Positions 1 through 48,120 of a stretch of 48,120 nt of DNA are shown here, piece by piece. The stretch lies in contig DATIVB010000433.1 in assembly GCA_035466375.1 (NCBI GenBank), forward strand, positions 1 to 48,120, given 5' to 3'. Both the position numbers and the translations under genes were made by a program. This stretch comes from Chondromyces sp. (lineage in GTDB: Bacteria; Acidobacteriota; Thermoanaerobaculia; Thermoanaerobaculales; Sulfomarinibacteraceae). How positions within the stretch are numbered: position 1 is the first letter of the stretch; every line of letters starts with the position of its first letter. Under the pieces are notes generated by a model that saw only the letters and a program-made list of their open reading frames with translations, searched no databases and was not told where the DNA came from.

Positions 1-18
1 CACAGTGGATCCCGGGTT

Positions 19-1548
19 GTGCATTCGATGGCCGCGGCGTGCGCGGTGCTGCTCGTCCTCTCGGCGCTGCCTGCGTTCTCCGCCGAGATCGAGGAGCAAC
101 GAACGGCCTCGAGCATCGTCTGGACGGCGCCCTTCGAGTACCAGAGCGCGACGATCGCGGTCTCCGGCCCGGCCGGCGTCACGAGCTGGACGGTGCCGGC
201 CGGCGAGCCGCTGCTCGTCGAGACCGCGGCGCTGACGGCCTGGGCGTTACTGCGCTCGGTGCCGGTGGACGGCGCCTACAGCTACGAGGTGCGCTTCGCG
301 CCCAAGCTCGACGCCGCGGCGCGCGCGGTCCTCGAGCGGCAGCGCGCCGACGCCGGAGGCGCCGAAGCGGCGGTGGCGGCGTTCGCCGCGACGCCGGTCG
401 CGAGCGGCCACTTCAGGCTCGAGGGCGGGGCCGTGGTGGGCGCCGGGGAGGACGCCGCGGAGGAGGGCGCCGCCAAGGACCAGGTCATCCAGGATGACCT
501 GATCGTCGGCATGAGCCTCTGCGTGGGCACCGACTGCGTCAACGGCGAGAACTTCGGCTTCGACACCTTCCGGCTCAAGGAGAACAACCTCCGCATCCAC
601 TTCCAGGACACCAGCAACAGCAGCGCCTTCCCTACCACCGACTGGCGGATCATCGCCAACGACTCATCGAACGGCGGCGCCTCGTACCTTGCCTTCGAGG
701 ACTCGGATGCCGCACGAAAACCGTTCGTGGTCGAGGCCGGCTCGAGGAACAACGCGCTGTACGTGGACGGCAGCCGCATCGGCTTCGGGACCTCGGTGCC
801 GGCGGACGATCTCCACATTGCCGTCGGGGACACCCCCGGGGTGCGGCTGGACCAGGACGGCAGCTCGGGATGGGCAAAGCAGGTGTGGGACGTCTCCGGC
901 AACGAAGCCAACTTCTTCGTCCGCGACCTCACCAACGCCTCCAGGCTGCCGCTGCGGATCCAGCCCGGAGCGCCGACCTCGTCGCTGACGCTTCGGGCCG
1001 ACGGCAACGTCGGCATGGGCACCTGGACGCCGACCGCTCCGCTCGAGATCGAGACCACCTCCCGCGACGCCACCCTGCTCCTCGACCGCACCGACGGCGG
1101 CTCGTGGTATCTCGCGGCCACCGCCGACGGGAGCTTCACCCTTGGCGCGTCCGCGGCGGCGGGCGAAGAGCTTCTGATCGTCGATGATGCCGGCAACCTG
1201 ACCACCAGCGGCACCGTCAACGGCATCTCGGACCGCGCCGCGAAAAGGGACTTCACGCCGGTCGACGGCGGCCGCGTGCTCGAAGCCGTCTCCCGCCTGC
1301 CCATCACCGAGTGGAGCCTGGTGTCGGACGCCGGCGGCGCGCGCCACCTCGGGCCCACCGCGCAGGACTTCCGCGCCGCCTTCGGCCTCGGCGGCGACGA
1401 GCGCCACATCGCCCTGTCGGACCTCAGCGGGGTGGCCCTGGCCGCGATCCAGGCCCTGCTCGGCGAGCTCGAGGCGCGCGACCGGACGATCGAGGACCTC
1501 GGTCGTCGCCTGCAGGAGCTCGAGGCCGCGGTCGGGAACCTTCAGTAG
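19..1548 (+). CDS. Secreted tail-fibre-like protein with C-terminal intramolecular-chaperone (peptidase S74) autoproteolysis domain
   Basis: 509-aa ORF with a hydrophobic signal-like N-terminus (AAACAVLLVLSALPAFSA). The C-terminal ~105 aa fit the S74 chaperone-domain pattern (GISDRAAKRDF...HLGPTAQDF...AAIQALL plus a terminal coiled coil). Start is GTG19 or ATG28, and the frame is open to the window edge. Confidence 0.8.
   Translation: MHSMAAACAVLLVLSALPAFSAEIEEQRTASSIVWTAPFEYQSATIAVSGPAGVTSWTVPAGEPLLVETAALTAWALLRSVPVDGAYSYEVRFAPKLDAAARAVLERQRADAGGAEAAVAAFAATPVASGHFRLEGGAVVGAGEDAAEEGAAKDQVIQDDLIVGMSLCVGTDCVNGENFGFDTFRLKENNLRIHFQDTSNSSAFPTTDWRIIANDSSNGGASYLAFEDSDAARKPFVVEAGSRNNALYVDGSRIGFGTSVPADDLHIAVGDTPGVRLDQDGSSGWAKQVWDVSGNEANFFVRDLTNASRLPLRIQPGAPTSSLTLRADGNVGMGTWTPTAPLEIETTSRDATLLLDRTDGGSWYLAATADGSFTLGASAAAGEELLIVDDAGNLTTSGTVNGISDRAAKRDFTPVDGGRVLEAVSRLPITEWSLVSDAGGARHLGPTAQDFRAAFGLGGDERHIALSDLSGVALAAIQALLGELEARDRTIEDLGRRLQELEAAVGNLQ
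1228..1548 (+). other. S74-type intramolecular chaperone domain with Ser-x4-Lys dyad
   Basis: Ser codon at 1228-1230 and Lys codon at 1243-1245 in SDRAAK, the spacing of the catalytic Ser/Lys dyad known from endosialidase and tail-spike chaperone domains. Confidence 0.65.
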
Positions 1549-1597
1549 GGCTCCCGGCCGCGCGCAACCGGCTCCGAGGGAGCACGGCGGCAGCCGC

Positions 1598-1816
1598 TCA
1601 GCGGAGGCGGCGGCCGCGCAGGATGTCCTGGTACTCGGTGGGGTCGGAGTCGTCCTTGGCGCCGACCGGGGTCCCGCACGCGGCGCAGCGGTACTCGTAC
1701 TTGGTGCCGGTCGGCAGCACCAGCAGCAGGTGGCGGCGCACCGGCCGCGCGGTCTTGCAGGTCGGGCAGAAGAGCTCCGACGCCTCCAGCGCCTCGTAGT
1801 CGCGTCGTTCCTTCAT
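1598..1816 (-). CDS. Small zinc-ribbon protein (hypothetical)
   Basis: 72-aa ORF with high third-position GC and two CxxC pairs (CPTC ... CAAC). Confidence 0.65.
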   Translation of the reverse strand: MKERRDYEALEASELFCPTCKTARPVRRHLLLVLPTGTKYEYRCAACGTPVGAKDDSDPTEYQDILRGRRLR

Positions 1817-1878
1817 GAGAAGATTCTCGTGATCGACCTGCCGCGCGTCAAGGGCGCGTGCGCAAGCTCGGATGGTGA

Positions 1879-1903
1879 GCAGCCGGCACAGCGGGCCGGC
1901 TGC
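1879..1903 (-). other. Intergenic GC-rich hairpin (9-bp stem GCAGCCGGC/GCCGGCTGC, 7-nt loop)
   Basis: Perfect inverted repeat 8 nt downstream of the stop at 1911. No U-tract follows on the minus strand, so it is not a classic intrinsic terminator. Confidence 0.3.
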
Positions 1904-1910
1904 TGCGGTG

Positions 1911-2108
1911 TCACTCTTCGCGGCCCGCGAAGTGGCGATAGAGCAGCACGGTGGCGCCGACGGCCACCGCCAGCAGGAGCGCCGGCACGAGCACGCTCCA
2001 CAGGAAGCCGCCTACGGGCGGCGACGCAGACAGCGGCTCGGGGCCTGCCCGTGCGACGGCCCGGTCGAGAGCGGCGAGCAGAGCGACAGCGGCGGTGCGG
2101 GCGATCAC
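1911..2108 (-). CDS. Small membrane protein (65 aa, hypothetical)
   Basis: GTG start at 2108 overlaps the stop of the upstream 42-aa ORF as GTGA. High GC3. C-terminal hydrophobic helix FLWSVLVPALLLAVAVGATVLLY. Confidence 0.5.
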   Translation of the reverse strand: MIARTAAVALLAALDRAVARAGPEPLSASPPVGGFLWSVLVPALLLAVAVGATVLLYRHFAGREE

Positions 2109-2233
2109 TGTCCGTCCCCGTCGCCGTCGCGGTGGCGCTTCCGCCATGCCCACCAGGCGACCCCCATTCCCAGCAGGGAGGCCACGTACGCGATGCTCAT
2201 GCCGATCAGGGTCACCAGTCCGCGCTCCATCAT
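2105..2233 (-). CDS. Micro-membrane protein (42 aa, hypothetical)
   Basis: ATG at 2233 overlaps the symporter stop as ATGA and follows a GGAGG sequence. Single TM helix LVTLIGMSIAYVASLLGMGVAWWAW, then a charged tail. High GC3. Confidence 0.5.
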   Translation of the reverse strand: MMERGLVTLIGMSIAYVASLLGMGVAWWAWRKRHRDGDGDGQ

Positions 2234-4140
2234 TCCTCCACCGCCGGCGCCTGGTTCCGCCACCGTACGCTGCGCTCCAGCTCCTCGAGATACCGCGCCT
2301 GGGTGGTTTCGAACTCCTCGGACACCGCGCGCAGCTTGGGGTCGATCACCCAGTAGATGGCGGCGGCCCCGGCGACGGCCGCGATGCAGAGCCCGATCCC
2401 GAAGGGCCGCAGCAGCAGCAGCTGGGTGAGGCCGAAGAGAATGCAGGCGAGGACCAGCGGCGACAGCACGATGGCGATCCAGTCCTCGCGGGTCCAATCG
2501 GACGCCTGCTCGGCCGTCCAGCTGCGCCGGATCAGAGGCCGGCTTCGAGATGCCGGGTCATCGCGGACCTGCTCGTCGATCAGCCCCCGCCGCACGGCCT
2601 CGCGGTGGACCGGCCCCCACCAGCCGAGGGGGCGGGTCATCATGTAGAAGCCGACCAGACGGTCCATGCTCTCGGGCCTGGTGAGCAGGGTGGCCGGCAG
2701 GAAGACCGCGGCGCCGAGAGCCATCAGCAGCCAGAACTGGAGGTAGTCCGGAAGAGCCGGGAGGACGCCGAACGCGGGCAGCACCCAGACTACCAGCCAC
2801 GAGACGCCGAGGTTGGCGACCCACGAGCTGAGGTAGCCCCAGGCGTTAAAGCGCCACCACACCACCTGCAGGATGTTGGGCAGCCAGATGCCCGCCATCA
2901 TCAACCACAGCGCGAAGATCAGCCACTGGGTGATCTCCTCCATCATGAGGCCGTAGAAGAACGAGCCCAGCAGCAGCACCACGGTGGCGGCGCGCCCGAC
3001 CCACACCAGCGTCCTTTCCGGGGCCTCGGGGTTGAGGTAGCGCTGGTAGAGATCGCGGGTGAAGTACAGGGCGCCGAGGTTGAGGTGGCTCGAGATGGTG
3101 GAGAGGTGGATGGCGAGCAGGGCGCCGAAAAACACCCCCACCAGGCCCACCGGCAGGAGCTCGAAGCCGAGCCGGAACCACCCCAGCTCGTACTCGGCGG
3201 CGGAGGCGATGTTCGGGGCCAGGACGAAGAAGGCGAGGATGCCCACCGCCCACACGGCGTTGCGCAGCAGCGTCACGGCCCCCCCGGCCCAGAGGCCGTA
3301 GGCGGCGTCGCGGACGCTCTTCGCCGACTGGATGCGCTGCGCCTCCACGTACCAGTCGATGCTGGTCCCCATGCCGAAGCCGCCGATGACCGCGATCACC
3401 AGCATAGTGAGCCACCACGCCGCCGGGAACTCGCCGCCGAACCAGCCGGTGAAGGCGAAGGGGTCGAGCCGCCACCCGTCGCCGAGCTCGATGATTCTCG
3501 AGGTGAGCGCGACGGGCCCACCCACTGCGGCGACGCCGACCACCGTCACCACCACGATCGCGAACACCGCGACGATCCCCTGGAGGAAGTCGCCCATCAC
3601 CACGCCCCAGTAGCCGGCGGCCAGAGTGTACGCCGCGGTGATGACCGTTGGCACCACCAGACCCACCCACAACGGCCACCCGAACGCCAGCTCGCAGACC
3701 TTGCCCATGGCCATACCCACCCAGCCGAGGATGAACATGTTCATGAACACCTGCCAGCCGGCCAGCCAGCCGCGCAGCAGCTCGGCGCCGAGCCCGCCGA
3801 AGCGCAGCACCTGCCACTCGGCCTGGGTGTAGGCCAGTGAGCGCCGGAAGATGCGCGCCGAAACGAAGGCGCCGATGGCAGTCCAGGCGGTGAAGAATGT
3901 GTACCAGAGCCCGCGCAGGCCGTGGGCGTAGACGACGCCGGTCACCCACATGGGCGTGTCGGTGGCGGTGTGGGTGCTGAACACCGACGATGCCGGCAGC
4001 CACCACGGCAGGCCCCGTCCGGCGAGGAAGAAATCGGACTCGGACCTCCGTGCCAGGCGGTAGAAGAAGAACGCGCCGCCCACCATCAGCAGCAGGAACG
4101 AGCCGGTCCAGAACCAGTCGAGCGGTGTGAAGTGGGCCAC
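2230..4140 (-). CDS. Sodium:solute symporter (SSS) family transporter
   Basis: About 13 hydrophobic helices with typical SSS-like sequence (FFLAGRGLPWW..., GMGTSIDWYVEAQRIQSAKS). Start chosen at GTG 4140, preceded by GGGAG. The ORF-track extension to 4266 is not hydrophobic and lacks an RBS. Confidence 0.85.
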   Translation of the reverse strand: MAHFTPLDWFWTGSFLLLMVGGAFFFYRLARRSESDFFLAGRGLPWWLPASSVFSTHTATDTPMWVTGVVYAHGLRGLWYTFFTAWTAIGAFVSARIFRRSLAYTQAEWQVLRFGGLGAELLRGWLAGWQVFMNMFILGWVGMAMGKVCELAFGWPLWVGLVVPTVITAAYTLAAGYWGVVMGDFLQGIVAVFAIVVVTVVGVAAVGGPVALTSRIIELGDGWRLDPFAFTGWFGGEFPAAWWLTMLVIAVIGGFGMGTSIDWYVEAQRIQSAKSVRDAAYGLWAGGAVTLLRNAVWAVGILAFFVLAPNIASAAEYELGWFRLGFELLPVGLVGVFFGALLAIHLSTISSHLNLGALYFTRDLYQRYLNPEAPERTLVWVGRAATVVLLLGSFFYGLMMEEITQWLIFALWLMMAGIWLPNILQVVWWRFNAWGYLSSWVANLGVSWLVVWVLPAFGVLPALPDYLQFWLLMALGAAVFLPATLLTRPESMDRLVGFYMMTRPLGWWGPVHREAVRRGLIDEQVRDDPASRSRPLIRRSWTAEQASDWTREDWIAIVLSPLVLACILFGLTQLLLLRPFGIGLCIAAVAGAAAIYWVIDPKLRAVSEEFETTQARYLEELERSVRWRNQAPAVEE

Positions 4141-4332
4141 GGAAACTCCCGTGCTCGCAGGTGATCGGGCGGGTTCGATCTTACAGGTCGAGAACACGGG
4201 CAACAACCGATTGCGCGTGTCGCAGCGCGGCGGTCGCGGGTGAAGGGCATGACAGGCCCCCAACAACGGTTTCCGTTACCATGAGAGACATCGGAGCCGG
4301 CGCCCGGCGCCGCCGCCCCGGGAGAACGCAGC

Positions 4333-5784
4333 GTGGGTGATCGAAGCTCCATCCTCGTCGAGGGCGAGACCGTCTGGCGCATCGCGACCGCCGGCCGGCT
4401 GGCCTTCATCGTCGACGGGGCGGACTACTTCGCGGCCCTGCGCGACTCCCTTTGCCGGGCGCAGCGCTCGGTGCTGATCCTGGCCTGGGTCATCGACAGC
4501 CGGCTGCAGATGCTCCGCGACGGCGCCTCGGACGGACGCCCCAGCGAGCTCGCGGCCTTTCTCGCAGACCTGGTTGCGGAGCGCCCCGACCTGCACATCC
4601 GCATCGACTGCTGGGACCACTCCGTGATCTATACGTTCGACCGTGAGTTGCTGACCCGGGTGCGGCTGGGTTGGACGAGCCCGGAAAGGGTCCATTTCGA
4701 GCTCGGCAACCACCAGCCGCCCGGCGCCTCCCTGCACGAGAAAGTGGTGGTCATCGACGACGAGGTGGCCTTCATCGGCGGCCTCGACCCGGGCATGTCC
4801 CGCTGGGACACCAGGGAGCACCGGCCGGACGATCCCCGGCGGGTGACCCCGATCGGCGAACCCTACCCGCCGTTTCACGACCTCCAGGTGGTGGTCAGCG
4901 GCGAGGCCGCGCGGGCGCTCGGCGAGCACGCTCGCCGGCGCTGGAAGGAGACCACGGGCGAGACCGTCGAGCCGGTGGCCGCCGAGGACGACTGCTGGCC
5001 GGCGACAGTCGAGCCGGCGTTGGAGGACGTCGAGGTGGGGCTGGTCCGCACCCGCGCCGCGTGGGGCGACAAGCCCGAGATCCTCGAGACCAAGCGCCTC
5101 CACCGGCGGCTCATCGCCGAGGCGCGGGAGCACATCTTCATCGAGAACCAGTACCTGACCGAGGACGACATCGGCAGCGACCTGGCGGAGCGCTTGCGGG
5201 GGGACGATCCGCCGGACGTCGTGGCCGTCACCTCGAGAGAGTCGGAGAAATGGCTCGAGCACGTCACCATGGGCGGCCTCCGCGCCCGCTGGTGCCGCGA
5301 GCTCATGGAGGCCGACCGGGAGGGCCGGTTCGGCGTCTACTGTCCGGTGCTCGAGGACGGCACGCCGGTCATGGTTCACAGCAAGCTCGTCTGCGCCGAC
5401 GACCGGCTGCTGTACCTCGGCTCCGCCAACCTCGCCAAGAGATCGATGTACCTCGACACGGAGTGCGGGCTCGCCATCGACGGCAGCTCGCGCGCCGATG
5501 TCCGGCAGGCGATCCGCGGCTTCCGACGCGGGCTGCTCGCCGAGCATCTCGGCACGACGGCGTCGGTTGTGGCCGAACGAGAGCGTCGGCTCTCCCTCAA
5601 GCGGACCGTCGAGGCCCTGGCGGGGGGCCCACGGACGCTGGCCGAGCTGCCCATCGACGAGCAGGAGATCCCCGCCGTCCTGGAGCCGCTGGCCGAACTC
5701 GCCGACCTCTACATCTTCCCTTCGCCGTCGAAGGTCCTGCGCGCAATCGTCACCGACGGCGACGTCGGCGAGGCTCCGGAATGA
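4333..5784 (+). CDS. Phospholipase D / cardiolipin-synthase-like family protein (two HKD motifs)
   Basis: HEKVVVIDDEVAFIGGLD and HSKLVCADDRLLYLGSANLAKRS. GTG start preceded by GGAGAA. Confidence 0.85.
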   Translation: MGDRSSILVEGETVWRIATAGRLAFIVDGADYFAALRDSLCRAQRSVLILAWVIDSRLQMLRDGASDGRPSELAAFLADLVAERPDLHIRIDCWDHSVIYTFDRELLTRVRLGWTSPERVHFELGNHQPPGASLHEKVVVIDDEVAFIGGLDPGMSRWDTREHRPDDPRRVTPIGEPYPPFHDLQVVVSGEAARALGEHARRRWKETTGETVEPVAAEDDCWPATVEPALEDVEVGLVRTRAAWGDKPEILETKRLHRRLIAEAREHIFIENQYLTEDDIGSDLAERLRGDDPPDVVAVTSRESEKWLEHVTMGGLRARWCRELMEADREGRFGVYCPVLEDGTPVMVHSKLVCADDRLLYLGSANLAKRSMYLDTECGLAIDGSSRADVRQAIRGFRRGLLAEHLGTTASVVAERERRLSLKRTVEALAGGPRTLAELPIDEQEIPAVLEPLAELADLYIFPSPSKVLRAIVTDGDVGEAPE

Positions 5785-5848
5785 CCGCGGCGCCGCAGAC
5801 CGGCCGGCCGGGTCGATCGCCTACACTGGTCCCAAAAGGAGGCAGCGT

Positions 5849-6841
5849 ATGATCCTCCGCGGCTCTCCCGAGACCGGTGCCGCCGCCCGGCACACGGCAT
5901 CGACAGCACCGCTTGCTGCGCTGTACCCGATACCCGATCTCTGGGCGACCGTCGGGGACGTCCTGCAACGGGTCGCCGCGGTCTGGAGCTTCCAGCTGAC
6001 GGCGATCGACGGGCGGCCGCTGACGGTCGGCAAGCTGGTCATCGCCCTGCTGGTCCTCCTCGTTGGTGTTCCCGTCGCGCGGCTGGTGGTCCGCCGGATC
6101 TCCCGGCGTCTCTTCGAGCGCATCGGCCTCGAGCCGGGCGCCGCGGCGGCCTTCGAGACCCTGTCCTTCTACGCGGTGGTGGCGGTCCTGGTCCTGTTCG
6201 CGCTGTGGGTGTCCGAGATCCCGCTCACCGTCTTCACCCTCGCCGGCGGCGCGCTCGCCATCGGCATCGGCTTCGGCAGCCAGAAGATCGTCAACAACTT
6301 CATCAGCGGGCTCATCCTGCTCTTCGAGCGCCCGATCAAGGTCGGCGACCTGATCGAGGTCGGTGAGACCTTCGGCCGGGTGGAGAGCATCGGCGCCCGC
6401 AGCACCAAGATCAAGACCTTCGACAACTTCCACATCATCGTCCCCAACGGGACTATCCTCGATCAGAACGTGGTCAACTGGACGCACTCGGACAACCTGG
6501 TGCGGGTGCGCATGAAAGTCGGCGTCGCCTACGGGGCCCCGACCCGGCGCGTGGAGGAGCTGCTGCTGCAGGCGATCCGGGAGCTCGACAAGGTGGTGTC
6601 GCCGCCGGAGCCGGTCGTGATCTTCGAGGACTTCGGCGACAACGCCCTGCTCTTCGAAGCGCTTTTCTGGATCATCATGCGGCGCCCCATGGACCGGCGC
6701 CAGATCCTGTCGGACCTCCGCTACCGGGTCGACGAGCTGTTCCGCGAGGACGGCATCGTCATCGCCTTTCCGCAGCGCGACGTCCACCTCGACAACCTGC
6801 AGCCGCTGCAGGTTCGTCTGCTGGAGAAGGACGAGGACTGA
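5849..6841 (+). CDS. Mechanosensitive ion channel, MscS family
   Basis: ATG at 5849 preceded by AAAGGAGG. TM helices followed by the MscS beta-domain signature (GSQKIVNNFISGLILLFERPIKVGDLIEV...VESIGARSTKIKTFDN..IVPN). Confidence 0.85.
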   Translation: MILRGSPETGAAARHTASTAPLAALYPIPDLWATVGDVLQRVAAVWSFQLTAIDGRPLTVGKLVIALLVLLVGVPVARLVVRRISRRLFERIGLEPGAAAAFETLSFYAVVAVLVLFALWVSEIPLTVFTLAGGALAIGIGFGSQKIVNNFISGLILLFERPIKVGDLIEVGETFGRVESIGARSTKIKTFDNFHIIVPNGTILDQNVVNWTHSDNLVRVRMKVGVAYGAPTRRVEELLLQAIRELDKVVSPPEPVVIFEDFGDNALLFEALFWIIMRRPMDRRQILSDLRYRVDELFREDGIVIAFPQRDVHLDNLQPLQVRLLEKDED

Positions 6842-6850
6842 GGCCGCCGG

Positions 6851-8158
6851 TCAGGTGGTTTCGGGCAGCAACCAGCTGACGACCGCCCCCGCCAGCCCGA
6901 GCAGCGACAGCACCAGGATGACGAGCGTCACCGAGAACGCCTGCGCCAGTGCTCCCATGCCGCCGAGCAGCAGCAGCACGGCGCCGATGACGCTGTTGCT
7001 GACCGCGACGTAGTCGGTGCGGCGGTTGCCGCCGGCGAGGTCGACGACGTAGGTCTTGCGCCCCAGGCGGGCGCCGCTGTGGGCGACCATGAGCACGAAG
7101 AAGACCAGCGGGTAGAACCAGACGGCGGCGCCGAGCGCGGGCGCGAGGTGCTCGGTGCCGACCGCCAGAAACCCCAGCCCGCTGGTGATGAGAGCAGCCA
7201 CCGCCATTACGGTGCGGCTCGACCAGTCGGCGAGGCGGCCCCAGAACGGGGCGCTCAGGCTCGAGGCCAACCCGCCGGCGATGATGAAGAAGCCGAGCTG
7301 GCTCGCCACCTCTCCGTCGTGGCGGCGCGCGAGGATGACGTAGTAGGGCGCCGACAGGGCCGAGCACAGCAGCAGAGAGCGTGCGATGACGAAGGTGCGG
7401 AAGGCGGCATCGTCGCGCAGCAGCGCGAGCTTGCCGACGGCTTCCGCGAGGGCGTTGCCCCCGCCCCCGGTCTCTCCCGGCCACTCGACGATCCGCGAGT
7501 AGAGCGCCGCGGCGAGCACCCAGAGCGCGGCAGCGCCGGCGAGCAGGACCAGGAAGGTGGGCCGGGCGCGGTCGTCGGCGCCGTAGGCGACGAGGGCCGA
7601 ACCGACGCCGAGCGTCGCCAGGCCCGCGGCGCTGGCGCTGAAACCGTTCACCCGCCCGCGCCGGGTCTTGGGGATGGTTTTGCCGAGCACGTCCTTGGCC
7701 GCGACCGATGACAGTCCGCGCGCGAGGCTGAACAGCGCCAGGCTCGCAATCACGCACACTCCGGCCACGGCGCCGCTCAGCGACCAGGCGACCAGGCCCA
7801 TCGCGAGCACCGCCAGGGCCTGGATCAGGCTGCCCGCCACCCACACCCACTTGCGGACCGGCTGCCGGCGCACGAAGGCCGCGATCACCAGCTGCGGGAT
7901 GAGCGACCCCGACTCTCGCACCGGCACCAGGAGGCCGGTGAGGGCGACCGGCGCCCCGATGGCGTCCATCATCCAGGTCAAGGTGGTCTTGGGGTTGGCG
8001 ATCGCGTCGCCGAGCTTGGTCAGGACGTAGCTGCCGATCAACAGGAAGAAGTTGCGCGGCGCCTCGCGGCAGGCCTTGTCCGGGATCTCGCGGCAGACCC
8101 GCGCGTCCTCCTCGTTGACGAGCTTGGCGTAGAGATCCTCGGTGAGCGACTCGCCCAT
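6851..8158 (-). CDS. MFS-type transporter
   Basis: About 12 hydrophobic segments. ATG at 8158 shares 1 nt with the GNAT stop (TGATG). The upstream part of the track ORF (to 8656) belongs to the GNAT gene region in another frame. Confidence 0.8.
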   Translation of the reverse strand: MGESLTEDLYAKLVNEEDARVCREIPDKACREAPRNFFLLIGSYVLTKLGDAIANPKTTLTWMMDAIGAPVALTGLLVPVRESGSLIPQLVIAAFVRRQPVRKWVWVAGSLIQALAVLAMGLVAWSLSGAVAGVCVIASLALFSLARGLSSVAAKDVLGKTIPKTRRGRVNGFSASAAGLATLGVGSALVAYGADDRARPTFLVLLAGAAALWVLAAALYSRIVEWPGETGGGGNALAEAVGKLALLRDDAAFRTFVIARSLLLCSALSAPYYVILARRHDGEVASQLGFFIIAGGLASSLSAPFWGRLADWSSRTVMAVAALITSGLGFLAVGTEHLAPALGAAVWFYPLVFFVLMVAHSGARLGRKTYVVDLAGGNRRTDYVAVSNSVIGAVLLLLGGMGALAQAFSVTLVILVLSLLGLAGAVVSWLLPETT

Positions 8159-8658
8159 CACGCCTCGCCGTCCGGATCCCTCAGGCTGCGGGTCATGATG
8201 GTGTACGGAGCCGTCTGAAAGCCGCAGCGGCTGTAGACGTGGAGCGCGCGCCGGTTGGAGTTGTGGGCGTAGAGGCGGAGGTCGACCGCGCCCGCGTCCC
8301 GAGCCTCCCGGGAGAGCTCGTCGAGGATCTGCTCCACCAGTCCCCGGCCGCGGTGCCCGGGCGCGATGTAGAGGCTCTGGATCCACCAGTAGTAGCCGCC
8401 GTGCCAGTCGCTCCACTCGCGGACCACCGAGGTGCTGGCGGCGGTCTCGCCGTCGCCCGACTCCGCCAGCCAATAGGTGGCGACCGACGGGTCGTCGAGC
8501 CCAACGAGGACGCCGCGGCGCACCGCCGCCGGGTCCTTGTCGACGCCTTCGGCCTCGCGGGCCTCGGCGATGGTGAATTCGACCACGCGATCCAGGTCCC
8601 CGGGCACGGCCCTCCTGAGGCGGTAGCTCTGCGACACCCTTCCCCCCTTCGAGCACAT
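8158..8658 (-). CDS. GNAT family N-acetyltransferase
   Basis: Acetyl-CoA binding motif region IQSLYIAPGHRGRGLVEQILDEL....RLYAHNSNRRALHVYSRCGF. Start is ATG 8658 or the GTG eight codons downstream. Confidence 0.8.
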   Translation of the reverse strand: MCSKGGRVSQSYRLRRAVPGDLDRVVEFTIAEAREAEGVDKDPAAVRRGVLVGLDDPSVATYWLAESGDGETAASTSVVREWSDWHGGYYWWIQSLYIAPGHRGRGLVEQILDELSREARDAGAVDLRLYAHNSNRRALHVYSRCGFQTAPYTIMTRSLRDPDGEA

Positions 8659-8788
8659 CCTGGGACGGGCGGAGCGGGTTGCCCGTCCCGGCCCTGTCCG
8701 CTGCACATCGTAGCGCGGCCGACGTTCGTCTCGGGATGGACTACCATTTCGATCGGAGAGGGTCGGAGATCTCCGACTGGGGGCGGTT

Positions 8789-10330
8789 ATGACCATGCGA
8801 CCGATGTTCGTGGCGTGCTCGCTGACCCTGTGCTGGGCCCTCGGTGCGCAGGCGGGACAGCCGACGGTGGAGGAGGTTCGCGACCGGGTCCGCGGCTACC
8901 GCTCGCAGCACGAGGCGGACATCGTCCGCGGGTTGGCGGCACTGGTGGCGCTGCCCAACGACGCCGCGCACCTCGATGACATGACCCGCAATGCCTCCGA
9001 GCTGCGCAAGCTGCTGGCGGCGCGCGGCTTCGAGGTGAGCCCGCTGGAAACCGCCGGCGCACCGCCGCTGGTTCTGGGCCGTCGGCTCGTCGAAGGCGCC
9101 GGACGCACCGTCGTCTTCTACGCCCACTACGACGGGCAGCCGGTGGACCCCGAGCGTTGGACGGACGATCCGTACCGGGCCGTGCTGCGCACCGGACGGG
9201 TCGAGGACGGCGCTCGGGAGCTGGAGCTCGGCGAGCTCGAGCCTCCGCTCGATCCCGAATGGCGGCTCTACGGCCGCTCGACCGCCGACGACAAGGTGTC
9301 GATCGCGGCGCTGCTGGCCGCCGTCGATGCCCTCGATGCCTCGGGGATCACCCCGTCGGTGAACATCACGATCCTGCTCGACGGCGAAGAGGAGCGGGGC
9401 TCGCCGCACATCGCCGGGCTGCTGGGCGCCAACCGGGAGCAGCTCGCCGCCGACCTCTGGGTGTTCTGCGACGGACCCGTGCACCAGACCCGCCTGCCGC
9501 AGGTGGTGTACGGCGTGCGCGGCGTGACCTCGGTCCAGATCACCGCCTATGGCCCGGCGGTGGGTCTTCACTCCGGGCACTACGGAAACTGGGCGCCCGA
9601 CCCCGGCATGTCGCTCGCCCGGCTGGTGAGCTCCCTGCGCGACGACGACGGCGAGGTGCTGGTGGACGGCATCGCAGAGCTGGTGCGCCCCATGAGCGCC
9701 GCCGCCGCTGCCGCCGTCGCAGCGACGCCGCCGGTCGACGAGCAGCTGAAGGCGGAGCTCGCCCTGGCGTGGACGGAAGGAGAGCCGGAACCGCTGGCCG
9801 AGAGGATCACGCGCCCGGCCGCGAACCTGTTGGGTTTCGAGGTCGGGGCGGTGGGAACGCAGGCCGCCAACGTCATCTCGCCGCGGGCCCGGGCGGTCGT
9901 CGGCTTCCGGCTCGTGCCGGAGGTGACGCCGGAGGCGATGCGGGCGGCGGTCGAGAACCACATCCGGTCGCGGGGGTTCCACATCGTCGGGGAGGAGCCC
10001 GACGCTGCTCGGCGGCGAGCGCAGCCGAGGATCGTGCGGCTCGAGTGGGAGGACGGCTACCCCGCGCTGTGGACCGACATGGAGCTGCCGCTGGCGAAAG
10101 CGGTGGCGAGAATCGTCGACGAGGCCGTCGACGGCCCCATCGTACTCGCCCCGAGCCTCGGCGGCAGCCTGCCTCTGGCTGTGTTCTCCGACGCGCTCGG
10201 GGGGCCTCCGATCGTGGTCGTGCCCATCGCCAACCACGACAACAATCAGCACACCGCCGACGAGAACATCCGCCTCGCCAACCTGTGGCGGGGGATCGAG
10301 ATCTACGCCGCTTTGATGGCGGGTCTGTAG
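8789..10330 (+). CDS. Secreted M20 family metallopeptidase (dipeptidase / ArgE-DapE-CPG2-like)
   Basis: Signal peptide MTMRPMFVACSLTLCWALGAQA. Motifs VVFYAHYDGQP, GRSTADDKVSIAA, LLDGEEERGSP, ANHDNNQHTADENI. Confidence 0.85.
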   Translation: MTMRPMFVACSLTLCWALGAQAGQPTVEEVRDRVRGYRSQHEADIVRGLAALVALPNDAAHLDDMTRNASELRKLLAARGFEVSPLETAGAPPLVLGRRLVEGAGRTVVFYAHYDGQPVDPERWTDDPYRAVLRTGRVEDGARELELGELEPPLDPEWRLYGRSTADDKVSIAALLAAVDALDASGITPSVNITILLDGEEERGSPHIAGLLGANREQLAADLWVFCDGPVHQTRLPQVVYGVRGVTSVQITAYGPAVGLHSGHYGNWAPDPGMSLARLVSSLRDDDGEVLVDGIAELVRPMSAAAAAAVAATPPVDEQLKAELALAWTEGEPEPLAERITRPAANLLGFEVGAVGTQAANVISPRARAVVGFRLVPEVTPEAMRAAVENHIRSRGFHIVGEEPDAARRRAQPRIVRLEWEDGYPALWTDMELPLAKAVARIVDEAVDGPIVLAPSLGGSLPLAVFSDALGGPPIVVVPIANHDNNQHTADENIRLANLWRGIEIYAALMAGL

Positions 10331-10342
10331 GCCGCGGGGCGC

Positions 10343-10537
10343 TCAGCCGGACGAGGTCCGGATCACGATCCGCTCGGGACGCGCCGGAGCCGCGTCATGG
10401 TCCGCGCCCGGGGGGTCGTCGAGTCGGAACCACTGCTCGCCGTCGCTGATCAGGGCGGCCGGCCCGGCCTGCCAGAGGACGTCGACCGCCGTCATGGGGC
10501 CGGTGGTCTCGCCGTTTTCGAAGATCCAGTAGGGCAT
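10343..10537 (-). CDS. Small GYF_2-like domain protein
   Basis: ATG at 10537 preceded by GGGAGG. YWIFENGETTGPMTAVDVLWQAGPAALISDGEQWFRL resembles the GYF_2/DUF4339 pattern. Confidence 0.55.
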   Translation of the reverse strand: MPYWIFENGETTGPMTAVDVLWQAGPAALISDGEQWFRLDDPPGADHDAAPARPERIVIRTSSG

Positions 10538-10821
10538 TCCTGCCTCCCACTCGAGCCTGCAGCAAATCGAGTGCCAGATTCTCCCGCGGATTCGAGCGCC
10601 AGGTGGAGTCGACCTGTCCGAGAACGACACATCGGAATGTCCCCGAGCATCAGCTGGAGAGACCGGAGGACGGCGGGAGGGGACTGCGAAGGCGCGGCCC
10701 CGAGCGCGTCATGGGATGCACGGTGCGAACGACATCGATGACTGGGGTGTCGAGCGTCGACGCCGCAGATTCGCAACATTCGCCGCCGCCATGAACGGGT
10801 GGGGAATGTGATCCGCGACCC

Positions 10822-10849
10822 TTGCAGAATTTCTCATATGAGCTATATT
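10822..10849 (+). promoter_or_regulatory. Candidate sigma70-type promoter (TTGCAG-16 nt-TATATT)
   Basis: Located in a locally AT-rich island about 120 nt upstream of the 10972 start. Confidence 0.3.
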
Positions 10850-10971
10850 TCATGAATTAATTCGATACGAGGGAGGAGGACGGTGATCACGGGAGTTTCG
10901 CTTCACTGGTTGCGACGGAGTCTCTTTCTATTAATTTCGGTCAATGATTTCCGCAGATGAAAGGAGGCGAC

Positions 10972-11445
10972 ATGAAGCGCGCACGTTTTGCAGGTTTGTT
11001 TTCGACAGCGGTTGTCATCCTGCTCGCGGGGGCGGCGGTGGACGCCGCCGAGCCCGTGCTGCAGTCTGAAGCCCCGGCGGCGGCGTCGACGGACAAGCCC
11101 GGCGACGCCGCCGTGTCCGCTGATACGGCGATCAAGGTCTTCGGCGTTCAGGTCTTCATCGATCCGAAGACCGGGCTGGTGCGCACCCCCACCCAGGAAG
11201 AGGCCGCGGCTCTCTCGGCAGAGATGCAGCGCCAGTTCGGGGCAAAGGCGCCACGGACCAAGGCAATGTCCGGCCCGGTTGTGCGTGCGGACGGGATCGT
11301 GATGGCGCAGGTGGACATCAGCCTGATGCACTCCTCGGTGGCTCACATCCTCCCTGACGGCACGGTCAGCTTCGACTGCGTCAAGGGACACGACCACGCT
11401 CTCGACGACGCCGAGCGCTCGCCCGCCGGTGCAGAGAAGGAGTGA
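10972..11445 (+). CDS. Secreted hypothetical protein
   Basis: ATG preceded by AAAGGAGG. Signal peptide MKRARFAGLFSTAVVILLAGAAVDA. No recognisable family. Ends 4 nt before the next gene. Confidence 0.6.
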   Translation: MKRARFAGLFSTAVVILLAGAAVDAAEPVLQSEAPAAASTDKPGDAAVSADTAIKVFGVQVFIDPKTGLVRTPTQEEAAALSAEMQRQFGAKAPRTKAMSGPVVRADGIVMAQVDISLMHSSVAHILPDGTVSFDCVKGHDHALDDAERSPAGAEKE

Positions 11446-11449
11446 CGAC

Positions 11450-12850
11450 ATGACACGGCACACGTTTCTGACCCGCGTGATCTGCGGCATCGCTGCGCTC
11501 TTCCTCCTCGCTGCCGGCCACGCGGCGGCGGCGGACATCGTCATCGTCAATCTCGACCCGCCCAACCAGGGCCTCAACGACACGACGCCGGCCACACCGG
11601 TGGGCGGCAACCCGGGCACGACGCTGGGTGAGCAGCGGGCCAATGTTTACCAGCTTGCCGCGCAGCTCTGGGGCAACGCCATCGAGAGCGACGTCCCGAT
11701 CCTCGTCGGAGCGACCTTCCAGCCCCTGGGTTGTTCCCCAACGGGGGGCACCCTGGGCGCCGCGGGCGCGGCATCCGTGTTCGCCAACTTCCCGGGCGCC
11801 ACGGTCGCCAACACGTGGCATCACTCCGCTCTCGCCGACGCCCTCGCCGGCTTCGAACTCAATCCGGGCGACATCGACATCATCTCGTTCTTCAACTCGG
11901 CCATCGATGCCGGCAATCCCAACTGCCTCGGCGGTCGCGGGTGGTACTACGGCTACGACCACAACGAGGGAGCGCAGTTCGACTTTCTGTCGGTGGTGAT
12001 GCACGAGATCGCGCACGGACTCGGGTTCTCGAACTTCGTCAACGAGGCGAGCGGCGGCAACTTCGCGGGTTTGACGGACGTCTACTCACTGTACACGCTC
12101 GACCAGACAACAGGCCTGACCTGGGACCAGATGACCGATGCCGAGCGCCAGGCCTCGGCGGTCAACGGCCCCAACGTGGTGTGGAACGGTCCGAGCACGA
12201 CCGGCATGGCGCCGATGGTGCTGGGGCCGCGCCCGTCGGTCAAGGTGCTGCGTCCGAGCTCCATCGCCGGCAGCTTCGAGGCGCAGCCCGCAGCCTTCGG
12301 CCCGCCGCTGGTGGGACCCGGAGGCACCTCCGGGCAGGTGGTGCTGGCCGACGACGGGGTGGGCGCCGGCTCCGACGCCTGCGAGCCCATCGCCAACAAC
12401 GTCGCCGGCAAGATCGCCCTCATCGACCGCGGCACCTGCGCCTTCACCGTCAAGGTGGCCAACGCGCAGGCCGCCGGCGCGAAAGGTGTGATGGTGGCGA
12501 ACAACGCCCCGGGTGGCCCGGCGCCGATGGGCGGCAGCGATCCGTCCATCACCATTCCGTCGGTGGGCATCACCCTGGCGCAGGGCGACGCCATCAAGGC
12601 CGAGCTGTGGCCGGGCGTCAACGTCAAGCTGCTGCTGGATCCGGACTTCCAGGCCGGTACGTCGGAGGGTTTCGTGCGTCTGTACGCGCCGAGCTCAGTG
12701 GCCCTGGGGTCGTCCATCTCGCACTGGGACACCTCGGCGACGCCGAACCTGCTGATGGAGCCCTTCATCAACTCCGACCTCACCCCGAGCCTGGGCCTCG
12801 ACCTGACGCCGTATCTCTTCGAGGACATCGGATGGACGCTGACGCAGTGA
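11450..12850 (+). CDS. Secreted zinc-metalloprotease-like protein with PA (protease-associated) domain
   Basis: ATG preceded by GAAGGAG, with a signal peptide. HExxH motif (VVMHEIAHGLGF). PA-domain pattern (VAGKIALIDRGTCAFTVKVANAQAAGAKGVMVANN). C-terminal SSISHWD. Confidence 0.8.
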   Translation: MTRHTFLTRVICGIAALFLLAAGHAAAADIVIVNLDPPNQGLNDTTPATPVGGNPGTTLGEQRANVYQLAAQLWGNAIESDVPILVGATFQPLGCSPTGGTLGAAGAASVFANFPGATVANTWHHSALADALAGFELNPGDIDIISFFNSAIDAGNPNCLGGRGWYYGYDHNEGAQFDFLSVVMHEIAHGLGFSNFVNEASGGNFAGLTDVYSLYTLDQTTGLTWDQMTDAERQASAVNGPNVVWNGPSTTGMAPMVLGPRPSVKVLRPSSIAGSFEAQPAAFGPPLVGPGGTSGQVVLADDGVGAGSDACEPIANNVAGKIALIDRGTCAFTVKVANAQAAGAKGVMVANNAPGGPAPMGGSDPSITIPSVGITLAQGDAIKAELWPGVNVKLLLDPDFQAGTSEGFVRLYAPSSVALGSSISHWDTSATPNLLMEPFINSDLTPSLGLDLTPYLFEDIGWTLTQ

Positions 12851-12894
12851 TGAACCTGACCGCAAATTGACGCCACCTCGGAGGCGTCCCTTTG

Positions 12895-12927
12895 GAGACC
12901 GGCGCCCCGCGCCGGTCTCTTTTTCTT
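12895..12927 (+). terminator. Rho-independent terminator
   Basis: Perfect 11-bp stem GAGACCGGCGC/GCGCCGGTCTC followed by TTTTTCTT, 45 nt after the stop at 12850. A smaller hairpin (12869-12888) precedes it. Confidence 0.75.
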
Positions 12928-13370
12928 GCGCCCACGGGGATATCCGAGATCCGGCGCCGGTCGACTCCGTGGGACCCGAACGCGGGAGGCCGACCCCGGC
13001 GACCGGAGTACGACCTGCGGGCATGAGGTTCGCGCGGAAGGGGCACCGAAGGCGTGAGAGTCGCATCGACGGAGTCTTGCCGTCGCCAGCCGTCTGTGAT
13101 ATTGTCGTTCAGTATTTTCAATTTTTCAGGGAAGACCACGGCCTCGCACCGAGACCGGGAGTGGCGCCGTGGGGAGGACCACCGTGGGGCTGTCAAACCA
13201 GCCGTTGTGCGGCGAGACGGAACAGTTCGAACCTCGAAATCTGAGACTGCGTCCGTCTTTCTGGCAGGTGAGCGGCGGTGGACCGGCGTCTGGAAGCGAC
13301 TCGCACGGCCAACCGGCGGCGAGGACCGATTCGAGGACCGCTCGGGTGAGCAGCAAAGGAGGAGAAGACC

Positions 13371-16300
13371 ATGTCGAACTGGACATTGACATTGGGAGAG
13401 CGCGGACCCGGAGAGCACCGGAGGCGACCGTGGCCGATTCCGGTCCTTGCGGTGCTGGTGGGACTCATCGCGATCGCCCTTGCGGGGCCGGTGAGTGCGG
13501 CCGATTGTCCGGATGGTGACGGCGACGGCTACGTGGTGTGCGGAGGGGGATGCACCGTGCCCGCCGGTAAGGCGTGCGGCGACTGCAACGACGGCGTCGC
13601 GGGCATCAACCCCGGAGCCACGGAGCGCTGTGACGACGCGATCGACAGCAACTGCGACGGAGATCCGAACAGCGGGTTCCACATCGGCGCGGACTGCGCC
13701 CTGTGCACGGGCCCCGACTGCGGCGGCGCTCCGTTTTGCATCGTCGGTGTCGACTGCGCCGGGTTCACCGGCGACCTCTGCCTGACGGCTTCAAAGGAGA
13801 GCGACGGTTTCGGAGTGGTCTGTGCACCCGACGGAATCTCCGAGATCTGTGCACCGCCGCTGAACCCGGTGGCGGTCTATGCGGCGGAAGGTCTCGGCTT
13901 GAACAACCTCGGAAACTACGCCGAGGCGACCTGCCTCGACGGCGAGGACAACGACTGCGACGTACTGATCGATGTCGAGGATCCTGGTTGCCAGGCGCCT
14001 GAGATCTGCGACAGCCGCGACAACGACGGCGACGGCCAGGTGGACGAGCTCTTCCCGCTCGGCAACCCGGGCAATGTCGGGCAGCCGTGCTCGGTCGGAG
14101 TCGGCTCGTGCGCCCGCTCGGGCATCTGGGCGTGCGCGGACGACGCCTCGGACGCCGTGTGCGGCGCGCTCCCGGGCAACCCGAAGAACGAGGGGACGCA
14201 GTTCGGCCTCAGCTGCGACAACGGTGAGGACGATGACTGCGACGGCCTCGTCGACCTCCTCGACCCGGACTGCACCGGCTTCGGCCAGCCCGAGCTGTGC
14301 GGCGACGGCATCGACAACGACGGCGACGGCTTCACCGACGAGGGCTTCCCCCAGATCGGCCAGCCGTGCGCGACGGGGGTCGGCGCCTGCGCCACCATCG
14401 GCGAGCTGGTGTGTGACGGCAGCGGCCTCGGCGTCGAGTGCGACGCGGTGGCGGGCCCGCCGGCGGTCGAGAGTCCGGAAACCGGCACCTGCGCCGACTT
14501 CATCGACAACGACTGCGACGGCTTCACCGATGCGGTCGACACGGACTGTGGGGCGGCCTACGCCGACCTCGGCGTGACCTGCTCGCTGCCCTACGTGCGG
14601 GCGCGGCCGGGCTCCGACTGCACCGGCAAGCACATCATCACCTTCGGCGCCGACGCCGACGGAGTGAACCTCCGCGCCGACCTCCTGGCCCTGGGAATGG
14701 ACGGCTCGCTGCTCGGCATCATCGAGGACGTGGGCGACGGCGAGGAGGCCCACCTCGCGAGCCGCATCGATCCCCACGACTTCCGCGTCGACACGGTCTC
14801 CAATCGCAAGGGCGACAAGCACAGCGTCTTCGCACCGATGCCGGTGCTCCGGGTCACCGGCACCAAGGGGACGGTCGAGGACGTGGCCTACTGCAGCATC
14901 ATGCCGTGGCTCGAGGTGACGGCGCCCGACGGCCAGACCATCGCACTCAGCGAGAGCAGCACCCTCGACGTCGAGGGATTCCTGCCGCTGGTCGATGTCG
15001 ACACCCTCGGCATGGCGCTCAACGGCATCGACATCCTGGGCGAGCTCGGAATCGATCCGGAAACCGACTTTCCGACCGGCGGCGGGGCACTCTGCACCGG
15101 GGCCGGAGAGTGCGTGATTCAGATCGAGGCCGGCTGCGGCGACGGCAGCCTGGTGGACGTCGAGATCAGCAACCTCCGGGTCGAGGGCCTTGACCGCGAC
15201 CTGGTCTTCGACGCCAAGGGCGGGGTCGACGAGCCGCTGCAGGTCAACATCTTCGCCTTCACCGTCAGCGGGCTGCCGCCCGGCGGCCACATCTTCTACG
15301 TCAACGGCGAGCCGCTGCCGCTGCTGCCTCGGCTCTCGTCCGAGTGCCTGATCGACGATCTCGCCGACGCCGGCACGGCGTCGGCCTTCGGGATCCAGGT
15401 CGACTCGCCCGAGGACCAGGAGATCGTGGCCTCGGCCCCGGTGTGGGTCGAGGGTACGGCGTGCGGCGGCAACGAGATCGCCGAGCTGCGCATCCAGGGC
15501 AACGACGTTCCGGTGGGCGCCCAGGTCTGCACGCCCGGCGACGGCATGAGCTCGGCCGACGAGTGCGTGCTCGACTTCAGCGAGCCCGTCGATGCGACCG
15601 ATCTCCAGGCCGCCGTGCAGGGGACCGCCGTCGGCGGAACGTTCAACCTCGGGTCCAACCGGGTCATCGTCGACGCCACCGACGACAGGGGCAACCGCAC
15701 CTTCAACACCGGCGTCATCTTCGGGCTCGGTCAGCTGCAGCCGCCCGGCGCGGCCGCCCTGGCGCAGGAGCAGTCCTTCTACAAGGCGGGTGTAGGTATC
15801 GGCGCCGAGCTGAGCAAGCAGACGGCGATGATGCAGAAGGCGCTCGGAGACGAGATCGATCCGGCCTTCGTGATCGGGCTCGAACCGGCGGCGGTCCAGG
15901 ACTTCTTCAACGAGAAGTGCCAGGGCGCCCTCGACCAGTTCGAGACCCAGGCCAGCGCCAACCTGACCGGCAAGGTGTTCGCCACGGTCGACTTCACCCC
16001 GAGCTGCTCCTGCGACCTGAACGATGTTCCGGTTGTGTTGGAGAGCGTGACCTTCCCCGACAACCCGGTCAACCCGCCGGGCTGCTCGGTGGACTTCCAG
16101 GACGACCTCATCGGGATCACAATCTACCTTCCCGACATCCGGGTCCAGGTGGGCGCCCACGACTCGTGCACCGACCGGGGGCTCTTCGGCGAGTGCATCG
16201 CACGGACCAAGATCAACGTCACCGCGGTCAGCCAGATCAGCGATGTGGCCTTCGAGTTCGTGATCACCGAGGACGGGATCGAGAACAAGACCCCGCCCCA

Positions 16301-17888
16301 CCCGGACACCCAGGTCATCACCTGGGTCATCGAGGACCACGACGGCACCGAGCTGTTCTACGGCGGCAGCTGCGCGGGCGGCACCCGCGACGGCGAGTTC
16401 TGTATTTCCGATACGCAGTGTCCCGCAGGCACCTGCGGCTGCGACAAGGCCAGCGGCCAGTGCACCAAGCGCGGCAAGGACCAGGGCTACGACCCCGTGA
16501 CCGCCGAGAACAGCTCCATCGAGTGCTGGGGTGCCGCGGTGTGCAACGCCTTCGCCTCGGTCGGCGCAATCCTCATCGAGGTCTTCACCCTCGGCTTCGC
16601 CGACGGCTTCGAGATCGTGGGCATCATCGACTTCGACGTGGACTTCCAGGAGGACTTCCTGGCCGAGGTCGACGGGGCCGAGCCCGATCCGCTGTCGCTG
16701 GACGAGGTGGAGATCGACGCCGAGGCGGTGGCCTCGTTCGAGCAGGGCACCTTCGTTCCGGGGGCCATCGACGTCGAGATCGACCCCAGCGGGCTCAAGA
16801 TGGAGGTCCCGGCGTCCTTCGTGTCACTGACCATCGATCCGAAAGCCGAGGAGACGCCGGGAGCGGTGATCACCGCGGCTGCCGGTCCGTCCATCTCGGC
16901 GCTGGTCGCGGCCGGCGACGAGATCTCCATCGGGATCGCTGACGACGTCTTCAACCAGCTCTTCGCCTCCATGCGCCAAGCGGGAACGCTCGAGGCCTTC
17001 TGCACCGACATCGACGGGTTGACGGTCGACGGGCTGCTGCCGGCCGAAGGCGACGGGGGCTGCGACAGCCTCGGCGCCGGCGACGGCGAGGTGACCGGCG
17101 GCGACGCCATCGTGCAGGGCATGTGCCACGCCATCCGCGGCGCCGACTGCCTGAGCCTCACGGGCGACACCCTGCTCCTCACAAACAACAAGAAGGGCGC
17201 CTGCGTCGGCTTCTCCGGCGGTGACTGCACCACTCTCAACCTCGGCGCCAAGGTCATTTGCGACGCGGTGCCGGCGCGAGACCTTCACGCCGACGACCCG
17301 GTGCTGCTGTGCGCGCGCCAGGACGTGGAGCCGCTGCTCCTGTTCCAGAATGACGACGCCACCGACAGCACCGTCGACACCGATCTGCTGCTCAACGACA
17401 CCAACGTCGTGTTCGCGATCGACAAGTCGGGCGACGGCTACACCGGCGAGCTCGAGGACCTACAGGGCTGCTTCGGCGAGGAGGGCGACGCGGCCCCCGA
17501 TTGCCTGCTGTACGCGGTCTGCCTCGACCTCACGCTCAAGACCACGATGGGCATCGACAACTCCACCTGTGCACCGGGCCAGACCGGTTTCATCTTCTCG
17601 GTCAACCAGGTCGTCACCTCGGGCCTCCAGCCGGGGGTGATGTGCAGCGCCGCGACCGGGGCTGACGATCAGCTCATCACCGGCGAGGGCTTCGACAGCG
17701 TGGTCGTCGACACGGTGTCGGACGCGGCCGAGTCCTTCACGCCGCCGTTCTGCGCCGACGGCCTGACCCTTGGCGGGGTGCTCGACTTCACCGGCGACGA
17801 CGCCAAGATGTTCGCCATCACCACCGACGAGGCCACCACCGGCTTCGCCGACTTCCTGTTCCTCACCGGAGCACTGACGTCACCCTGA
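13371..17888 (+). CDS. Giant secreted acidic Cys-rich protein with N-terminal MopE/thrombospondin-type-3-like metal-binding repeats
   Basis: 1505-aa ORF with ATG preceded by AAAGGAGGAG. Signal or anchor segment WPIPVLAVLVGLIAIALAGPVSA. The remaining ~1100 aa are D/E-rich with scattered Cys and no domain I recognise. Confidence 0.85.
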   Translation: MSNWTLTLGERGPGEHRRRPWPIPVLAVLVGLIAIALAGPVSAADCPDGDGDGYVVCGGGCTVPAGKACGDCNDGVAGINPGATERCDDAIDSNCDGDPNSGFHIGADCALCTGPDCGGAPFCIVGVDCAGFTGDLCLTASKESDGFGVVCAPDGISEICAPPLNPVAVYAAEGLGLNNLGNYAEATCLDGEDNDCDVLIDVEDPGCQAPEICDSRDNDGDGQVDELFPLGNPGNVGQPCSVGVGSCARSGIWACADDASDAVCGALPGNPKNEGTQFGLSCDNGEDDDCDGLVDLLDPDCTGFGQPELCGDGIDNDGDGFTDEGFPQIGQPCATGVGACATIGELVCDGSGLGVECDAVAGPPAVESPETGTCADFIDNDCDGFTDAVDTDCGAAYADLGVTCSLPYVRARPGSDCTGKHIITFGADADGVNLRADLLALGMDGSLLGIIEDVGDGEEAHLASRIDPHDFRVDTVSNRKGDKHSVFAPMPVLRVTGTKGTVEDVAYCSIMPWLEVTAPDGQTIALSESSTLDVEGFLPLVDVDTLGMALNGIDILGELGIDPETDFPTGGGALCTGAGECVIQIEAGCGDGSLVDVEISNLRVEGLDRDLVFDAKGGVDEPLQVNIFAFTVSGLPPGGHIFYVNGEPLPLLPRLSSECLIDDLADAGTASAFGIQVDSPEDQEIVASAPVWVEGTACGGNEIAELRIQGNDVPVGAQVCTPGDGMSSADECVLDFSEPVDATDLQAAVQGTAVGGTFNLGSNRVIVDATDDRGNRTFNTGVIFGLGQLQPPGAAALAQEQSFYKAGVGIGAELSKQTAMMQKALGDEIDPAFVIGLEPAAVQDFFNEKCQGALDQFETQASANLTGKVFATVDFTPSCSCDLNDVPVVLESVTFPDNPVNPPGCSVDFQDDLIGITIYLPDIRVQVGAHDSCTDRGLFGECIARTKINVTAVSQISDVAFEFVITEDGIENKTPPHPDTQVITWVIEDHDGTELFYGGSCAGGTRDGEFCISDTQCPAGTCGCDKASGQCTKRGKDQGYDPVTAENSSIECWGAAVCNAFASVGAILIEVFTLGFADGFEIVGIIDFDVDFQEDFLAEVDGAEPDPLSLDEVEIDAEAVASFEQGTFVPGAIDVEIDPSGLKMEVPASFVSLTIDPKAEETPGAVITAAAGPSISALVAAGDEISIGIADDVFNQLFASMRQAGTLEAFCTDIDGLTVDGLLPAEGDGGCDSLGAGDGEVTGGDAIVQGMCHAIRGADCLSLTGDTLLLTNNKKGACVGFSGGDCTTLNLGAKVICDAVPARDLHADDPVLLCARQDVEPLLLFQNDDATDSTVDTDLLLNDTNVVFAIDKSGDGYTGELEDLQGCFGEEGDAAPDCLLYAVCLDLTLKTTMGIDNSTCAPGQTGFIFSVNQVVTSGLQPGVMCSAATGADDQLITGEGFDSVVVDTVSDAAESFTPPFCADGLTLGGVLDFTGDDAKMFAITTDEATTGFADFLFLTGALTSP
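13506..14549 (+). repeat. Six Cys/Asp-rich repeats (C-x-DG-x-DNDCDG-x-x-D type)
   Basis: CPDGDGDGY...CDDAIDSNCDGD; CLDGEDNDCD; CDSRDNDGDGQVDE; CDNGEDDDCDGLVD; CGDGIDNDGDGFTDE; CADFIDNDCDGFTD. Confidence 0.7.
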
Positions 17889-17910
17889 CGCCGGGCCCCT
17901 GAATCATGCC

Positions 17911-17936
17911 GGCCCCGGTCCCCGCGGACCGGGGCC
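17911..17936 (+). terminator. Terminator-like hairpin (11-bp stem GGCCCCGGTCC/GGACCGGGGCC)
   Basis: Lies 23 nt after the stop at 17888. The following T-tract is weak (GTGTCTTCTG). Confidence 0.45.
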
Positions 17937-18150
17937 GTGTCTTCTGAAGCCGTTCGATCGCGGAGGTTTAACCTTTGAGTCTGTGCTATTCTGTCGAAAA
18001 TCGGGAACCACCGAACCAGCATGGATCACGGTGTCGGGACTGTGCACACACGACGGTCGGGACTCGGGATCGAGCACGGTTCGGACCGACACGGATCGGG
18101 GGGGCCCGGAGAAAAATCGCGATGCAACCGCCGTCGCCGGGAGAGGCACT

Positions 18151-19002
18151 GTGAGCTCGAAACGACAGGTCGACACGTCGTACGATCCGTTCGCGCAGGA
18201 GCCCGAGTACCTCGAGGTCAACCGCCTCTTCGTCGACACCCTGCCGCTTCTCGAATCGCGGACGCTGCTCGACCTCGCCTGCGGGACCTGCGTGCTCAGC
18301 GGCATGATGCGGGAGCGAGCCGCCGGTCCGCTGCACCTCGTGGGCCTGGACCTGTCGCGGGAGTCGCTCATGCTCGCCCGCGAGCACCTCGCCGGGGCCG
18401 GCCGGGGATCCGGAGGAGGCGGCGCCCGGACCCTGCTTCTCGAGGGCTCCGCCGACTGCCTGCCGCTGGCTGACGCCTCGGTGCAGGGGGTCGTGATGGG
18501 CAATGCCATCCAGCTGATCGACGACAAGGAGAGATTGGTCTCCGAGGTGGCTCGGGTCCTCGCTCCGGGCGGGTTCTTCGCCTTCAACACCTCGTTTTAC
18601 AGCGGCACCTACCTGCCTGGCACCGAGCGTCTGTACGTGCAGTGGGTGCAGAGGGCGCTGGAAGAGGTCACCGAGCATGCGCGCCGCGAGGGCATCCGGC
18701 GCACGAAGGGCAGTGGGCGGCGCGCCTTCAGCCAGCCGTGGCTGTCACGGGACGAGTACCGTCAGCTGCTCGAGCGCGGCGGGTTCGAGATCGCCTCCGT
18801 GCGCGAGCGCACCGTGGAGCTCACCCGCCACAGCTTCGAGACGATCGGCGCGTACTCGGGCTGCGCATCGGTGGTCCTGTCGGGCTGGCCGGTCGATCTC
18901 GCGTCGGCCGCCCTGCAGCGGGCGGCGGGCCCGACGCTCGAGGAGGCCGGGGTCGATGCTGTCCCCCGGCAGTGGCTCGAGATGGTCGCGACCAGGGCTT
19001 GA
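18151..19002 (+). CDS. Class I SAM-dependent methyltransferase
   Basis: GTG at 18151 preceded by GGGAGAGG. Motif I LLDLACGTCVL, motif II-like GVVMGNAIQLI, and LAPGGFFAFNT. Confidence 0.75.
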   Translation: MSSKRQVDTSYDPFAQEPEYLEVNRLFVDTLPLLESRTLLDLACGTCVLSGMMRERAAGPLHLVGLDLSRESLMLAREHLAGAGRGSGGGGARTLLLEGSADCLPLADASVQGVVMGNAIQLIDDKERLVSEVARVLAPGGFFAFNTSFYSGTYLPGTERLYVQWVQRALEEVTEHARREGIRRTKGSGRRAFSQPWLSRDEYRQLLERGGFEIASVRERTVELTRHSFETIGAYSGCASVVLSGWPVDLASAALQRAAGPTLEEAGVDAVPRQWLEMVATRA

Positions 19003-19023
19003 GCGCCAGTGGCTGGATCTGAG

Positions 19024-19818
19024 ATGGGGATCGCGGGCAAGGTGGCGGTGGTCACCGGCGGATCGAGCGGCATCGGCCGCGCGGTCGCCGTGGCGCTGGT
19101 CGAGCGGGGCGTCCGGGTGGTGGTGGTCGGACTCACCCAGGCGCGGGTCAGCGCCGTAGCCGGGGCGCTTCGCGCCCGCTCGGCCGATCCGGGCGACGTG
19201 CTGCCGCTGACGCTCGACGTGAGGAGCGAGTCCGACATGGAGCAGATGGCGCACTCGGTCCTGAGCCGTTTCGGCCGGATCGATCTGCTGGTCGCCGCGG
19301 CCGGCGTGGCGCGGCGCCCGGGCTCCCAGCGCCTGGTGCCCTACCCGGCGGCGCAGCTGCCGATCGACGAGTGGGACGCGATCCTCGACACCAACCTGCG
19401 CGGTACCTTTCTCGCCGATCGAGCGGTGTTGCCGACGATGCAGGCCCGCGGCAGCGGCACGATCGTCAACGTGTCGTCGTCACCGGGCGGTTATCGCGGA
19501 CAGGCCTTTGCCGCGCCCTACTGCGCCTCCAAGTTCGGCGTTCGCGGCCTGACCCAGTCGCTCGCCGAGGAGGTGCGTCGGCTGGGCATCAAGGTCCACT
19601 GCATCCTGCCGGACGCTATCGACACGCCCCTGCTCGACCGCAGCACGCTCGCCGCCCGCCTCGGGACCCCGCTGGCCCCGGAACGGGTGGCCGAGCTGGT
19701 GGTCAGCCTGTGGACCGAGCCGCAGGATTCACAGAATGTCGAGCCCGTGCTGCTGCCGGCGCGCCGCCCGGCAGCTCTCGACCTGCGGCGGGACGCGGGC
19801 TGGGAGTGGAAGCGATGA
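19024..19818 (+). CDS. Short-chain dehydrogenase/reductase (SDR)
   Basis: GKVAVVTGGSSGIGRA Rossmann motif and YCASK catalytic motif. An alternative GTG start lies at 19009. The stop overlaps the next start as ATGA. Confidence 0.8.
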   Translation: MGIAGKVAVVTGGSSGIGRAVAVALVERGVRVVVVGLTQARVSAVAGALRARSADPGDVLPLTLDVRSESDMEQMAHSVLSRFGRIDLLVAAAGVARRPGSQRLVPYPAAQLPIDEWDAILDTNLRGTFLADRAVLPTMQARGSGTIVNVSSSPGGYRGQAFAAPYCASKFGVRGLTQSLAEEVRRLGIKVHCILPDAIDTPLLDRSTLAARLGTPLAPERVAELVVSLWTEPQDSQNVEPVLLPARRPAALDLRRDAGWEWKR

Positions 19819-20333
19819 CCGTCTTGCGCCTGAAACCGCTCGGTTCGGGGGCGGCGGCTCGACTGCGGCGGGCGCGGTTCCTCTACGAGACCGGCCGCCG
19901 GGATGAGGCGATCGCCGAGGCCGAATCGATTCTCGTGGGTGATCCGGGGAGCTATCCGACCCGCTTCTTCCTCGCTCAGATGATGGCCAGCCGGGGCGAC
20001 ACCTGGCGGGCGATGCTGGAGTTCGGCCTTGTGCTGCGCGCCCACCCCCGGCACGTGGAATCGCTGCGCAGCCTCGGCGACCTGCATTTCAGCCTCGACG
20101 CCTTCGAGGCGGCGGCCGGATTTTATCGTCGGGTGCTCGAGATCGACCGCCGTGACGTGTCCGCGTGGCTCAAGCTCGGCGCCGTCGCGTTCGCGAGTGG
20201 CCGGCACGAGGATGCCGTGCTCGCGTATCAACGGGCGGTGCAGCTCGACAGGCGGCTGACTGCCAGCGGCCACACGATCGGGGATTTCCACAGTCTCATG
20301 CGCACTCTGCAGCATGCGCGGAACGGAGTCTGA
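19815..20333 (+). CDS. TPR-repeat protein
   Basis: 172 aa with 3-4 TPR-like 34-aa units (e.g. AWLKLGAVAFASGRHEDAVLAYQRAVQLD). ATGA overlap with the SDR. Confidence 0.7.
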   Translation: MTVLRLKPLGSGAAARLRRARFLYETGRRDEAIAEAESILVGDPGSYPTRFFLAQMMASRGDTWRAMLEFGLVLRAHPRHVESLRSLGDLHFSLDAFEAAAGFYRRVLEIDRRDVSAWLKLGAVAFASGRHEDAVLAYQRAVQLDRRLTASGHTIGDFHSLMRTLQHARNGV

Positions 20334-20334
20334 G

Positions 20335-22689
20335 ATGAACCGCCAGACACGAAAGCCATCGCCGAAGCTTCGCGCCGACCTCGACATCGTGCGCGGACCG
20401 AGCGACGGCGCGGGCGATGCGCCCTACCTTCTCAGCGACCCTGTTTCGGGCCGGATCTTCGAGATCGGGGAGCGTGAGCGCCTCACCCTGACACTCCTCG
20501 ACGGCACCTTGTCGCTCGAAGGTGTTCGCACGGTGTTGTCGACTCATCCCCTTTTTTCGAGCGGCGCCCTGCCGACCCCCGAAGGCCTGGCGAGCTTCGT
20601 CAACCAGTTGGCGAGGGAGGGGCTGTTCGTGGGCTCCGAACCGGGTGCGGTCATGCAGGCGCGGACAGGAAGCGAGGTGCGCCTGCACCGCGTCGCCAGC
20701 TTTCCGATTCGAGCGGCCCTGCGGTGGCTCGTGATCGTGCCGTGGGATTTCTTGAGCCTCGGCTCCCGATCGGACACCGTGAGCCCGTCTCGCTTGCGCG
20801 TCGGGAACCCTGACCCCCTGCTGGCTCAGCTGGCCCGCGGACTGGGTCCGCTCGTCGGCCGGTTCAGCCTCGCGTTGGTCGCCGTATTTTCGATCTTGGG
20901 GTTCGGTCTGCTGATCGCCAACTTCGGCCGCTGGTGGGACGGCGCGAGAGTCCTTTGGAGCCCCTGGGGGCTCCTTACAGTGGCGGTGGTCGGGGTGTTT
21001 CTGGTCCACATCCCACACCAGCTGGCGCACGGCGTGGCCTGCGTGCACTACGGTGGACGTGTGTCCGGGTGGGGAGTCCGTTTCCTCTTCCACGTCGTCC
21101 CGACCTTCTGGGTCGATATCTCCGACATCATGTGGCTGCGCGAAAAGCGGGACCGGCTGATGACGATCGGCGTCGGCCTGCTGTGGCAGCTGGGGGCCTT
21201 CTCGGCGGGGTTGGTCGGGTGGCTCGTGACCGACCGGGGGACCGGCCCTTCGGTGTTCTTTCTGGCGTTGTCGACGACCGCGCTGTTCGGCCTGTTTCTG
21301 AACGCCAACCCGTTCGCCAGACGGGACCTCTACCAGCTGCTGTCGGCCTGGCTGGACATGGAGGACTTGCGCTTGCGGGCGCGCGAGTACCTGCGCGCCT
21401 GGGTCCGGTGGCGGCCGGTGCCCGAGCCGCTGACCGGTCGCCAGCGGCGTTGGATCGGGGCCTATGGCGTGGCGGTCAACGTCTTTGGCCTCGTGATCAC
21501 CGGGGCGGTCGTCGCCCTCGCCCTGCGGGTCATCCGCGATCACGGCGAATCCGGCGCGGTCGGAGTGCTCTTTGCCGCCGGGCTCGTGTTCCAGGATCAC
21601 GTCCGCACGGTCTTCGATCAGGCCTGGTGGAAGCGCCTCACGGGTGCGATGCCCAGGACGGCGCGGTGGGTCGGGATCGGGGCGCTGCTGGTCGCCGCGA
21701 CCTGGGCGCTGTGCCTACCCTATCCGTACGAGGCCGGTGGTGATTTCGAGCTCGTGCCGCAGCAGGTGATCGAGATCCGATCCGAGCTGGAGGGCCTGGT
21801 CGGCGAGGTTTTCGTCCGCGAGGGAGACTGGGTCGAGCGAGGGGCGCCGGTGGCCGCCCTCGTGACGCACGTGCAGGAGCGGAACCTCCGTGCGGCGGAG
21901 GCCCGGATGGACGAGCTCCTGGCGCGGCGCTCGGCACTGTTGGCGGGAACGCGGCCCGAGGAGATCCACCGCGCGCGCACGGCCCTGCTGACCGCCGAGG
22001 CGCGGCTCGCCTGGAGCTCGGCCCGAGCGGACAGGTACGAGTCGCTCTTCAACCAGGGCGTGGTCGGCCTGCAGGAGCACGAGAACGCGATTCAGGTGCG
22101 GCGCATCAACGAGAGTGAGCTCGAGGAAGCGAGATCCTACCTGGAGATTCTCCTGCGCGGCACGAGGGCCGAGACCCTGGAGGCCGTGGAGGCCGAGATC
22201 CGGAGCCAGGAGGCGATCCTCGAGTACTTCCGAGGCGACGTGGAACGCGCCGTCCTGGTCAGTCCGATCGCGGGCTTCGTGACGACGCCCCGCATCGACC
22301 AGCTGCAGGGGAGGTATCTGAACCCGGGCCAGCGGGACCTGGTGGCCACGATCGCCGACACCCGGGTGGTGCAGGCCGAGATCGAGATCCCGGAGGAGGA
22401 CATCGAAGGGGTCGTGGTGGGCAAGAAGGTCAGACTTGTCACCTGGAGCTACCCGGGGATGGAGTTCGAGGGGCTGGTGACGGCGGTTGCGCCGGTGGCG
22501 ATCGAGGACGAGCTCAAGCGGCGCAAGGTCATCCGCGTCCTCACCGAGATCTCGAACCCGGATGGTCTTCTCAAACCCGACATGACCGGATTCGCGAAGG
22601 TCGAGATCACGGACCGGCCGCTGTGGGACGTGCTCTTCCGTCCGTTGTGGCGCTGGGTGCGGATCGAGGTCTGGTCGTGGGTCCCCTGA
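20335..22689 (+). CDS. Fusion protein: PqqD/RRE-like N-domain + M50 (site-2 protease)-like membrane domain + HlyD-type periplasmic adaptor
   Basis: ATG lies 1 nt after the TPR stop and is preceded by GGAG. See the three sub-features below for domain evidence. Confidence 0.8.
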   Translation: MNRQTRKPSPKLRADLDIVRGPSDGAGDAPYLLSDPVSGRIFEIGERERLTLTLLDGTLSLEGVRTVLSTHPLFSSGALPTPEGLASFVNQLAREGLFVGSEPGAVMQARTGSEVRLHRVASFPIRAALRWLVIVPWDFLSLGSRSDTVSPSRLRVGNPDPLLAQLARGLGPLVGRFSLALVAVFSILGFGLLIANFGRWWDGARVLWSPWGLLTVAVVGVFLVHIPHQLAHGVACVHYGGRVSGWGVRFLFHVVPTFWVDISDIMWLREKRDRLMTIGVGLLWQLGAFSAGLVGWLVTDRGTGPSVFFLALSTTALFGLFLNANPFARRDLYQLLSAWLDMEDLRLRAREYLRAWVRWRPVPEPLTGRQRRWIGAYGVAVNVFGLVITGAVVALALRVIRDHGESGAVGVLFAAGLVFQDHVRTVFDQAWWKRLTGAMPRTARWVGIGALLVAATWALCLPYPYEAGGDFELVPQQVIEIRSELEGLVGEVFVREGDWVERGAPVAALVTHVQERNLRAAEARMDELLARRSALLAGTRPEEIHRARTALLTAEARLAWSSARADRYESLFNQGVVGLQEHENAIQVRRINESELEEARSYLEILLRGTRAETLEAVEAEIRSQEAILEYFRGDVERAVLVSPIAGFVTTPRIDQLQGRYLNPGQRDLVATIADTRVVQAEIEIPEEDIEGVVVGKKVRLVTWSYPGMEFEGLVTAVAPVAIEDELKRRKVIRVLTEISNPDGLLKPDMTGFAKVEITDRPLWDVLFRPLWRWVRIEVWSWVP
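20362..20559 (+). other. PqqD/RRE-like segment
   Basis: PYLLSDPVSGRIFEIGERERLTLTLLDGTLSLEGVRTVL resembles the PqqD-family pattern (beta-strands, then x-LDG-x-x-S/T-x-x-E-I). By-eye call only. Confidence 0.4.
20850..21600 (+). other. M50-like multi-pass membrane domain with HQLAH (21016-21030) and NANPFARRD (21301-21327)
   Basis: Hydrophobic helices carry an HxxxH in a TM helix and a downstream NxxPxxxxD. These are the positions of the M50 HExxH and NPDG/LDG zinc-ligand motifs. Confidence 0.6.
21727..22686 (+). other. HlyD/membrane-fusion-protein-like adaptor domain
   Basis: Lipoyl-like half-motifs (GLVGEVFVREGDWVERGAPVAAL ... SPIAGFVT) flank a long coiled-coil hairpin, followed by a beta-barrel segment (GKKVRLVTWSYPGMEFEGLVTAVAP). 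Confidence 0.7.
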
Positions 22690-22705
22690 GGCCGAGCCTC
22701 GTGCG

Positions 22706-23707
22706 TCATGCAGGGTCAGGATTCCTCGGCCCGCCTTCCCGGTTCTTCTCGGGCACGACTCTGCGCGGGGCGTCGCGTGGTGCAGCCTGTTTCGGATTGG
22801 CAGCGAAGAAATCCCAGATCATCTCGCTCGCGTCGACGTCTCTGCTGGTCGTGCCGACGAGCAGGCGGGGCAAATACTGGAACCCGCCGGGCCAGGTGTG
22901 ACCGGTGCCCTCGACCGTGCACAGGATGACCGGAGAGCGGCAGGCGTCGAAGCCGCGGCACGACACGTTGCCCTTCGCGAAGGTCTCCTTCGACGTGTCC
23001 TTGCAGTCGTTCAGGGACCTCCAGACCTCGGCGGTTGCCGGCGCCGAGAGGAGATCACCGCCTCCTCCGGTCTCGCCGCCGTCGAAGGGAACGATCCGGT
23101 CCTTCGTGCCGTGAAAGTCGATCACCGCAATCGGGTGGTCCGGCTTGCACTGCGCCGCCATCTTGGGCGCCATCTGGCCGGCCACCGTGGCGATGGCCGC
23201 AAGCCGTCCGGACAGCTCGCAGCCCAGCCGATGGGTGAACGCACCGCCGTTGGACATGCCGGAGGCGTAGATTCGGCGCGGGTCGATCGTGTACCGCTCC
23301 ATCAAGGTATCGAGCAGGGCATCGACGAATCCCACGTCATCGATGCCGAGCTCCTCGGCTTCCCCGGTCCCGTGGAGCGCGTTCCACGAGCGTCCGACCC
23401 CGTCCGGGTAGACGACCATGAATCCGTGGCGATCCGCGACCTCGTCAAAGCCGGAGAGCTTTGCCTGGTCGTCGCCCTGCCCGTGGCGGCCGTGGAACGA
23501 GAGGACCAGCGGCATCGGTTTCCCTGCATCGTGCCCCTTCGGGAGGTGGACCAGAAAGGTCCGCGTGCGGCCGCCGTACTCAATCGACTCCGTGGGGTTG
23601 TCGCTGGCCTCCTTCGATTTCGAATCGCGGCGCTGGTTTGCAGTCGCACATGAGGCGCCGGCAACGAGAGTGAGCACCAAGACCGTCGTCAACGTGATTG
23701 ATCGCAT
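22706..23707 (-). CDS. Exported esterase, PHB-depolymerase/LpqC-like family
   Basis: Signal peptide ending LVAGASC (possible lipoprotein). Motifs LVLSFHGRHGQG, VVYPDG, and nucleophile elbow GMSNGG. Confidence 0.8.
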   Translation of the reverse strand: MRSITLTTVLVLTLVAGASCATANQRRDSKSKEASDNPTESIEYGGRTRTFLVHLPKGHDAGKPMPLVLSFHGRHGQGDDQAKLSGFDEVADRHGFMVVYPDGVGRSWNALHGTGEAEELGIDDVGFVDALLDTLMERYTIDPRRIYASGMSNGGAFTHRLGCELSGRLAAIATVAGQMAPKMAAQCKPDHPIAVIDFHGTKDRIVPFDGGETGGGGDLLSAPATAEVWRSLNDCKDTSKETFAKGNVSCRGFDACRSPVILCTVEGTGHTWPGGFQYLPRLLVGTTSRDVDASEMIWDFFAANPKQAAPRDAPRRVVPEKNREGGPRNPDPA

Positions 23708-23750
23708 GATCGTATCGCCTTTCAGTCTGGGAAACCACGTGCCGGGCCGT

Positions 23751-24959
23751 CTATTCCGGATCGAAGGCGGTCCCGAGCTCCTCCTCGCGCACGGTTTCGA
23801 CCGCGGACTCCGGAAGGCCGAGCAGCTTGGTCGTGACCTCGGCGTTGTGCTCGCCGAGAAATGGTCCGCGCCGGCGGACCACCCAGGGCTCGCCGACGAA
23901 GCGGAACGGCATGCCGGGATAGCGCCCGCTCCCGTCCTCGGCCTCAGAGAACCAACCGCGCGCCTTCAGGTGCGGGTCCGATACGAGGTCCGCCGGGTCG
24001 AAGACCGCTCCCGCCGGAACTCCGGCCGTCTGGAGCTCGGCCATGGCGGTGCGGTGGTCGCGCCGCCGCGTCCAGTCGGCGATCATGTCGTCCAGGCTGT
24101 CGTGCGCTCTCATGCGATCGAACGGGGACGCGTAGGCCGGATCGTCTGCCATCTCCGGACGCCCGAGGGCCCGGCAGAGACAGCGCCACTCCTCATTGGA
24201 GCGCACCGCCAAGACCACCCAGCGGTCCGCGCCCTTGCATGGGTAGCAGCCTCGTGGGGCGGCGGTGCGGTGCCGGTTGCCGGTCGGTTCGGGTGCGACG
24301 CCGGTGATCGCCGTCTCCAGGAACTCCATGCCGGCCAGGGTACTGATCGCGGCCTCGAGTTGGGAGACCTCGACCCGCTGTCCGCGCCCGGTCTTCTGCC
24401 GTCGAACCAGCGCTGTGAGTGCCGCACAGGCCCCGGCGACACCGTTCGTGACATCCATTTCGCGGATGCGGCGGGGCGGCGAGCCCGGCGAGTAGGCGGT
24501 GAGTGCCTGCAGTCCCGACAGCGGTTCGATGCCCCCACCGTAGCCGCCGTACGGTGCGTCGGGGCCGGTGCTCCCGAATGCCGGCATCTGCACGAGGATG
24601 AGGTCGGGGCGCTGAGCCGCCAGCACCTCCCAGCCGAGTCCGAGCCGCTCGAGCACGCCCGGACGCGACGAGTCGACCACGACATCGGCCCAGGCGACGA
24701 GGGTCAGCGCACGGTCGCGGTGATCCGCCCGCTCGAGGTCGAGGGTCAGGGATTTCTTGCCGCGGTGCAGCTGCCAGAAGCGCGGGTGGGTGTCGTAACG
24801 CCGGTCCACGAGGTGGCCGCCCCGCATCCCATCGAGGCGGTGCGGATACTCGATCTTGAGCACCTCGGCGCCGAGGTCGGCGAGGATGCGGGTCGCGTGG
24901 GGACCCGCCCAGTCGTGGCTGAGGTCGAGGACGTTGACGCCCTCCAGCACCGCCGTCAT
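23751..24959 (-). CDS. Family III CoA-transferase (CaiB/BaiF/Frc-like), canonical paralog
   Basis: N-terminus LEGVNVLDLSHDWAGPHATRILADLGAEVLKIE. Catalytic-Asp motif MDVTNGVAGACAALTAL...GRGQRVEVSQLEA, with the Asp codon at 24453-24455. ATG overlaps the upstream stop as ATGA. Confidence 0.85.
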   Translation of the reverse strand: MTAVLEGVNVLDLSHDWAGPHATRILADLGAEVLKIEYPHRLDGMRGGHLVDRRYDTHPRFWQLHRGKKSLTLDLERADHRDRALTLVAWADVVVDSSRPGVLERLGLGWEVLAAQRPDLILVQMPAFGSTGPDAPYGGYGGGIEPLSGLQALTAYSPGSPPRRIREMDVTNGVAGACAALTALVRRQKTGRGQRVEVSQLEAAISTLAGMEFLETAITGVAPEPTGNRHRTAAPRGCYPCKGADRWVVLAVRSNEEWRCLCRALGRPEMADDPAYASPFDRMRAHDSLDDMIADWTRRRDHRTAMAELQTAGVPAGAVFDPADLVSDPHLKARGWFSEAEDGSGRYPGMPFRFVGEPWVVRRRGPFLGEHNAEVTTKLLGLPESAVETVREEELGTAFDPE

Positions 24960-26170
24960 GGTGACGCCTCCGATGCCGCATGGACCACACCGTCGGCGAT
25001 CAGCCCCGCCACCTCGGGGCCGGTCAGGCCGAGCGCCGCCGTGAGGACCTCCTCGGTGTGCTCGCCGAGCAGCGGCGCCCTCCGGTGGACGGCCGGCGCG
25101 CCGGCGACCCGGAAGGGCTCGCCGGCGACCACGTGCTCTCCGGCAGTGGGGTGCTCGAGGCGGTGGAAGAACCCCCGTTCGCGGTGGTGCGGGTGCTCGA
25201 GGACCTCCTCGGGATGGTTGAGCACGCCGAAAGCGAGGCCGCGCCGCCGGCCCTCGGTGAGGATCTCCTTCCGGTCGTGACGGTCGAGCCACGGTTGCAT
25301 GAGCGTCTCGAACTCTGTGCGCCGTGCCATGCGACCGGCGACGTGGCGGTACTCGGGGGCCTCGAGGCGCGGCTCGTCGAACATCTCGACCGCCCCCAGC
25401 CAGTTGCGGATCGGGCCGCCGATGACCGCGGCCCAGCCGTCTCGGCACGGGTAGAGCTGCCACGGCACCAGGGTGTGCTGATCGCCCTTGCGCCGCGCCA
25501 CCTGGCCATTGTGCAGGTTCTCGACGAGTGCGATCTCGATGTTGTCGAGCATGGCCTCCTGGATCGACACGTCGACCCAGCGTCCGCGGCCGCCCAACTG
25601 GCGGCCGTACACTGCCGCCAGCGCGCCGATGTAGGCCGCCATTCCGGCGCTGCAGTGGGCCACCTGGGGCCCGCCGGCGAGGGGCTCGCGGTCGGGATCG
25701 CCGGTGAGATGCATCCCGCCGCCGGTGGCATAGGCCACGATCTCGTCGCCGAGAAAGCCGCGGTACGGCCCATCCTGGCCGAAGGGTGTGACCGACACCA
25801 TGATCAGACCCGGATGCTCGGCCGCGAGCTCGTCGTAAGCGAGCCCGGTGCCGGCGAAGTGGCCGGGCGCCGAGCTCTCGATGACGATGTCGGCGGTGAG
25901 GGCGATCCTGCGCGCGAGGGCCTGACCCGCGGTTTGGCTGAGGTCCAGGGCGACGCTTTCTTTCGAGGTGTTGAGCCACAGGAAGGGGATGCTGGTCTCG
26001 ATCCCCGGCTCGCCGGCAAAGGGTCCGGTGCTGCGGGTCGGGTCGCCGTCGGGCGGCGGTTCGATCTTGATCACCCGCGCGCCGTAGGCGGCGAACAGCT
26101 TGCCGCAGTAGGGCGCCGCCACGCCCCCGCCGAGCTCGACGACGCGCAGGTGCTGCAGCGCGCCGCTCAA
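24956..26170 (-). CDS. Family III CoA-transferase paralog with His at the catalytic Asp position
   Basis: N-terminus LRVVELGGGVAAPYCGKLFAAYGARVIKIE. The equivalent motif reads AHCSAGMAAYIGALAAV...GRGRWVDVSIQEA, with the His codon at 25655-25657. TTG start overlaps the SDR stop as TTGA. Confidence 0.8.
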   Translation of the reverse strand: MSGALQHLRVVELGGGVAAPYCGKLFAAYGARVIKIEPPPDGDPTRSTGPFAGEPGIETSIPFLWLNTSKESVALDLSQTAGQALARRIALTADIVIESSAPGHFAGTGLAYDELAAEHPGLIMVSVTPFGQDGPYRGFLGDEIVAYATGGGMHLTGDPDREPLAGGPQVAHCSAGMAAYIGALAAVYGRQLGGRGRWVDVSIQEAMLDNIEIALVENLHNGQVARRKGDQHTLVPWQLYPCRDGWAAVIGGPIRNWLGAVEMFDEPRLEAPEYRHVAGRMARRTEFETLMQPWLDRHDRKEILTEGRRRGLAFGVLNHPEEVLEHPHHRERGFFHRLEHPTAGEHVVAGEPFRVAGAPAVHRRAPLLGEHTEEVLTAALGLTGPEVAGLIADGVVHAASEASP

Positions 26171-26961
26171 GCCGATCCTCCACTCTCATCCGGCCCGCTC
26201 CGCTTCCGCCGGCGCCGGCGCCCACCGAAAGGGGCCAGCACGGGATTGAGCAGAACGCAGTCCTCCGGCAGCTCGATCAGGTAGGCGATGAAGTCGGCCA
26301 CCCGCTCCGGCGGCAGAGCGTCCGGCGGCATCGGGACCGGGCCGTTCTGCTCCCAGAGCGGGGTGGCGACGGCGTCGGGCAGCAGGGTGTGGACCCGGAC
26401 ACCGCTCCGCCCCACCTCCTCCATCAGCGACTCGGAGAAGCCCCGGACCGCGAACTTGGAGGCGCAGTAGGCCCCGTCGAACGCACGCCCGCGCAGGCCC
26501 GAGGTCGAGGACAGGTGGATGATATGGCCGGACCTCGCCTCGAGCATCGCACCCAGCACCGCCCGAGTGGCCAGGAAGGTGCCGCGGAGGTTGACGGCGA
26601 GCACTCTCTCGAACTCCTCGGCCGAGGTCTCGGCGAGCGTCTTCGGCCCGCTCCCCGCGGGGCGGAGGATGCCGGCGGCGGTGACCAGGACGTCGATGCG
26701 GCCGAAGGCGCCGCGAACCTGCGCCGCCATCGCCTCCATGTCGCGCTCCGATGTCACGTCACATGCGATCGAAAGGACGTCGGCGGATCCCCGGCCTGCG
26801 TCGCGGGCCGCGGTCTCGGCGCTCTGCAGACGGCCGGGGTCGAGCTCTACGAGACAGAGGTTGAAGCCCCCTCGGGCAAGTGCGACGGCGGTTGCACGGC
26901 CGATGCCGCCGCCCGCTCCGGTGATGACGGCCGCCTGCCTTTCGGGTACGTTCTCGTTCAC
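26167..26961 (-). CDS. Short-chain dehydrogenase/reductase (SDR), paralog of the 19024 gene
   Basis: AAVITGAGGGIGRA and YCASK motifs. GTG start overlaps the upstream stop as GTGA. Arg-rich C-terminal tail. Confidence 0.8.
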   Translation of the reverse strand: MNENVPERQAAVITGAGGGIGRATAVALARGGFNLCLVELDPGRLQSAETAARDAGRGSADVLSIACDVTSERDMEAMAAQVRGAFGRIDVLVTAAGILRPAGSGPKTLAETSAEEFERVLAVNLRGTFLATRAVLGAMLEARSGHIIHLSSTSGLRGRAFDGAYCASKFAVRGFSESLMEEVGRSGVRVHTLLPDAVATPLWEQNGPVPMPPDALPPERVADFIAYLIELPEDCVLLNPVLAPFGGRRRRRKRSGPDESGGSA

Positions 26962-28493
26962 GAAGCCACCTCTCCTTCGAGATCTTTTTCGAGCCACCAG
27001 ACCTCGAGCCCGCCGCGCGGGTTGGCCTGGTAGCCCCATTCGCCTACGTCGTCGATCTGTCCGATCTCCGGGCCGAAGGGGTTGGCGGTGCCGAGGAAGA
27101 GGCCGCGCGGCGTCGACATCATGCGACGGGCGCCGTAGTTGAACGGGTTGCCGAAGCCGTTCCGGGTCACCGGCTCCCAGATCGCGCCGTCCCGGCTGCG
27201 CCAGAGGTCGAAGCCGCCGATCTTGTCGGGCAGATCGGCGATCGGAAGGTAGCGGAAGATCTGCGCCATACGCTGCGGCCAGGTGTCGAGGGGCAGGTAC
27301 GAGAGGAACACGCTCCAATCGTAGGTGCCGACGTACAGCCAGCCGTCGTGCGAGCACGAGTTCCAGAGATAACCTGCGAAGAAGTTGTCGAAGCCAGGCC
27401 CGAGTCGGGAGAGCGGCTCCTTGAAACCGTCGGGCGTGTGCCTCGGCGCGCCGACGAGGAGCTCCCACGAGTCGTCGTCGGCGATTCGCAGCAGCTCCGC
27501 CGCCGCCGGTCCGATCCGGTAGGTGCGGTCGTAGCCGCCGTGCTGGATGCCGCTGCCGATGTAGAGACGACCGTCGTGGGCGCACATCGTGGCGACGCCC
27601 TCGTTGAGCGGCCCGCGGTAGGCGCCCTCGGTGAGAACCCGCGTCCACTGGTAAGGTGGTTCGCCGCGTGCGGCGGTCTTCCACACCTGGAAGCCCCGGG
27701 GGTTGACGGTGCCCGCGTACAGGTGGTCGTTGAAGACCGCGAGGTCGAAGACGGCGACGTTCCCGGGATCTCCGAACGAGGGGCTGTTGGCGAGCCGCCA
27801 CGGTCTGTTCGCCGGGTCGGAGTTCTCGAGCACCAGGGCGAGGCCGGCCGTACAGTCCTCGACCCCGAGGTGGCTGAGGCCCTGCCAGCCGGCGGATCGC
27901 CCTGCCGGCGATGTGTAGAGGCGGTCCTTGAAGGTCCTGAGCGCCCGGTAGGTGTTGACTCCGGGGTCGGCCTCCTGCCGGCTCACGGGCTCGAATCGGC
28001 GCCCGTCCTCCGAGCGCAGGATGATCGACGGCTGCCCGCTCCGCGACGGCGCCCAGGTGCAGACGTAGAGCGCCGGAGCCTGGTCGCTGGCGCCCCGAAA
28101 AACGCTCATTCCGCGGTAGCCGATGTCGCGCGGGACCTGAACGCCGCCCTCGAGCTCGACCCACGGCGAGCGGAAGACCTGCCGCCACGATCGGACGTGC
28201 GGGTCGAACCTCCAGATCTCGGCGCGGCGGTCGATCTCGTAAACGTCGTCGGGGCACCGTACCGGCCAAAAGTTCAGGTTCGGCGGGCGGGCGGCCTTGA
28301 TGCTGCAGAGGTTGGCGCGGGTGGTGCCGACGTACAGGGCCCCCGCGAACCAGGCCATGGAGTGGGCGTAGGCGTTCCAGCCGTCGCCGAAGCCGCCTTC
28401 GGCGATGCGGACGAAGGGGTTCTCGACCGGCGCCGCGACCAGCGGGGCGGCGCGCCGCAGAGGCTCGACCGGGGGTCGTCGCTGCCGTTTCAC
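26958..28493 (-). CDS. Cytoplasmic 7-bladed beta-propeller-like protein (hypothetical)
   Basis: 511 aa with no signal peptide. Seven spaced LY-x-G-T/S-type motifs (ALYVGT, ALYVCT, RLYTSP, HLYAGT, RLYIGS, WLYVGT, GLFLGT). Asp-box-like SxDGxxW/F elements (SRDGAIW, SEDGRRF). GTGA overlap at the start. Confidence 0.7.
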   Translation of the reverse strand: MKRQRRPPVEPLRRAAPLVAAPVENPFVRIAEGGFGDGWNAYAHSMAWFAGALYVGTTRANLCSIKAARPPNLNFWPVRCPDDVYEIDRRAEIWRFDPHVRSWRQVFRSPWVELEGGVQVPRDIGYRGMSVFRGASDQAPALYVCTWAPSRSGQPSIILRSEDGRRFEPVSRQEADPGVNTYRALRTFKDRLYTSPAGRSAGWQGLSHLGVEDCTAGLALVLENSDPANRPWRLANSPSFGDPGNVAVFDLAVFNDHLYAGTVNPRGFQVWKTAARGEPPYQWTRVLTEGAYRGPLNEGVATMCAHDGRLYIGSGIQHGGYDRTYRIGPAAAELLRIADDDSWELLVGAPRHTPDGFKEPLSRLGPGFDNFFAGYLWNSCSHDGWLYVGTYDWSVFLSYLPLDTWPQRMAQIFRYLPIADLPDKIGGFDLWRSRDGAIWEPVTRNGFGNPFNYGARRMMSTPRGLFLGTANPFGPEIGQIDDVGEWGYQANPRGGLEVWWLEKDLEGEVAS

Positions 28494-29422
28494 GGGCGGT
28501 CCAGAATGGGCGTCGCATCGCGCGCCGTGCGGGCGGCGCCGACGTGAAGAAAGCGGGTCACGGCATCGACCAGGGGTTGGGGCTGAAGCGCCGGGAAGAA
28601 GTGACCGACGCCGGGCACCACGACCCGCTCGATCGCAGGCTGCACGGCCGCCAGCCCCTCGAGGCTCGGCATCGTGTAGGTGAGCTCGCCGTACACGGCC
28701 AGAAGCGGCAGCTCCAAGGCTGCGACAGCTTCGTGTGACAGCCCTGCCGGGTCCTTGACGTCGTCGGCCAGGGAGGTGGTCTTCAACAGCTGCCGCCAGC
28801 GCTCGGCGGAGCGCTGCGAGCCGTTCCAGCTCTCGAACGGGAGAAACACCGTCGGGTCGGAACTCTGCCGCGGTCCGCGCCGCGCCGACCGCTCGGCGAG
28901 CGCCTCGAGCAGCCGGTAGTCGATCTCCGCGTCGCCCTCGAGGACAATGCCGAGCTCGCTGTAGGTCCGCTCGAGGGATTCCCAGTTGGGGCAGTCGGAG
29001 AGCCGGGGCCGCGGCTGGAAGAGCCGCAGTATGGCGTCGACCAGGGTCAGGCTGGCCACGCGTCCGGGGGCGAGCACGGCGGCGTGCAGGGCGACGGCGC
29101 CGCCGAAGCTGTGGCCGACGAGGTGGGCGCGCTCGACTCCGAGGTGGTCGAGCAGGGCCAGCAGGTCGGCGGCCATGGCGGCGGTCGTGTAGCCGGCGGC
29201 GGTGATCTCGCTGCGACCGTGGCCGCGGAGGTCGTAGGCGGTCAGAGGAAAGAGCTGCCCGAGGGGGCGCCCCACACCCCAGTACCAGAAGGCCAGGTTG
29301 GCGCCGAGGCCGTGGATGAGCACGACCTCGGCGGCGGGCGCGGCTGGGGTCGCCGGCCCGCCCGCAGGGGGGTCGAGCCGCTCATAGGCGAGGCGGACAC
29401 CGGGCAGCACGGCGAACGGCAT
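28490..29422 (-). CDS. Alpha/beta-fold hydrolase
   Basis: VVLIHGLGAN, nucleophile elbow GHSFGG and C-terminal GVGHF. ATG lies 2 nt after the upstream stop. Confidence 0.8.
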   Translation of the reverse strand: MPFAVLPGVRLAYERLDPPAGGPATPAAPAAEVVLIHGLGANLAFWYWGVGRPLGQLFPLTAYDLRGHGRSEITAAGYTTAAMAADLLALLDHLGVERAHLVGHSFGGAVALHAAVLAPGRVASLTLVDAILRLFQPRPRLSDCPNWESLERTYSELGIVLEGDAEIDYRLLEALAERSARRGPRQSSDPTVFLPFESWNGSQRSAERWRQLLKTTSLADDVKDPAGLSHEAVAALELPLLAVYGELTYTMPSLEGLAAVQPAIERVVVPGVGHFFPALQPQPLVDAVTRFLHVGAARTARDATPILDRP

Positions 29423-29424
29423 TC

Positions 29425-31044
29425 CTACTCCACGTAGCCCAGAGCCTTGAGCCGGGCCATGACCTCCGCCTCGGCGTCCTCGTCGAGGGCCTGCTCGTTC
29501 TTCGACAGGCGCTGCTCCGGGAAGGGGTCGGGCGCCAGAGTCGGCGGTCCCGATTCGACCGGCTGCCGGGCCAGGTGCTCGCGGGTGAAGAGCCCGTCCG
29601 GGATCCGACCCTCGAGATCGACCGGGATCGACAGCCCGAGGCTGTACAGGGCGATCGGCGTTACGTCCACCAGGTCGACCGCGGTCTCCCGCCGGCCTGG
29701 CTCGATGCCGGGCCCGGCCGCGATGAACACGCCTTCGGGTCGGTGGGTGCCAAGTGTGGCCTGCCGCGGCCGCAGCGGCTGCTCGGCGTTGAGGATCGAG
29801 ACGAAGCCGCCGTCGCGGACCGTCAGCAGGAGGTCCGGCGCCATCTCCATGGTCGCGCCGGGATAGGCCTGCTCGCGGGTCAGGACCGAGGTCACGACCG
29901 GCTGTCCGTCCGCCGGGTCGCGCCAGGCGAGCAGCTCGTCGGCGATCTGCCGGCGGAACGCCTCGTAGCGGTCGGCGGGGACCCCGGCGCCGCCGTCCTC
30001 GGCGCGGCGGATAAACACCCCGTTGGACGACGGCGTGAGGCAGAAGGCGCTCGTGCGGTCCCAGTCGAGCATGCCGACGTGGCTCTTCAGGCGATCGACG
30101 GTGAGGGCGCCGGTCGTGTCGCGGTCGGTCTCGTCCCGCCAGCCGAGGTATCCCCGCTCGGCGAGCCAGGCATTGAGATAGACGACCTCCCAGGTCGGAC
30201 CGAAGCCGTGGTCGGAGACCACGAAGATCCGCGCGTCTCGGCCGCCGAGCTCGGCGAGGCGGCGCAGGTAGGAGTCCACCTCCCGGAAGTAGTCGAGGCA
30301 CAGTCCGCGCACCCGCCGGTCCTCGGGTGACGCCGTGCGATCGTCGTACATCCCGGGATCGAGATACCGCCAGAAGACGTGCTGTAGCTTGTCGACGCCG
30401 TCGAACACCACTGCGGTCACGTCGCTGGGGTCCTCGGTCATCAGCATCTGGGCGATCTCGAACCACTGGCGTTCCCGCCTGCGGTGCAGGGCGGTCCAGT
30501 CGTCGTAGTCCTCCTCGGGCAGGCCCTGGATGGACTTCTTCTCGAGGTCGAGGTCCATCGCCAGCTCGTGGCGGTCGAAGCCGGGGAGCTTCTGGATCTC
30601 GTCGAACAGCTCGGGTGGCCACATCGCGCGGCGCAGGTGGCGGTAGGGGACGAAGCCCGAGATCGTGTGTCCTGCAACCGGGCGCGGCGGCGCGAGGCCG
30701 AAGAAGTTGAGCGCCGTGGCGCGCCGCCCCTGCCGGCTGACGATCTCCCACAGGGTCTCGACCCGCCGGTCGCGGGAGGAGTTCATCGAGAAGAAGACCG
30801 AGCCGTTCCGTTCCTCGGCGCGGATGAAATCGTAGATGCCGTGGTTGCCGGGGCTGCGGCCCGTCATGACGGTCGTCCACGCCGGCGGGGTCAAGGGGTT
30901 GACCGTCGACATCAGATCGGCCCACTGGCCGCGGTCCCGCAGCTCGCCGAGGAAGGGCGTCACGCCTTCCTCGATCAGCTGATCGAGGACCGTGAACGTC
31001 GCCCCGTCGAGGCCGAAAATGAGGGTCTTGGGCGCCTCAGGCAT
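29425..31044 (-). CDS. Alkaline-phosphatase-superfamily enzyme, nucleotide pyrophosphatase/phosphodiesterase (NPP)-like
   Basis: LIFGLDGAT (metal Asp), LTPPAWTTVMTGRSPGNHGI (Thr nucleophile region), FVVSDHGFG. The start overlaps the ACP stop by 8 nt. Confidence 0.8.
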   Translation of the reverse strand: MPEAPKTLIFGLDGATFTVLDQLIEEGVTPFLGELRDRGQWADLMSTVNPLTPPAWTTVMTGRSPGNHGIYDFIRAEERNGSVFFSMNSSRDRRVETLWEIVSRQGRRATALNFFGLAPPRPVAGHTISGFVPYRHLRRAMWPPELFDEIQKLPGFDRHELAMDLDLEKKSIQGLPEEDYDDWTALHRRRERQWFEIAQMLMTEDPSDVTAVVFDGVDKLQHVFWRYLDPGMYDDRTASPEDRRVRGLCLDYFREVDSYLRRLAELGGRDARIFVVSDHGFGPTWEVVYLNAWLAERGYLGWRDETDRDTTGALTVDRLKSHVGMLDWDRTSAFCLTPSSNGVFIRRAEDGGAGVPADRYEAFRRQIADELLAWRDPADGQPVVTSVLTREQAYPGATMEMAPDLLLTVRDGGFVSILNAEQPLRPRQATLGTHRPEGVFIAAGPGIEPGRRETAVDLVDVTPIALYSLGLSIPVDLEGRIPDGLFTREHLARQPVESGPPTLAPDPFPEQRLSKNEQALDEDAEAEVMARLKALGYVE

Positions 31045-31357
31045 GGGTGGCGCCCGTCAGGGTCGTGTCGAGGAAATCGACCAGCTGCTGCACGGTCAGG
31101 TCGTCGACGTAGCGGCCGTCGTGCATCAGGAGCTTTTCGAACGGCAGGTCCCGGCGCTGGAACCGGCCCTCGAGGCTGACCACGAGCTGCACCACGTCGA
31201 TCGACTCGAAGGCGAGGTCCTCGATCAGTCTGGTGTCTGGGCCGATGTCGCCCGAGAAGTCGGTGTCCCAGTCCGCGGTCAGGTCCTTGAGGATCTCGAG
31301 GACCGCGGCGTTGATCGTCGTCCGGTCGAAGCCACTCGAAACGTTCGTGCTGCTCAT
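31037..31357 (-). CDS. Discrete acyl carrier protein
   Basis: 106 aa. Phosphopantetheine-site motif LAFESIDVVQL with the Ser codon at 31202-31204. ATG preceded by GGAGG lying in the end of the upstream gene. Confidence 0.8.
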   Translation of the reverse strand: MSSTNVSSGFDRTTINAAVLEILKDLTADWDTDFSGDIGPDTRLIEDLAFESIDVVQLVVSLEGRFQRRDLPFEKLLMHDGRYVDDLTVQQLVDFLDTTLTGATHA

Positions 31358-31361
31358 CAGT

Positions 31362-34300
31362 TTACCTCCGGTGCTGGGTGTCCAAACGGGCGTCGCGCCC
31401 GGCCGGGTTCGCGCTGGTTTGTGGAACGGCCGCGGCAGCGGAGGCGCCGCCCGCGTCAGTCGAAGTGGTCATCGCGGTCGCGGTCGCGCCGTCTCGTTCG
31501 GCGGCCGCGGCCTCCGCACGCGCCTCGCCGTCGGCGAAGTGCACGCTCACTCTGAGTTCGCTCCCGAACGCCGCCTGCCAGCCGCCGGTCGCCCGCAGCT
31601 CTCCGTCGCCGTCGCCGGTGATGAAGATGTCGGCCGGCGCCACCTCGAGACCCGAGCCTGCCAGCCGCCGGCGGGCCGCATCCTTGGCTGCCAGGCGTCC
31701 GAGCAGCCACTGCTCGCCGTGGTCGGCCGCCTCGTGGGAGGCGTGCCACACGCGGCGCTCGTCGCGCGTCAGGGTCAGGCCCGCCACCACCTGCTGCCAG
31801 ATACCGCCGCGTGCCGCGAAGCCCGGCGGGAGGTCCGGACGGGCGACCCGCGCGCCGGCGACGGGCGCCGCGCCGCGCTGCCCGGCGTCGGCAGCCCACG
31901 GCCGGCAGATCGACGAGCCCGCGGGGTCGAGCATGAAGGCGAGGAACGAGCGGGGAACGTCGAAGCGCCTGTCCTCCCAGGCCGTGAAGCGGGCGTGCAG
32001 GCGGCCGGCGCCGTCATCCACCTCGAGGTCCGAGACCACGCCGGTGTCGCCGTCGAGCCGGATATCGGCGCGGCAGACGAGCCTGCGTCCGGGGGGCGGT
32101 GGCGGCGAAAAGAGCTCGAGCCGCTCGATCCGCGTCGGGAAGATCACGAAGCCGTCGGCGAGCCGGTCCGAGGTCCACACGCCGACCAGCTGGCCGGGCT
32201 GGTCGAGCAGGACCGGATCGGTGCAGAACATGGGTTCGGCGTCGGCCAGGAGACCGCGCCGCGGCAACACCTCGAGCACCGCCTCGGCCCCGTCGTCGTC
32301 GAGGTGGGTCACCTGCTCGATGCCGCGAAAACGCGGCCCATGGAACATCGCCTCCCGGTAGACCCGCTCGCGGTTCCATGGCGGCAGCTCGCAGGGCCCC
32401 GAGCGGCGGGTGAGTGGCGCGGGGGGGAAGGACGGTGCGAGGAGGACCCGTGTGCCGAGGTGCGGCTGGCCGCCTCGCGCTGCGGCCCCGCCGATCTCGA
32501 CCGCCACGGTCGCGTGCGGGCCGGAGCCCGGCAGACGGACGGCCGTGACCTCGAGCTCCGCCCGTCCGTCGCCGTCGAGCGTGATCCAGCGTTGGGCGAC
32601 CACCTGCTCGAAGCCGATGCAGACGTGGTTCGGAGCCAGCTCCAGCGCCGCCTCGGCGGCCAACTCGAGGGTCATGGTGAGGGGCACCACCGGGAGGGCC
32701 GTGAGCCCGGCGTCGGCAGTCGAGACCCGGCCGCCGAGGGTGTGGTCGGCGAGGAAGAGGTGCCTGGCGGTCGACAGCTCCACCGCCGCCTCGAGCCGGT
32801 CGCCGTTGCGGCGAAAGCGTGCCCCGAGAAGCGGAGCGGGCCGAAGCTGCGGAACCGCCCGCTGACCGTTGATTCCCGCGAGAAACCGGGTCAGTACCTT
32901 CTCCTGGGCCTCCAGCATGCGGTTGGTCACCTCGAAGTGGGCGGCCATCGCGGCGTCGCGTCCGGCGAGCGGTCGCCCGCCGACGGGACGGTCGCCTTCG
33001 ACCGGCCCACCGCTCGCTGGGACTGGGCGGAGTGCCGCCGGAGCCTGCTCGGATGAACCTCCCGGCTCGAGCGGGGCGGCTGCCGGGGCACTTCTCGCAC
33101 CGGCCGACAGGCGCGCGGCGGTTTCCGCGGAGAGCCGCACCTCGGGCCATCCGGTGGCCAGGACGAGAACCGGCCCACGACGGTTTGTCCGCTGCGCGTC
33201 GGTGTTCGCTGTGGACCTCGTCGGCGGCGCAGGGATGTCGGGTGCGGCCAGCGGCGAGAGGTCGAGCGGGACACCGTGGACGGCGAGCTGTGCGAGCGCG
33301 AACTGGAGGTGGGTCACGGTCGGCCGGTGGACCCCGTCGCAGGCCACCGCGAGATGCGGGCGGCCGCGCAGGATGTCCTTGACAAAGGCCGTCAGATTGC
33401 CCCGCGGGCCGGACTCGACGAAGAGGCGGACACCGCTCGCCCACAGGCCCTCGATCGTCTCGCGGAACCGCACCGGCGTGGCCCACTGCTCGAGGGTGAG
33501 CGCCTTCAGCTCGGCGAGGTCGGCCGGCACCGGCGAGGCCGAGGCGCAGGACCACATCGGAACGCGGGGGGCCTGTAGCGGCAGGGTGTCGAAAAACGGC
33601 TCGAGCACGGCGAGGGCGGGACGGAACGCCGCCGTGTGGTACCCGCGCCGGAAGGCGAGCTCCTCGAGGACCGCGCCGCGGTCCGAAAGACGGGCGCGCG
33701 CCTCGGCCAGCGCCTCGGCCGCGCCCGAAATCACCACCTGGTGGGGGCAGTTGTCCATGGCCAGCTCGATCGATCCGATCGTCTCGAGCACCCGCGCGAT
33801 GTCGCCCGGGTCGGCCGCGCCGACCGCCAGCAGCGGCGTGTCCGGCACCGTTTCGTCCCGCGACAGCTCCTGGTACAGGCCGTTGAGGCCGAGCATCAGC
33901 GCATGAAGCTCGGACTCGTCGTCGATTCGGATGGCGCCGGCGGCGAAGAGGGCGGAGTAGTCGCCGGTGCTGTGGCCGACGATGACATCGGGCTTCAGCG
34001 CCAGGGAGTCGAGCACCGCGTGCACGGCGGCGTTGGCGCTGAACACGACCTCCACCGCACCGTCCATGTCCCACAGGCGGTCCGGCTCCATGCCGCCGAA
34101 GACGAGCTGGCTCGGCAGGAATCCCCGCGGGTGGTCGATAAATGCGCGATCGATGCGCTCGATTGCCTCGCGCGCCTTGGGGAAGCGGACGCACAGGTCG
34201 GAAAGCATGCCGGGGTACTGCGAGCCCTCGCCGGGGAACATGAGCGCCAGGGTGCCGCCTTGAGCGTGCAGCGGCTCTGCGGTGAAGAAGATGCCGCTGC

Positions 34301-34568
34301 GGTCGTTGATCCGGCGGCAGTCCGGGTCGCCGAGGCGATCGGCCGCGTGCTCGAGCTTGGCCGCGAGCTCGTCCTTCGTGCCGGCGACGACCGCGAGCGA
34401 GAGCGGGCCATCGGGGCGCGGCTCGCCGATCTCGCAGACCAGGCCGCGGAGCGAGAGCTCCTCACGGTCGCTCCGCGCGAGCTCCGCGGCATGACGCGCC
34501 CGCGCGACGAGCGCCAGCCGATCGCCGGCGGTCAGGACCGCGAGCTCGGTGCGGGCCTTCGTATTCAC
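31362..34568 (-). CDS. Acyltransferase - PKS-type dehydratase protein with C-terminal PPTase-like segment
   Basis: 1068 aa. GTG 34568 overlaps the KS stop as GTGA. See the three sub-features below. Confidence 0.85.
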   Translation of the reverse strand: MNTKARTELAVLTAGDRLALVARARHAAELARSDREELSLRGLVCEIGEPRPDGPLSLAVVAGTKDELAAKLEHAADRLGDPDCRRINDRSGIFFTAEPLHAQGGTLALMFPGEGSQYPGMLSDLCVRFPKAREAIERIDRAFIDHPRGFLPSQLVFGGMEPDRLWDMDGAVEVVFSANAAVHAVLDSLALKPDVIVGHSTGDYSALFAAGAIRIDDESELHALMLGLNGLYQELSRDETVPDTPLLAVGAADPGDIARVLETIGSIELAMDNCPHQVVISGAAEALAEARARLSDRGAVLEELAFRRGYHTAAFRPALAVLEPFFDTLPLQAPRVPMWSCASASPVPADLAELKALTLEQWATPVRFRETIEGLWASGVRLFVESGPRGNLTAFVKDILRGRPHLAVACDGVHRPTVTHLQFALAQLAVHGVPLDLSPLAAPDIPAPPTRSTANTDAQRTNRRGPVLVLATGWPEVRLSAETAARLSAGARSAPAAAPLEPGGSSEQAPAALRPVPASGGPVEGDRPVGGRPLAGRDAAMAAHFEVTNRMLEAQEKVLTRFLAGINGQRAVPQLRPAPLLGARFRRNGDRLEAAVELSTARHLFLADHTLGGRVSTADAGLTALPVVPLTMTLELAAEAALELAPNHVCIGFEQVVAQRWITLDGDGRAELEVTAVRLPGSGPHATVAVEIGGAAARGGQPHLGTRVLLAPSFPPAPLTRRSGPCELPPWNRERVYREAMFHGPRFRGIEQVTHLDDDGAEAVLEVLPRRGLLADAEPMFCTDPVLLDQPGQLVGVWTSDRLADGFVIFPTRIERLELFSPPPPPGRRLVCRADIRLDGDTGVVSDLEVDDGAGRLHARFTAWEDRRFDVPRSFLAFMLDPAGSSICRPWAADAGQRGAAPVAGARVARPDLPPGFAARGGIWQQVVAGLTLTRDERRVWHASHEAADHGEQWLLGRLAAKDAARRRLAGSGLEVAPADIFITGDGDGELRATGGWQAAFGSELRVSVHFADGEARAEAAAAERDGATATAMTTSTDAGGASAAAAVPQTSANPAGRDARLDTQHRR
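31509..31796 (-). other. 4'-phosphopantetheinyl-transferase-like (ACPS-fold) segment
   Basis: LTRDERRVWH....EQWLLGRLAAKDAARRRL....ADIFITGDGDGELRATG......LRVSVHFADGEARAEA resembles the second half of the PPTase fold (W/F-x-x-KEA-x-x-K motif region). I could not find a clear GxD Mg-binding motif. Confidence 0.35.
31974..32816 (-). other. PKS-type (double hot-dog) DH domain
   Basis: LADHTLGG....LPVVP (HxxxG...P with an insertion) and DPVLLDQPGQL (DxxxQ-type second motif). Confidence 0.65.
33279..34271 (-). other. AT domain (GHSTG; Ser codon 33969-33971)
   Basis: LMFPGEGSQYPGM ... VIVGHSTGDYSA ... RRGYHTAAF. Confidence 0.8.
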
Positions 34569-35968
34569 GCCACCTCCTCGAGCACCGCGTGCGCGTTGAT
34601 CCCACCGAAGCCGAAGGAGTTGACCCCCGCCCGGCGCGGTGTGGCCCGCGAGCCGTGGATCCAGGGCGTGGGCTCGCGCAGCACGAAGAAGGGCGTCTTC
34701 TCGAGCTCGATTGAAGGGTTCGGCTGGTCGCAGTTGAGGGTCGGCGGCAGCACTCGGTTCGACAGGGCGAGTGCCACTTTGATGAGGCCGGCGATGCCCG
34801 CCGCCGGCATCAGGTGGCCGAGCATGGACTTCACCGAGCCGAGACCGCAGTGCGGAAGGGCCACAGTCCGCTCGCCGAACACGCTGCGCAGGGCTCGTAC
34901 CTCGGTCTCGTCGCCGAGCGGCACCGCGGTGCCGTGGGCCTCGATCAGGCCGACGGTCCGGGGATCGATGGAGGCGCTGCGATAGGCGCGTTCGAGTGCC
35001 AACACCTCGCCCTCGAGCCTCGGCGCCATCACGCCGATCCCGCGGCCGTCGCTCGCGACGCCGACGGCCTTGATCACGGCGTACATGCGGTCGCCGTCGC
35101 GCTCGGCGTCGCGGCGGCGCTTGAGCACCACCATGCCGATCCCTTCGCCGAGTATCGTGCCGTCCGCTCCGCGGTCGAAGGGTCGTATCTCCTGCCGGCG
35201 GGAAAGCGCGCCGAGCTGGCAGAACAGCATCAGGATCGGCACCGGGGTGACCACGTGCGACCCGCCGACCAGGGCCATGTCCAGCTGGCCCGAGACCAGA
35301 CCGTGCACCGCCTGCTCCAGGGCGATCAACGACGAGGCGCAGGCGGCGTCCACCGTGTAGGTCGGCCCCATCAGGTCGAGGCGGTTGGCGATGCGGCCGG
35401 CGATAATGTTGGGGACCAGCCCCGGCACGGTGTCCGGGTTGAACGGCGGAAGCTGCGACTTGAGCTCGCCGCGCACCTCGGCGAGCGCGTCGCCATCGAG
35501 GTGGGGGCACAGCGACGACAGCAGCGCCATCGTCTGGTCCACCACCATGCCGTGCTGGACGACGCTGAAGTTGCCCCGGTTGAGGTAGGTGCCCTTGCCC
35601 AGGATGACCCCGGTGTTCCTGCGCACCTCTGCGGGCACCTCATCGTACCCGGCGTCGGCGAGGGCATCGACCGCGAGCTTCAAGGCCAACCACTGGTCGG
35701 GCTCCCCGCCTGCGGCCGCGGACGGCATCACGCCGTACTTCGCGGGCTCGAATCGGGTCAGATCGCCGAGAAATCCACCCCGCGCGCAGTACACCCGGTC
35801 GTTCGCGGCTGAGTCGGGGTCGAAGAAGATCGCCGGATCCCAGGAGCCGGGAGGCGGATCGCTGATGGCGCTCACGCCGCCGATGACGTTGTCCCAGTAG
35901 GTGGCGAGGTCGGGCGCCCCGGGGAAGAGGCACGACATCCCCACGATCGCGACGTCCCGTTCCGACAT
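34565..35968 (-). CDS. Stand-alone ketosynthase (type I PKS/PfaC-N-terminal-like)
   Basis: VAIVGMSCLFPGAPD, active-site TVDAACASS (Cys codon 35339-35341), EAHGTAVPLGD, GSVKSMLGHLMPAAG. ATG preceded by GAGG. Confidence 0.9.
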   Translation of the reverse strand: MSERDVAIVGMSCLFPGAPDLATYWDNVIGGVSAISDPPPGSWDPAIFFDPDSAANDRVYCARGGFLGDLTRFEPAKYGVMPSAAAGGEPDQWLALKLAVDALADAGYDEVPAEVRRNTGVILGKGTYLNRGNFSVVQHGMVVDQTMALLSSLCPHLDGDALAEVRGELKSQLPPFNPDTVPGLVPNIIAGRIANRLDLMGPTYTVDAACASSLIALEQAVHGLVSGQLDMALVGGSHVVTPVPILMLFCQLGALSRRQEIRPFDRGADGTILGEGIGMVVLKRRRDAERDGDRMYAVIKAVGVASDGRGIGVMAPRLEGEVLALERAYRSASIDPRTVGLIEAHGTAVPLGDETEVRALRSVFGERTVALPHCGLGSVKSMLGHLMPAAGIAGLIKVALALSNRVLPPTLNCDQPNPSIELEKTPFFVLREPTPWIHGSRATPRRAGVNSFGFGGINAHAVLEEVA

Positions 35969-35976
35969 CGGACGCC

Positions 35977-38900
35977 TCACGACCCGCCGGCCGCCGAACG
36001 CGGCGGGCGGGATGCCAGCCGGTTGAGCTCCCGGCTGGCCGAGCACTCGAGGCCCTCGAGGACTCCGAGGAGCCTACCGTCCTCCTCGAAGAAAATCAGA
36101 TCGGCCCGCACCACCCGGGCGTCAGCTTCGGCACGCGCCCTGAGCTCGCAGTGGACCCAGCCGCCGTTTTTCGTGCACAGAGGCCCGTAGCGGCGGTAGC
36201 GGGTGAATCGGGACGGCAGAGGCGTCACGTCGTGGACGGTCCGCGCCCACAGAATGACGAGCTGCAGCCCGCTGTCGAAGACGATCGGGTCGATGAGCCA
36301 GCTCCCCGACCCGCCGGCGACGCACCCCGAGGGGTCCGAAGGGCGAATGCGGGCGAGCAGGCCCGAGTCGGTCGATCCGTCGATGTGCTCGATGTGGGCG
36401 AAGCGATGCCCGTGGAACAGGAACTTCCGGTAGGCCTCGGCGACCGGCATCGGAAACGGGTCGCGGACCGCTGCAGCTTGGTGGCGGTCCGCCGCGCCTA
36501 CGGAGGGCGTGGCGAGGTCGACCGTGGCGCGATAGTGGAGAAGCTTCGGCTCCTCGGCGTCCCTGACCTCGACGTGGACCGCGAGACCGGAGTCGTCGCC
36601 GTTTTCCAGGGGGCGGGCGTCGAGGCGCACCATCTTGAAGTGTCCGTTCCCCTCCGGAAGCACGATGCCCTTGAGCACCGAGAGCTCCCGTACGCCGACG
36701 ACCGACAGCGCGGGCCAGCCGAGCTCGGCGAGCTCGGCCATCATCTCGAGGGCCGCCGCCATGGGGAGCACCGGGCGTCCGTCGAGTCGGTGGTCGTCCA
36801 GGTAGAGGTCGATGCTCGGGTCGAGGATGCGTTCGACCGAGAACCCCGCGGGTGCGGAGCGGTGGCTGCCGCCGGCCATCAGGGGCCGGTCGGGCGCAGG
36901 CGCCGGCAGCGGCAGCGCCTCCGGCTGGCGCTCGCCGGACGGCTCGTGCTGCCGGCGGTCTCTCGGGGCTGGTGGGCTCTGCCAGGGGCCGCGACCGAGC
37001 ACGATGACCGGGTTCGGGTCGTCCGAGACGAGCTCGCGGACCAGTGCCGACCGCCCGTCCGGTACCGGGATCGGCTCGATGCCCCGGGCGCGGAACTGCT
37101 TCTGAACCCCGGCGTTCGCCATGCCTTTTTCCCACGGGCCCCAGTTGAGTGCAACGACCCGGCACGGAGAACCGGACCACTCGCGCGCGAGCGCCACGGC
37201 GAGCTTGTTCATGACCTCGTTGCCGGCCGTGTAGTCGGCCTGGCCGCGGTTGGGGAAGGCGCCGGCGACCGATGAGAAGAAGGCCACGAAGCGCAGGGTT
37301 CCGAGGAATGCCGTGAGCTCTTTCCCGAGCAGATAGGCGCTGAGCGCCTTGGTCTCGAAGACGCGCTCGAAGGAATCCCAGTCTTTGTCCACCAGGAGCT
37401 TGTCCTCGATGCATCCGGCGCCGTGGACGACCGCGTCGAGACGCCCGTGGCGGGCGTGCACCGCGCCCAGGACGCGTGCGACGTCCTTCGGGTCGCGGAC
37501 GTCGGCGGTGTGATACTCGAAGCTCGAGCCGGCCGCCGCCAGGCTCTCGAAGGTGGCACGGATCTCCCGGTCGGCGATGACGCGCCGGAAGTCGGCCTCC
37601 ACATCCGTGACGCGCGCCGGAAGTCCATGTTTCCGTCGTTCCTCGATCAGGGCGGATTTGAGCTGCCTCTCGTCGGAAATTTCGGCGGTGGCTGCATCTT
37701 CCGGGGCCGGTTCCGGCGACCGGCCGACCAGAATCAGCGTCGACCGGAACTGTTCCGCCAGCTCGACAGCGATTTCGGCGGTGATGCCCCGCGCGCCGCC
37801 GGTCAGGAGCACCACCGATTCCGGGCCGAGGACGGGAGAACGATCACCGTCCGCGGGCGCCGCCACCGGTCGTGGAGTCAAGCGCTGACCTTCTCTCCAG
37901 CCGACCTCGACCTCGCCGTCGTCGGCGAGGAGCTCCGTGAGCAGGTGCCCGGCCAGGTCGTCGACGGATTCACGGATGTCGAGGTCGACGACCTTGACCC
38001 CCAGCATGGGCTGCTCGACGGCCAGAGTCTTGGCGAGGCCGCAGATGCCGCCGTGGCCCGGCGGGAACGCCTCGTCGTCGCCGTGCTCGCCGAGCGCGAA
38101 ATCGCCGCCGAGGATGGTGGCCGCCATGAGGCGCGGCCGGCCGTTCTCGGATGCTCGCTCGCCGAGCGCGGGAAGCGCCAGCCTGGCGAGGTGGAAAAAG
38201 CCCCCGGTCTCGTACCGGAGTCGCTGTCGCCACTGGGTCAACGAGAGCTCCGGGGATGACGGGGTGGGCGTGAGAGCTGCGAGGTGGACGACGCCGACGA
38301 GGTCGTCAGTTGCCGCCAGCGCCTCGATGAGCGCGGCGGCTCCGCTGTCGGGACCGAGGTCGCTGCAGTCCACCAGCTCGGCCCGGGTGCCGCGCAGTCG
38401 GAGGGCGGACACGAGAGCGGTGGCCGCGCCCCGCCCGTCATCGGTGACGATCACGGTCCCGTCGGGGAGAGCGCCCCCGTCCGGCGGATCGATCGGAATC
38501 GCCGTCATGCGGAAGCGGGGCAGGTCGGCGGCGGTGCCGGTGCGGGGTGGTTCATCCGGCAGGGCGACGGGCGCGGTCGGCGCCTTCTCCGCCCTGTCGG
38601 CCGCGGTCGGCGGGGCGCTGCCCAGCGCGGCGGCGACCCGGACCGCGATCTCGACCAGGCTCGGCGCCGAGGTGAGATCCTCCATGATTCCCTGGAGGCG
38701 CTGCTCGAGCCCGTCCGGGAGCGAGCGCTGCAGCTCGCCCAAGATCTCCACCCGCTTGATGGAGTCGATGCCCAGGTCGGCCTCGAGCGAAGCCTCGGGA
38801 TCGACCATCTCCGCAGGGTACCCGGTGCGCTCGACGACGATCGCGAGGAGGCGGGCGCAGAGCTCGTCGGCCGCCGGCACGGCGGGTACGGATGGCTCCG

Positions 38901-41900
38901 GGCCCGTCGCGCGGGGAGGTTCGGCCGGGTCGTCGCCTGCGGCGACGGCGCGGGCGATCCGTCGCGAGATGTCGTCCAGGGTCGGTGCGGTTGTCAGCGC
39001 CTCCATGATGCCTTGAAGGTGCCGCTCCATGCCGCCGGGGAGCGAGCGCTGGAGCTCGCCGAGAATCTCCACGCGTTTGATCGAATCGATGCCGAGGTCC
39101 GCTTCGAGCGATGCCTCCGCATCCACGAGCTCCGCCGGGTAACCCGTGCGATCGACCACGATCGCGACCAGGCGGGCACGGATGTCGGCCTCGCTCGGCG
39201 GCTCGTGTTCCGCCTCGGCAGGAGGCGGCGCTGCGGCTCGGCCGGCGGCGATCGGCGGAGTGGGGACCTCGTCGAGCACGGGTCGCGCGGCGATCGGCTC
39301 CTCGAGCAGCGGCCCTGCGTCGGCGGTGAAATCCGCCGTGATCGTGGCCTGAGGCAGAGCCTCGCCGAGGCTGTTCGATGCCGGAACCGCCGATCCGAGA
39401 TAGGCGAGCATGATCCGTTCCTGGCTCTCGATGAGGTGCTTCATCGAGCCCTGGAACTCGCAGATCACGCGCTCCACGTCGGGAGAGGAGAGCGCCTGAA
39501 GAGGTGAGGGAAGGGGTTCCGTGACGGCGCCTGGGAGTGGCGTGGCCGGTGTGGCGCCGTCGAGCCGCGGTGCCGCACCGTCCGCCGCTGCCGAGGCCGG
39601 CGACGGTGTCGGCAGTGCGAAGGGAGCCCGGCGAACGGACTTCTCGTTGAGAGGCCGGACGCCTCCGCCGCTGACCATCCAGGTCGAGGGAGGCAGCGGC
39701 GTGTGCGCCGTCTCTTCGAGCAGGCGGTCGAGGACGAGCTGTCTGGCGTCGCGGCCGGAAAACAGGGGATCGAGGTTCACCGGCACGCCGTGCGCCGCGA
39801 GGGCGCCGAGGACGTGCAGGAGCTGCACGAGGCCTGAACGGCCGGGTCGATCAAGGGGGAGTGCGAGGTGCGGCCGGCCGTCGAGGATCTGTCCCACGAG
39901 GCCGGTCAGCACTGTCTTCGGTCCGACCTCGAGGAACAGCCTCGCGCCGGCCTGGTACATGGCCGTCACCTCGTCGGCGAAACGGACCGGAGTCACCAAA
40001 TGGTCGGACAACAGCTCCCTGACGGCTGGAACTTCGTCCGGGTACGGACCGGCAGTGGAGTTCGAGTAGACCGGCAGCTGCGGAGCTGCGATCGGCACGG
40101 ACTCGAGGATCTCCGCCAGGCGATCGCGGGCGGCCGAAACCAGGGGCGAGTGGAAGCCGCAGCTGACCGGAATCGTCCTCGCCTCGATGCCGCGCCCGCG
40201 CAACCGGTCGAGGGCCTCTCCGATCGCAGCATCGGTGCCGGAGATCACGGTCTGCAGCGGTGCGTTGTAGTTGGCGACCCACAGCTCGTCGATCCCCGCA
40301 AGGGCCGCGGCGGTGGCGTCGCCGTCGGCGCTCACGGCGGCCATGGTTCCGAGATCGCGGCTGGCCGCCTCGACGATCCAGCGCCCGCGCGCTTCCGACA
40401 CGAGGGCCAGTTCCTCTGAGCTGAGCACACCCGCCGCGGCGAGCGCCGCGTACTCGCCGTAGCTGTGGCCGGCCACCATGTCGGGAGCAACCCCGAGGTC
40501 GGCCAGCAGCCGGAAGCCGGCACGCTCCACCGCGCCGAGCGCTGGCTGCGCCACGCGGGTGTGACGCAGCGCGTCGGCGCGCTGCTGCCGCTCCTCGGCG
40601 GTGAATGCCGGCGGCGGGTAGAGGTAGGCCCCCAGGGGCACGTCGAGCACCGGAGCGAGTGCCCGTTCGGCGCACTCGATCTCCTCACGGACCACCCTGA
40701 AGTGGACGCACAGGTCGCGGAACATGTCGGGGTACTGGGACCCCTGCCCCGGGAAGAGCAGTGCCACCCGGCCGGCGCCCGCCAGCGGTTCGGGGGTGTA
40801 CCACGCCCCCTCCGGATCGGTGAGCTCCCGGTCGGCGGCGATCGCGTCCCGGAGAGCCGAGAGACGCGCTGCCAGAGTGGCCGAATCCGTGGCGACGAGG
40901 GCGGCGGTGAGACCGGGAGGGGCGCTGCGGGCGGCGTTCCAGCACGAGACCGCAAGGTCCCGAAGCCGTGGTGCGGCGCCCCGCTCGAGGTCGGCGGCGA
41001 TGGCTTCGATGCCGGCGATGACCTCGCGTTTGTCGCCGCGGAACAGCAGCAGCTCCCCAGGCCACGCACCGGCGGTGGCCGGCTGCGGCAGGCTCGGCAG
41101 GTCGCCGGTGTACTCCTCGAGGGTGACGTGGAAGTTGGTGCCGCCGAAGCCGAAGGCGCTGACGCCGGCGCGCCGCGGCTGATCGCGGCTCCCCCGCAAC
41201 CAGGGGCGCAGCTCGCTGTTGACGTACAGTGGGCCGTCTCCGAAGCGGGCCTTGGGGTTGGGCCGCGTGACGTTGAGGGTGGGCGGCAGCACCTTGCGCT
41301 GCAAGGCGAGCGCGGTCTTGATGACCCCGGTGACTCCGGCGGCGCACTTGGTGTGGCCGATCATCGACTTCACCGAGCCGACGGCCGCGGACGAGGGCCC
41401 TGCGCCGGCCGCTTCCAGCACGCCGGTCAGCGTTTCGGCTTCGGCCACGTCGCCGGCCGCCGTGCCCGTGCCGTGAGCCTCGAACAGCTCGACGGAGGCG
41501 GGCGAGTACCCCGCCTGCCGGTAGGCGCGCTCGACGGCGCGCATCTGGCCCTGCGGCCGGGGGGCTGTCATGCTCCTGCCGCGTCCGTCGCTCGAGCCGC
41601 CGACCCCCTGCAGCACCGCGTAGATGCGGTCGCCGTCGCGTTCGGCGTCGGCGAGCCGTTTGAGCACCACCACCGCCAGCCCCTCGCTGATCACGATGCC
41701 GTCGGCTTCCGCGTCGAAGACGCGGCTCCTGCCGCTCGGAGAGAGGGCCTGGGTCTTGCTGAAGCACAGGTAGCCGAACGGATTCTGGACCGTGTCGACG
41801 CCGCCGGCCAGGACCAGGTCGCTGCGCCCGTCGGCGAGCTCCTGGGCGGCGAAGTAGATGGCGCCGAGCGACGAGGCGCAGGCGGCGTCAACGGTCAGGT

Positions 41901-44547
41901 TGATTCCTCCGAGGTCGAAGCGGTTCGCAGCCCGCCCGGCGGCGACGTTGAGCAGGAGACCCGCGAACGAGTCTTCGGTCCACTCGGGAAGGCGGTCACA
42001 TGCCTCCGCCGGCAGGTTGTCGAAGAGTGCGGGCAGCGCGGCGCGGACGGCGTACCCGTTGCCGAGGTCGGCCACCCCGCCGCCGGCGCCGAGAATGATC
42101 GACGCCCTCTGCCGCGGGAAGTCCCGGTCCATCAGGCCGGCGTCTGCGAGTGCCGCGCGAACCACCTCCAGCGTCAGCAGCTGGAGCGGCTCGATCGATC
42201 TGAGCGTGGTGGGCGGGATGCCGTAGGACAGGGGGTCGAAGGGGATCTCGGGAAGGAACCCCCCCCAGCGCGAGTACACCTTGTCCCGGGCCGCGCGGTC
42301 GCCGTCGAAGTAGCGGCGCCAGTCCCACCGCTCCGGAGGCACCTCGGTCGTCGTGTCGACACCGTTGAGGATGTTGTCCCAGAACGTCTGGAGATCGGTC
42401 GCCCCCGGCAACAGGCAGGACATGCCGACGATGGCTACCGCGAGGGGCGGGTCGGGAGGTTCGGCGTCCGCGGGTTGCACGGTGGAGGCCTCGCTCAGCC
42501 AATCGGTCGCGCCGGCCGAGACGCCGTGGTGCAGCTCGGCCATGGTGACCACCCGATCGACCAGTGCGGCCGCCTGGCCGATCATGTACATGCCCTCGCT
42601 CGCCTGCCGCTCCGGGCCGATGTCGACGAGCTTCGGTGCGGCTTCGCCGTCGCGTGCTTCGGGATTGCGATCGAGCCCCTTGGAGGCGACCCGCAGCTTG
42701 CCCAGGTTGAGCGCCTCGAGGGTGAGGCGCACCTCGTCCTTTGACCGGCCCTCGCCGAGCAGGCGGGCCTTTTCCGCCAGGAAGCGATCGGCGAAAGGCG
42801 TCATGGCACAGCGGGTCGCGTGGCCCGGGCCGGTTTCGAGCAGGGTGGTCCGCGTGCAGCCGACCGCGACAGCCTGGAAGCCGGGGAGGATGGCGCCGGA
42901 GCTGACGGCTTCCTCGGTGGCCAGGTAGGCAGTCCCCATCAGGACGCCGATCTTGGCGCCGCCGGCCGCGAGGGGAGCGGCGAGCGCCGCCACCATGGCC
43001 GCGGAGCGGGCGTCGTGGATGCCGCCGGCAAAGAGCACGTGGCACTCGTCGAGGACCCCGGGGCTCGCGGTCTCCGCGAGGAGGCTCACCATCTGGTTCC
43101 ACAGCACGAAGCTCGAACGCGGGCCGACGTGGCCGCCGCACTCGCGCCCTTCGAAGACGAATCGCCGCGCTCCCTGGTCGAGGTACTGCCCGAGGAGCCT
43201 CGGCGACGGCACGTGCAGGTAGCAGGCGATACCGTCGGACTCGAGGGCGCGGGCCTGGTCGGGGCGGCCGCCGGCTATGAGGGCGAACTTCGGGTGGATG
43301 CGCCGCACGACCGCGAGCTGTTCCTCGCGGAGCTCGAGAGGCACGAAGCCGAGGATCCCGACACCCCACGGCTGATCCCCGAGGAGCTTCGCCGTGTCAC
43401 TGAGAATCACCTCCGCCTCGTCGGCTCTCAGAAGGGCGAGCGCGATGAATGGAAGACCGCCGGCCTTCGCCACCTCGGCGGCGAAGGGCGCGACGTCCGA
43501 CACCCGGGTCATCGGTCCCTGGACGACCGGGTACCGCGTGCCGTGTGTGCGCGCGAGGGCGGCGTCAGGCGCCAGAGGCGCCGTCGAGCGCGCGATGCGG
43601 AGGTGATCCTGGACGGAAGCCAGGAGACCGGTCACCACGCTGCCGGTCGTGCGGAAGCGCGCGGCGAGCGAGGCGGCGAAGGAAGCGTCCTGCCCGAGCG
43701 GCCAGGCCTGATCGGACCGCCAGCCGATGGCGCCATCGTTCCGCGTTGACTCGTCGCCAAGAAACGTGACCCATCCGACGTGGTCTTTGGCGGCCAACAG
43801 CTCGAGATAGCGTTGTTTCAGGAGCTCGGCCCCGGCGTTTGCCGGGCGGGGGAAGAAGCGGAAGCTCCGACCCAGCTCCGCGCCGACAGCCACCGTTTCA
43901 CCACCGTCCATCGCAGCGACCGCGGCGCGAACGTCGGCAGGGAGGGTGGACTCGCGGATCAGCGCGAGCTCGTCGGCGAGCACGACGCCGGCAGCACCCG
44001 CGGCGGCGCACGCGGCCGCGGTGTGGAGGCCGATACCGCCGCGAGCCCAAACCGGCAGGTCGAACCTGTGCAGCAGCTCCTGCAGCAGCACGAAGGTGGT
44101 CTCCTCGTCGGTCCTGCCGCCGGCCTCGCTCCCCTTGGCGATCAGGGCGGCCACCTCGGCCGACAGCATGGACTCGGCGTCCTCGACGGAGCTGACCTCG
44201 ATGCACAGGACGAGCCCGCGCTCCCGGGCCGCCGAAACGACATCTCGTGGCACCGTAACAGGGGCGTCGCCCGGTCCGGGAGCGATCACCAGCCAACCGG
44301 ACGTCGCGGGCAGGAGCGAGATCAACTCGGCTGCGACGGCCTGGTCACACGTGGACTCGATCCGCAGCCCGATCTCTCCAGATCCCAGCCGCACGAGCTG
44401 GTTGACGGCGGCTCGGGCAGTTTCGACGTCGACGAGGCAGCCCAGGTCGAGTATCCCGACAGCCCCGGCGCGGCTCCCGGCAACGGCGATTGCCGCGTCG
44501 TCGAGCCCTCGTGGCGTGAGAACCATGATTCGAAACTCAGGTTTCAT
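35977..44547 (-). CDS. Iterative type I PKS / PfaA-HglE-like megasynthase: NMO-like - ER - KS - AT - ACP - ACP - KR - DH
   Basis: 2856-aa ORF. ATG 44547 preceded by AGGAGG at a 7-nt spacing. Domain motifs are listed in the sub-features below. Confidence 0.95.
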   Translation of the reverse strand: MKPEFRIMVLTPRGLDDAAIAVAGSRAGAVGILDLGCLVDVETARAAVNQLVRLGSGEIGLRIESTCDQAVAAELISLLPATSGWLVIAPGPGDAPVTVPRDVVSAARERGLVLCIEVSSVEDAESMLSAEVAALIAKGSEAGGRTDEETTFVLLQELLHRFDLPVWARGGIGLHTAAACAAAGAAGVVLADELALIRESTLPADVRAAVAAMDGGETVAVGAELGRSFRFFPRPANAGAELLKQRYLELLAAKDHVGWVTFLGDESTRNDGAIGWRSDQAWPLGQDASFAASLAARFRTTGSVVTGLLASVQDHLRIARSTAPLAPDAALARTHGTRYPVVQGPMTRVSDVAPFAAEVAKAGGLPFIALALLRADEAEVILSDTAKLLGDQPWGVGILGFVPLELREEQLAVVRRIHPKFALIAGGRPDQARALESDGIACYLHVPSPRLLGQYLDQGARRFVFEGRECGGHVGPRSSFVLWNQMVSLLAETASPGVLDECHVLFAGGIHDARSAAMVAALAAPLAAGGAKIGVLMGTAYLATEEAVSSGAILPGFQAVAVGCTRTTLLETGPGHATRCAMTPFADRFLAEKARLLGEGRSKDEVRLTLEALNLGKLRVASKGLDRNPEARDGEAAPKLVDIGPERQASEGMYMIGQAAALVDRVVTMAELHHGVSAGATDWLSEASTVQPADAEPPDPPLAVAIVGMSCLLPGATDLQTFWDNILNGVDTTTEVPPERWDWRRYFDGDRAARDKVYSRWGGFLPEIPFDPLSYGIPPTTLRSIEPLQLLTLEVVRAALADAGLMDRDFPRQRASIILGAGGGVADLGNGYAVRAALPALFDNLPAEACDRLPEWTEDSFAGLLLNVAAGRAANRFDLGGINLTVDAACASSLGAIYFAAQELADGRSDLVLAGGVDTVQNPFGYLCFSKTQALSPSGRSRVFDAEADGIVISEGLAVVVLKRLADAERDGDRIYAVLQGVGGSSDGRGRSMTAPRPQGQMRAVERAYRQAGYSPASVELFEAHGTGTAAGDVAEAETLTGVLEAAGAGPSSAAVGSVKSMIGHTKCAAGVTGVIKTALALQRKVLPPTLNVTRPNPKARFGDGPLYVNSELRPWLRGSRDQPRRAGVSAFGFGGTNFHVTLEEYTGDLPSLPQPATAGAWPGELLLFRGDKREVIAGIEAIAADLERGAAPRLRDLAVSCWNAARSAPPGLTAALVATDSATLAARLSALRDAIAADRELTDPEGAWYTPEPLAGAGRVALLFPGQGSQYPDMFRDLCVHFRVVREEIECAERALAPVLDVPLGAYLYPPPAFTAEERQQRADALRHTRVAQPALGAVERAGFRLLADLGVAPDMVAGHSYGEYAALAAAGVLSSEELALVSEARGRWIVEAASRDLGTMAAVSADGDATAAALAGIDELWVANYNAPLQTVISGTDAAIGEALDRLRGRGIEARTIPVSCGFHSPLVSAARDRLAEILESVPIAAPQLPVYSNSTAGPYPDEVPAVRELLSDHLVTPVRFADEVTAMYQAGARLFLEVGPKTVLTGLVGQILDGRPHLALPLDRPGRSGLVQLLHVLGALAAHGVPVNLDPLFSGRDARQLVLDRLLEETAHTPLPPSTWMVSGGGVRPLNEKSVRRAPFALPTPSPASAAADGAAPRLDGATPATPLPGAVTEPLPSPLQALSSPDVERVICEFQGSMKHLIESQERIMLAYLGSAVPASNSLGEALPQATITADFTADAGPLLEEPIAARPVLDEVPTPPIAAGRAAAPPPAEAEHEPPSEADIRARLVAIVVDRTGYPAELVDAEASLEADLGIDSIKRVEILGELQRSLPGGMERHLQGIMEALTTAPTLDDISRRIARAVAAGDDPAEPPRATGPEPSVPAVPAADELCARLLAIVVERTGYPAEMVDPEASLEADLGIDSIKRVEILGELQRSLPDGLEQRLQGIMEDLTSAPSLVEIAVRVAAALGSAPPTAADRAEKAPTAPVALPDEPPRTGTAADLPRFRMTAIPIDPPDGGALPDGTVIVTDDGRGAATALVSALRLRGTRAELVDCSDLGPDSGAAALIEALAATDDLVGVVHLAALTPTPSSPELSLTQWRQRLRYETGGFFHLARLALPALGERASENGRPRLMAATILGGDFALGEHGDDEAFPPGHGGICGLAKTLAVEQPMLGVKVVDLDIRESVDDLAGHLLTELLADDGEVEVGWREGQRLTPRPVAAPADGDRSPVLGPESVVLLTGGARGITAEIAVELAEQFRSTLILVGRSPEPAPEDAATAEISDERQLKSALIEERRKHGLPARVTDVEADFRRVIADREIRATFESLAAAGSSFEYHTADVRDPKDVARVLGAVHARHGRLDAVVHGAGCIEDKLLVDKDWDSFERVFETKALSAYLLGKELTAFLGTLRFVAFFSSVAGAFPNRGQADYTAGNEVMNKLAVALAREWSGSPCRVVALNWGPWEKGMANAGVQKQFRARGIEPIPVPDGRSALVRELVSDDPNPVIVLGRGPWQSPPAPRDRRQHEPSGERQPEALPLPAPAPDRPLMAGGSHRSAPAGFSVERILDPSIDLYLDDHRLDGRPVLPMAAALEMMAELAELGWPALSVVGVRELSVLKGIVLPEGNGHFKMVRLDARPLENGDDSGLAVHVEVRDAEEPKLLHYRATVDLATPSVGAADRHQAAAVRDPFPMPVAEAYRKFLFHGHRFAHIEHIDGSTDSGLLARIRPSDPSGCVAGGSGSWLIDPIVFDSGLQLVILWARTVHDVTPLPSRFTRYRRYGPLCTKNGGWVHCELRARAEADARVVRADLIFFEEDGRLLGVLEGLECSASRELNRLASRPPRSAAGGS
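36013..36855 (-). other. PKS-type DH domain
   Basis: LDDHRLDGRPVLPMAAALE (HxxxGxxxxP) and LIDPIVFDSGLQLV. Confidence 0.75.
36988..37830 (-). other. KR catalytic subdomain
   Basis: VVLLTGGARGITAEIA ... FFSSVAGAFPNRGQADYTAGNEVMNKLA. Confidence 0.8.
38632..39186 (-). repeat. Tandem ACP-ACP duplication (two ~107-codon units)
   Basis: LEADLGIDSIKRVEILGELQRSLP occurs twice (Ser codons 39082-39084 and 38761-38763). The two units are recognisably similar at the nucleotide level too. Confidence 0.9.
39868..40785 (-). other. AT domain (GHSYGE; Ser codon 40462-40464)
   Basis: LLFPGQGSQYPDM ... VAGHSYGEYAAL ... VSCGFHSP. Confidence 0.85.
41110..42444 (-). other. KS domain
   Basis: VAIVGMSCLLPGA; TVDAACASS (Cys codon 41878-41880); EAHGTGT; GSVKSMIGHTKCAAG. 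Confidence 0.9.
42508..43545 (-). other. PfaD/FabK-like enoyl reductase (NMO family) domain
   Basis: YPVVQGPMTRVSD ... FEGRECGGHVGP ... LFAGGIHDARSAAM ... VLMGTAYLATEEA. Confidence 0.75.
43843..44547 (-). other. N-terminal NMO/FabK-like TIM-barrel 1 (EAGGR variant)
   Basis: AKGSEAGGRTDEETTF...PVWARGGIGLHTAAACAAAGAAGVVLADELALIRES. An Arg codon at 44113-44115 sits where NMO/FabK enzymes have the GGH His. Confidence 0.6.
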
Positions 44548-44804
44548 CGGGCTGCCTCCTGCTCTTGGGCCTCGCCTGGCACGTCATTGAACACTCTCAT
44601 TGGCCAGCGAATGAACTCGAGCGTGCCTCGCTGCCCATCGCCGAAGCTGTGGCGAGAAAATGCGGCCGGGAGGATCGAGCCTTCCGGGGCGGGTGTTCCA
44701 TCGTCAACAGATGTCTGGGTCAAGGTCTCAGTCTCATTCACCGAATTCAGCTGAATACCGAAAATCTCGCCGCTGGCGAGAGCAGATGAAAGATCTCGGA
44801 TCAT
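44544..44804 (-). CDS. Candidate 86-aa upstream ORF coupled to the megasynthase start (very uncertain; may be non-coding leader)
   Basis: An ORF in the 5' leader ends in ATGA overlapping the PKS ATG. Its GC3 is visibly lower than in neighbouring genes. There is no SD before ATG 44804, and the GTG 44843 alternative lies inside the predicted promoter. Confidence 0.2.
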   Translation of the reverse strand: MIRDLSSALASGEIFGIQLNSVNETETLTQTSVDDGTPAPEGSILPAAFSRHSFGDGQRGTLEFIRWPMRVFNDVPGEAQEQEAAR

Positions 44805-44811
44805 AAAATTC

Positions 44812-44841
44812 GAAGACCGTCCAAATATAGGCGAGGTCTTC
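44812..44841. promoter_or_regulatory. Inverted repeat GAAGACC-N16-GGTCTTC bracketing the -10 box (possible operator)
   Basis: Perfect 7-bp arms at 44812-44818 and 44835-44841. The predicted -10 hexamer lies between them. Confidence 0.3.
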
Positions 44842-44853
44842 ACCGCAAGTCAA
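44824..44853 (-). promoter_or_regulatory. Candidate sigma70-type promoter of the PKS operon (TTGACT-18 nt-TATATT)
   Basis: -35 at 44848-44853 and -10 at 44824-44829 on the minus strand, in the only AT-rich island between the divergent genes. Confidence 0.4.
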
Positions 44854-45058
44854 CTGCGGCGGTTGATCCCCCCTCTGATGCCGTTCGTCTCTGATTCGAC
44901 GCGCACCCGAATCGGCGGTGCGGCGAACTCGGCGGCTCCAGCGCGCCGGGGAATGACGCGTCGACGAGATCGGTTGTCGGAGGCGGCGATTTCCATGCGA
45001 TCTTCGACTCGGAGCGTGGGCGGGCGCGAAACCGCCCTCTCGTCGGGAAGGAAGCACA

Positions 45059-45670
45059 GTGTCTGCAGAGCACGCAACCCGGACGGCAAATTCTGATGAT
45101 GGCGTCATCGTGGTGGTTTCGGGCCTGCCGCGTTCCGGCACCTCGATGGCGATGGCGATGCTGGCTGCAGGCGGGCTGCCCTGCCTCAGCGACGGTCTCC
45201 GGAAGGCCGATGCCGACAACCCTAAAGGCTACTTCGAGTTCGAGCGGGCGAAGAAGCTCGAGACGGACCGCGACCCGGAGTGGCTCTGCGAAGCGCGGGG
45301 CAAGGCCGTCAAGGTGGTGTCCCCGCTGCTGAAGTCTCTGCCCGAGGGCAACACCTACCGGGTCCTCTTCATGCTCCGGGATCTGGACGAGGTCCTGGCA
45401 TCGCAGAAGAAGATGATGGAACGCCGCGGCGAGCGGCACGAAGTTCCGGACGACCGGATGAAGAAGATCTACCGGGACCATCTGGCGAAGGTGGATTCGT
45501 TCATGAAGGGCCGCCCGGACATCTCCGTCACCTACCTCGACTATCGAAGGGTGATTGCGCACGCCCGGGAGACGGCCGGCGAGATCGCCGCGTTCCTTGG
45601 ACTTGAGCTCGATATCGGCCGCATGGCGGCGGCAGTGGACGCGGGTCTCTACCGGAACCGCCGAACCTGA
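45059..45670 (+). CDS. Small PAPS-dependent sulfotransferase-family protein
   Basis: GTG preceded by GGAAGGAAG. 5'-PSB-like loop VSGLPRSGTSM and 3'-PB-like motif FMLRDLDEVLAS (RDxxDxxxS). 203 aa. Confidence 0.7.
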   Translation: MSAEHATRTANSDDGVIVVVSGLPRSGTSMAMAMLAAGGLPCLSDGLRKADADNPKGYFEFERAKKLETDRDPEWLCEARGKAVKVVSPLLKSLPEGNTYRVLFMLRDLDEVLASQKKMMERRGERHEVPDDRMKKIYRDHLAKVDSFMKGRPDISVTYLDYRRVIAHARETAGEIAAFLGLELDIGRMAAAVDAGLYRNRRT

Positions 45671-45738
45671 CGGTCTCAGTGCTCGTAGCGCCGTGCGGCC
45701 CGAGGGAGGGCGTGCGTACGCGGTGCACCCGGTCGTCG

Positions 45739-46374
45739 TCACCGGCTCGGTTGTTCGACTACCCGAAGGTACGGTTTCTGCTCGTCCCAACCGTTCGGAA
45801 ATAGCACCTCCGCCTGCTCGTTCGACAGCGACGGCACGATGATGACCTTTTCGCCGTGATGCCAGTCGACCGGCGTCGCGACCTTGTGGCGGTCGGTGAG
45901 CTGGAGGCTGTCGATGGCGCGGAGGATCTCGGCGAAGTTGCGGCCGGTGCTTGCCGGGTAGGTGAGGATCAATCGCACCTTCTTGGCGGAGTCGATGACG
46001 AACACCGACCGAACCGTTGCCGTGTCGTCGGCTGCGGGGTGAATCATGCCGTACAGATCGGAAACGGTGCGGTCGCTATCGGCGATCAGCGGGAAGTTGA
46101 GTGCGGCGCCCTGGGTCTCCGCGATGTCGTCGATCCAGGCGTGGTGGTCATCGATGCCGTCGACCGAGAGGCCGATGACCTTGACGCCGCGGCGGTCGAA
46201 CTCAGGCTTCATCTTCGCGACCTGACCGAGCTCGGTGGTGCAGACCGGGGTGAAGTCCTTCGGGTGTGAGAAGAGCACCACCCAGCTTTCTCCGGCCCAG
46301 TCGTGGAAGCGGATGGTGCCCGCAGTGGATTCTTGAACGAAATCCGGCGCGATGTCTCCGAGTCGAATCGTCAT
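45739..46374 (-). CDS. 1-Cys peroxiredoxin (Prx6-type)
   Basis: LFSHPKDFTPVCTTELG and GLSVD...H.AW. ATG 46374 overlaps the upstream stop as ATGA. Confidence 0.9.
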   Translation of the reverse strand: MTIRLGDIAPDFVQESTAGTIRFHDWAGESWVVLFSHPKDFTPVCTTELGQVAKMKPEFDRRGVKVIGLSVDGIDDHHAWIDDIAETQGAALNFPLIADSDRTVSDLYGMIHPAADDTATVRSVFVIDSAKKVRLILTYPASTGRNFAEILRAIDSLQLTDRHKVATPVDWHHGEKVIIVPSLSNEQAEVLFPNGWDEQKPYLRVVEQPSR

Positions 46375-47450
46375 GTGGCTGCTCCTTCGTGCGTTGAGTG
46401 TGGCGATCCTGATCGGGAGCCATGCCGTTGGAGTGGCTCCCACCAACCGTTCAGTCCTCCTGTGAGGTAGCGGCATTCGGTCAGACCGAGTTCGTGGGCG
46501 ATTTCCGCCGCCATAGCCGAACACTCGCCGTAGCTGCAGACGAACACCACCGCGGCGCCGGGTTTCGCAAGGTGCCGATACAGCCGGCCACCGGGCTCGA
46601 GCGAGCGCCTGAGGGAGGCGTAGGGAAGATCGATCGACCCGGCGACGGCGCCACCGCGCAACCTCTCGCTCTCCTCGCGAAGGTCTACGACAGTGACGTC
46701 GGGCTCTCCGATCGTTTCACGGAACTGCGCTGCAGTCAGTCCGAGGCCGCGTTCAGCGAGGGATGTCTGCGCGAGACCGATCCGGCGGTTCGCCGGGACC
46801 ACCACGTCCATCAGCCTCGGCGGCGGCAGCTCGAGGCCGTTCATCAGATCCTGGTACTCCTGCACGGACTTCACCTGGAGCCTGGGATTGCCGGCACGCT
46901 CCTTGCCGATGGTGCTCACTGTGTTCCCCTTGTAATCATGGGCGGGAAACACCAGAGTCTTGTCGGGGAGACGCAGCAGCTTGTTGAACAGGCTGTCGTA
47001 CTGGGCGGCAGCATCGCCGTTCTGGAAGTCGCAGCGACCGGTTCCACCGATCATCAAGGTGTCGCCCGTGAAGACCCGATCGCGGAGCAGGAAGCTGTAG
47101 CTGTCGTCGGTGTGACCCGGGGTGTAGATCACGTCGAGCGTGAGCCCGTCGCAGCGCAGGTGGTCGCCCTCCCGGACCCGCATGCCGACCACGTCCGCCG
47201 TGGTCTGCTCGCCCATCACGGTCACGCAGCGGGTCCGGTCCCTGAGGGCGCCGAGGCCGGTCGCGTGGTCCGCGTGCAGGTGGGTGTCGACGGCCTTGAC
47301 CAACTCCAGCTCGAGCTCATCCAGGAGCTCGAGGTAACGGTCCACCTGGTCCAGGACCGGGTCGATCAGGAGGGCTTCGCCGCCCTTCCGGTGTGCCAGG
47401 AGGTATGAGTAGGTGCAGGACGTCGGGTCGAAGAGCTGACGGAAGATCAT
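46371..47450 (-). CDS. Persulfide dioxygenase (ETHE1-like MBL fold) fused to a rhodanese domain
   Basis: THLHADHATG, YTPGHTDDS, FPAHDY. C-terminal rhodanese fold with active-site loop CSYGECS (46518-46538). Confidence 0.88.
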   Translation of the reverse strand: MIFRQLFDPTSCTYSYLLAHRKGGEALLIDPVLDQVDRYLELLDELELELVKAVDTHLHADHATGLGALRDRTRCVTVMGEQTTADVVGMRVREGDHLRCDGLTLDVIYTPGHTDDSYSFLLRDRVFTGDTLMIGGTGRCDFQNGDAAAQYDSLFNKLLRLPDKTLVFPAHDYKGNTVSTIGKERAGNPRLQVKSVQEYQDLMNGLELPPPRLMDVVVPANRRIGLAQTSLAERGLGLTAAQFRETIGEPDVTVVDLREESERLRGGAVAGSIDLPYASLRRSLEPGGRLYRHLAKPGAAVVFVCSYGECSAMAAEIAHELGLTECRYLTGGLNGWWEPLQRHGSRSGSPHSTHEGAAT

Positions 47451-47510
47451 CGGCGATCTGGGCTCCTTGAAACCCCGTTCATGACGATGTTTTTGGGTTC
47501 ACCAGTCCTG

Positions 47511-47539
47511 AGTATAAGACTCAATTGCGAATTTGTCCA
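47511..47539 (-). promoter_or_regulatory. Candidate sigma70-type promoter (TGGACA-17 nt-TATACT)
   Basis: Lies in an AT-rich patch about 60 nt upstream of the 47450 start. A short palindrome TGAGT-N5-ACTCA overlaps the -10 region. Confidence 0.4.
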
Positions 47540-47833
47540 GCCCGCGCCCGTCGGGTGCAGCCGCCCGGCTCGAGAGAAGGGACGATGCGTCGGTGCGTGG
47601 CTCGTGCACGTGGCCTCGTCGGCCTCGCCGCTGGTCGGCCAGGCGATCGCGCTCGGCCATCGTCGTTCCGGCGCGGCCGACGGCACGCTGCTGCCGCCCG
47701 TCGCCTGAGGGATCATTTTCGCGCTGCGGCGATGCCGGGGCGGTTCCGGGACGCCGACGGACCTCGAAGACGCAGGCACTTGAATGTTCAGAGCTTCCAA
47801 CGGTCGGTCGGCGTGTCGATCGGCGACCGTCCC

Positions 47834-48120
47834 TCAGTTGACGGTCGTGTCCTTTTCGGGGTGGACGATCCGACCCTGCAGCATCCCGCCCGCCGCCTCT
47901 TCGCGCGCCCAGGCCTCGAGCCGCTCGCGCCGACGGGTGCGGCGGTGCTGGAACGCGATCAATGCGAGGACGGTAATCGCCATCCACAGGGCGCCGGTGC
48001 TGGTGAGGAAGGGCACCCAGGTGGTCCAGAAGGCCTCGTCCTCGAAGAAGATCTCCTCGGCCCGGGGCAGGCTGTCGCCGGTCGCGCGGCGGAACGCGGT
48101 TTCGAAGTCGAGGTCCGCAG
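47834..48120 (-). CDS. 3' end of a gene truncated by the window edge (membrane-anchored C-terminus, function unknown)
   Basis: The frame is open from the window edge (..DLDFETAFRRATGDSLPRAEEIFFEDEAFWTTW..) through a TM helix (ALWMAITVLALIAF) to the stop at 47834. High GC3. Confidence 0.5.
   Translation of the reverse strand, partial: ADLDFETAFRRATGDSLPRAEEIFFEDEAFWTTWVPFLTSTGALWMAITVLALIAFQHRRTRRRERLEAWAREEAAGGMLQGRIVHPEKDTTVN

What the first reader, a model, noticed from the sequence alone, without database searches (positions are those of the whole stretch)
20335..22689. Three-part fusion: PqqD/RRE-like domain + M50 site-2-protease-like membrane core with HQLAH instead of HExxH + HlyD-type adaptor
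A single 784-aa protein joins three parts.
1. An N-terminal segment resembles PqqD-type peptide-recognition elements.
2. A multi-pass domain has the M50 zinc-ligand layout: an HxxxH in a TM helix at 21016-21030 and NxxPxxxxD at 21301-21327.
3. A complete membrane-fusion-protein module has lipoyl halves, a long coiled-coil hairpin and a beta-barrel.

The general-base Glu of HExxH is Gln (CAG, one nucleotide from GAG). The metal ligands look preserved while hydrolysis may be lost, so this could be a substrate-binding pseudo-protease used as a gate or receptor for an export adaptor.

No ABC/RND/MFS pump partner and no precursor-peptide ORF are evident nearby. The gene closes an operon convergent on the lipid PKS operon, so it may export the lipid or handle an unseen peptide.
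Basis: partly seen in the sequence, partly recalled or inferred. Interest (0 to 1): 0.65.

Follow-up and report, generated by a model that had tools for sequence, protein, structure and literature searches.

The report
Inactive membrane protease fused to export adaptor
This gene encodes one membrane protein that joins a peptide-recognition domain, a site-2-protease core whose catalytic residue is naturally knocked out, and a periplasmic export adaptor. Relatives with the same defect sit inside lipid-synthesis gene clusters in several bacterial lineages, which points to an undescribed non-cutting role in handling a lipid product.

Summary
ORF 20335-22689 (+) encodes a 784-aa protein with three parts:
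- a PqqD/RRE-like N-terminal domain;
- an M50 (site-2 protease) transmembrane core carrying HQLAH (21016-21030) and NxxPxxxxD (21301-21327);
- a MacA/EmrA-type periplasmic adaptor.

Gln is not a sequencing error. All 11 orthologs (49-100% identity) have HQxxH, with both CAG and CAA codons, and every metal ligand is invariant.

The fusion itself is not rare. The aa 1-440 query matches about 5,500 protein clusters, and most of the best 150 are 700-850-aa fusions. About 60% of those 150 keep HExxH.

The target lies in a sub-branch where the motif has decayed. That sub-branch, not the HExxH branch, is encoded beside PfaA-type lipid synthase clusters (18 of 22 informative loci versus 0 of 4). The clusters also carry a secreted lipoprotein esterase, an unknown 511-aa protein, SDRs and CoA-transferases. 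No pump or precursor peptide is consistently linked.

Most likely this is a non-proteolytic, envelope-spanning component of that lipid pathway. The mechanism is inferred, not shown. I found no paper describing it.

The parts
20335..22689 (+). Whole gene: 784-aa RRE / M50-like / periplasmic-adaptor fusion protein
   Evidence: ORF, SD sequence and start position. Orthologs are 780-784 aa long and start at the same Met.
20356..20628 (+). Cytoplasmic PqqD/RRE-like winged-helix domain (aa ~8-98)
   Evidence: Profile hits to PqqD 3g2b, TfuB1 and TbiB1. AF2 shows three strands then three helices. Foldseek gives TM-score 0.67-0.71 to lasso RREs.
20863..21594 (+). M50 (site-2 protease)-like transmembrane core (aa ~177-420). 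TM segments: 177-195, 206-234, 280-298, 306-324, 379-397, and a weakly hydrophobic 404-420
   Evidence: NCBIfam NF041824 at E=7e-31. Profile hits to mjS2P, SpoIVFB and RseP only. Hydropathy profile. Helices in the AF2 model.
21007..21033 (+). H225-I-P-H228-Q229-L-A-H232-G: HExxH-equivalent motif with Gln in place of the general-base Glu, plus a clade-specific extra His225
   Evidence: Invariant in 11 orthologs. Gln codon is CAG or CAA in different loci. Aligns to HELGH of mjS2P and SpoIVFB and to HQLGH of the SpoIVFB E44Q mutant.
21301..21327 (+). N323-A-N-P326-F-A-R-R-D331: motif carrying the third metal ligand (Asp)
   Evidence: N323, N325, P326 and D331 are invariant. The motif lies 95 aa after the His motif, compared with 94-95 aa in HExxH relatives. 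It aligns to NLIPAFPMDG of mjS2P.
21661..21717 (+). Last TM helix (aa 443-461), the membrane anchor of the adaptor module. It follows a positively charged loop
   Evidence: Hydropathy and charge counts. The orientation is inferred from known M50 and adaptor topologies.
21730..22605 (+). Periplasmic adaptor (MFP/PAP) module: lipoyl halves, alpha-hairpin (aa 512-638, 21868-22248) and beta-barrel (aa 669-757)
   Evidence: Pfam HlyD_D23 and HlyD_3. NCBIfam adaptor models. Foldseek hits to MacA, EmrA and AcrA. PDB sequence hits to EmrA, HlyD-type MFP and MacA.
22615..22686 (+). Trp-rich C-terminal helix RPLWDVLFRPLWRWVRIEVWSWVP, a hallmark of the family
   Evidence: Nearly invariant in the clade. 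Also present in the consensus of distant relatives.
19009..19818 (+). Upstream SDR, whose end overlaps the start of the TPR gene
   Evidence: Pfam adh_short. Syntenic in L002/L004 and L005-7.
19815..20333 (+). 172-aa TPR protein with no signal peptide. Its stop codon is 1 nt before the fusion's ATG
   Evidence: Pfam TPR families. Syntenic in all HQ-clade loci, including L003. Weak homologs occur in degenerate-motif loci.
17983..19002 (+). SAM-dependent methyltransferase
   Evidence: Pfam. Homologs are present in L005-7, L015 and L019-21.
22706..23707 (-). Convergent secreted esterase of the extracellular PHA-depolymerase type, with a signal peptide and a lipobox-like Cys
   Evidence: NF050058 scores 167.6 bits against a cut-off of 150. 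N-termini of orthologs. It is adjacent to or near the fusion in most lipid-linked loci.
23751..26170 (-). Two tandem family-III CoA-transferase genes (23751-24959 and 24956-26170) with an ATGA overlap
   Evidence: Pfam CoA_transf_3. Frame analysis against the 806-aa fused ortholog.
26167..26970 (-). Second SDR
   Evidence: Pfam. Synteny.
26958..28493 (-). Conserved 511-aa protein of unknown family ('unk511'), the most faithful neighbour of the fusion
   Evidence: No Pfam, NCBIfam or PDB hit. Homologs at 46-80% identity occur in at least 12 loci.
28490..31357 (-). Alpha/beta hydrolase (28490-29422), alkaline-phosphatase-superfamily phosphodiesterase (29425-31044) and stand-alone ACP-like protein (31037-31357)
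   Evidence: Pfam. Translation containing a DLAFESID motif. Synteny.
31362..44547 (-). Pfa-type lipid synthase: AT-DH-DH protein (31362-34571), KS protein (34565-36046) and a PfaA-like ER-KS-AT-ACP-KR-DH protein (35977-44547)
   Evidence: Pfam. TIGR02813 omega_3_PfaA scores 1145 bits against a cut-off of 1010.

Best explanation
**Shown.**
- The gene encodes an inner-membrane protein with three parts: a cytoplasmic PqqD-like RRE domain, an M50 site-2-protease core, and a periplasmic MacA/EmrA-type adaptor.
- In the M50 core both His ligands and the Asp ligand are conserved, but the catalytic Glu is Gln.
- The protein belongs to a very large, uncharacterised family of RRE-M50-adaptor fusions.
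- Within that family it sits in a sub-branch where the protease motif has decayed. That sub-branch is encoded next to PfaA-type 'secondary lipid' synthase clusters. The clusters also carry a secreted lipoprotein esterase, a conserved unknown 511-aa protein, SDRs, a methyltransferase and CoA-transferases.

**Inferred.**
- The protein no longer cuts peptides.
- The protease-derived membrane domain is kept as a substrate-binding or gating groove in the inner membrane.
- The RRE docks a pathway protein or peptide on the cytoplasmic side.
- The adaptor oligomerises and reaches an outer-membrane channel.
- In this way the product of the Pfa-type synthase, or a carrier-bound precursor, is delivered to the periplasm or outer membrane, where the lipoprotein esterase acts on it.
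- The topology is 7 TM helices, N-terminus in and C-terminus out.
For: **Architecture.**

**Gln is selected, not an error.**
- H225, H228, Q229, H232, N323, P326 and D331 are invariant in 11 orthologs at 49-100% identity.
- Both CAG and CAA codons are used for the Gln.

**E-to-Q abolishes M50 activity but not substrate binding.**
- SpoIVFB E44Q 'completely abolishes the proteolytic activity', and its substrate complex is superimposable on wild type (PMC11486902).
- That mutant (8vjm, HQLGH) aligns to the target's motif.

**Catalysis is dispensable in this context.**
- Relatives in the same gene context have no His motif at all.
- A rough NJ tree puts the HQ clade inside a group of 62 sequences that contains only 3 with HExxH. 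A separate group of 75 sequences is entirely HExxH.

**Link to the lipid cluster.**
- The order SDR, TPR, fusion, then convergent esterase through to PfaA, is conserved in the window, L001/L008, L002/L004 and L005-7.
- Motif-degenerate relatives at 24-34% identity lie beside homologs of PfaA, the KS protein, PfaC, the esterase, CoA-transferase, unk511, the phosphodiesterase or ACP. This holds in L013-16, L018-21, L031, L032, L035, L039, L043, L044 and L051.
- After de-duplication, 18 of 22 informative non-HExxH loci are linked, against 0 of 4 HExxH loci. My Fisher calculation gives p about 0.005.

**Part of the pathway is extracytoplasmic.** The esterase passes the NCBIfam model for extracellular PHA depolymerase and carries a signal peptide or lipobox in orthologs.

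**Precedent for adaptors in Pfa-type clusters.** The zeamine cluster has zmn6-8, an HlyD protein plus ABC components (PMC3547906).
Against: - No energised pump (ABC, RND or MFS) and no outer-membrane factor is consistently encoded nearby. How transport would be driven is therefore unknown.
- The RRE domain is well conserved, but no ligand for it was identified. RREs normally bind peptides, not lipids.
- The metal ligands are strictly conserved in the HQ clade although they are lost elsewhere. A metal-dependent activity in this clade is therefore not excluded.
- Four non-HExxH loci with at least 5 kb of flank show no lipid genes (L025, L026, L028/29, L037/38).
- Only four independent HExxH contexts were sampled, and the metagenome scan was biased towards degenerate forms.
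- Foldseek did not recover solved M50 structures.
- No expression or biochemical data exist.
Confidence: 0.5

Rival explanations
1. It is a conventional periplasmic adaptor that works with a pump and an outer-membrane factor encoded elsewhere. The M50-like and RRE parts only anchor or regulate the complex, for example by sensing a pathway protein, and have no direct role in substrate passage.
For: The adaptor module is complete and resembles MacA and EmrA. All characterised adaptors need an energised inner-membrane partner (established knowledge; review PMC8277102). One relative has MMPL and ABC genes nearby (L018).
Against: No pump is syntenic in the window or in most loci. The M50-like core and the RRE are conserved about as strongly as the adaptor in the clade, which would be unexpected for a mere anchor.
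Confidence: 0.2
2. It still handles a peptide or protein rather than the lipid. Candidates are the signal peptide of the adjacent lipoprotein esterase, or an unlinked RiPP-like precursor. It binds this substrate through the RRE and the M50 groove and escorts or secretes it through the adaptor.
For: The ancestry is peptide-oriented, combining an RRE with an M50 protease. M50 proteases EpeP, TglG and TmoG act on RiPPs, and EpeP is thought to both cleave and export (PMC10885120). The RRE is conserved. The secreted esterase is the most constant immediate neighbour.
Against: No conserved small ORF lies in the intergenic gaps. The esterase has an ordinary Sec or lipoprotein signal, so it needs no special exporter. 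The co-occurrence extends to the whole lipid synthase set, not just the esterase.
Confidence: 0.15
3. It is still an active metalloprotease that uses a non-canonical general base, for example the clade-specific invariant His225 one helical turn before Gln229. It cleaves a pathway protein or peptide.
For: H225, H228, H232 and D331 are strictly invariant in the clade although catalysis appears dispensable in other branches. H225 co-occurs with Q229 in P0001-11, P0028-30 and P0032.
Against: E-to-Q abolishes activity in SpoIVFB. One HQxxH protein, P0061, lacks His225. Relatives in the same kind of lipid-cluster context lack all ligands.
Confidence: 0.12
4. The Gln is a sequencing or assembly error or a strain-specific lesion, and the protein is an ordinary HExxH protease.
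For: CAG is one nucleotide away from GAG.
Against: Eleven orthologs from independent assemblies, plus L001, L003 and P0028-32, all have Gln, encoded by either CAG or CAA.
Confidence: 0.01

Closest known systems
M50 site-2 proteases (mjS2P 3B4R, SpoIVFB, RseP) and RiPP-associated M50 proteases (EpeP/YydH, TglG/TmoG, the daptide protease family NF041824)
   Same: Homologous transmembrane core. A His-x-x-x-His motif lies in a TM helix, and NxxPxxxxD follows 94-95 residues later. A beta-hairpin follows the motif helix.
   Different: The catalytic Glu is Gln. The score is far below the NCBIfam family cut-offs (107 against 300). There is an extra N-terminal TM helix plus an RRE, and a periplasmic adaptor is fused at the C-terminus. 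The gene context is a lipid cluster, not a sigma-factor or RiPP locus.
Engineered SpoIVFB E44Q (PDB 8VJM)
   Same: It carries the same HQxxH sequence. It is catalytically dead yet binds substrate like wild type.
   Different: It is a laboratory mutant used as a tool. Here the substitution is natural, fixed and under purifying selection in a clade.
PqqD and RiPP recognition elements (PqqD 3G2B; lasso-peptide B1 proteins TfuB1 and TbiB1)
   Same: The same winged-helix fold of three strands and three helices, with profile-level similarity over the whole domain.
   Different: It is fused to a membrane protein. No precursor peptide gene or RiPP-modifying enzyme is nearby. It does not reach the Pfam PqqD threshold.
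Periplasmic adaptor proteins MacA, EmrA and HlyD, and the adaptor of the heterocyst-glycolipid exporter DevBCA-HgdD (named from my own knowledge)
   Same: Lipoyl domain, long hairpin, beta-barrel and an N-terminal TM anchor. The hairpin tip carries an R567-x3-L571 motif reminiscent of the RLS tip motif; this is my reading of the sequence. Adaptor genes beside PKS- or Pfa-type lipid genes have precedent in DevB and in zeamine Zmn6.
   Different: No adjacent ABC or MFS pump. The inner-membrane partner is a covalently attached pseudo-protease. The DevB model scores 41.7 bits against a cut-off of 129. There is no membrane-proximal domain; a Trp-rich C-terminal helix takes its place.
Rhomboid pseudoproteases (iRhoms, Derlins; named from my own knowledge)
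   Same: The concept is shared: an intramembrane protease fold that has lost catalysis and is reused to bind or move clients in a membrane.
   Different: An unrelated fold and kingdom. This is an analogy only.

Membership tests
Peptidase family M50 (site-2 protease) | HExxH zinc-binding and catalytic motif in a transmembrane helix | tested here: not met
   The motif is HQLAH. Both His residues are kept, and the general-base Glu is replaced by Gln in all 11 orthologs.
Peptidase family M50 (site-2 protease) | Third metal ligand Asp within NxxPxxxxDG in a later TM region | tested here: met
   N323-A-N-P-F-A-R-R-D331. The Asp is invariant. The Gly after it is Leu in the four closest sequences. Spacing from the His motif is 95 aa, against 94-95 aa in HExxH relatives.
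Peptidase family M50 (site-2 protease) | Sequence-profile homology to bona fide M50 proteins | tested here: met
   Profile A5 hits only mjS2P (1.4e-4), SpoIVFB (3.9e-3), and Aquifex RseP and E. coli RseP weakly, with the motifs aligned. HExxH homologs P0019, P0020, P0023 and P0025 pass the PF02163 cut-off. The target itself has no PF02163 hit at E<=1.
Peptidase family M50 (site-2 protease) | Fold similarity to solved S2P structures | tested here: inconclusive
   Foldseek of the aa 1-470 model returned no M50 chain among its top 50 hits. Helical membrane bundles are poorly separated by this method.
Peptidase family M50 (site-2 protease) | Zinc-dependent intramembrane proteolysis | not testable with these tools
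   This needs biochemistry. The E44Q precedent predicts loss of activity.
NCBIfam NF041824, daptide biosynthesis intramembrane metalloprotease | Score at or above the curated cut-off (300 bits) | tested here: not met
   The score is 107.6 bits. The target is related but not a member.
PqqD / RiPP recognition element | Winged-helix fold of three strands followed by three helices | tested here: met
   AF2 places strands at 17-20, 31-34 and 41-44, and helices at 46-54, 61-70 and 82-94. Foldseek matches TfuB1 and TbiB1 with probability 0.94-0.99 and TM-score 0.67-0.71.
PqqD / RiPP recognition element | Profile similarity to PqqD or RRE sequences | tested here: met
   3g2b at E=1.1e-5, 6jx3_B at 5e-5 and 5v1u at 1e-3 with domain profile A3. 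3g2b at 2e-6 with A1. Pfam PF05402 is only sub-threshold, in 9 of 27 homologs.
PqqD / RiPP recognition element | Binds the leader of a co-encoded precursor peptide | tested here: not met
   No conserved small ORF was found in the intergenic regions, and no RiPP enzymes are present in the window. Binding itself is not testable here.
Periplasmic adaptor / membrane fusion protein (HlyD, MacA, EmrA type) | Lipoyl domain, alpha-hairpin and beta-barrel following an N-terminal membrane anchor | tested here: met
Periplasmic adaptor / membrane fusion protein (HlyD, MacA, EmrA type) | Co-encoded energised inner-membrane transporter (ABC, RND or MFS) | tested here: not met
   None is adjacent. The MFS gene at 6851-8656 is not syntenic. 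An ABC signature was found only in L018 and L042.
Periplasmic adaptor / membrane fusion protein (HlyD, MacA, EmrA type) | Outer-membrane factor (TolC-like) partner | not tested
   None is in the window or in the annotated loci. The rest of the genome is not available.
DevB-family glycolipid exporter adaptor (TIGR02971) | Score at or above the curated cut-off (129 bits) together with devCA ABC genes | tested here: not met
   The score is 41.7 bits, and there are no ABC genes.

The most novel reading that the evidence does not exclude
The motif-degenerate RRE-M50-adaptor proteins are the inner-membrane component of a new kind of trans-envelope system. An intramembrane pseudoprotease, not an ABC, RND or MFS pump, takes up an amphipathic Pfa-made lipid, or its ACP-bound precursor docked through the RRE. 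It passes the lipid into an adaptor/TolC-type conduit, and an outer lipoprotein esterase then releases or remodels it.
Probability: 0.2. Interest if true: 0.85.

Novelty: new variant of a known kind. Interest (0 to 1): 0.62.

Why it matters
**A bacterial intramembrane pseudoprotease.** Intramembrane pseudoproteases are known mainly from eukaryotic rhomboids. Here a bacterial M50 fold appears to have lost catalysis repeatedly while remaining conserved, and it is fused to an export adaptor. The HQxxH clade is a natural counterpart of the E-to-Q substrate-trap mutants used in the laboratory.

**A handle on poorly understood lipid clusters.** The products and cellular destinations of most Pfa-like clusters outside the omega-3 producers are uncharacterised (PMC3098273). 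The fusion is consistently linked to such clusters, together with a secreted esterase and an unknown 511-aa protein. That gives a testable route to two questions: what these clusters make, and how the product leaves the cytoplasm.

**Annotation.** These genes are currently labelled 'efflux RND transporter periplasmic adaptor subunit' or 'putative peptide zinc metalloprotease'. Both labels miss the architecture.

Tried and rejected
- Pfam on the target alone found neither M50 nor PqqD. Family profiles were needed.
- phmmer of the N-terminal 110 aa against the PDB gave only a spurious ParM hit.
- Foldseek of the full model returned only adaptors. Foldseek of aa 1-470 gave no M50 structure.
- The search for related loci failed with the broad alignments A1 and A6 because no stretch was conserved enough. 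A2 and A7 worked.
- Six literature searches found no paper on this fusion. They covered M50 + HlyD, PqqD + M50 + HlyD, 'peptidase M50' + HlyD, RRE + M50, and PUFA synthase + HlyD. The M50 hits in efflux reviews were false matches such as residue numbers and DOIs.
- A search for a precursor peptide, by tblastx of the window's intergenic gaps against related loci, found nothing convincing.
- A regex scan for ABC ATPases in all loci found them only in L018 and L042.
- The sequencing-error explanation was rejected.
- Membership of the daptide, YydH or DevB families was rejected on curated cut-offs.
- My first gene model for the CoA-transferase, a single 824-aa ORF, was wrong. It is two overlapping genes.


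Full report
**1. The observation**

The ORF is real. ATG is at 20335, preceded by GGAG, and lies 1 nt after the TGA of the upstream TPR gene. The stop codon ends at 22689. An alternative ATG at 20314 is not supported, because all 11 orthologs begin at the Met equivalent to 20335 and are 780-784 aa long.

**2. The three parts**

*C-terminal adaptor.*
- Pfam HlyD_D23 and HlyD_3 hit aa 476-751, and NCBIfam adaptor models also hit.
- The AF2 model (mean pLDDT 81.5) shows lipoyl strands, a four-helix hairpin at 512-638, a beta-barrel at 669-757 and a Trp-rich terminal helix.
- Foldseek gives MacA, EmrA, AcrA and MexA at E between 5e-19 and 1e-11. The PDB sequence search gives EmrA, an HlyD-type MFP and MacA.

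*Middle M50-like core.*
- The target alone gives no Pfam M50 hit. NCBIfam NF041824, the daptide intramembrane metalloprotease, matches aa 154-418 at E=7e-31, below its cut-off. The YydH/LiaK model matches weakly.
- Eleven of 27 homologs hit PF02163. Four of them pass the gathering score, with the match covering HExxH.
- A profile built from the target's aa 170-345 plus 22 HExxH relatives hits only M50 proteases in the PDB. These are mjS2P 3b4r (1.4e-4), SpoIVFB 8vjl (3.9e-3), SpoIVFB-E44Q 8vjm, and RseP homologs weakly. The His motif and NxxPxxxxDG align motif to motif.
- The distance between the two motifs is 94-95 residues in the target and in all HExxH relatives checked.
- Foldseek did not recover M50 structures, so fold-level confirmation is inconclusive.

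*N-terminal domain.*
- A 55-sequence profile hits PqqD 3g2b (1.1e-5) and the lasso-peptide RREs TfuB1 (5e-5) and TbiB1 (1e-3) across the whole domain. The full-length family profile hits 3g2b at 2e-6.
- AF2 gives three strands followed by three helices.
- Foldseek matches TfuB1 and TbiB1 with probability 0.94-0.99, TM-score 0.67-0.71 and rmsd 3.3-4.3 Å.

*Topology.* Hydropathy finds TM segments at 177-195, 206-234, 280-298, 306-324, 379-397 and 443-461, plus a weak one at 404-420. Combining this with the known orientation of M50 cores and adaptor anchors, I infer 7 TM helices, with the RRE in the cytoplasm and the adaptor in the periplasm. This is inference.

**3. Is the Gln real and selected?**

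- All 11 orthologs (49-100% identity) have H-[IV]-P-H-Q-x-x-H. H225, H228, Q229, H232, N323, N325, P326 and D331 are invariant.
- The Gln codon is CAG in the window, L002, L003 and L005, and CAA in L001 and L008. This is purifying selection for Gln, not an error.
- In SpoIVFB the same E-to-Q change 'completely abolishes the proteolytic activity', while the substrate complex stays superimposable on wild type (PMC11486902).

**4. The family**

- phmmer with aa 1-440 against 1.84 billion representatives finds 5,478 clusters at E<=1e-3 and 1,634 at E<=1e-10. Most of the best 150 are 700-850-aa fusions. The architecture is therefore common.
- It is nevertheless uncharacterised. Sources name these proteins 'putative peptide zinc metalloprotease protein' or 'efflux RND transporter periplasmic adaptor subunit'.
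- Among the best 150 representatives, 92 have HExxH, 51 have no recognisable motif, 6 have HQxxH and 1 has HSxxH.
- A rough NJ tree of the core region separates a group of 75 sequences, all HExxH, from a group of 62. The second group holds the degenerate forms, a monophyletic HQ clade of 13, and only 3 HExxH sequences.

**5. Gene context**

*In the window.*
- A methyltransferase, an SDR and a 172-aa TPR protein precede the gene on the same strand, with overlapping or abutting stops and starts.
- Sixteen nt downstream, on the other strand, an operon ends that reads PfaA-like (ER-KS-AT-ACP-KR-DH), KS, AT-DH-DH, ACP, phosphodiesterase, alpha/beta hydrolase, unk511, SDR, two CoA-transferases and esterase. 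TIGR02813 scores 1145 bits for the PfaA-like protein, above its cut-off.
- The esterase passes the NCBIfam model for extracellular PHA depolymerase. In most orthologs it has a signal peptide with a lipobox-like Cys.

*In orthologous loci.* The same order is kept in Acidobacteriota MAGs and metagenome contigs: L001/L008, L002/L004 and L005-7.

*In distant relatives.*
- All five relatives from the first search that lack the His motif lie beside homologs of the same genes. These are P0012, P0013, P0016, P0017 and P0018, at 28-31% identity, and they include a Gammaproteobacteria MAG. The corresponding loci are L013-16 and L018.
- The HExxH relatives P0014, P0019, P0022 and P0024 do not.
- A metagenome scan seeded with the degenerate 'GEIAK' subgroup gave 34 more loci. 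None has HExxH. Eleven of them carry unk511, esterase, methyltransferase, CoA-transferase, ACP, phosphodiesterase or Pfa genes: L019-21, L031, L032, L035, L039, L043, L044, L047 and L051.

*Overall count.* After removing duplicates and counting only loci with at least 5 kb of flank, 18 of 22 non-HExxH loci are lipid-linked, against 0 of 4 HExxH loci. My calculation gives Fisher p of about 0.005. Two caveats apply: the HExxH sample is small, and the scan was biased.

*Missing partners.*
- No ABC, RND or outer-membrane factor gene is in the window. The MFS gene at 6851-8656 is not syntenic.
- An ABC signature occurs only in L018 and L042.
- No conserved small ORF is in the intergenic gaps.

**6. 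Interpretation**

The target is a natural E-to-Q variant of an M50 core. It sits in a lineage where catalysis is evidently dispensable, because relatives in the same kind of lipid-cluster context have lost every ligand. The core, the RRE, the adaptor and the Trp-rich tail all remain conserved.

The most economical reading is a non-proteolytic, envelope-spanning component of the Pfa-type lipid pathway:
- the protease-derived domain acts as a binding or gating groove;
- the RRE docks a pathway protein;
- the adaptor reaches the outer membrane;
- the secreted lipoprotein esterase acts on the delivered product.

Adaptors in Pfa- or PKS-type lipid clusters have precedent in zeamine Zmn6-8 and, from my own knowledge, DevB. 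The RiPP M50 protease EpeP is thought to both cleave and export (PMC10885120).

Three things remain unexplained:
- the energy source for transport;
- the RRE ligand;
- why the HQ clade alone keeps all metal ligands, together with an extra invariant His225.

The rival explanations are an adaptor for an unlinked pump, a peptide or esterase escort, and a non-canonical active protease. None is excluded.

**7. Novelty**

Every part belongs to a known family, and the fusion is present in databases. I found no paper describing it or its link to Pfa-like clusters. I file it as a new variant of a known kind: a periplasmic adaptor with a fused pseudo-M50/RRE inner-membrane module. It fails the defining HExxH test for an active M50 peptidase, and it fails the 'adjacent pump' expectation for an adaptor.

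Noticed in passing
window 26958-28493 (-): A 511-aa protein with no Pfam, NCBIfam or PDB match. Its homologs, at 46-80% identity, lie near the fusion in at least 12 loci from different lineages. It is the most faithful marker of this lipid cluster, and its function is unknown.
   Followed up: partly
window 22706-23707 (-): The convergent esterase passes the NCBIfam model for extracellular type-1 short-chain PHA depolymerase (167.6 bits against a cut-off of 150). In most orthologs it has a signal peptide ending in a lipobox-like Cys, so it is probably a lipoprotein acting outside the cytoplasm.
   Followed up: partly
window 23751-26170 (-): The family-III CoA-transferase is two genes with an ATGA stop/start overlap (24956-26170 and 23751-24959). 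In L008 and L015 the same two halves form one protein of 805-806 aa.
   Followed up: yes
window 35977-44547 (-): The PfaA-like protein carries an N-terminal FabK/NMO-type enoyl reductase fused to KS-AT-ACP-KR-DH, rather than a separate PfaD. A stand-alone ACP-like gene (31037-31357) lies within the cluster.
   Followed up: no
L005-L007 (1-7335) and L016 (13814-18221): Sulfate-activation genes (PAPS reductase-like CysD, CysN/C, CysQ-like), a sulfotransferase and, in L016, a sulfatase lie next to the cluster. The lipid may therefore be sulfated in some lineages.
   Followed up: no
L017 2971-5506: The closest HExxH-bearing relative (P0014) is followed by four tandem paralogous ORFs of about 205 aa with no Pfam match. 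These may be substrates of the active form of the family.
   Followed up: no
L011 5977-7947 and L012 5937-7850: Two HExxH relatives are each preceded by a gene encoding a GAF domain fused to an HlyD-type adaptor. This suggests that paired adaptors occur in that branch.
   Followed up: no
window 13371-17888 (+): A 1,505-aa protein with MopE-type metal-binding motifs lies upstream on the same strand. A homolog (35% identity over 832 aa) lies upstream in L003, and a MopE/Trypsin_2 protein lies upstream in L004.
   Followed up: no
window 22615-22686 (+): The last 24 residues (RPLWDVLFRPLWRWVRIEVWSWVP) are almost invariant in the clade. The ending ..WSWxP is kept even in relatives at 25% identity. 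It is probably an interfacial helix that takes the place of the adaptor's membrane-proximal domain.
   Followed up: partly
window 19-1548 (+) and 46371-47450 (-): One ORF has a Peptidase_S74 (endosialidase chaperone) domain. Another is a metallo-beta-lactamase/rhodanese fusion. Both are unrelated to the finding.
   Followed up: no

Follow-up and report, generated by a model that had tools for sequence, protein, structure and literature searches.

The window, that is, the whole 48,120-nucleotide stretch of DNA analysed, belongs to a genome related to Thermoanaerobaculia (Acidobacteriota) and carries a single biosynthetic gene cluster (17983–45670; about 27.7 kb, 16 genes) that, on balance, we expect to make an exported very-long-chain lipid, either sulfated or formed with sulfate as a leaving group. 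An iterative type I FAS/PKS ‘secondary lipid synthase’ (ER'-ER-KS-MAT-ACP2-KR-DH + KS + AT-DH + ACP) forms the core of the cluster. Helper genes recur beside this synthase core in at least ten bacterial phyla, and core and helpers together point to an uncharacterised lipid. The original prediction for this DNA stands in part: its secondary-lipid synthase, the synteny of the accessory genes and the membership of the sulfotransferase are supported, but the layout is not unknown, the propeller is not an orphan, the cluster is larger than proposed and it belongs to a large family rather than being a one-off.

A GC3 frame plot and start-codon mapping place eleven genes on the minus strand between 44547 and 22706, and their junctions, from the megasynthase end, are an 8-nt gap, GTGA, a 4-nt gap, an 8-nt overlap, a 2-nt gap, GTGA, GTGA, TTGA, ATGA and a 43-nt gap, an exact match to the 11 genes and ten junctions first described. 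Overlaps of the GTGA, TTGA and ATGA kinds join the propeller, SDR and CoA-transferase genes; such tight junctions are the norm for high-GC operons and are consistent with co-translation without proving it. The extent originally given, 22706–45670, is too small: plus-strand genes for a methyltransferase, a second SDR, a TPR protein and an M50-like/HlyD protein are orthologues of in-operon genes of a Tectomicrobia cluster, so the cluster is extended to about 17983. The class I SAM methyltransferase (17983–19002, start codon uncertain; Pfam and NCBIfam) is 46% identical to the methyltransferase located after the propeller in locus L002, and the second SDR oxidoreductase (269 aa, 19009–19818; Pfam) is 54% identical to the Tectomicrobia in-operon SDR and 62% identical to one in L007. 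The TPR gene (172 aa, 19815–20333; Pfam TPR, start mapping), whose ATG shares an ATGA with the stop codon of the SDR gene before it, encodes a protein with a 26% match to a 518-aa protein preceding the HlyD gene of the Tectomicrobia locus. Convergent on the PKS operon is a gene for an M50-like membrane domain fused to an HlyD-type periplasmic adaptor (791 aa, 20314–22689, or 784 aa from an alternative ATG at 20335; Pfam and NCBIfam), in which the M50-like motif has decayed to HQLAH (catalytic Glu to Gln). Its orthologues adjoin the propeller directly 5' in Nevskiales, and the adjacent genes of the window include no ABC, MFS or outer-membrane partner for the adaptor.

The megasynthase (2,856 aa, 35977–44547, minus strand; Pfam) comprises ER-like (1–330), ER (336–623, a FabK-like stretch in NCBIfam), KS (704–1093) and MAT (1264–1555) domains, two ACPs (LGIDSI serines at about 1822 and 1929), KR (2245–2480) and a PKS-type DH (2567–2841), with all catalytic motifs intact (DAACASS, EAHGT and GH; GHSYG; YTAGN; HxxxGxxxxP). 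It passes the PfaA subfamily model (NCBIfam TIGR02813; 1,145 bits, cut-off 1,010), and the PfaA/HglE-type assignment made earlier therefore holds. Pfam matched every domain called in the original prediction, whose description lacked the two N-terminal NMO/enoyl-reductase-like domains. The stand-alone KS (467 aa, 34565–35968, minus strand; Pfam), 8 nt after the megasynthase, retains Cys-His-His in a motif check, which makes it a true KS rather than a chain-length factor. Next is the AT-DH protein (1,068 aa, 31362–34568, minus strand; Pfam), consisting of an AT, a PKS-type DH and a PPTase-like C-terminal remnant in which the motif LLGRLAAKDAARRRL aligns with orthologues. The Tectomicrobia orthologue matches Pfam ACPS; the degenerate PPTase-like end of the window protein gave no such match, and no further PPTase was found within the 48-kb window. 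A discrete ACP (106 aa, 31037–31357, minus strand; weak Pfam PP-binding match) carries a FESID-motif Ser that is invariant in 51 orthologues. Only PS-DH domains were detected by Pfam, and the ORFs scanned contained no thioesterase, reductase release domain, glycosyltransferase or type III PKS; the absences first reported (chain-length factor, FabA-type DH, thioesterase, reductase release domain and glycosyltransferase) are thus borne out.

By domain layout this core is a Type M/N/O secondary lipid synthase, KS phylogeny being a further criterion of those types. Types M/N/O combine ER-KS-MAT-ACP2-KR(-DH) with KS, AT-DH-PPTase-like and ACP (Shulse & Allen 2011; PMC3098273, File S1), with examples in Frankia, Streptomyces avermitilis, Chitinophaga pinensis, Dinoroseobacter shibae and Gloeobacter violaceus (PMC3098273), and their products are given as uncharacterised (PMC3098273; PLoS One 6:e20146). 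The three-part order is identical in the window (ER-KS-MAT-ACP2-KR, then KS-AT-PPTase, then a discrete ACP), and the KS and AT-DH genes together are the ‘KS-AT-PPTase’ gene of these types. Unlike in Types M/N/O, however, KS and AT-(DH)-PPTase are divided between two genes that overlap by GTGA, the PPTase portion is degenerate and the megasynthase has two ER-like domains. The layout originally thought to be unmatched is indeed not that of a PUFA, heterocyst-glycolipid or fused olefin-synthase cluster, but its core had already been catalogued (PMC3098273). Types M/N/O are defined by FAS/PKS genes only, and the conserved accessory cassette lies outside that definition.

Three helper genes follow the ACP gene on the minus strand. 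The first encodes an AlkP-superfamily/NPP-like metalloenzyme (539 aa, 29425–31044; Pfam PF01663; labelled by JGI as a predicted AlkP superfamily phosphohydrolase/phosphomutase) with a conserved C-terminal tail, RLKALGYVE, and an invariant bimetal site and Thr nucleophile (D13, T52, D218, H222, D278, H279 and H434). Its AF2 model (pLDDT 89.2) is nearest in fold to phosphonoacetate hydrolase and NPPs. The second encodes an α/β-hydrolase (310 aa, 28490–29422; Pfam and NCBIfam) with a GHSFGG nucleophile elbow, a candidate off-loading enzyme whose neighbours in the PDB are generic esterases, enol-lactonases and epoxide hydrolases. The third, the marker gene of the cluster family, encodes a β-propeller with Asp-box-like motifs (511 aa, 26958–28493) that matches no Pfam family. 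AlphaFold2 (pLDDT 87.8) backs the propeller fold proposed earlier, with structural matches to generic propellers only, and a search for a specific functional match yielded none for either the hydrolase or the propeller. The propeller had been called an orphan, but it has >1,850 homologues and occurs in 319 species genomes; many homologues are fused to a SAM methyltransferase, the same domain as that encoded in the window.

Sulfation appears to be a recurrent step of the cluster family, supported by two types of sulfotransferase. The stand-alone, divergently transcribed enzyme of the original prediction is a complete ORF (203 aa, 45059–45670, plus strand; Pfam PF13469/PF00685) with the PAPS-loop (PSB) motif SGLPRSGTS. 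Gene order supports its membership of the cluster, because both nearest relatives retain the divergent sulfotransferase–megasynthase pair but differ in the genes beyond it; homologues of the window type are also found within the cluster at L009, L033 and L044, from three other phyla. A CurM/OLS-type ‘activating’ sulfotransferase is encoded in 38/48 fully flanked relatives and starts ≤400 nt 3' of the propeller in 36/80 loci, and its best matches among solved structures are the CurM sulfotransferase (4GBM, E = 5.8e-22) and then the Ols sulfotransferase (4GOX, E = 1.7e-16). No CurM-type enzyme is encoded in the window, whose lineage has lost it and where the 203-aa protein, not alignable to that type, seems to take its place.

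The ACP-ST-TE units of CurM (curacin) and cyanobacterial Ols form a terminal alkene, with sulfate as the leaving group. Because most relatives have a CurM/OLS-type sulfotransferase beside the propeller, olefin chemistry is conceivable here too, in the form of a dissociated olefin synthase whose terminal alkene product would retain no sulfate. The second KS and AT with the ACP would add the last malonyl, an SDR would give a β-hydroxyacyl-ACP, the sulfotransferase would sulfonate the β-hydroxyl, and the α/β-hydrolase (perhaps with the AlkP-like enzyme or propeller) would cleave the thioester with elimination of CO2 and sulfate. The family sulfotransferase adjoins a dedicated ACP and hydrolase, FabG-like SDRs are encoded as well, and the lack of a thioesterase or reductase release domain agrees with such a scheme. 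Nevertheless, we consider this outcome unlikely: the proteins are separate here and fused as a tridomain there, the sequence of the hydrolase does not resemble CurM TE, the window has a sulfotransferase of another subfamily, a plain hydrocarbon needs no methyltransferase, CoA-transferases, export adaptor or secreted esterase, and the known ST-TE mechanism involves neither an AlkP-like enzyme nor a propeller, both of which are additional here.

The remaining minus-strand genes encode a FabG-like SDR oxidoreductase (264 aa, 26167–26961; Pfam and NCBIfam), two family III CoA-transferases (404 aa with a TTG start, 24956–26170, and 402 aa, 23751–24959; both Pfam PF02515) and an exported PHA-depolymerase-type esterase with an N-terminal signal sequence (333 aa, 22706–23707; Pfam Esterase_PHB; NCBIfam NF050058, extracellular PHA depolymerase type 1, 167.6 bits, cut-off 150). 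The SDR recurs alongside the CoA-transferase pair in other loci, and a Halieaceae genome encodes the pair as a single 805-aa fusion, which suggests a heteromer. The synteny of accessory genes with the PKS, set beforehand as a test, holds across many phyla. The propeller, NPP-like enzyme, hydrolase, ACP and PKS occur together in Acidobacteriota, Tectomicrobia, Planctomycetota, Nitrospirota, Actinomycetota, Desulfobacterota, Cyanobacteria and Proteobacteria, and a collinear PKS-ACP-NPP-hydrolase-propeller block is found in Acidobacteriota, Tectomicrobia, Gemmataceae, Nitrospirota, Rubrivivax/Nitrosomonas, Acidimicrobiia and Desulfobacterota. Counted over 48 fully flanked loci, the neighbours lying up to 10 kb from the propeller are the hydrolase (41), HlyD-like protein (39), NPP (37), ACP (32), PKS (at least 30), esterase (23), SDR (12) and CoA-transferase pair (11). 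This co-location in many phyla argues that the accessory genes are part of the pathway; the CoA-transferase pair, SDRs and methyltransferase, found in a minority of loci, may represent tailoring confined to certain lineages or else a linked module for salvage.

The low SDR and CoA-transferase counts and the 43-nt gap before the esterase gene would also fit a composite locus, in which the PKS-ACP-NPP-hydrolase-propeller block is the unit, the SDR, CoA-transferases and esterase form a separate co-transcribed module (such as one that turns over or salvages esters of hydroxy acids) and the sulfotransferase is an unrelated neighbour. The small sulfotransferase family is indeed huge (at least 7,900 homologues), occurs away from any PKS and often adjoins AlkP-like and PAPS-synthesis genes with no PKS nearby. 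This arrangement is nonetheless distinctly improbable, given the conserved divergent pair, the window-type sulfotransferase genes inside clusters of other phyla and the overlaps that tie the propeller, SDR and CoA-transferase genes; moreover, the SDR, CoA-transferases, esterase, methyltransferase, HlyD adaptor and propeller recur jointly in several phyla, even with shuffled order.

For the favoured sulfated or sulfate-activated, exported, long-chain ‘secondary lipid’, which is probably the product, a pathway can be proposed. The nearest type with a known product by domain layout is Type P, the ars fatty acid synthase of Azotobacter vinelandii, with the synthase genes ArsA/ArsD. As in the window, ars has a large ER-KS-MAT-ACP-KR gene and a second gene with an integrated PPTase, both without a thioesterase; in contrast, it has two type III PKS genes for a phenolic head group, of which the window has none, and only the window synthase is followed by discrete ACP, AlkP-like, hydrolase, propeller and sulfotransferase genes. 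The C22–C26 alkyl chains found in phenolic lipids are made by the ars synthase (Miyanaga et al. 2008 PNAS 105:871, cited in PMC3098273), and on this basis the megasynthase would convert malonyl units to a mostly reduced acyl chain of at least C20. The last extension or hand-off would fall to the second KS and AT, acting with the discrete ACP, leaving an ACP-bound, probably β-hydroxy or β-keto acyl chain adjusted by SDRs. Release and decoration would be the work of the conserved cassette (α/β-hydrolase for off-loading, AlkP/NPP-like enzyme, β-propeller and sulfotransferase), followed by lineage-variable tailoring by the methyltransferase, two SDRs and the heteromeric CoA-transferase. The product would exit the cytoplasm via the M50-like/HlyD adaptor, and the secreted PHA-depolymerase-type esterase may act on it outside the cell.

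A conventional pathway (a PUFA synthase, a heterocyst-glycolipid-type synthase or an Ars-type FAS feeding a type III PKS) is highly improbable: an iterative PfaA/HglE-type megasynthase with tandem ACPs and a PfaD-like ER is shared with pfaABCDE and hglEDCB + devBCA, and the HlyD-family adaptor recalls DevB of the heterocyst-glycolipid exporter, but the window lacks the KS–chain-length factor pair, FabA-type DH domains, an ACP-thioesterase or thioester-reductase release gene, a glycosyltransferase and a type III PKS, and the adaptor scores 41.6 bits against the DevB model cut-off of 129. A literature search found no cluster with this gene set and a known product, as the original prediction of a pathway without a characterised match had supposed.

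The megasynthase and small sulfotransferase genes are separated by a 511-nt divergent intergenic region (44548–45058), which gave no match in an Rfam search. A consensus scan predicted a sigma-70-like promoter for the PKS operon at 44853–44824 on the minus strand, with its −35 TTGAC kept in locus L088, and a hairpin with a T-run lies at 44781–44765.

Gene calling in the window (G+C ~70%) required over-long open reading frames to be resolved by third-position GC frame plot and start-codon mapping, which placed eleven genes on the minus strand between 44547 and 22706. Their ten junctions are, in order, an 8-nt gap, GTGA, a 4-nt gap, an 8-nt overlap, a 2-nt gap, GTGA, GTGA, TTGA, ATGA and a 43-nt gap, exactly matching the genes and junctions of the original prediction, and the PKS operon is real. 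Pfam searches likewise bore out the domain assignments made earlier. The operon encodes a 2856-aa megasynthase (NMO/ER, KS, AT, two PP-binding, KR and PS-DH domains), a stand-alone KS (467 aa), an AT plus PS-DH protein (1068 aa), a discrete ACP (106 aa, 4 nt past the AT-DH gene), an NPP-like, AlkP-like enzyme (PF01663, 'Phosphodiest'), an α/β-hydrolase, a 511-aa propeller with no Pfam family, an SDR, two CoA-transferases (PF02515) and an esterase (Esterase_PHB) with a signal sequence. The esterase scores 167.6 bits against the PHA-depolymerase-type model NCBIfam NF050058 (cut-off 150). A small sulfotransferase (ST; 45059-45670, plus strand), complete at 203 aa and carrying the PAPS-loop motif SGLPRSGTS, is encoded divergently.

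The synthase core combines a complete reducing iterative module in the megasynthase (ER, KS, MAT, two ACPs, KR and DH) with a second KS/AT/DH set that has no KR or ER of its own. The megasynthase begins with tandem NMO/enoyl-reductase-like domains (residues 1-330 and 336-623, within residues 1-623; window 42679-44547), of which the first has diverged further and is possibly a degenerate duplicate. It contains exactly two ACPs (LGIDSI motifs), and it matches the PfaA subfamily model TIGR02813 (NCBIfam) at 1145 bits, above the cut-off of 1010. Catalytic motifs of the KS, AT, KR and DH domains are all intact. Both KS domains carry Cys-His-His, and the stand-alone KS is therefore not a chain-length factor. 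Pfam and the PfaA model thus support the tandem-ACP megasynthase, separate KS, separate AT-DH and discrete ACP proposed from sequence, and Pfam scans of the window ORFs together with the KS motifs uphold the reported absence of a chain-length factor, FabA-type DH, thioesterase, reductase and glycosyltransferase.

In layout, this core belongs to a catalogued kind of secondary lipid synthase. Types M, N and O comprise ER-KS-MAT-ACP2-KR, KS-AT-PPTase and ACP genes, occur in Frankia, Renibacterium, S. avermitilis and Actinosynnema, in Chryseobacterium and Chitinophaga, and in Dinoroseobacter, Gloeobacter and Parvularcula, and have products listed as uncharacterised (Shulse & Allen 2011, File S1, PMC3098273). 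The main text of that paper holds no obvious match; the layout of the window core was found in File S1. The large gene of the window has the same order (NMO/ER-KS-AT-ACP×2-KR, then PS-DH), and the downstream ACP is present, with its Ser invariant among 51 orthologues. The KS and AT-DH genes are adjacent but separated as two ORFs by a GTGA overlap, whereas Types M, N and O have a single KS-AT-PPTase gene. The AT-DH C-terminus (LLGRLAAKDAARRRL…VSVHF) can be aligned to the C-terminal PPTase domain of orthologues, of which that in the Tectomicrobia locus (L002) matches Pfam ACPS; the window C-terminus itself gave no ACPS match. The original prediction, that the operon fits none of the PUFA, heterocyst-glycolipid or olefin-synthase layouts, stands for PUFA, heterocyst-glycolipid and fused olefin-synthase layouts, but the core layout is of a known kind.

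Among the types whose product is known, Type P, the Azotobacter ars system (ER-KS-MAT-ACP-KR plus a PPTase gene), comes closest in domain layout; it supplies phenolic lipids with their C22-C26 alkyl chains (PMC3098273). Unlike Ars, the window has no type III PKS, with no chalcone/stilbene-synthase-type domain among its scanned ORFs. A PfaA-like KS-MAT-ACPn-KR and a PfaD-type ER are shared with the Pfa PUFA synthase (TIGR02813 and NMO domains), but the window lacks the KS-CLF pair (PfaC type with a Cys-less CLF), has no third KS-like domain, and encodes only PS-DH/PKS_DH_N in place of tandem FabA-type DH. It also differs from hgl/dev clusters: the ACP-TE/thioester-reductase release gene and glycosyltransferase are absent from the scanned window ORFs, the match to the DevB model TIGR02971 reaches 41.6 bits, below the cut-off of 129, and neither a DevCA-type ABC nor an FtsX gene was found among the scanned ORFs. 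In agreement with the earlier claim that no characterised pathway matches, we found no open-access paper that assigns a product to the gene set or describes its accessory cassette, which is absence of evidence only.

The cluster is larger than first predicted. The eleven operon genes and the divergent ST were correctly included, but four further plus-strand genes had been left out; these run convergently to the esterase gene, the two facing stop codons being 16 nt apart, and extend the cluster to 17983-45670 (16 genes). They encode a methyltransferase (MT; 17983-19002), a second SDR (19009-19818), a TPR protein (19815-20333, its gene overlapping that of the SDR as ATGA) and a 791-aa protein in which an M50-like membrane domain is joined to an HlyD-type adaptor (20314-22689). 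Sequence comparison indicates that each is orthologous to an in-operon Tectomicrobia gene, with identities of 46% for the MT, 54% for the SDR, 26% for the TPR protein (to a 518-aa protein preceding the HlyD gene) and 34% for the HlyD fusion. The convergent layout is retained in the nearest relatives (L006 and L007). Fusion of HlyD to a domain resembling M50/daptide-type intramembrane metalloproteases is conserved throughout the family. HExxH occurs only in Tectomicrobia-type loci, is replaced by HQxxH (HQLAH) in the lineage of the window and has disappeared from most other loci, which suggests that the domain persists as a membrane module rather than as a protease. The MT was considered as a BioC-like primer methylase and rejected (BioC model 42 bits against a cut-off of 185, with equally weak UbiE and ArsM matches).

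Synteny was assessed from Pfam gene tables of three relatives and from a tblastn search of 85 loci with every window protein. The order PKS, ACP, NPP-like enzyme, hydrolase, propeller is kept in Acidobacteriota, Tectomicrobia/Entotheonellaceae, Gemmataceae, Nitrospirota, Rubrivivax/Nitrosomonas, Acidimicrobiia and Desulfobacterota; the genes remain clustered, though in a different order, in Nevskiales, Rhodobacterales and cyanobacteria. Among the 48 loci with full flanks, genes within 10 kb of the propeller include the α/β-hydrolase (41/48), HlyD-like adaptor (39/48), NPP-like enzyme (37/48), ACP (32/48), esterase (23/48) and CoA-transferase pair (11/48), and PKS genes in at least 30 of the 48, several clusters extending past the end of the locus. 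A Halieaceae genome carries the order MT-SDR-SDR-CoAT::CoAT-…-HlyD-propeller-ST-…-esterase, in which both CoA-transferases form one fused 805-aa protein (L086:2194-4611). Gene fusions of this kind, including propeller-MT, support functional links. Non-synteny of the accessory genes with the PKS in related genomes, raised in the original prediction as grounds for refutation, was examined across these loci and fails in view of the shared gene order, the neighbour counts and the Halieaceae cluster. On this comparative evidence, the accessory genes belong with the synthase, and the cluster is one member of a family spanning many phyla.

The propeller, initially regarded as an orphan, has >1850 homologues, with ~50% identity across phyla, and relatives in 319 genomes in a scan of one genome per species. 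The closest come from two MAGs, one of Acidobacteriota (79%) and one of Ca. Sulfomarinibacteraceae (70%; class Thermoanaerobaculia), which makes an acidobacterial source of the window probable; a myxobacterial origin, suggested by a protein with a MopE motif, was rejected on the same grounds. Among the cultured strains that carry the gene are Nevskia soli, Solimonas flava, S. variicoloris, Panacagrimonas perspica, Sinimarinibacterium spp., Rhodovulum bhavnagarense and Bosea sp. 117; tblastn against PLSDB plasmids gave no match. Many homologues carry a fused class I SAM methyltransferase, and the fused proteins (~780 aa; P0014-P0031 and others) are found in many metagenomic and cyanobacterial genomes. 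AlphaFold2 predicts the β-propeller confidently (pLDDT 87.8); the Foldseek matches were all generic propellers (Kelch, BNR, sortilin and GH74; TM ~0.35), and a PDB sequence profile search returned nothing. The family has seven invariant Arg and no invariant His or Cys. Two candidate identities were tentatively set aside: an aryl-sulfate sulfotransferase, in view of the lack of a Pfam family and of an invariant His, and a copper radical oxidase, since neither His nor Cys is invariant.

The AlkP-like enzyme retains the bimetal ligands and Thr nucleophile of the AlkP superfamily/NPPs (PF01663), all invariant among 25 sequences (D13, T52, D218, H222, D278, H279 and H434). In its AlphaFold2 model (pLDDT 89.2) the closest folds are phosphonoacetate hydrolase (PhnA) and NPPs, and the enzyme is predicted to be able to act as a phospho/sulfo-ester (or C-P) hydrolase or transferase. 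Its C-terminal tail, RLKALGYVE (window 29425-29475), is also invariant and resembles the C-terminus KKRLRGLGYIS of 64-aa ribbon-helix-helix (RHH)-like proteins (L090:5358-5552, L091:5537-5731) encoded beside AlkP-like pairs and the same small ST in other genomes; the two may have a docking motif in common. Encoded as a protein of its own, the α/β-hydrolase best matches generic esterases and enol-lactonases in the PDB. Identification as a CurM TE, BioH or RhlA-type enzyme was tried and yielded generic matches only, and no specific role is therefore given.

Sulfation genes recur across the family in two forms. A ~300-aa PF13469 ST is encoded in 56/80 genome loci (38/48 when only fully flanked loci are counted), and in 36/80 its gene starts ≤400 nt 3' of the propeller gene on the same strand. 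Its top solved structures are the 'activating' ST of CurM (4GBM, 5.8e-22) and the olefin synthase ST (4GOX, 1.7e-16), with all others far behind, clearly linking the cluster family, by homology, to olefin-synthase-type STs. The window differs in this respect: its propeller gene runs directly into the SDR gene via a GTGA overlap with no CurM-type ST between, tblastn with the ST of relatives found nothing in the window, and no CurM-type TE is fused to ACP and ST. The small ST had no match in PDB and cannot be aligned to the CurM-like ST of relatives. It belongs to the cluster, as originally predicted: the two nearest relatives keep it opposite the megasynthase start (ST identities 65% and 62%) while genes beyond it differ, and homologues with 44-50% identity lie within the cluster in Gemmataceae, Acidimicrobiia and Rhodothermales genomes. 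We read the small ST as a probable non-orthologous replacement for the CurM-type ST in a conserved sulfation step. In two probably acidobacterial contigs (L090:5569-10624, L091:3031-12584), the small ST is divergent from two large PF01663 proteins. These loci also encode a 64-aa protein and a ~280-aa membrane protein, are adjoined by ATP-sulfurylase/APS-kinase, CysQ-like and sulfatase genes, and look like a separate, PKS-free sulfation locus. The small ST thus lies opposite AlkP-like pairs outside PKS clusters, making ST plus AlkP-like enzyme a recurrent pairing.

The conserved ST raises two possible uses for sulfate. In the main alternative, by analogy with CurM/Ols, sulfate would serve as a leaving group and yield a terminal alkene. 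This suits relatives with the CurM-type ST better than the window, which has none, and it would leave the export and tailoring genes unexplained. We put forward, at well short of even confidence, a broader reading: an uncharacterised pathway spread over many phyla, in which a dedicated ACP receives a very-long-chain acyl group from a Type M/N/O synthase; an undescribed set of AlkP/NPP-like enzyme, α/β-hydrolase, new propeller family and ST releases and sulfates the acyl group or uses sulfate as a leaving group; and a dedicated M50-like/HlyD adaptor exports the product. The more confident, main reading concerns how the cluster itself most likely works: the megasynthase would build a long, mostly reduced chain, and the stand-alone KS and second AT, with the discrete ACP, would take over for a terminal extension or hand-off, giving a β-keto/β-hydroxy acyl-ACP that FabG-like SDRs could adjust. 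The α/β-hydrolase would free the chain, the ST would sulfate a hydroxyl, and the AlkP-like enzyme and propeller would work on an anionic intermediate. In some lineages the free acid might be tailored by the MT, SDRs and a heteromeric CoA-transferase; the product would leave via the M50-like/HlyD adaptor, and the PHA-depolymerase-type esterase would act on it outside the cytoplasm.

If the broader reading is correct, Nitrospira, Nitrosomonas, Competibacter, Acidobacteriota, Nevskiales and others would make, by new off-loading chemistry, bacterial lipids of a new class that are sulfated or derived by way of sulfate and are located in the envelope or outside the cell. The products of Types M, N and O have stood as 'unknown' since 2011, and their core is now seen travelling with a fixed accessory cassette (AlkP-like enzyme, hydrolase, new propeller family, ST, dedicated export adaptor and secreted esterase) of which no description was found in searchable papers; none of the open-access papers found to cite Shulse & Allen (2011) mentions a sulfotransferase. 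The cassette occurs in at least 319 species, including nitrifiers, wastewater glycogen-accumulating organisms, sediment Acidobacteriota and several cultured Nevskiales and Rhodobacterales. The family therefore offers a concrete route, testable in culturable strains, to a possibly abundant and unrecognised lipid class, and may reveal a new way of freeing chains from a carrier protein.

The PKS operon is preceded by a leader of ~277 nt (44548-44853, minus strand). An Rfam search of this leader returned no family. An upstream ORF (44544-44843, 86-99 aa, ATGA overlap with the megasynthase ATG) was not called as a gene because its frame is broken in the nearest relative. The leader contains a putative sigma-70-like promoter, TTGACT-18-TATATT (44853..44824, minus strand), the -35 element of which is kept in one relative locus (L088), and, at 44781..44765, a GC-rich hairpin with a T-run after it. 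Beyond the small ST, the minus strand at 45739-47450 encodes a 1-Cys peroxiredoxin and a metallo-β-lactamase-rhodanese fusion, the latter presumably resembling persulfide dioxygenase (ETHE1-like). In L090, too, the homologous ST is followed by a peroxiredoxin. Two other plus-strand genes appear unrelated to the cluster, encoding a 509-aa protein with a Peptidase_S74 (endosialidase chaperone) domain (19-1548) and a 1505-aa protein with a MopE-type metal-binding motif (13371-17888).
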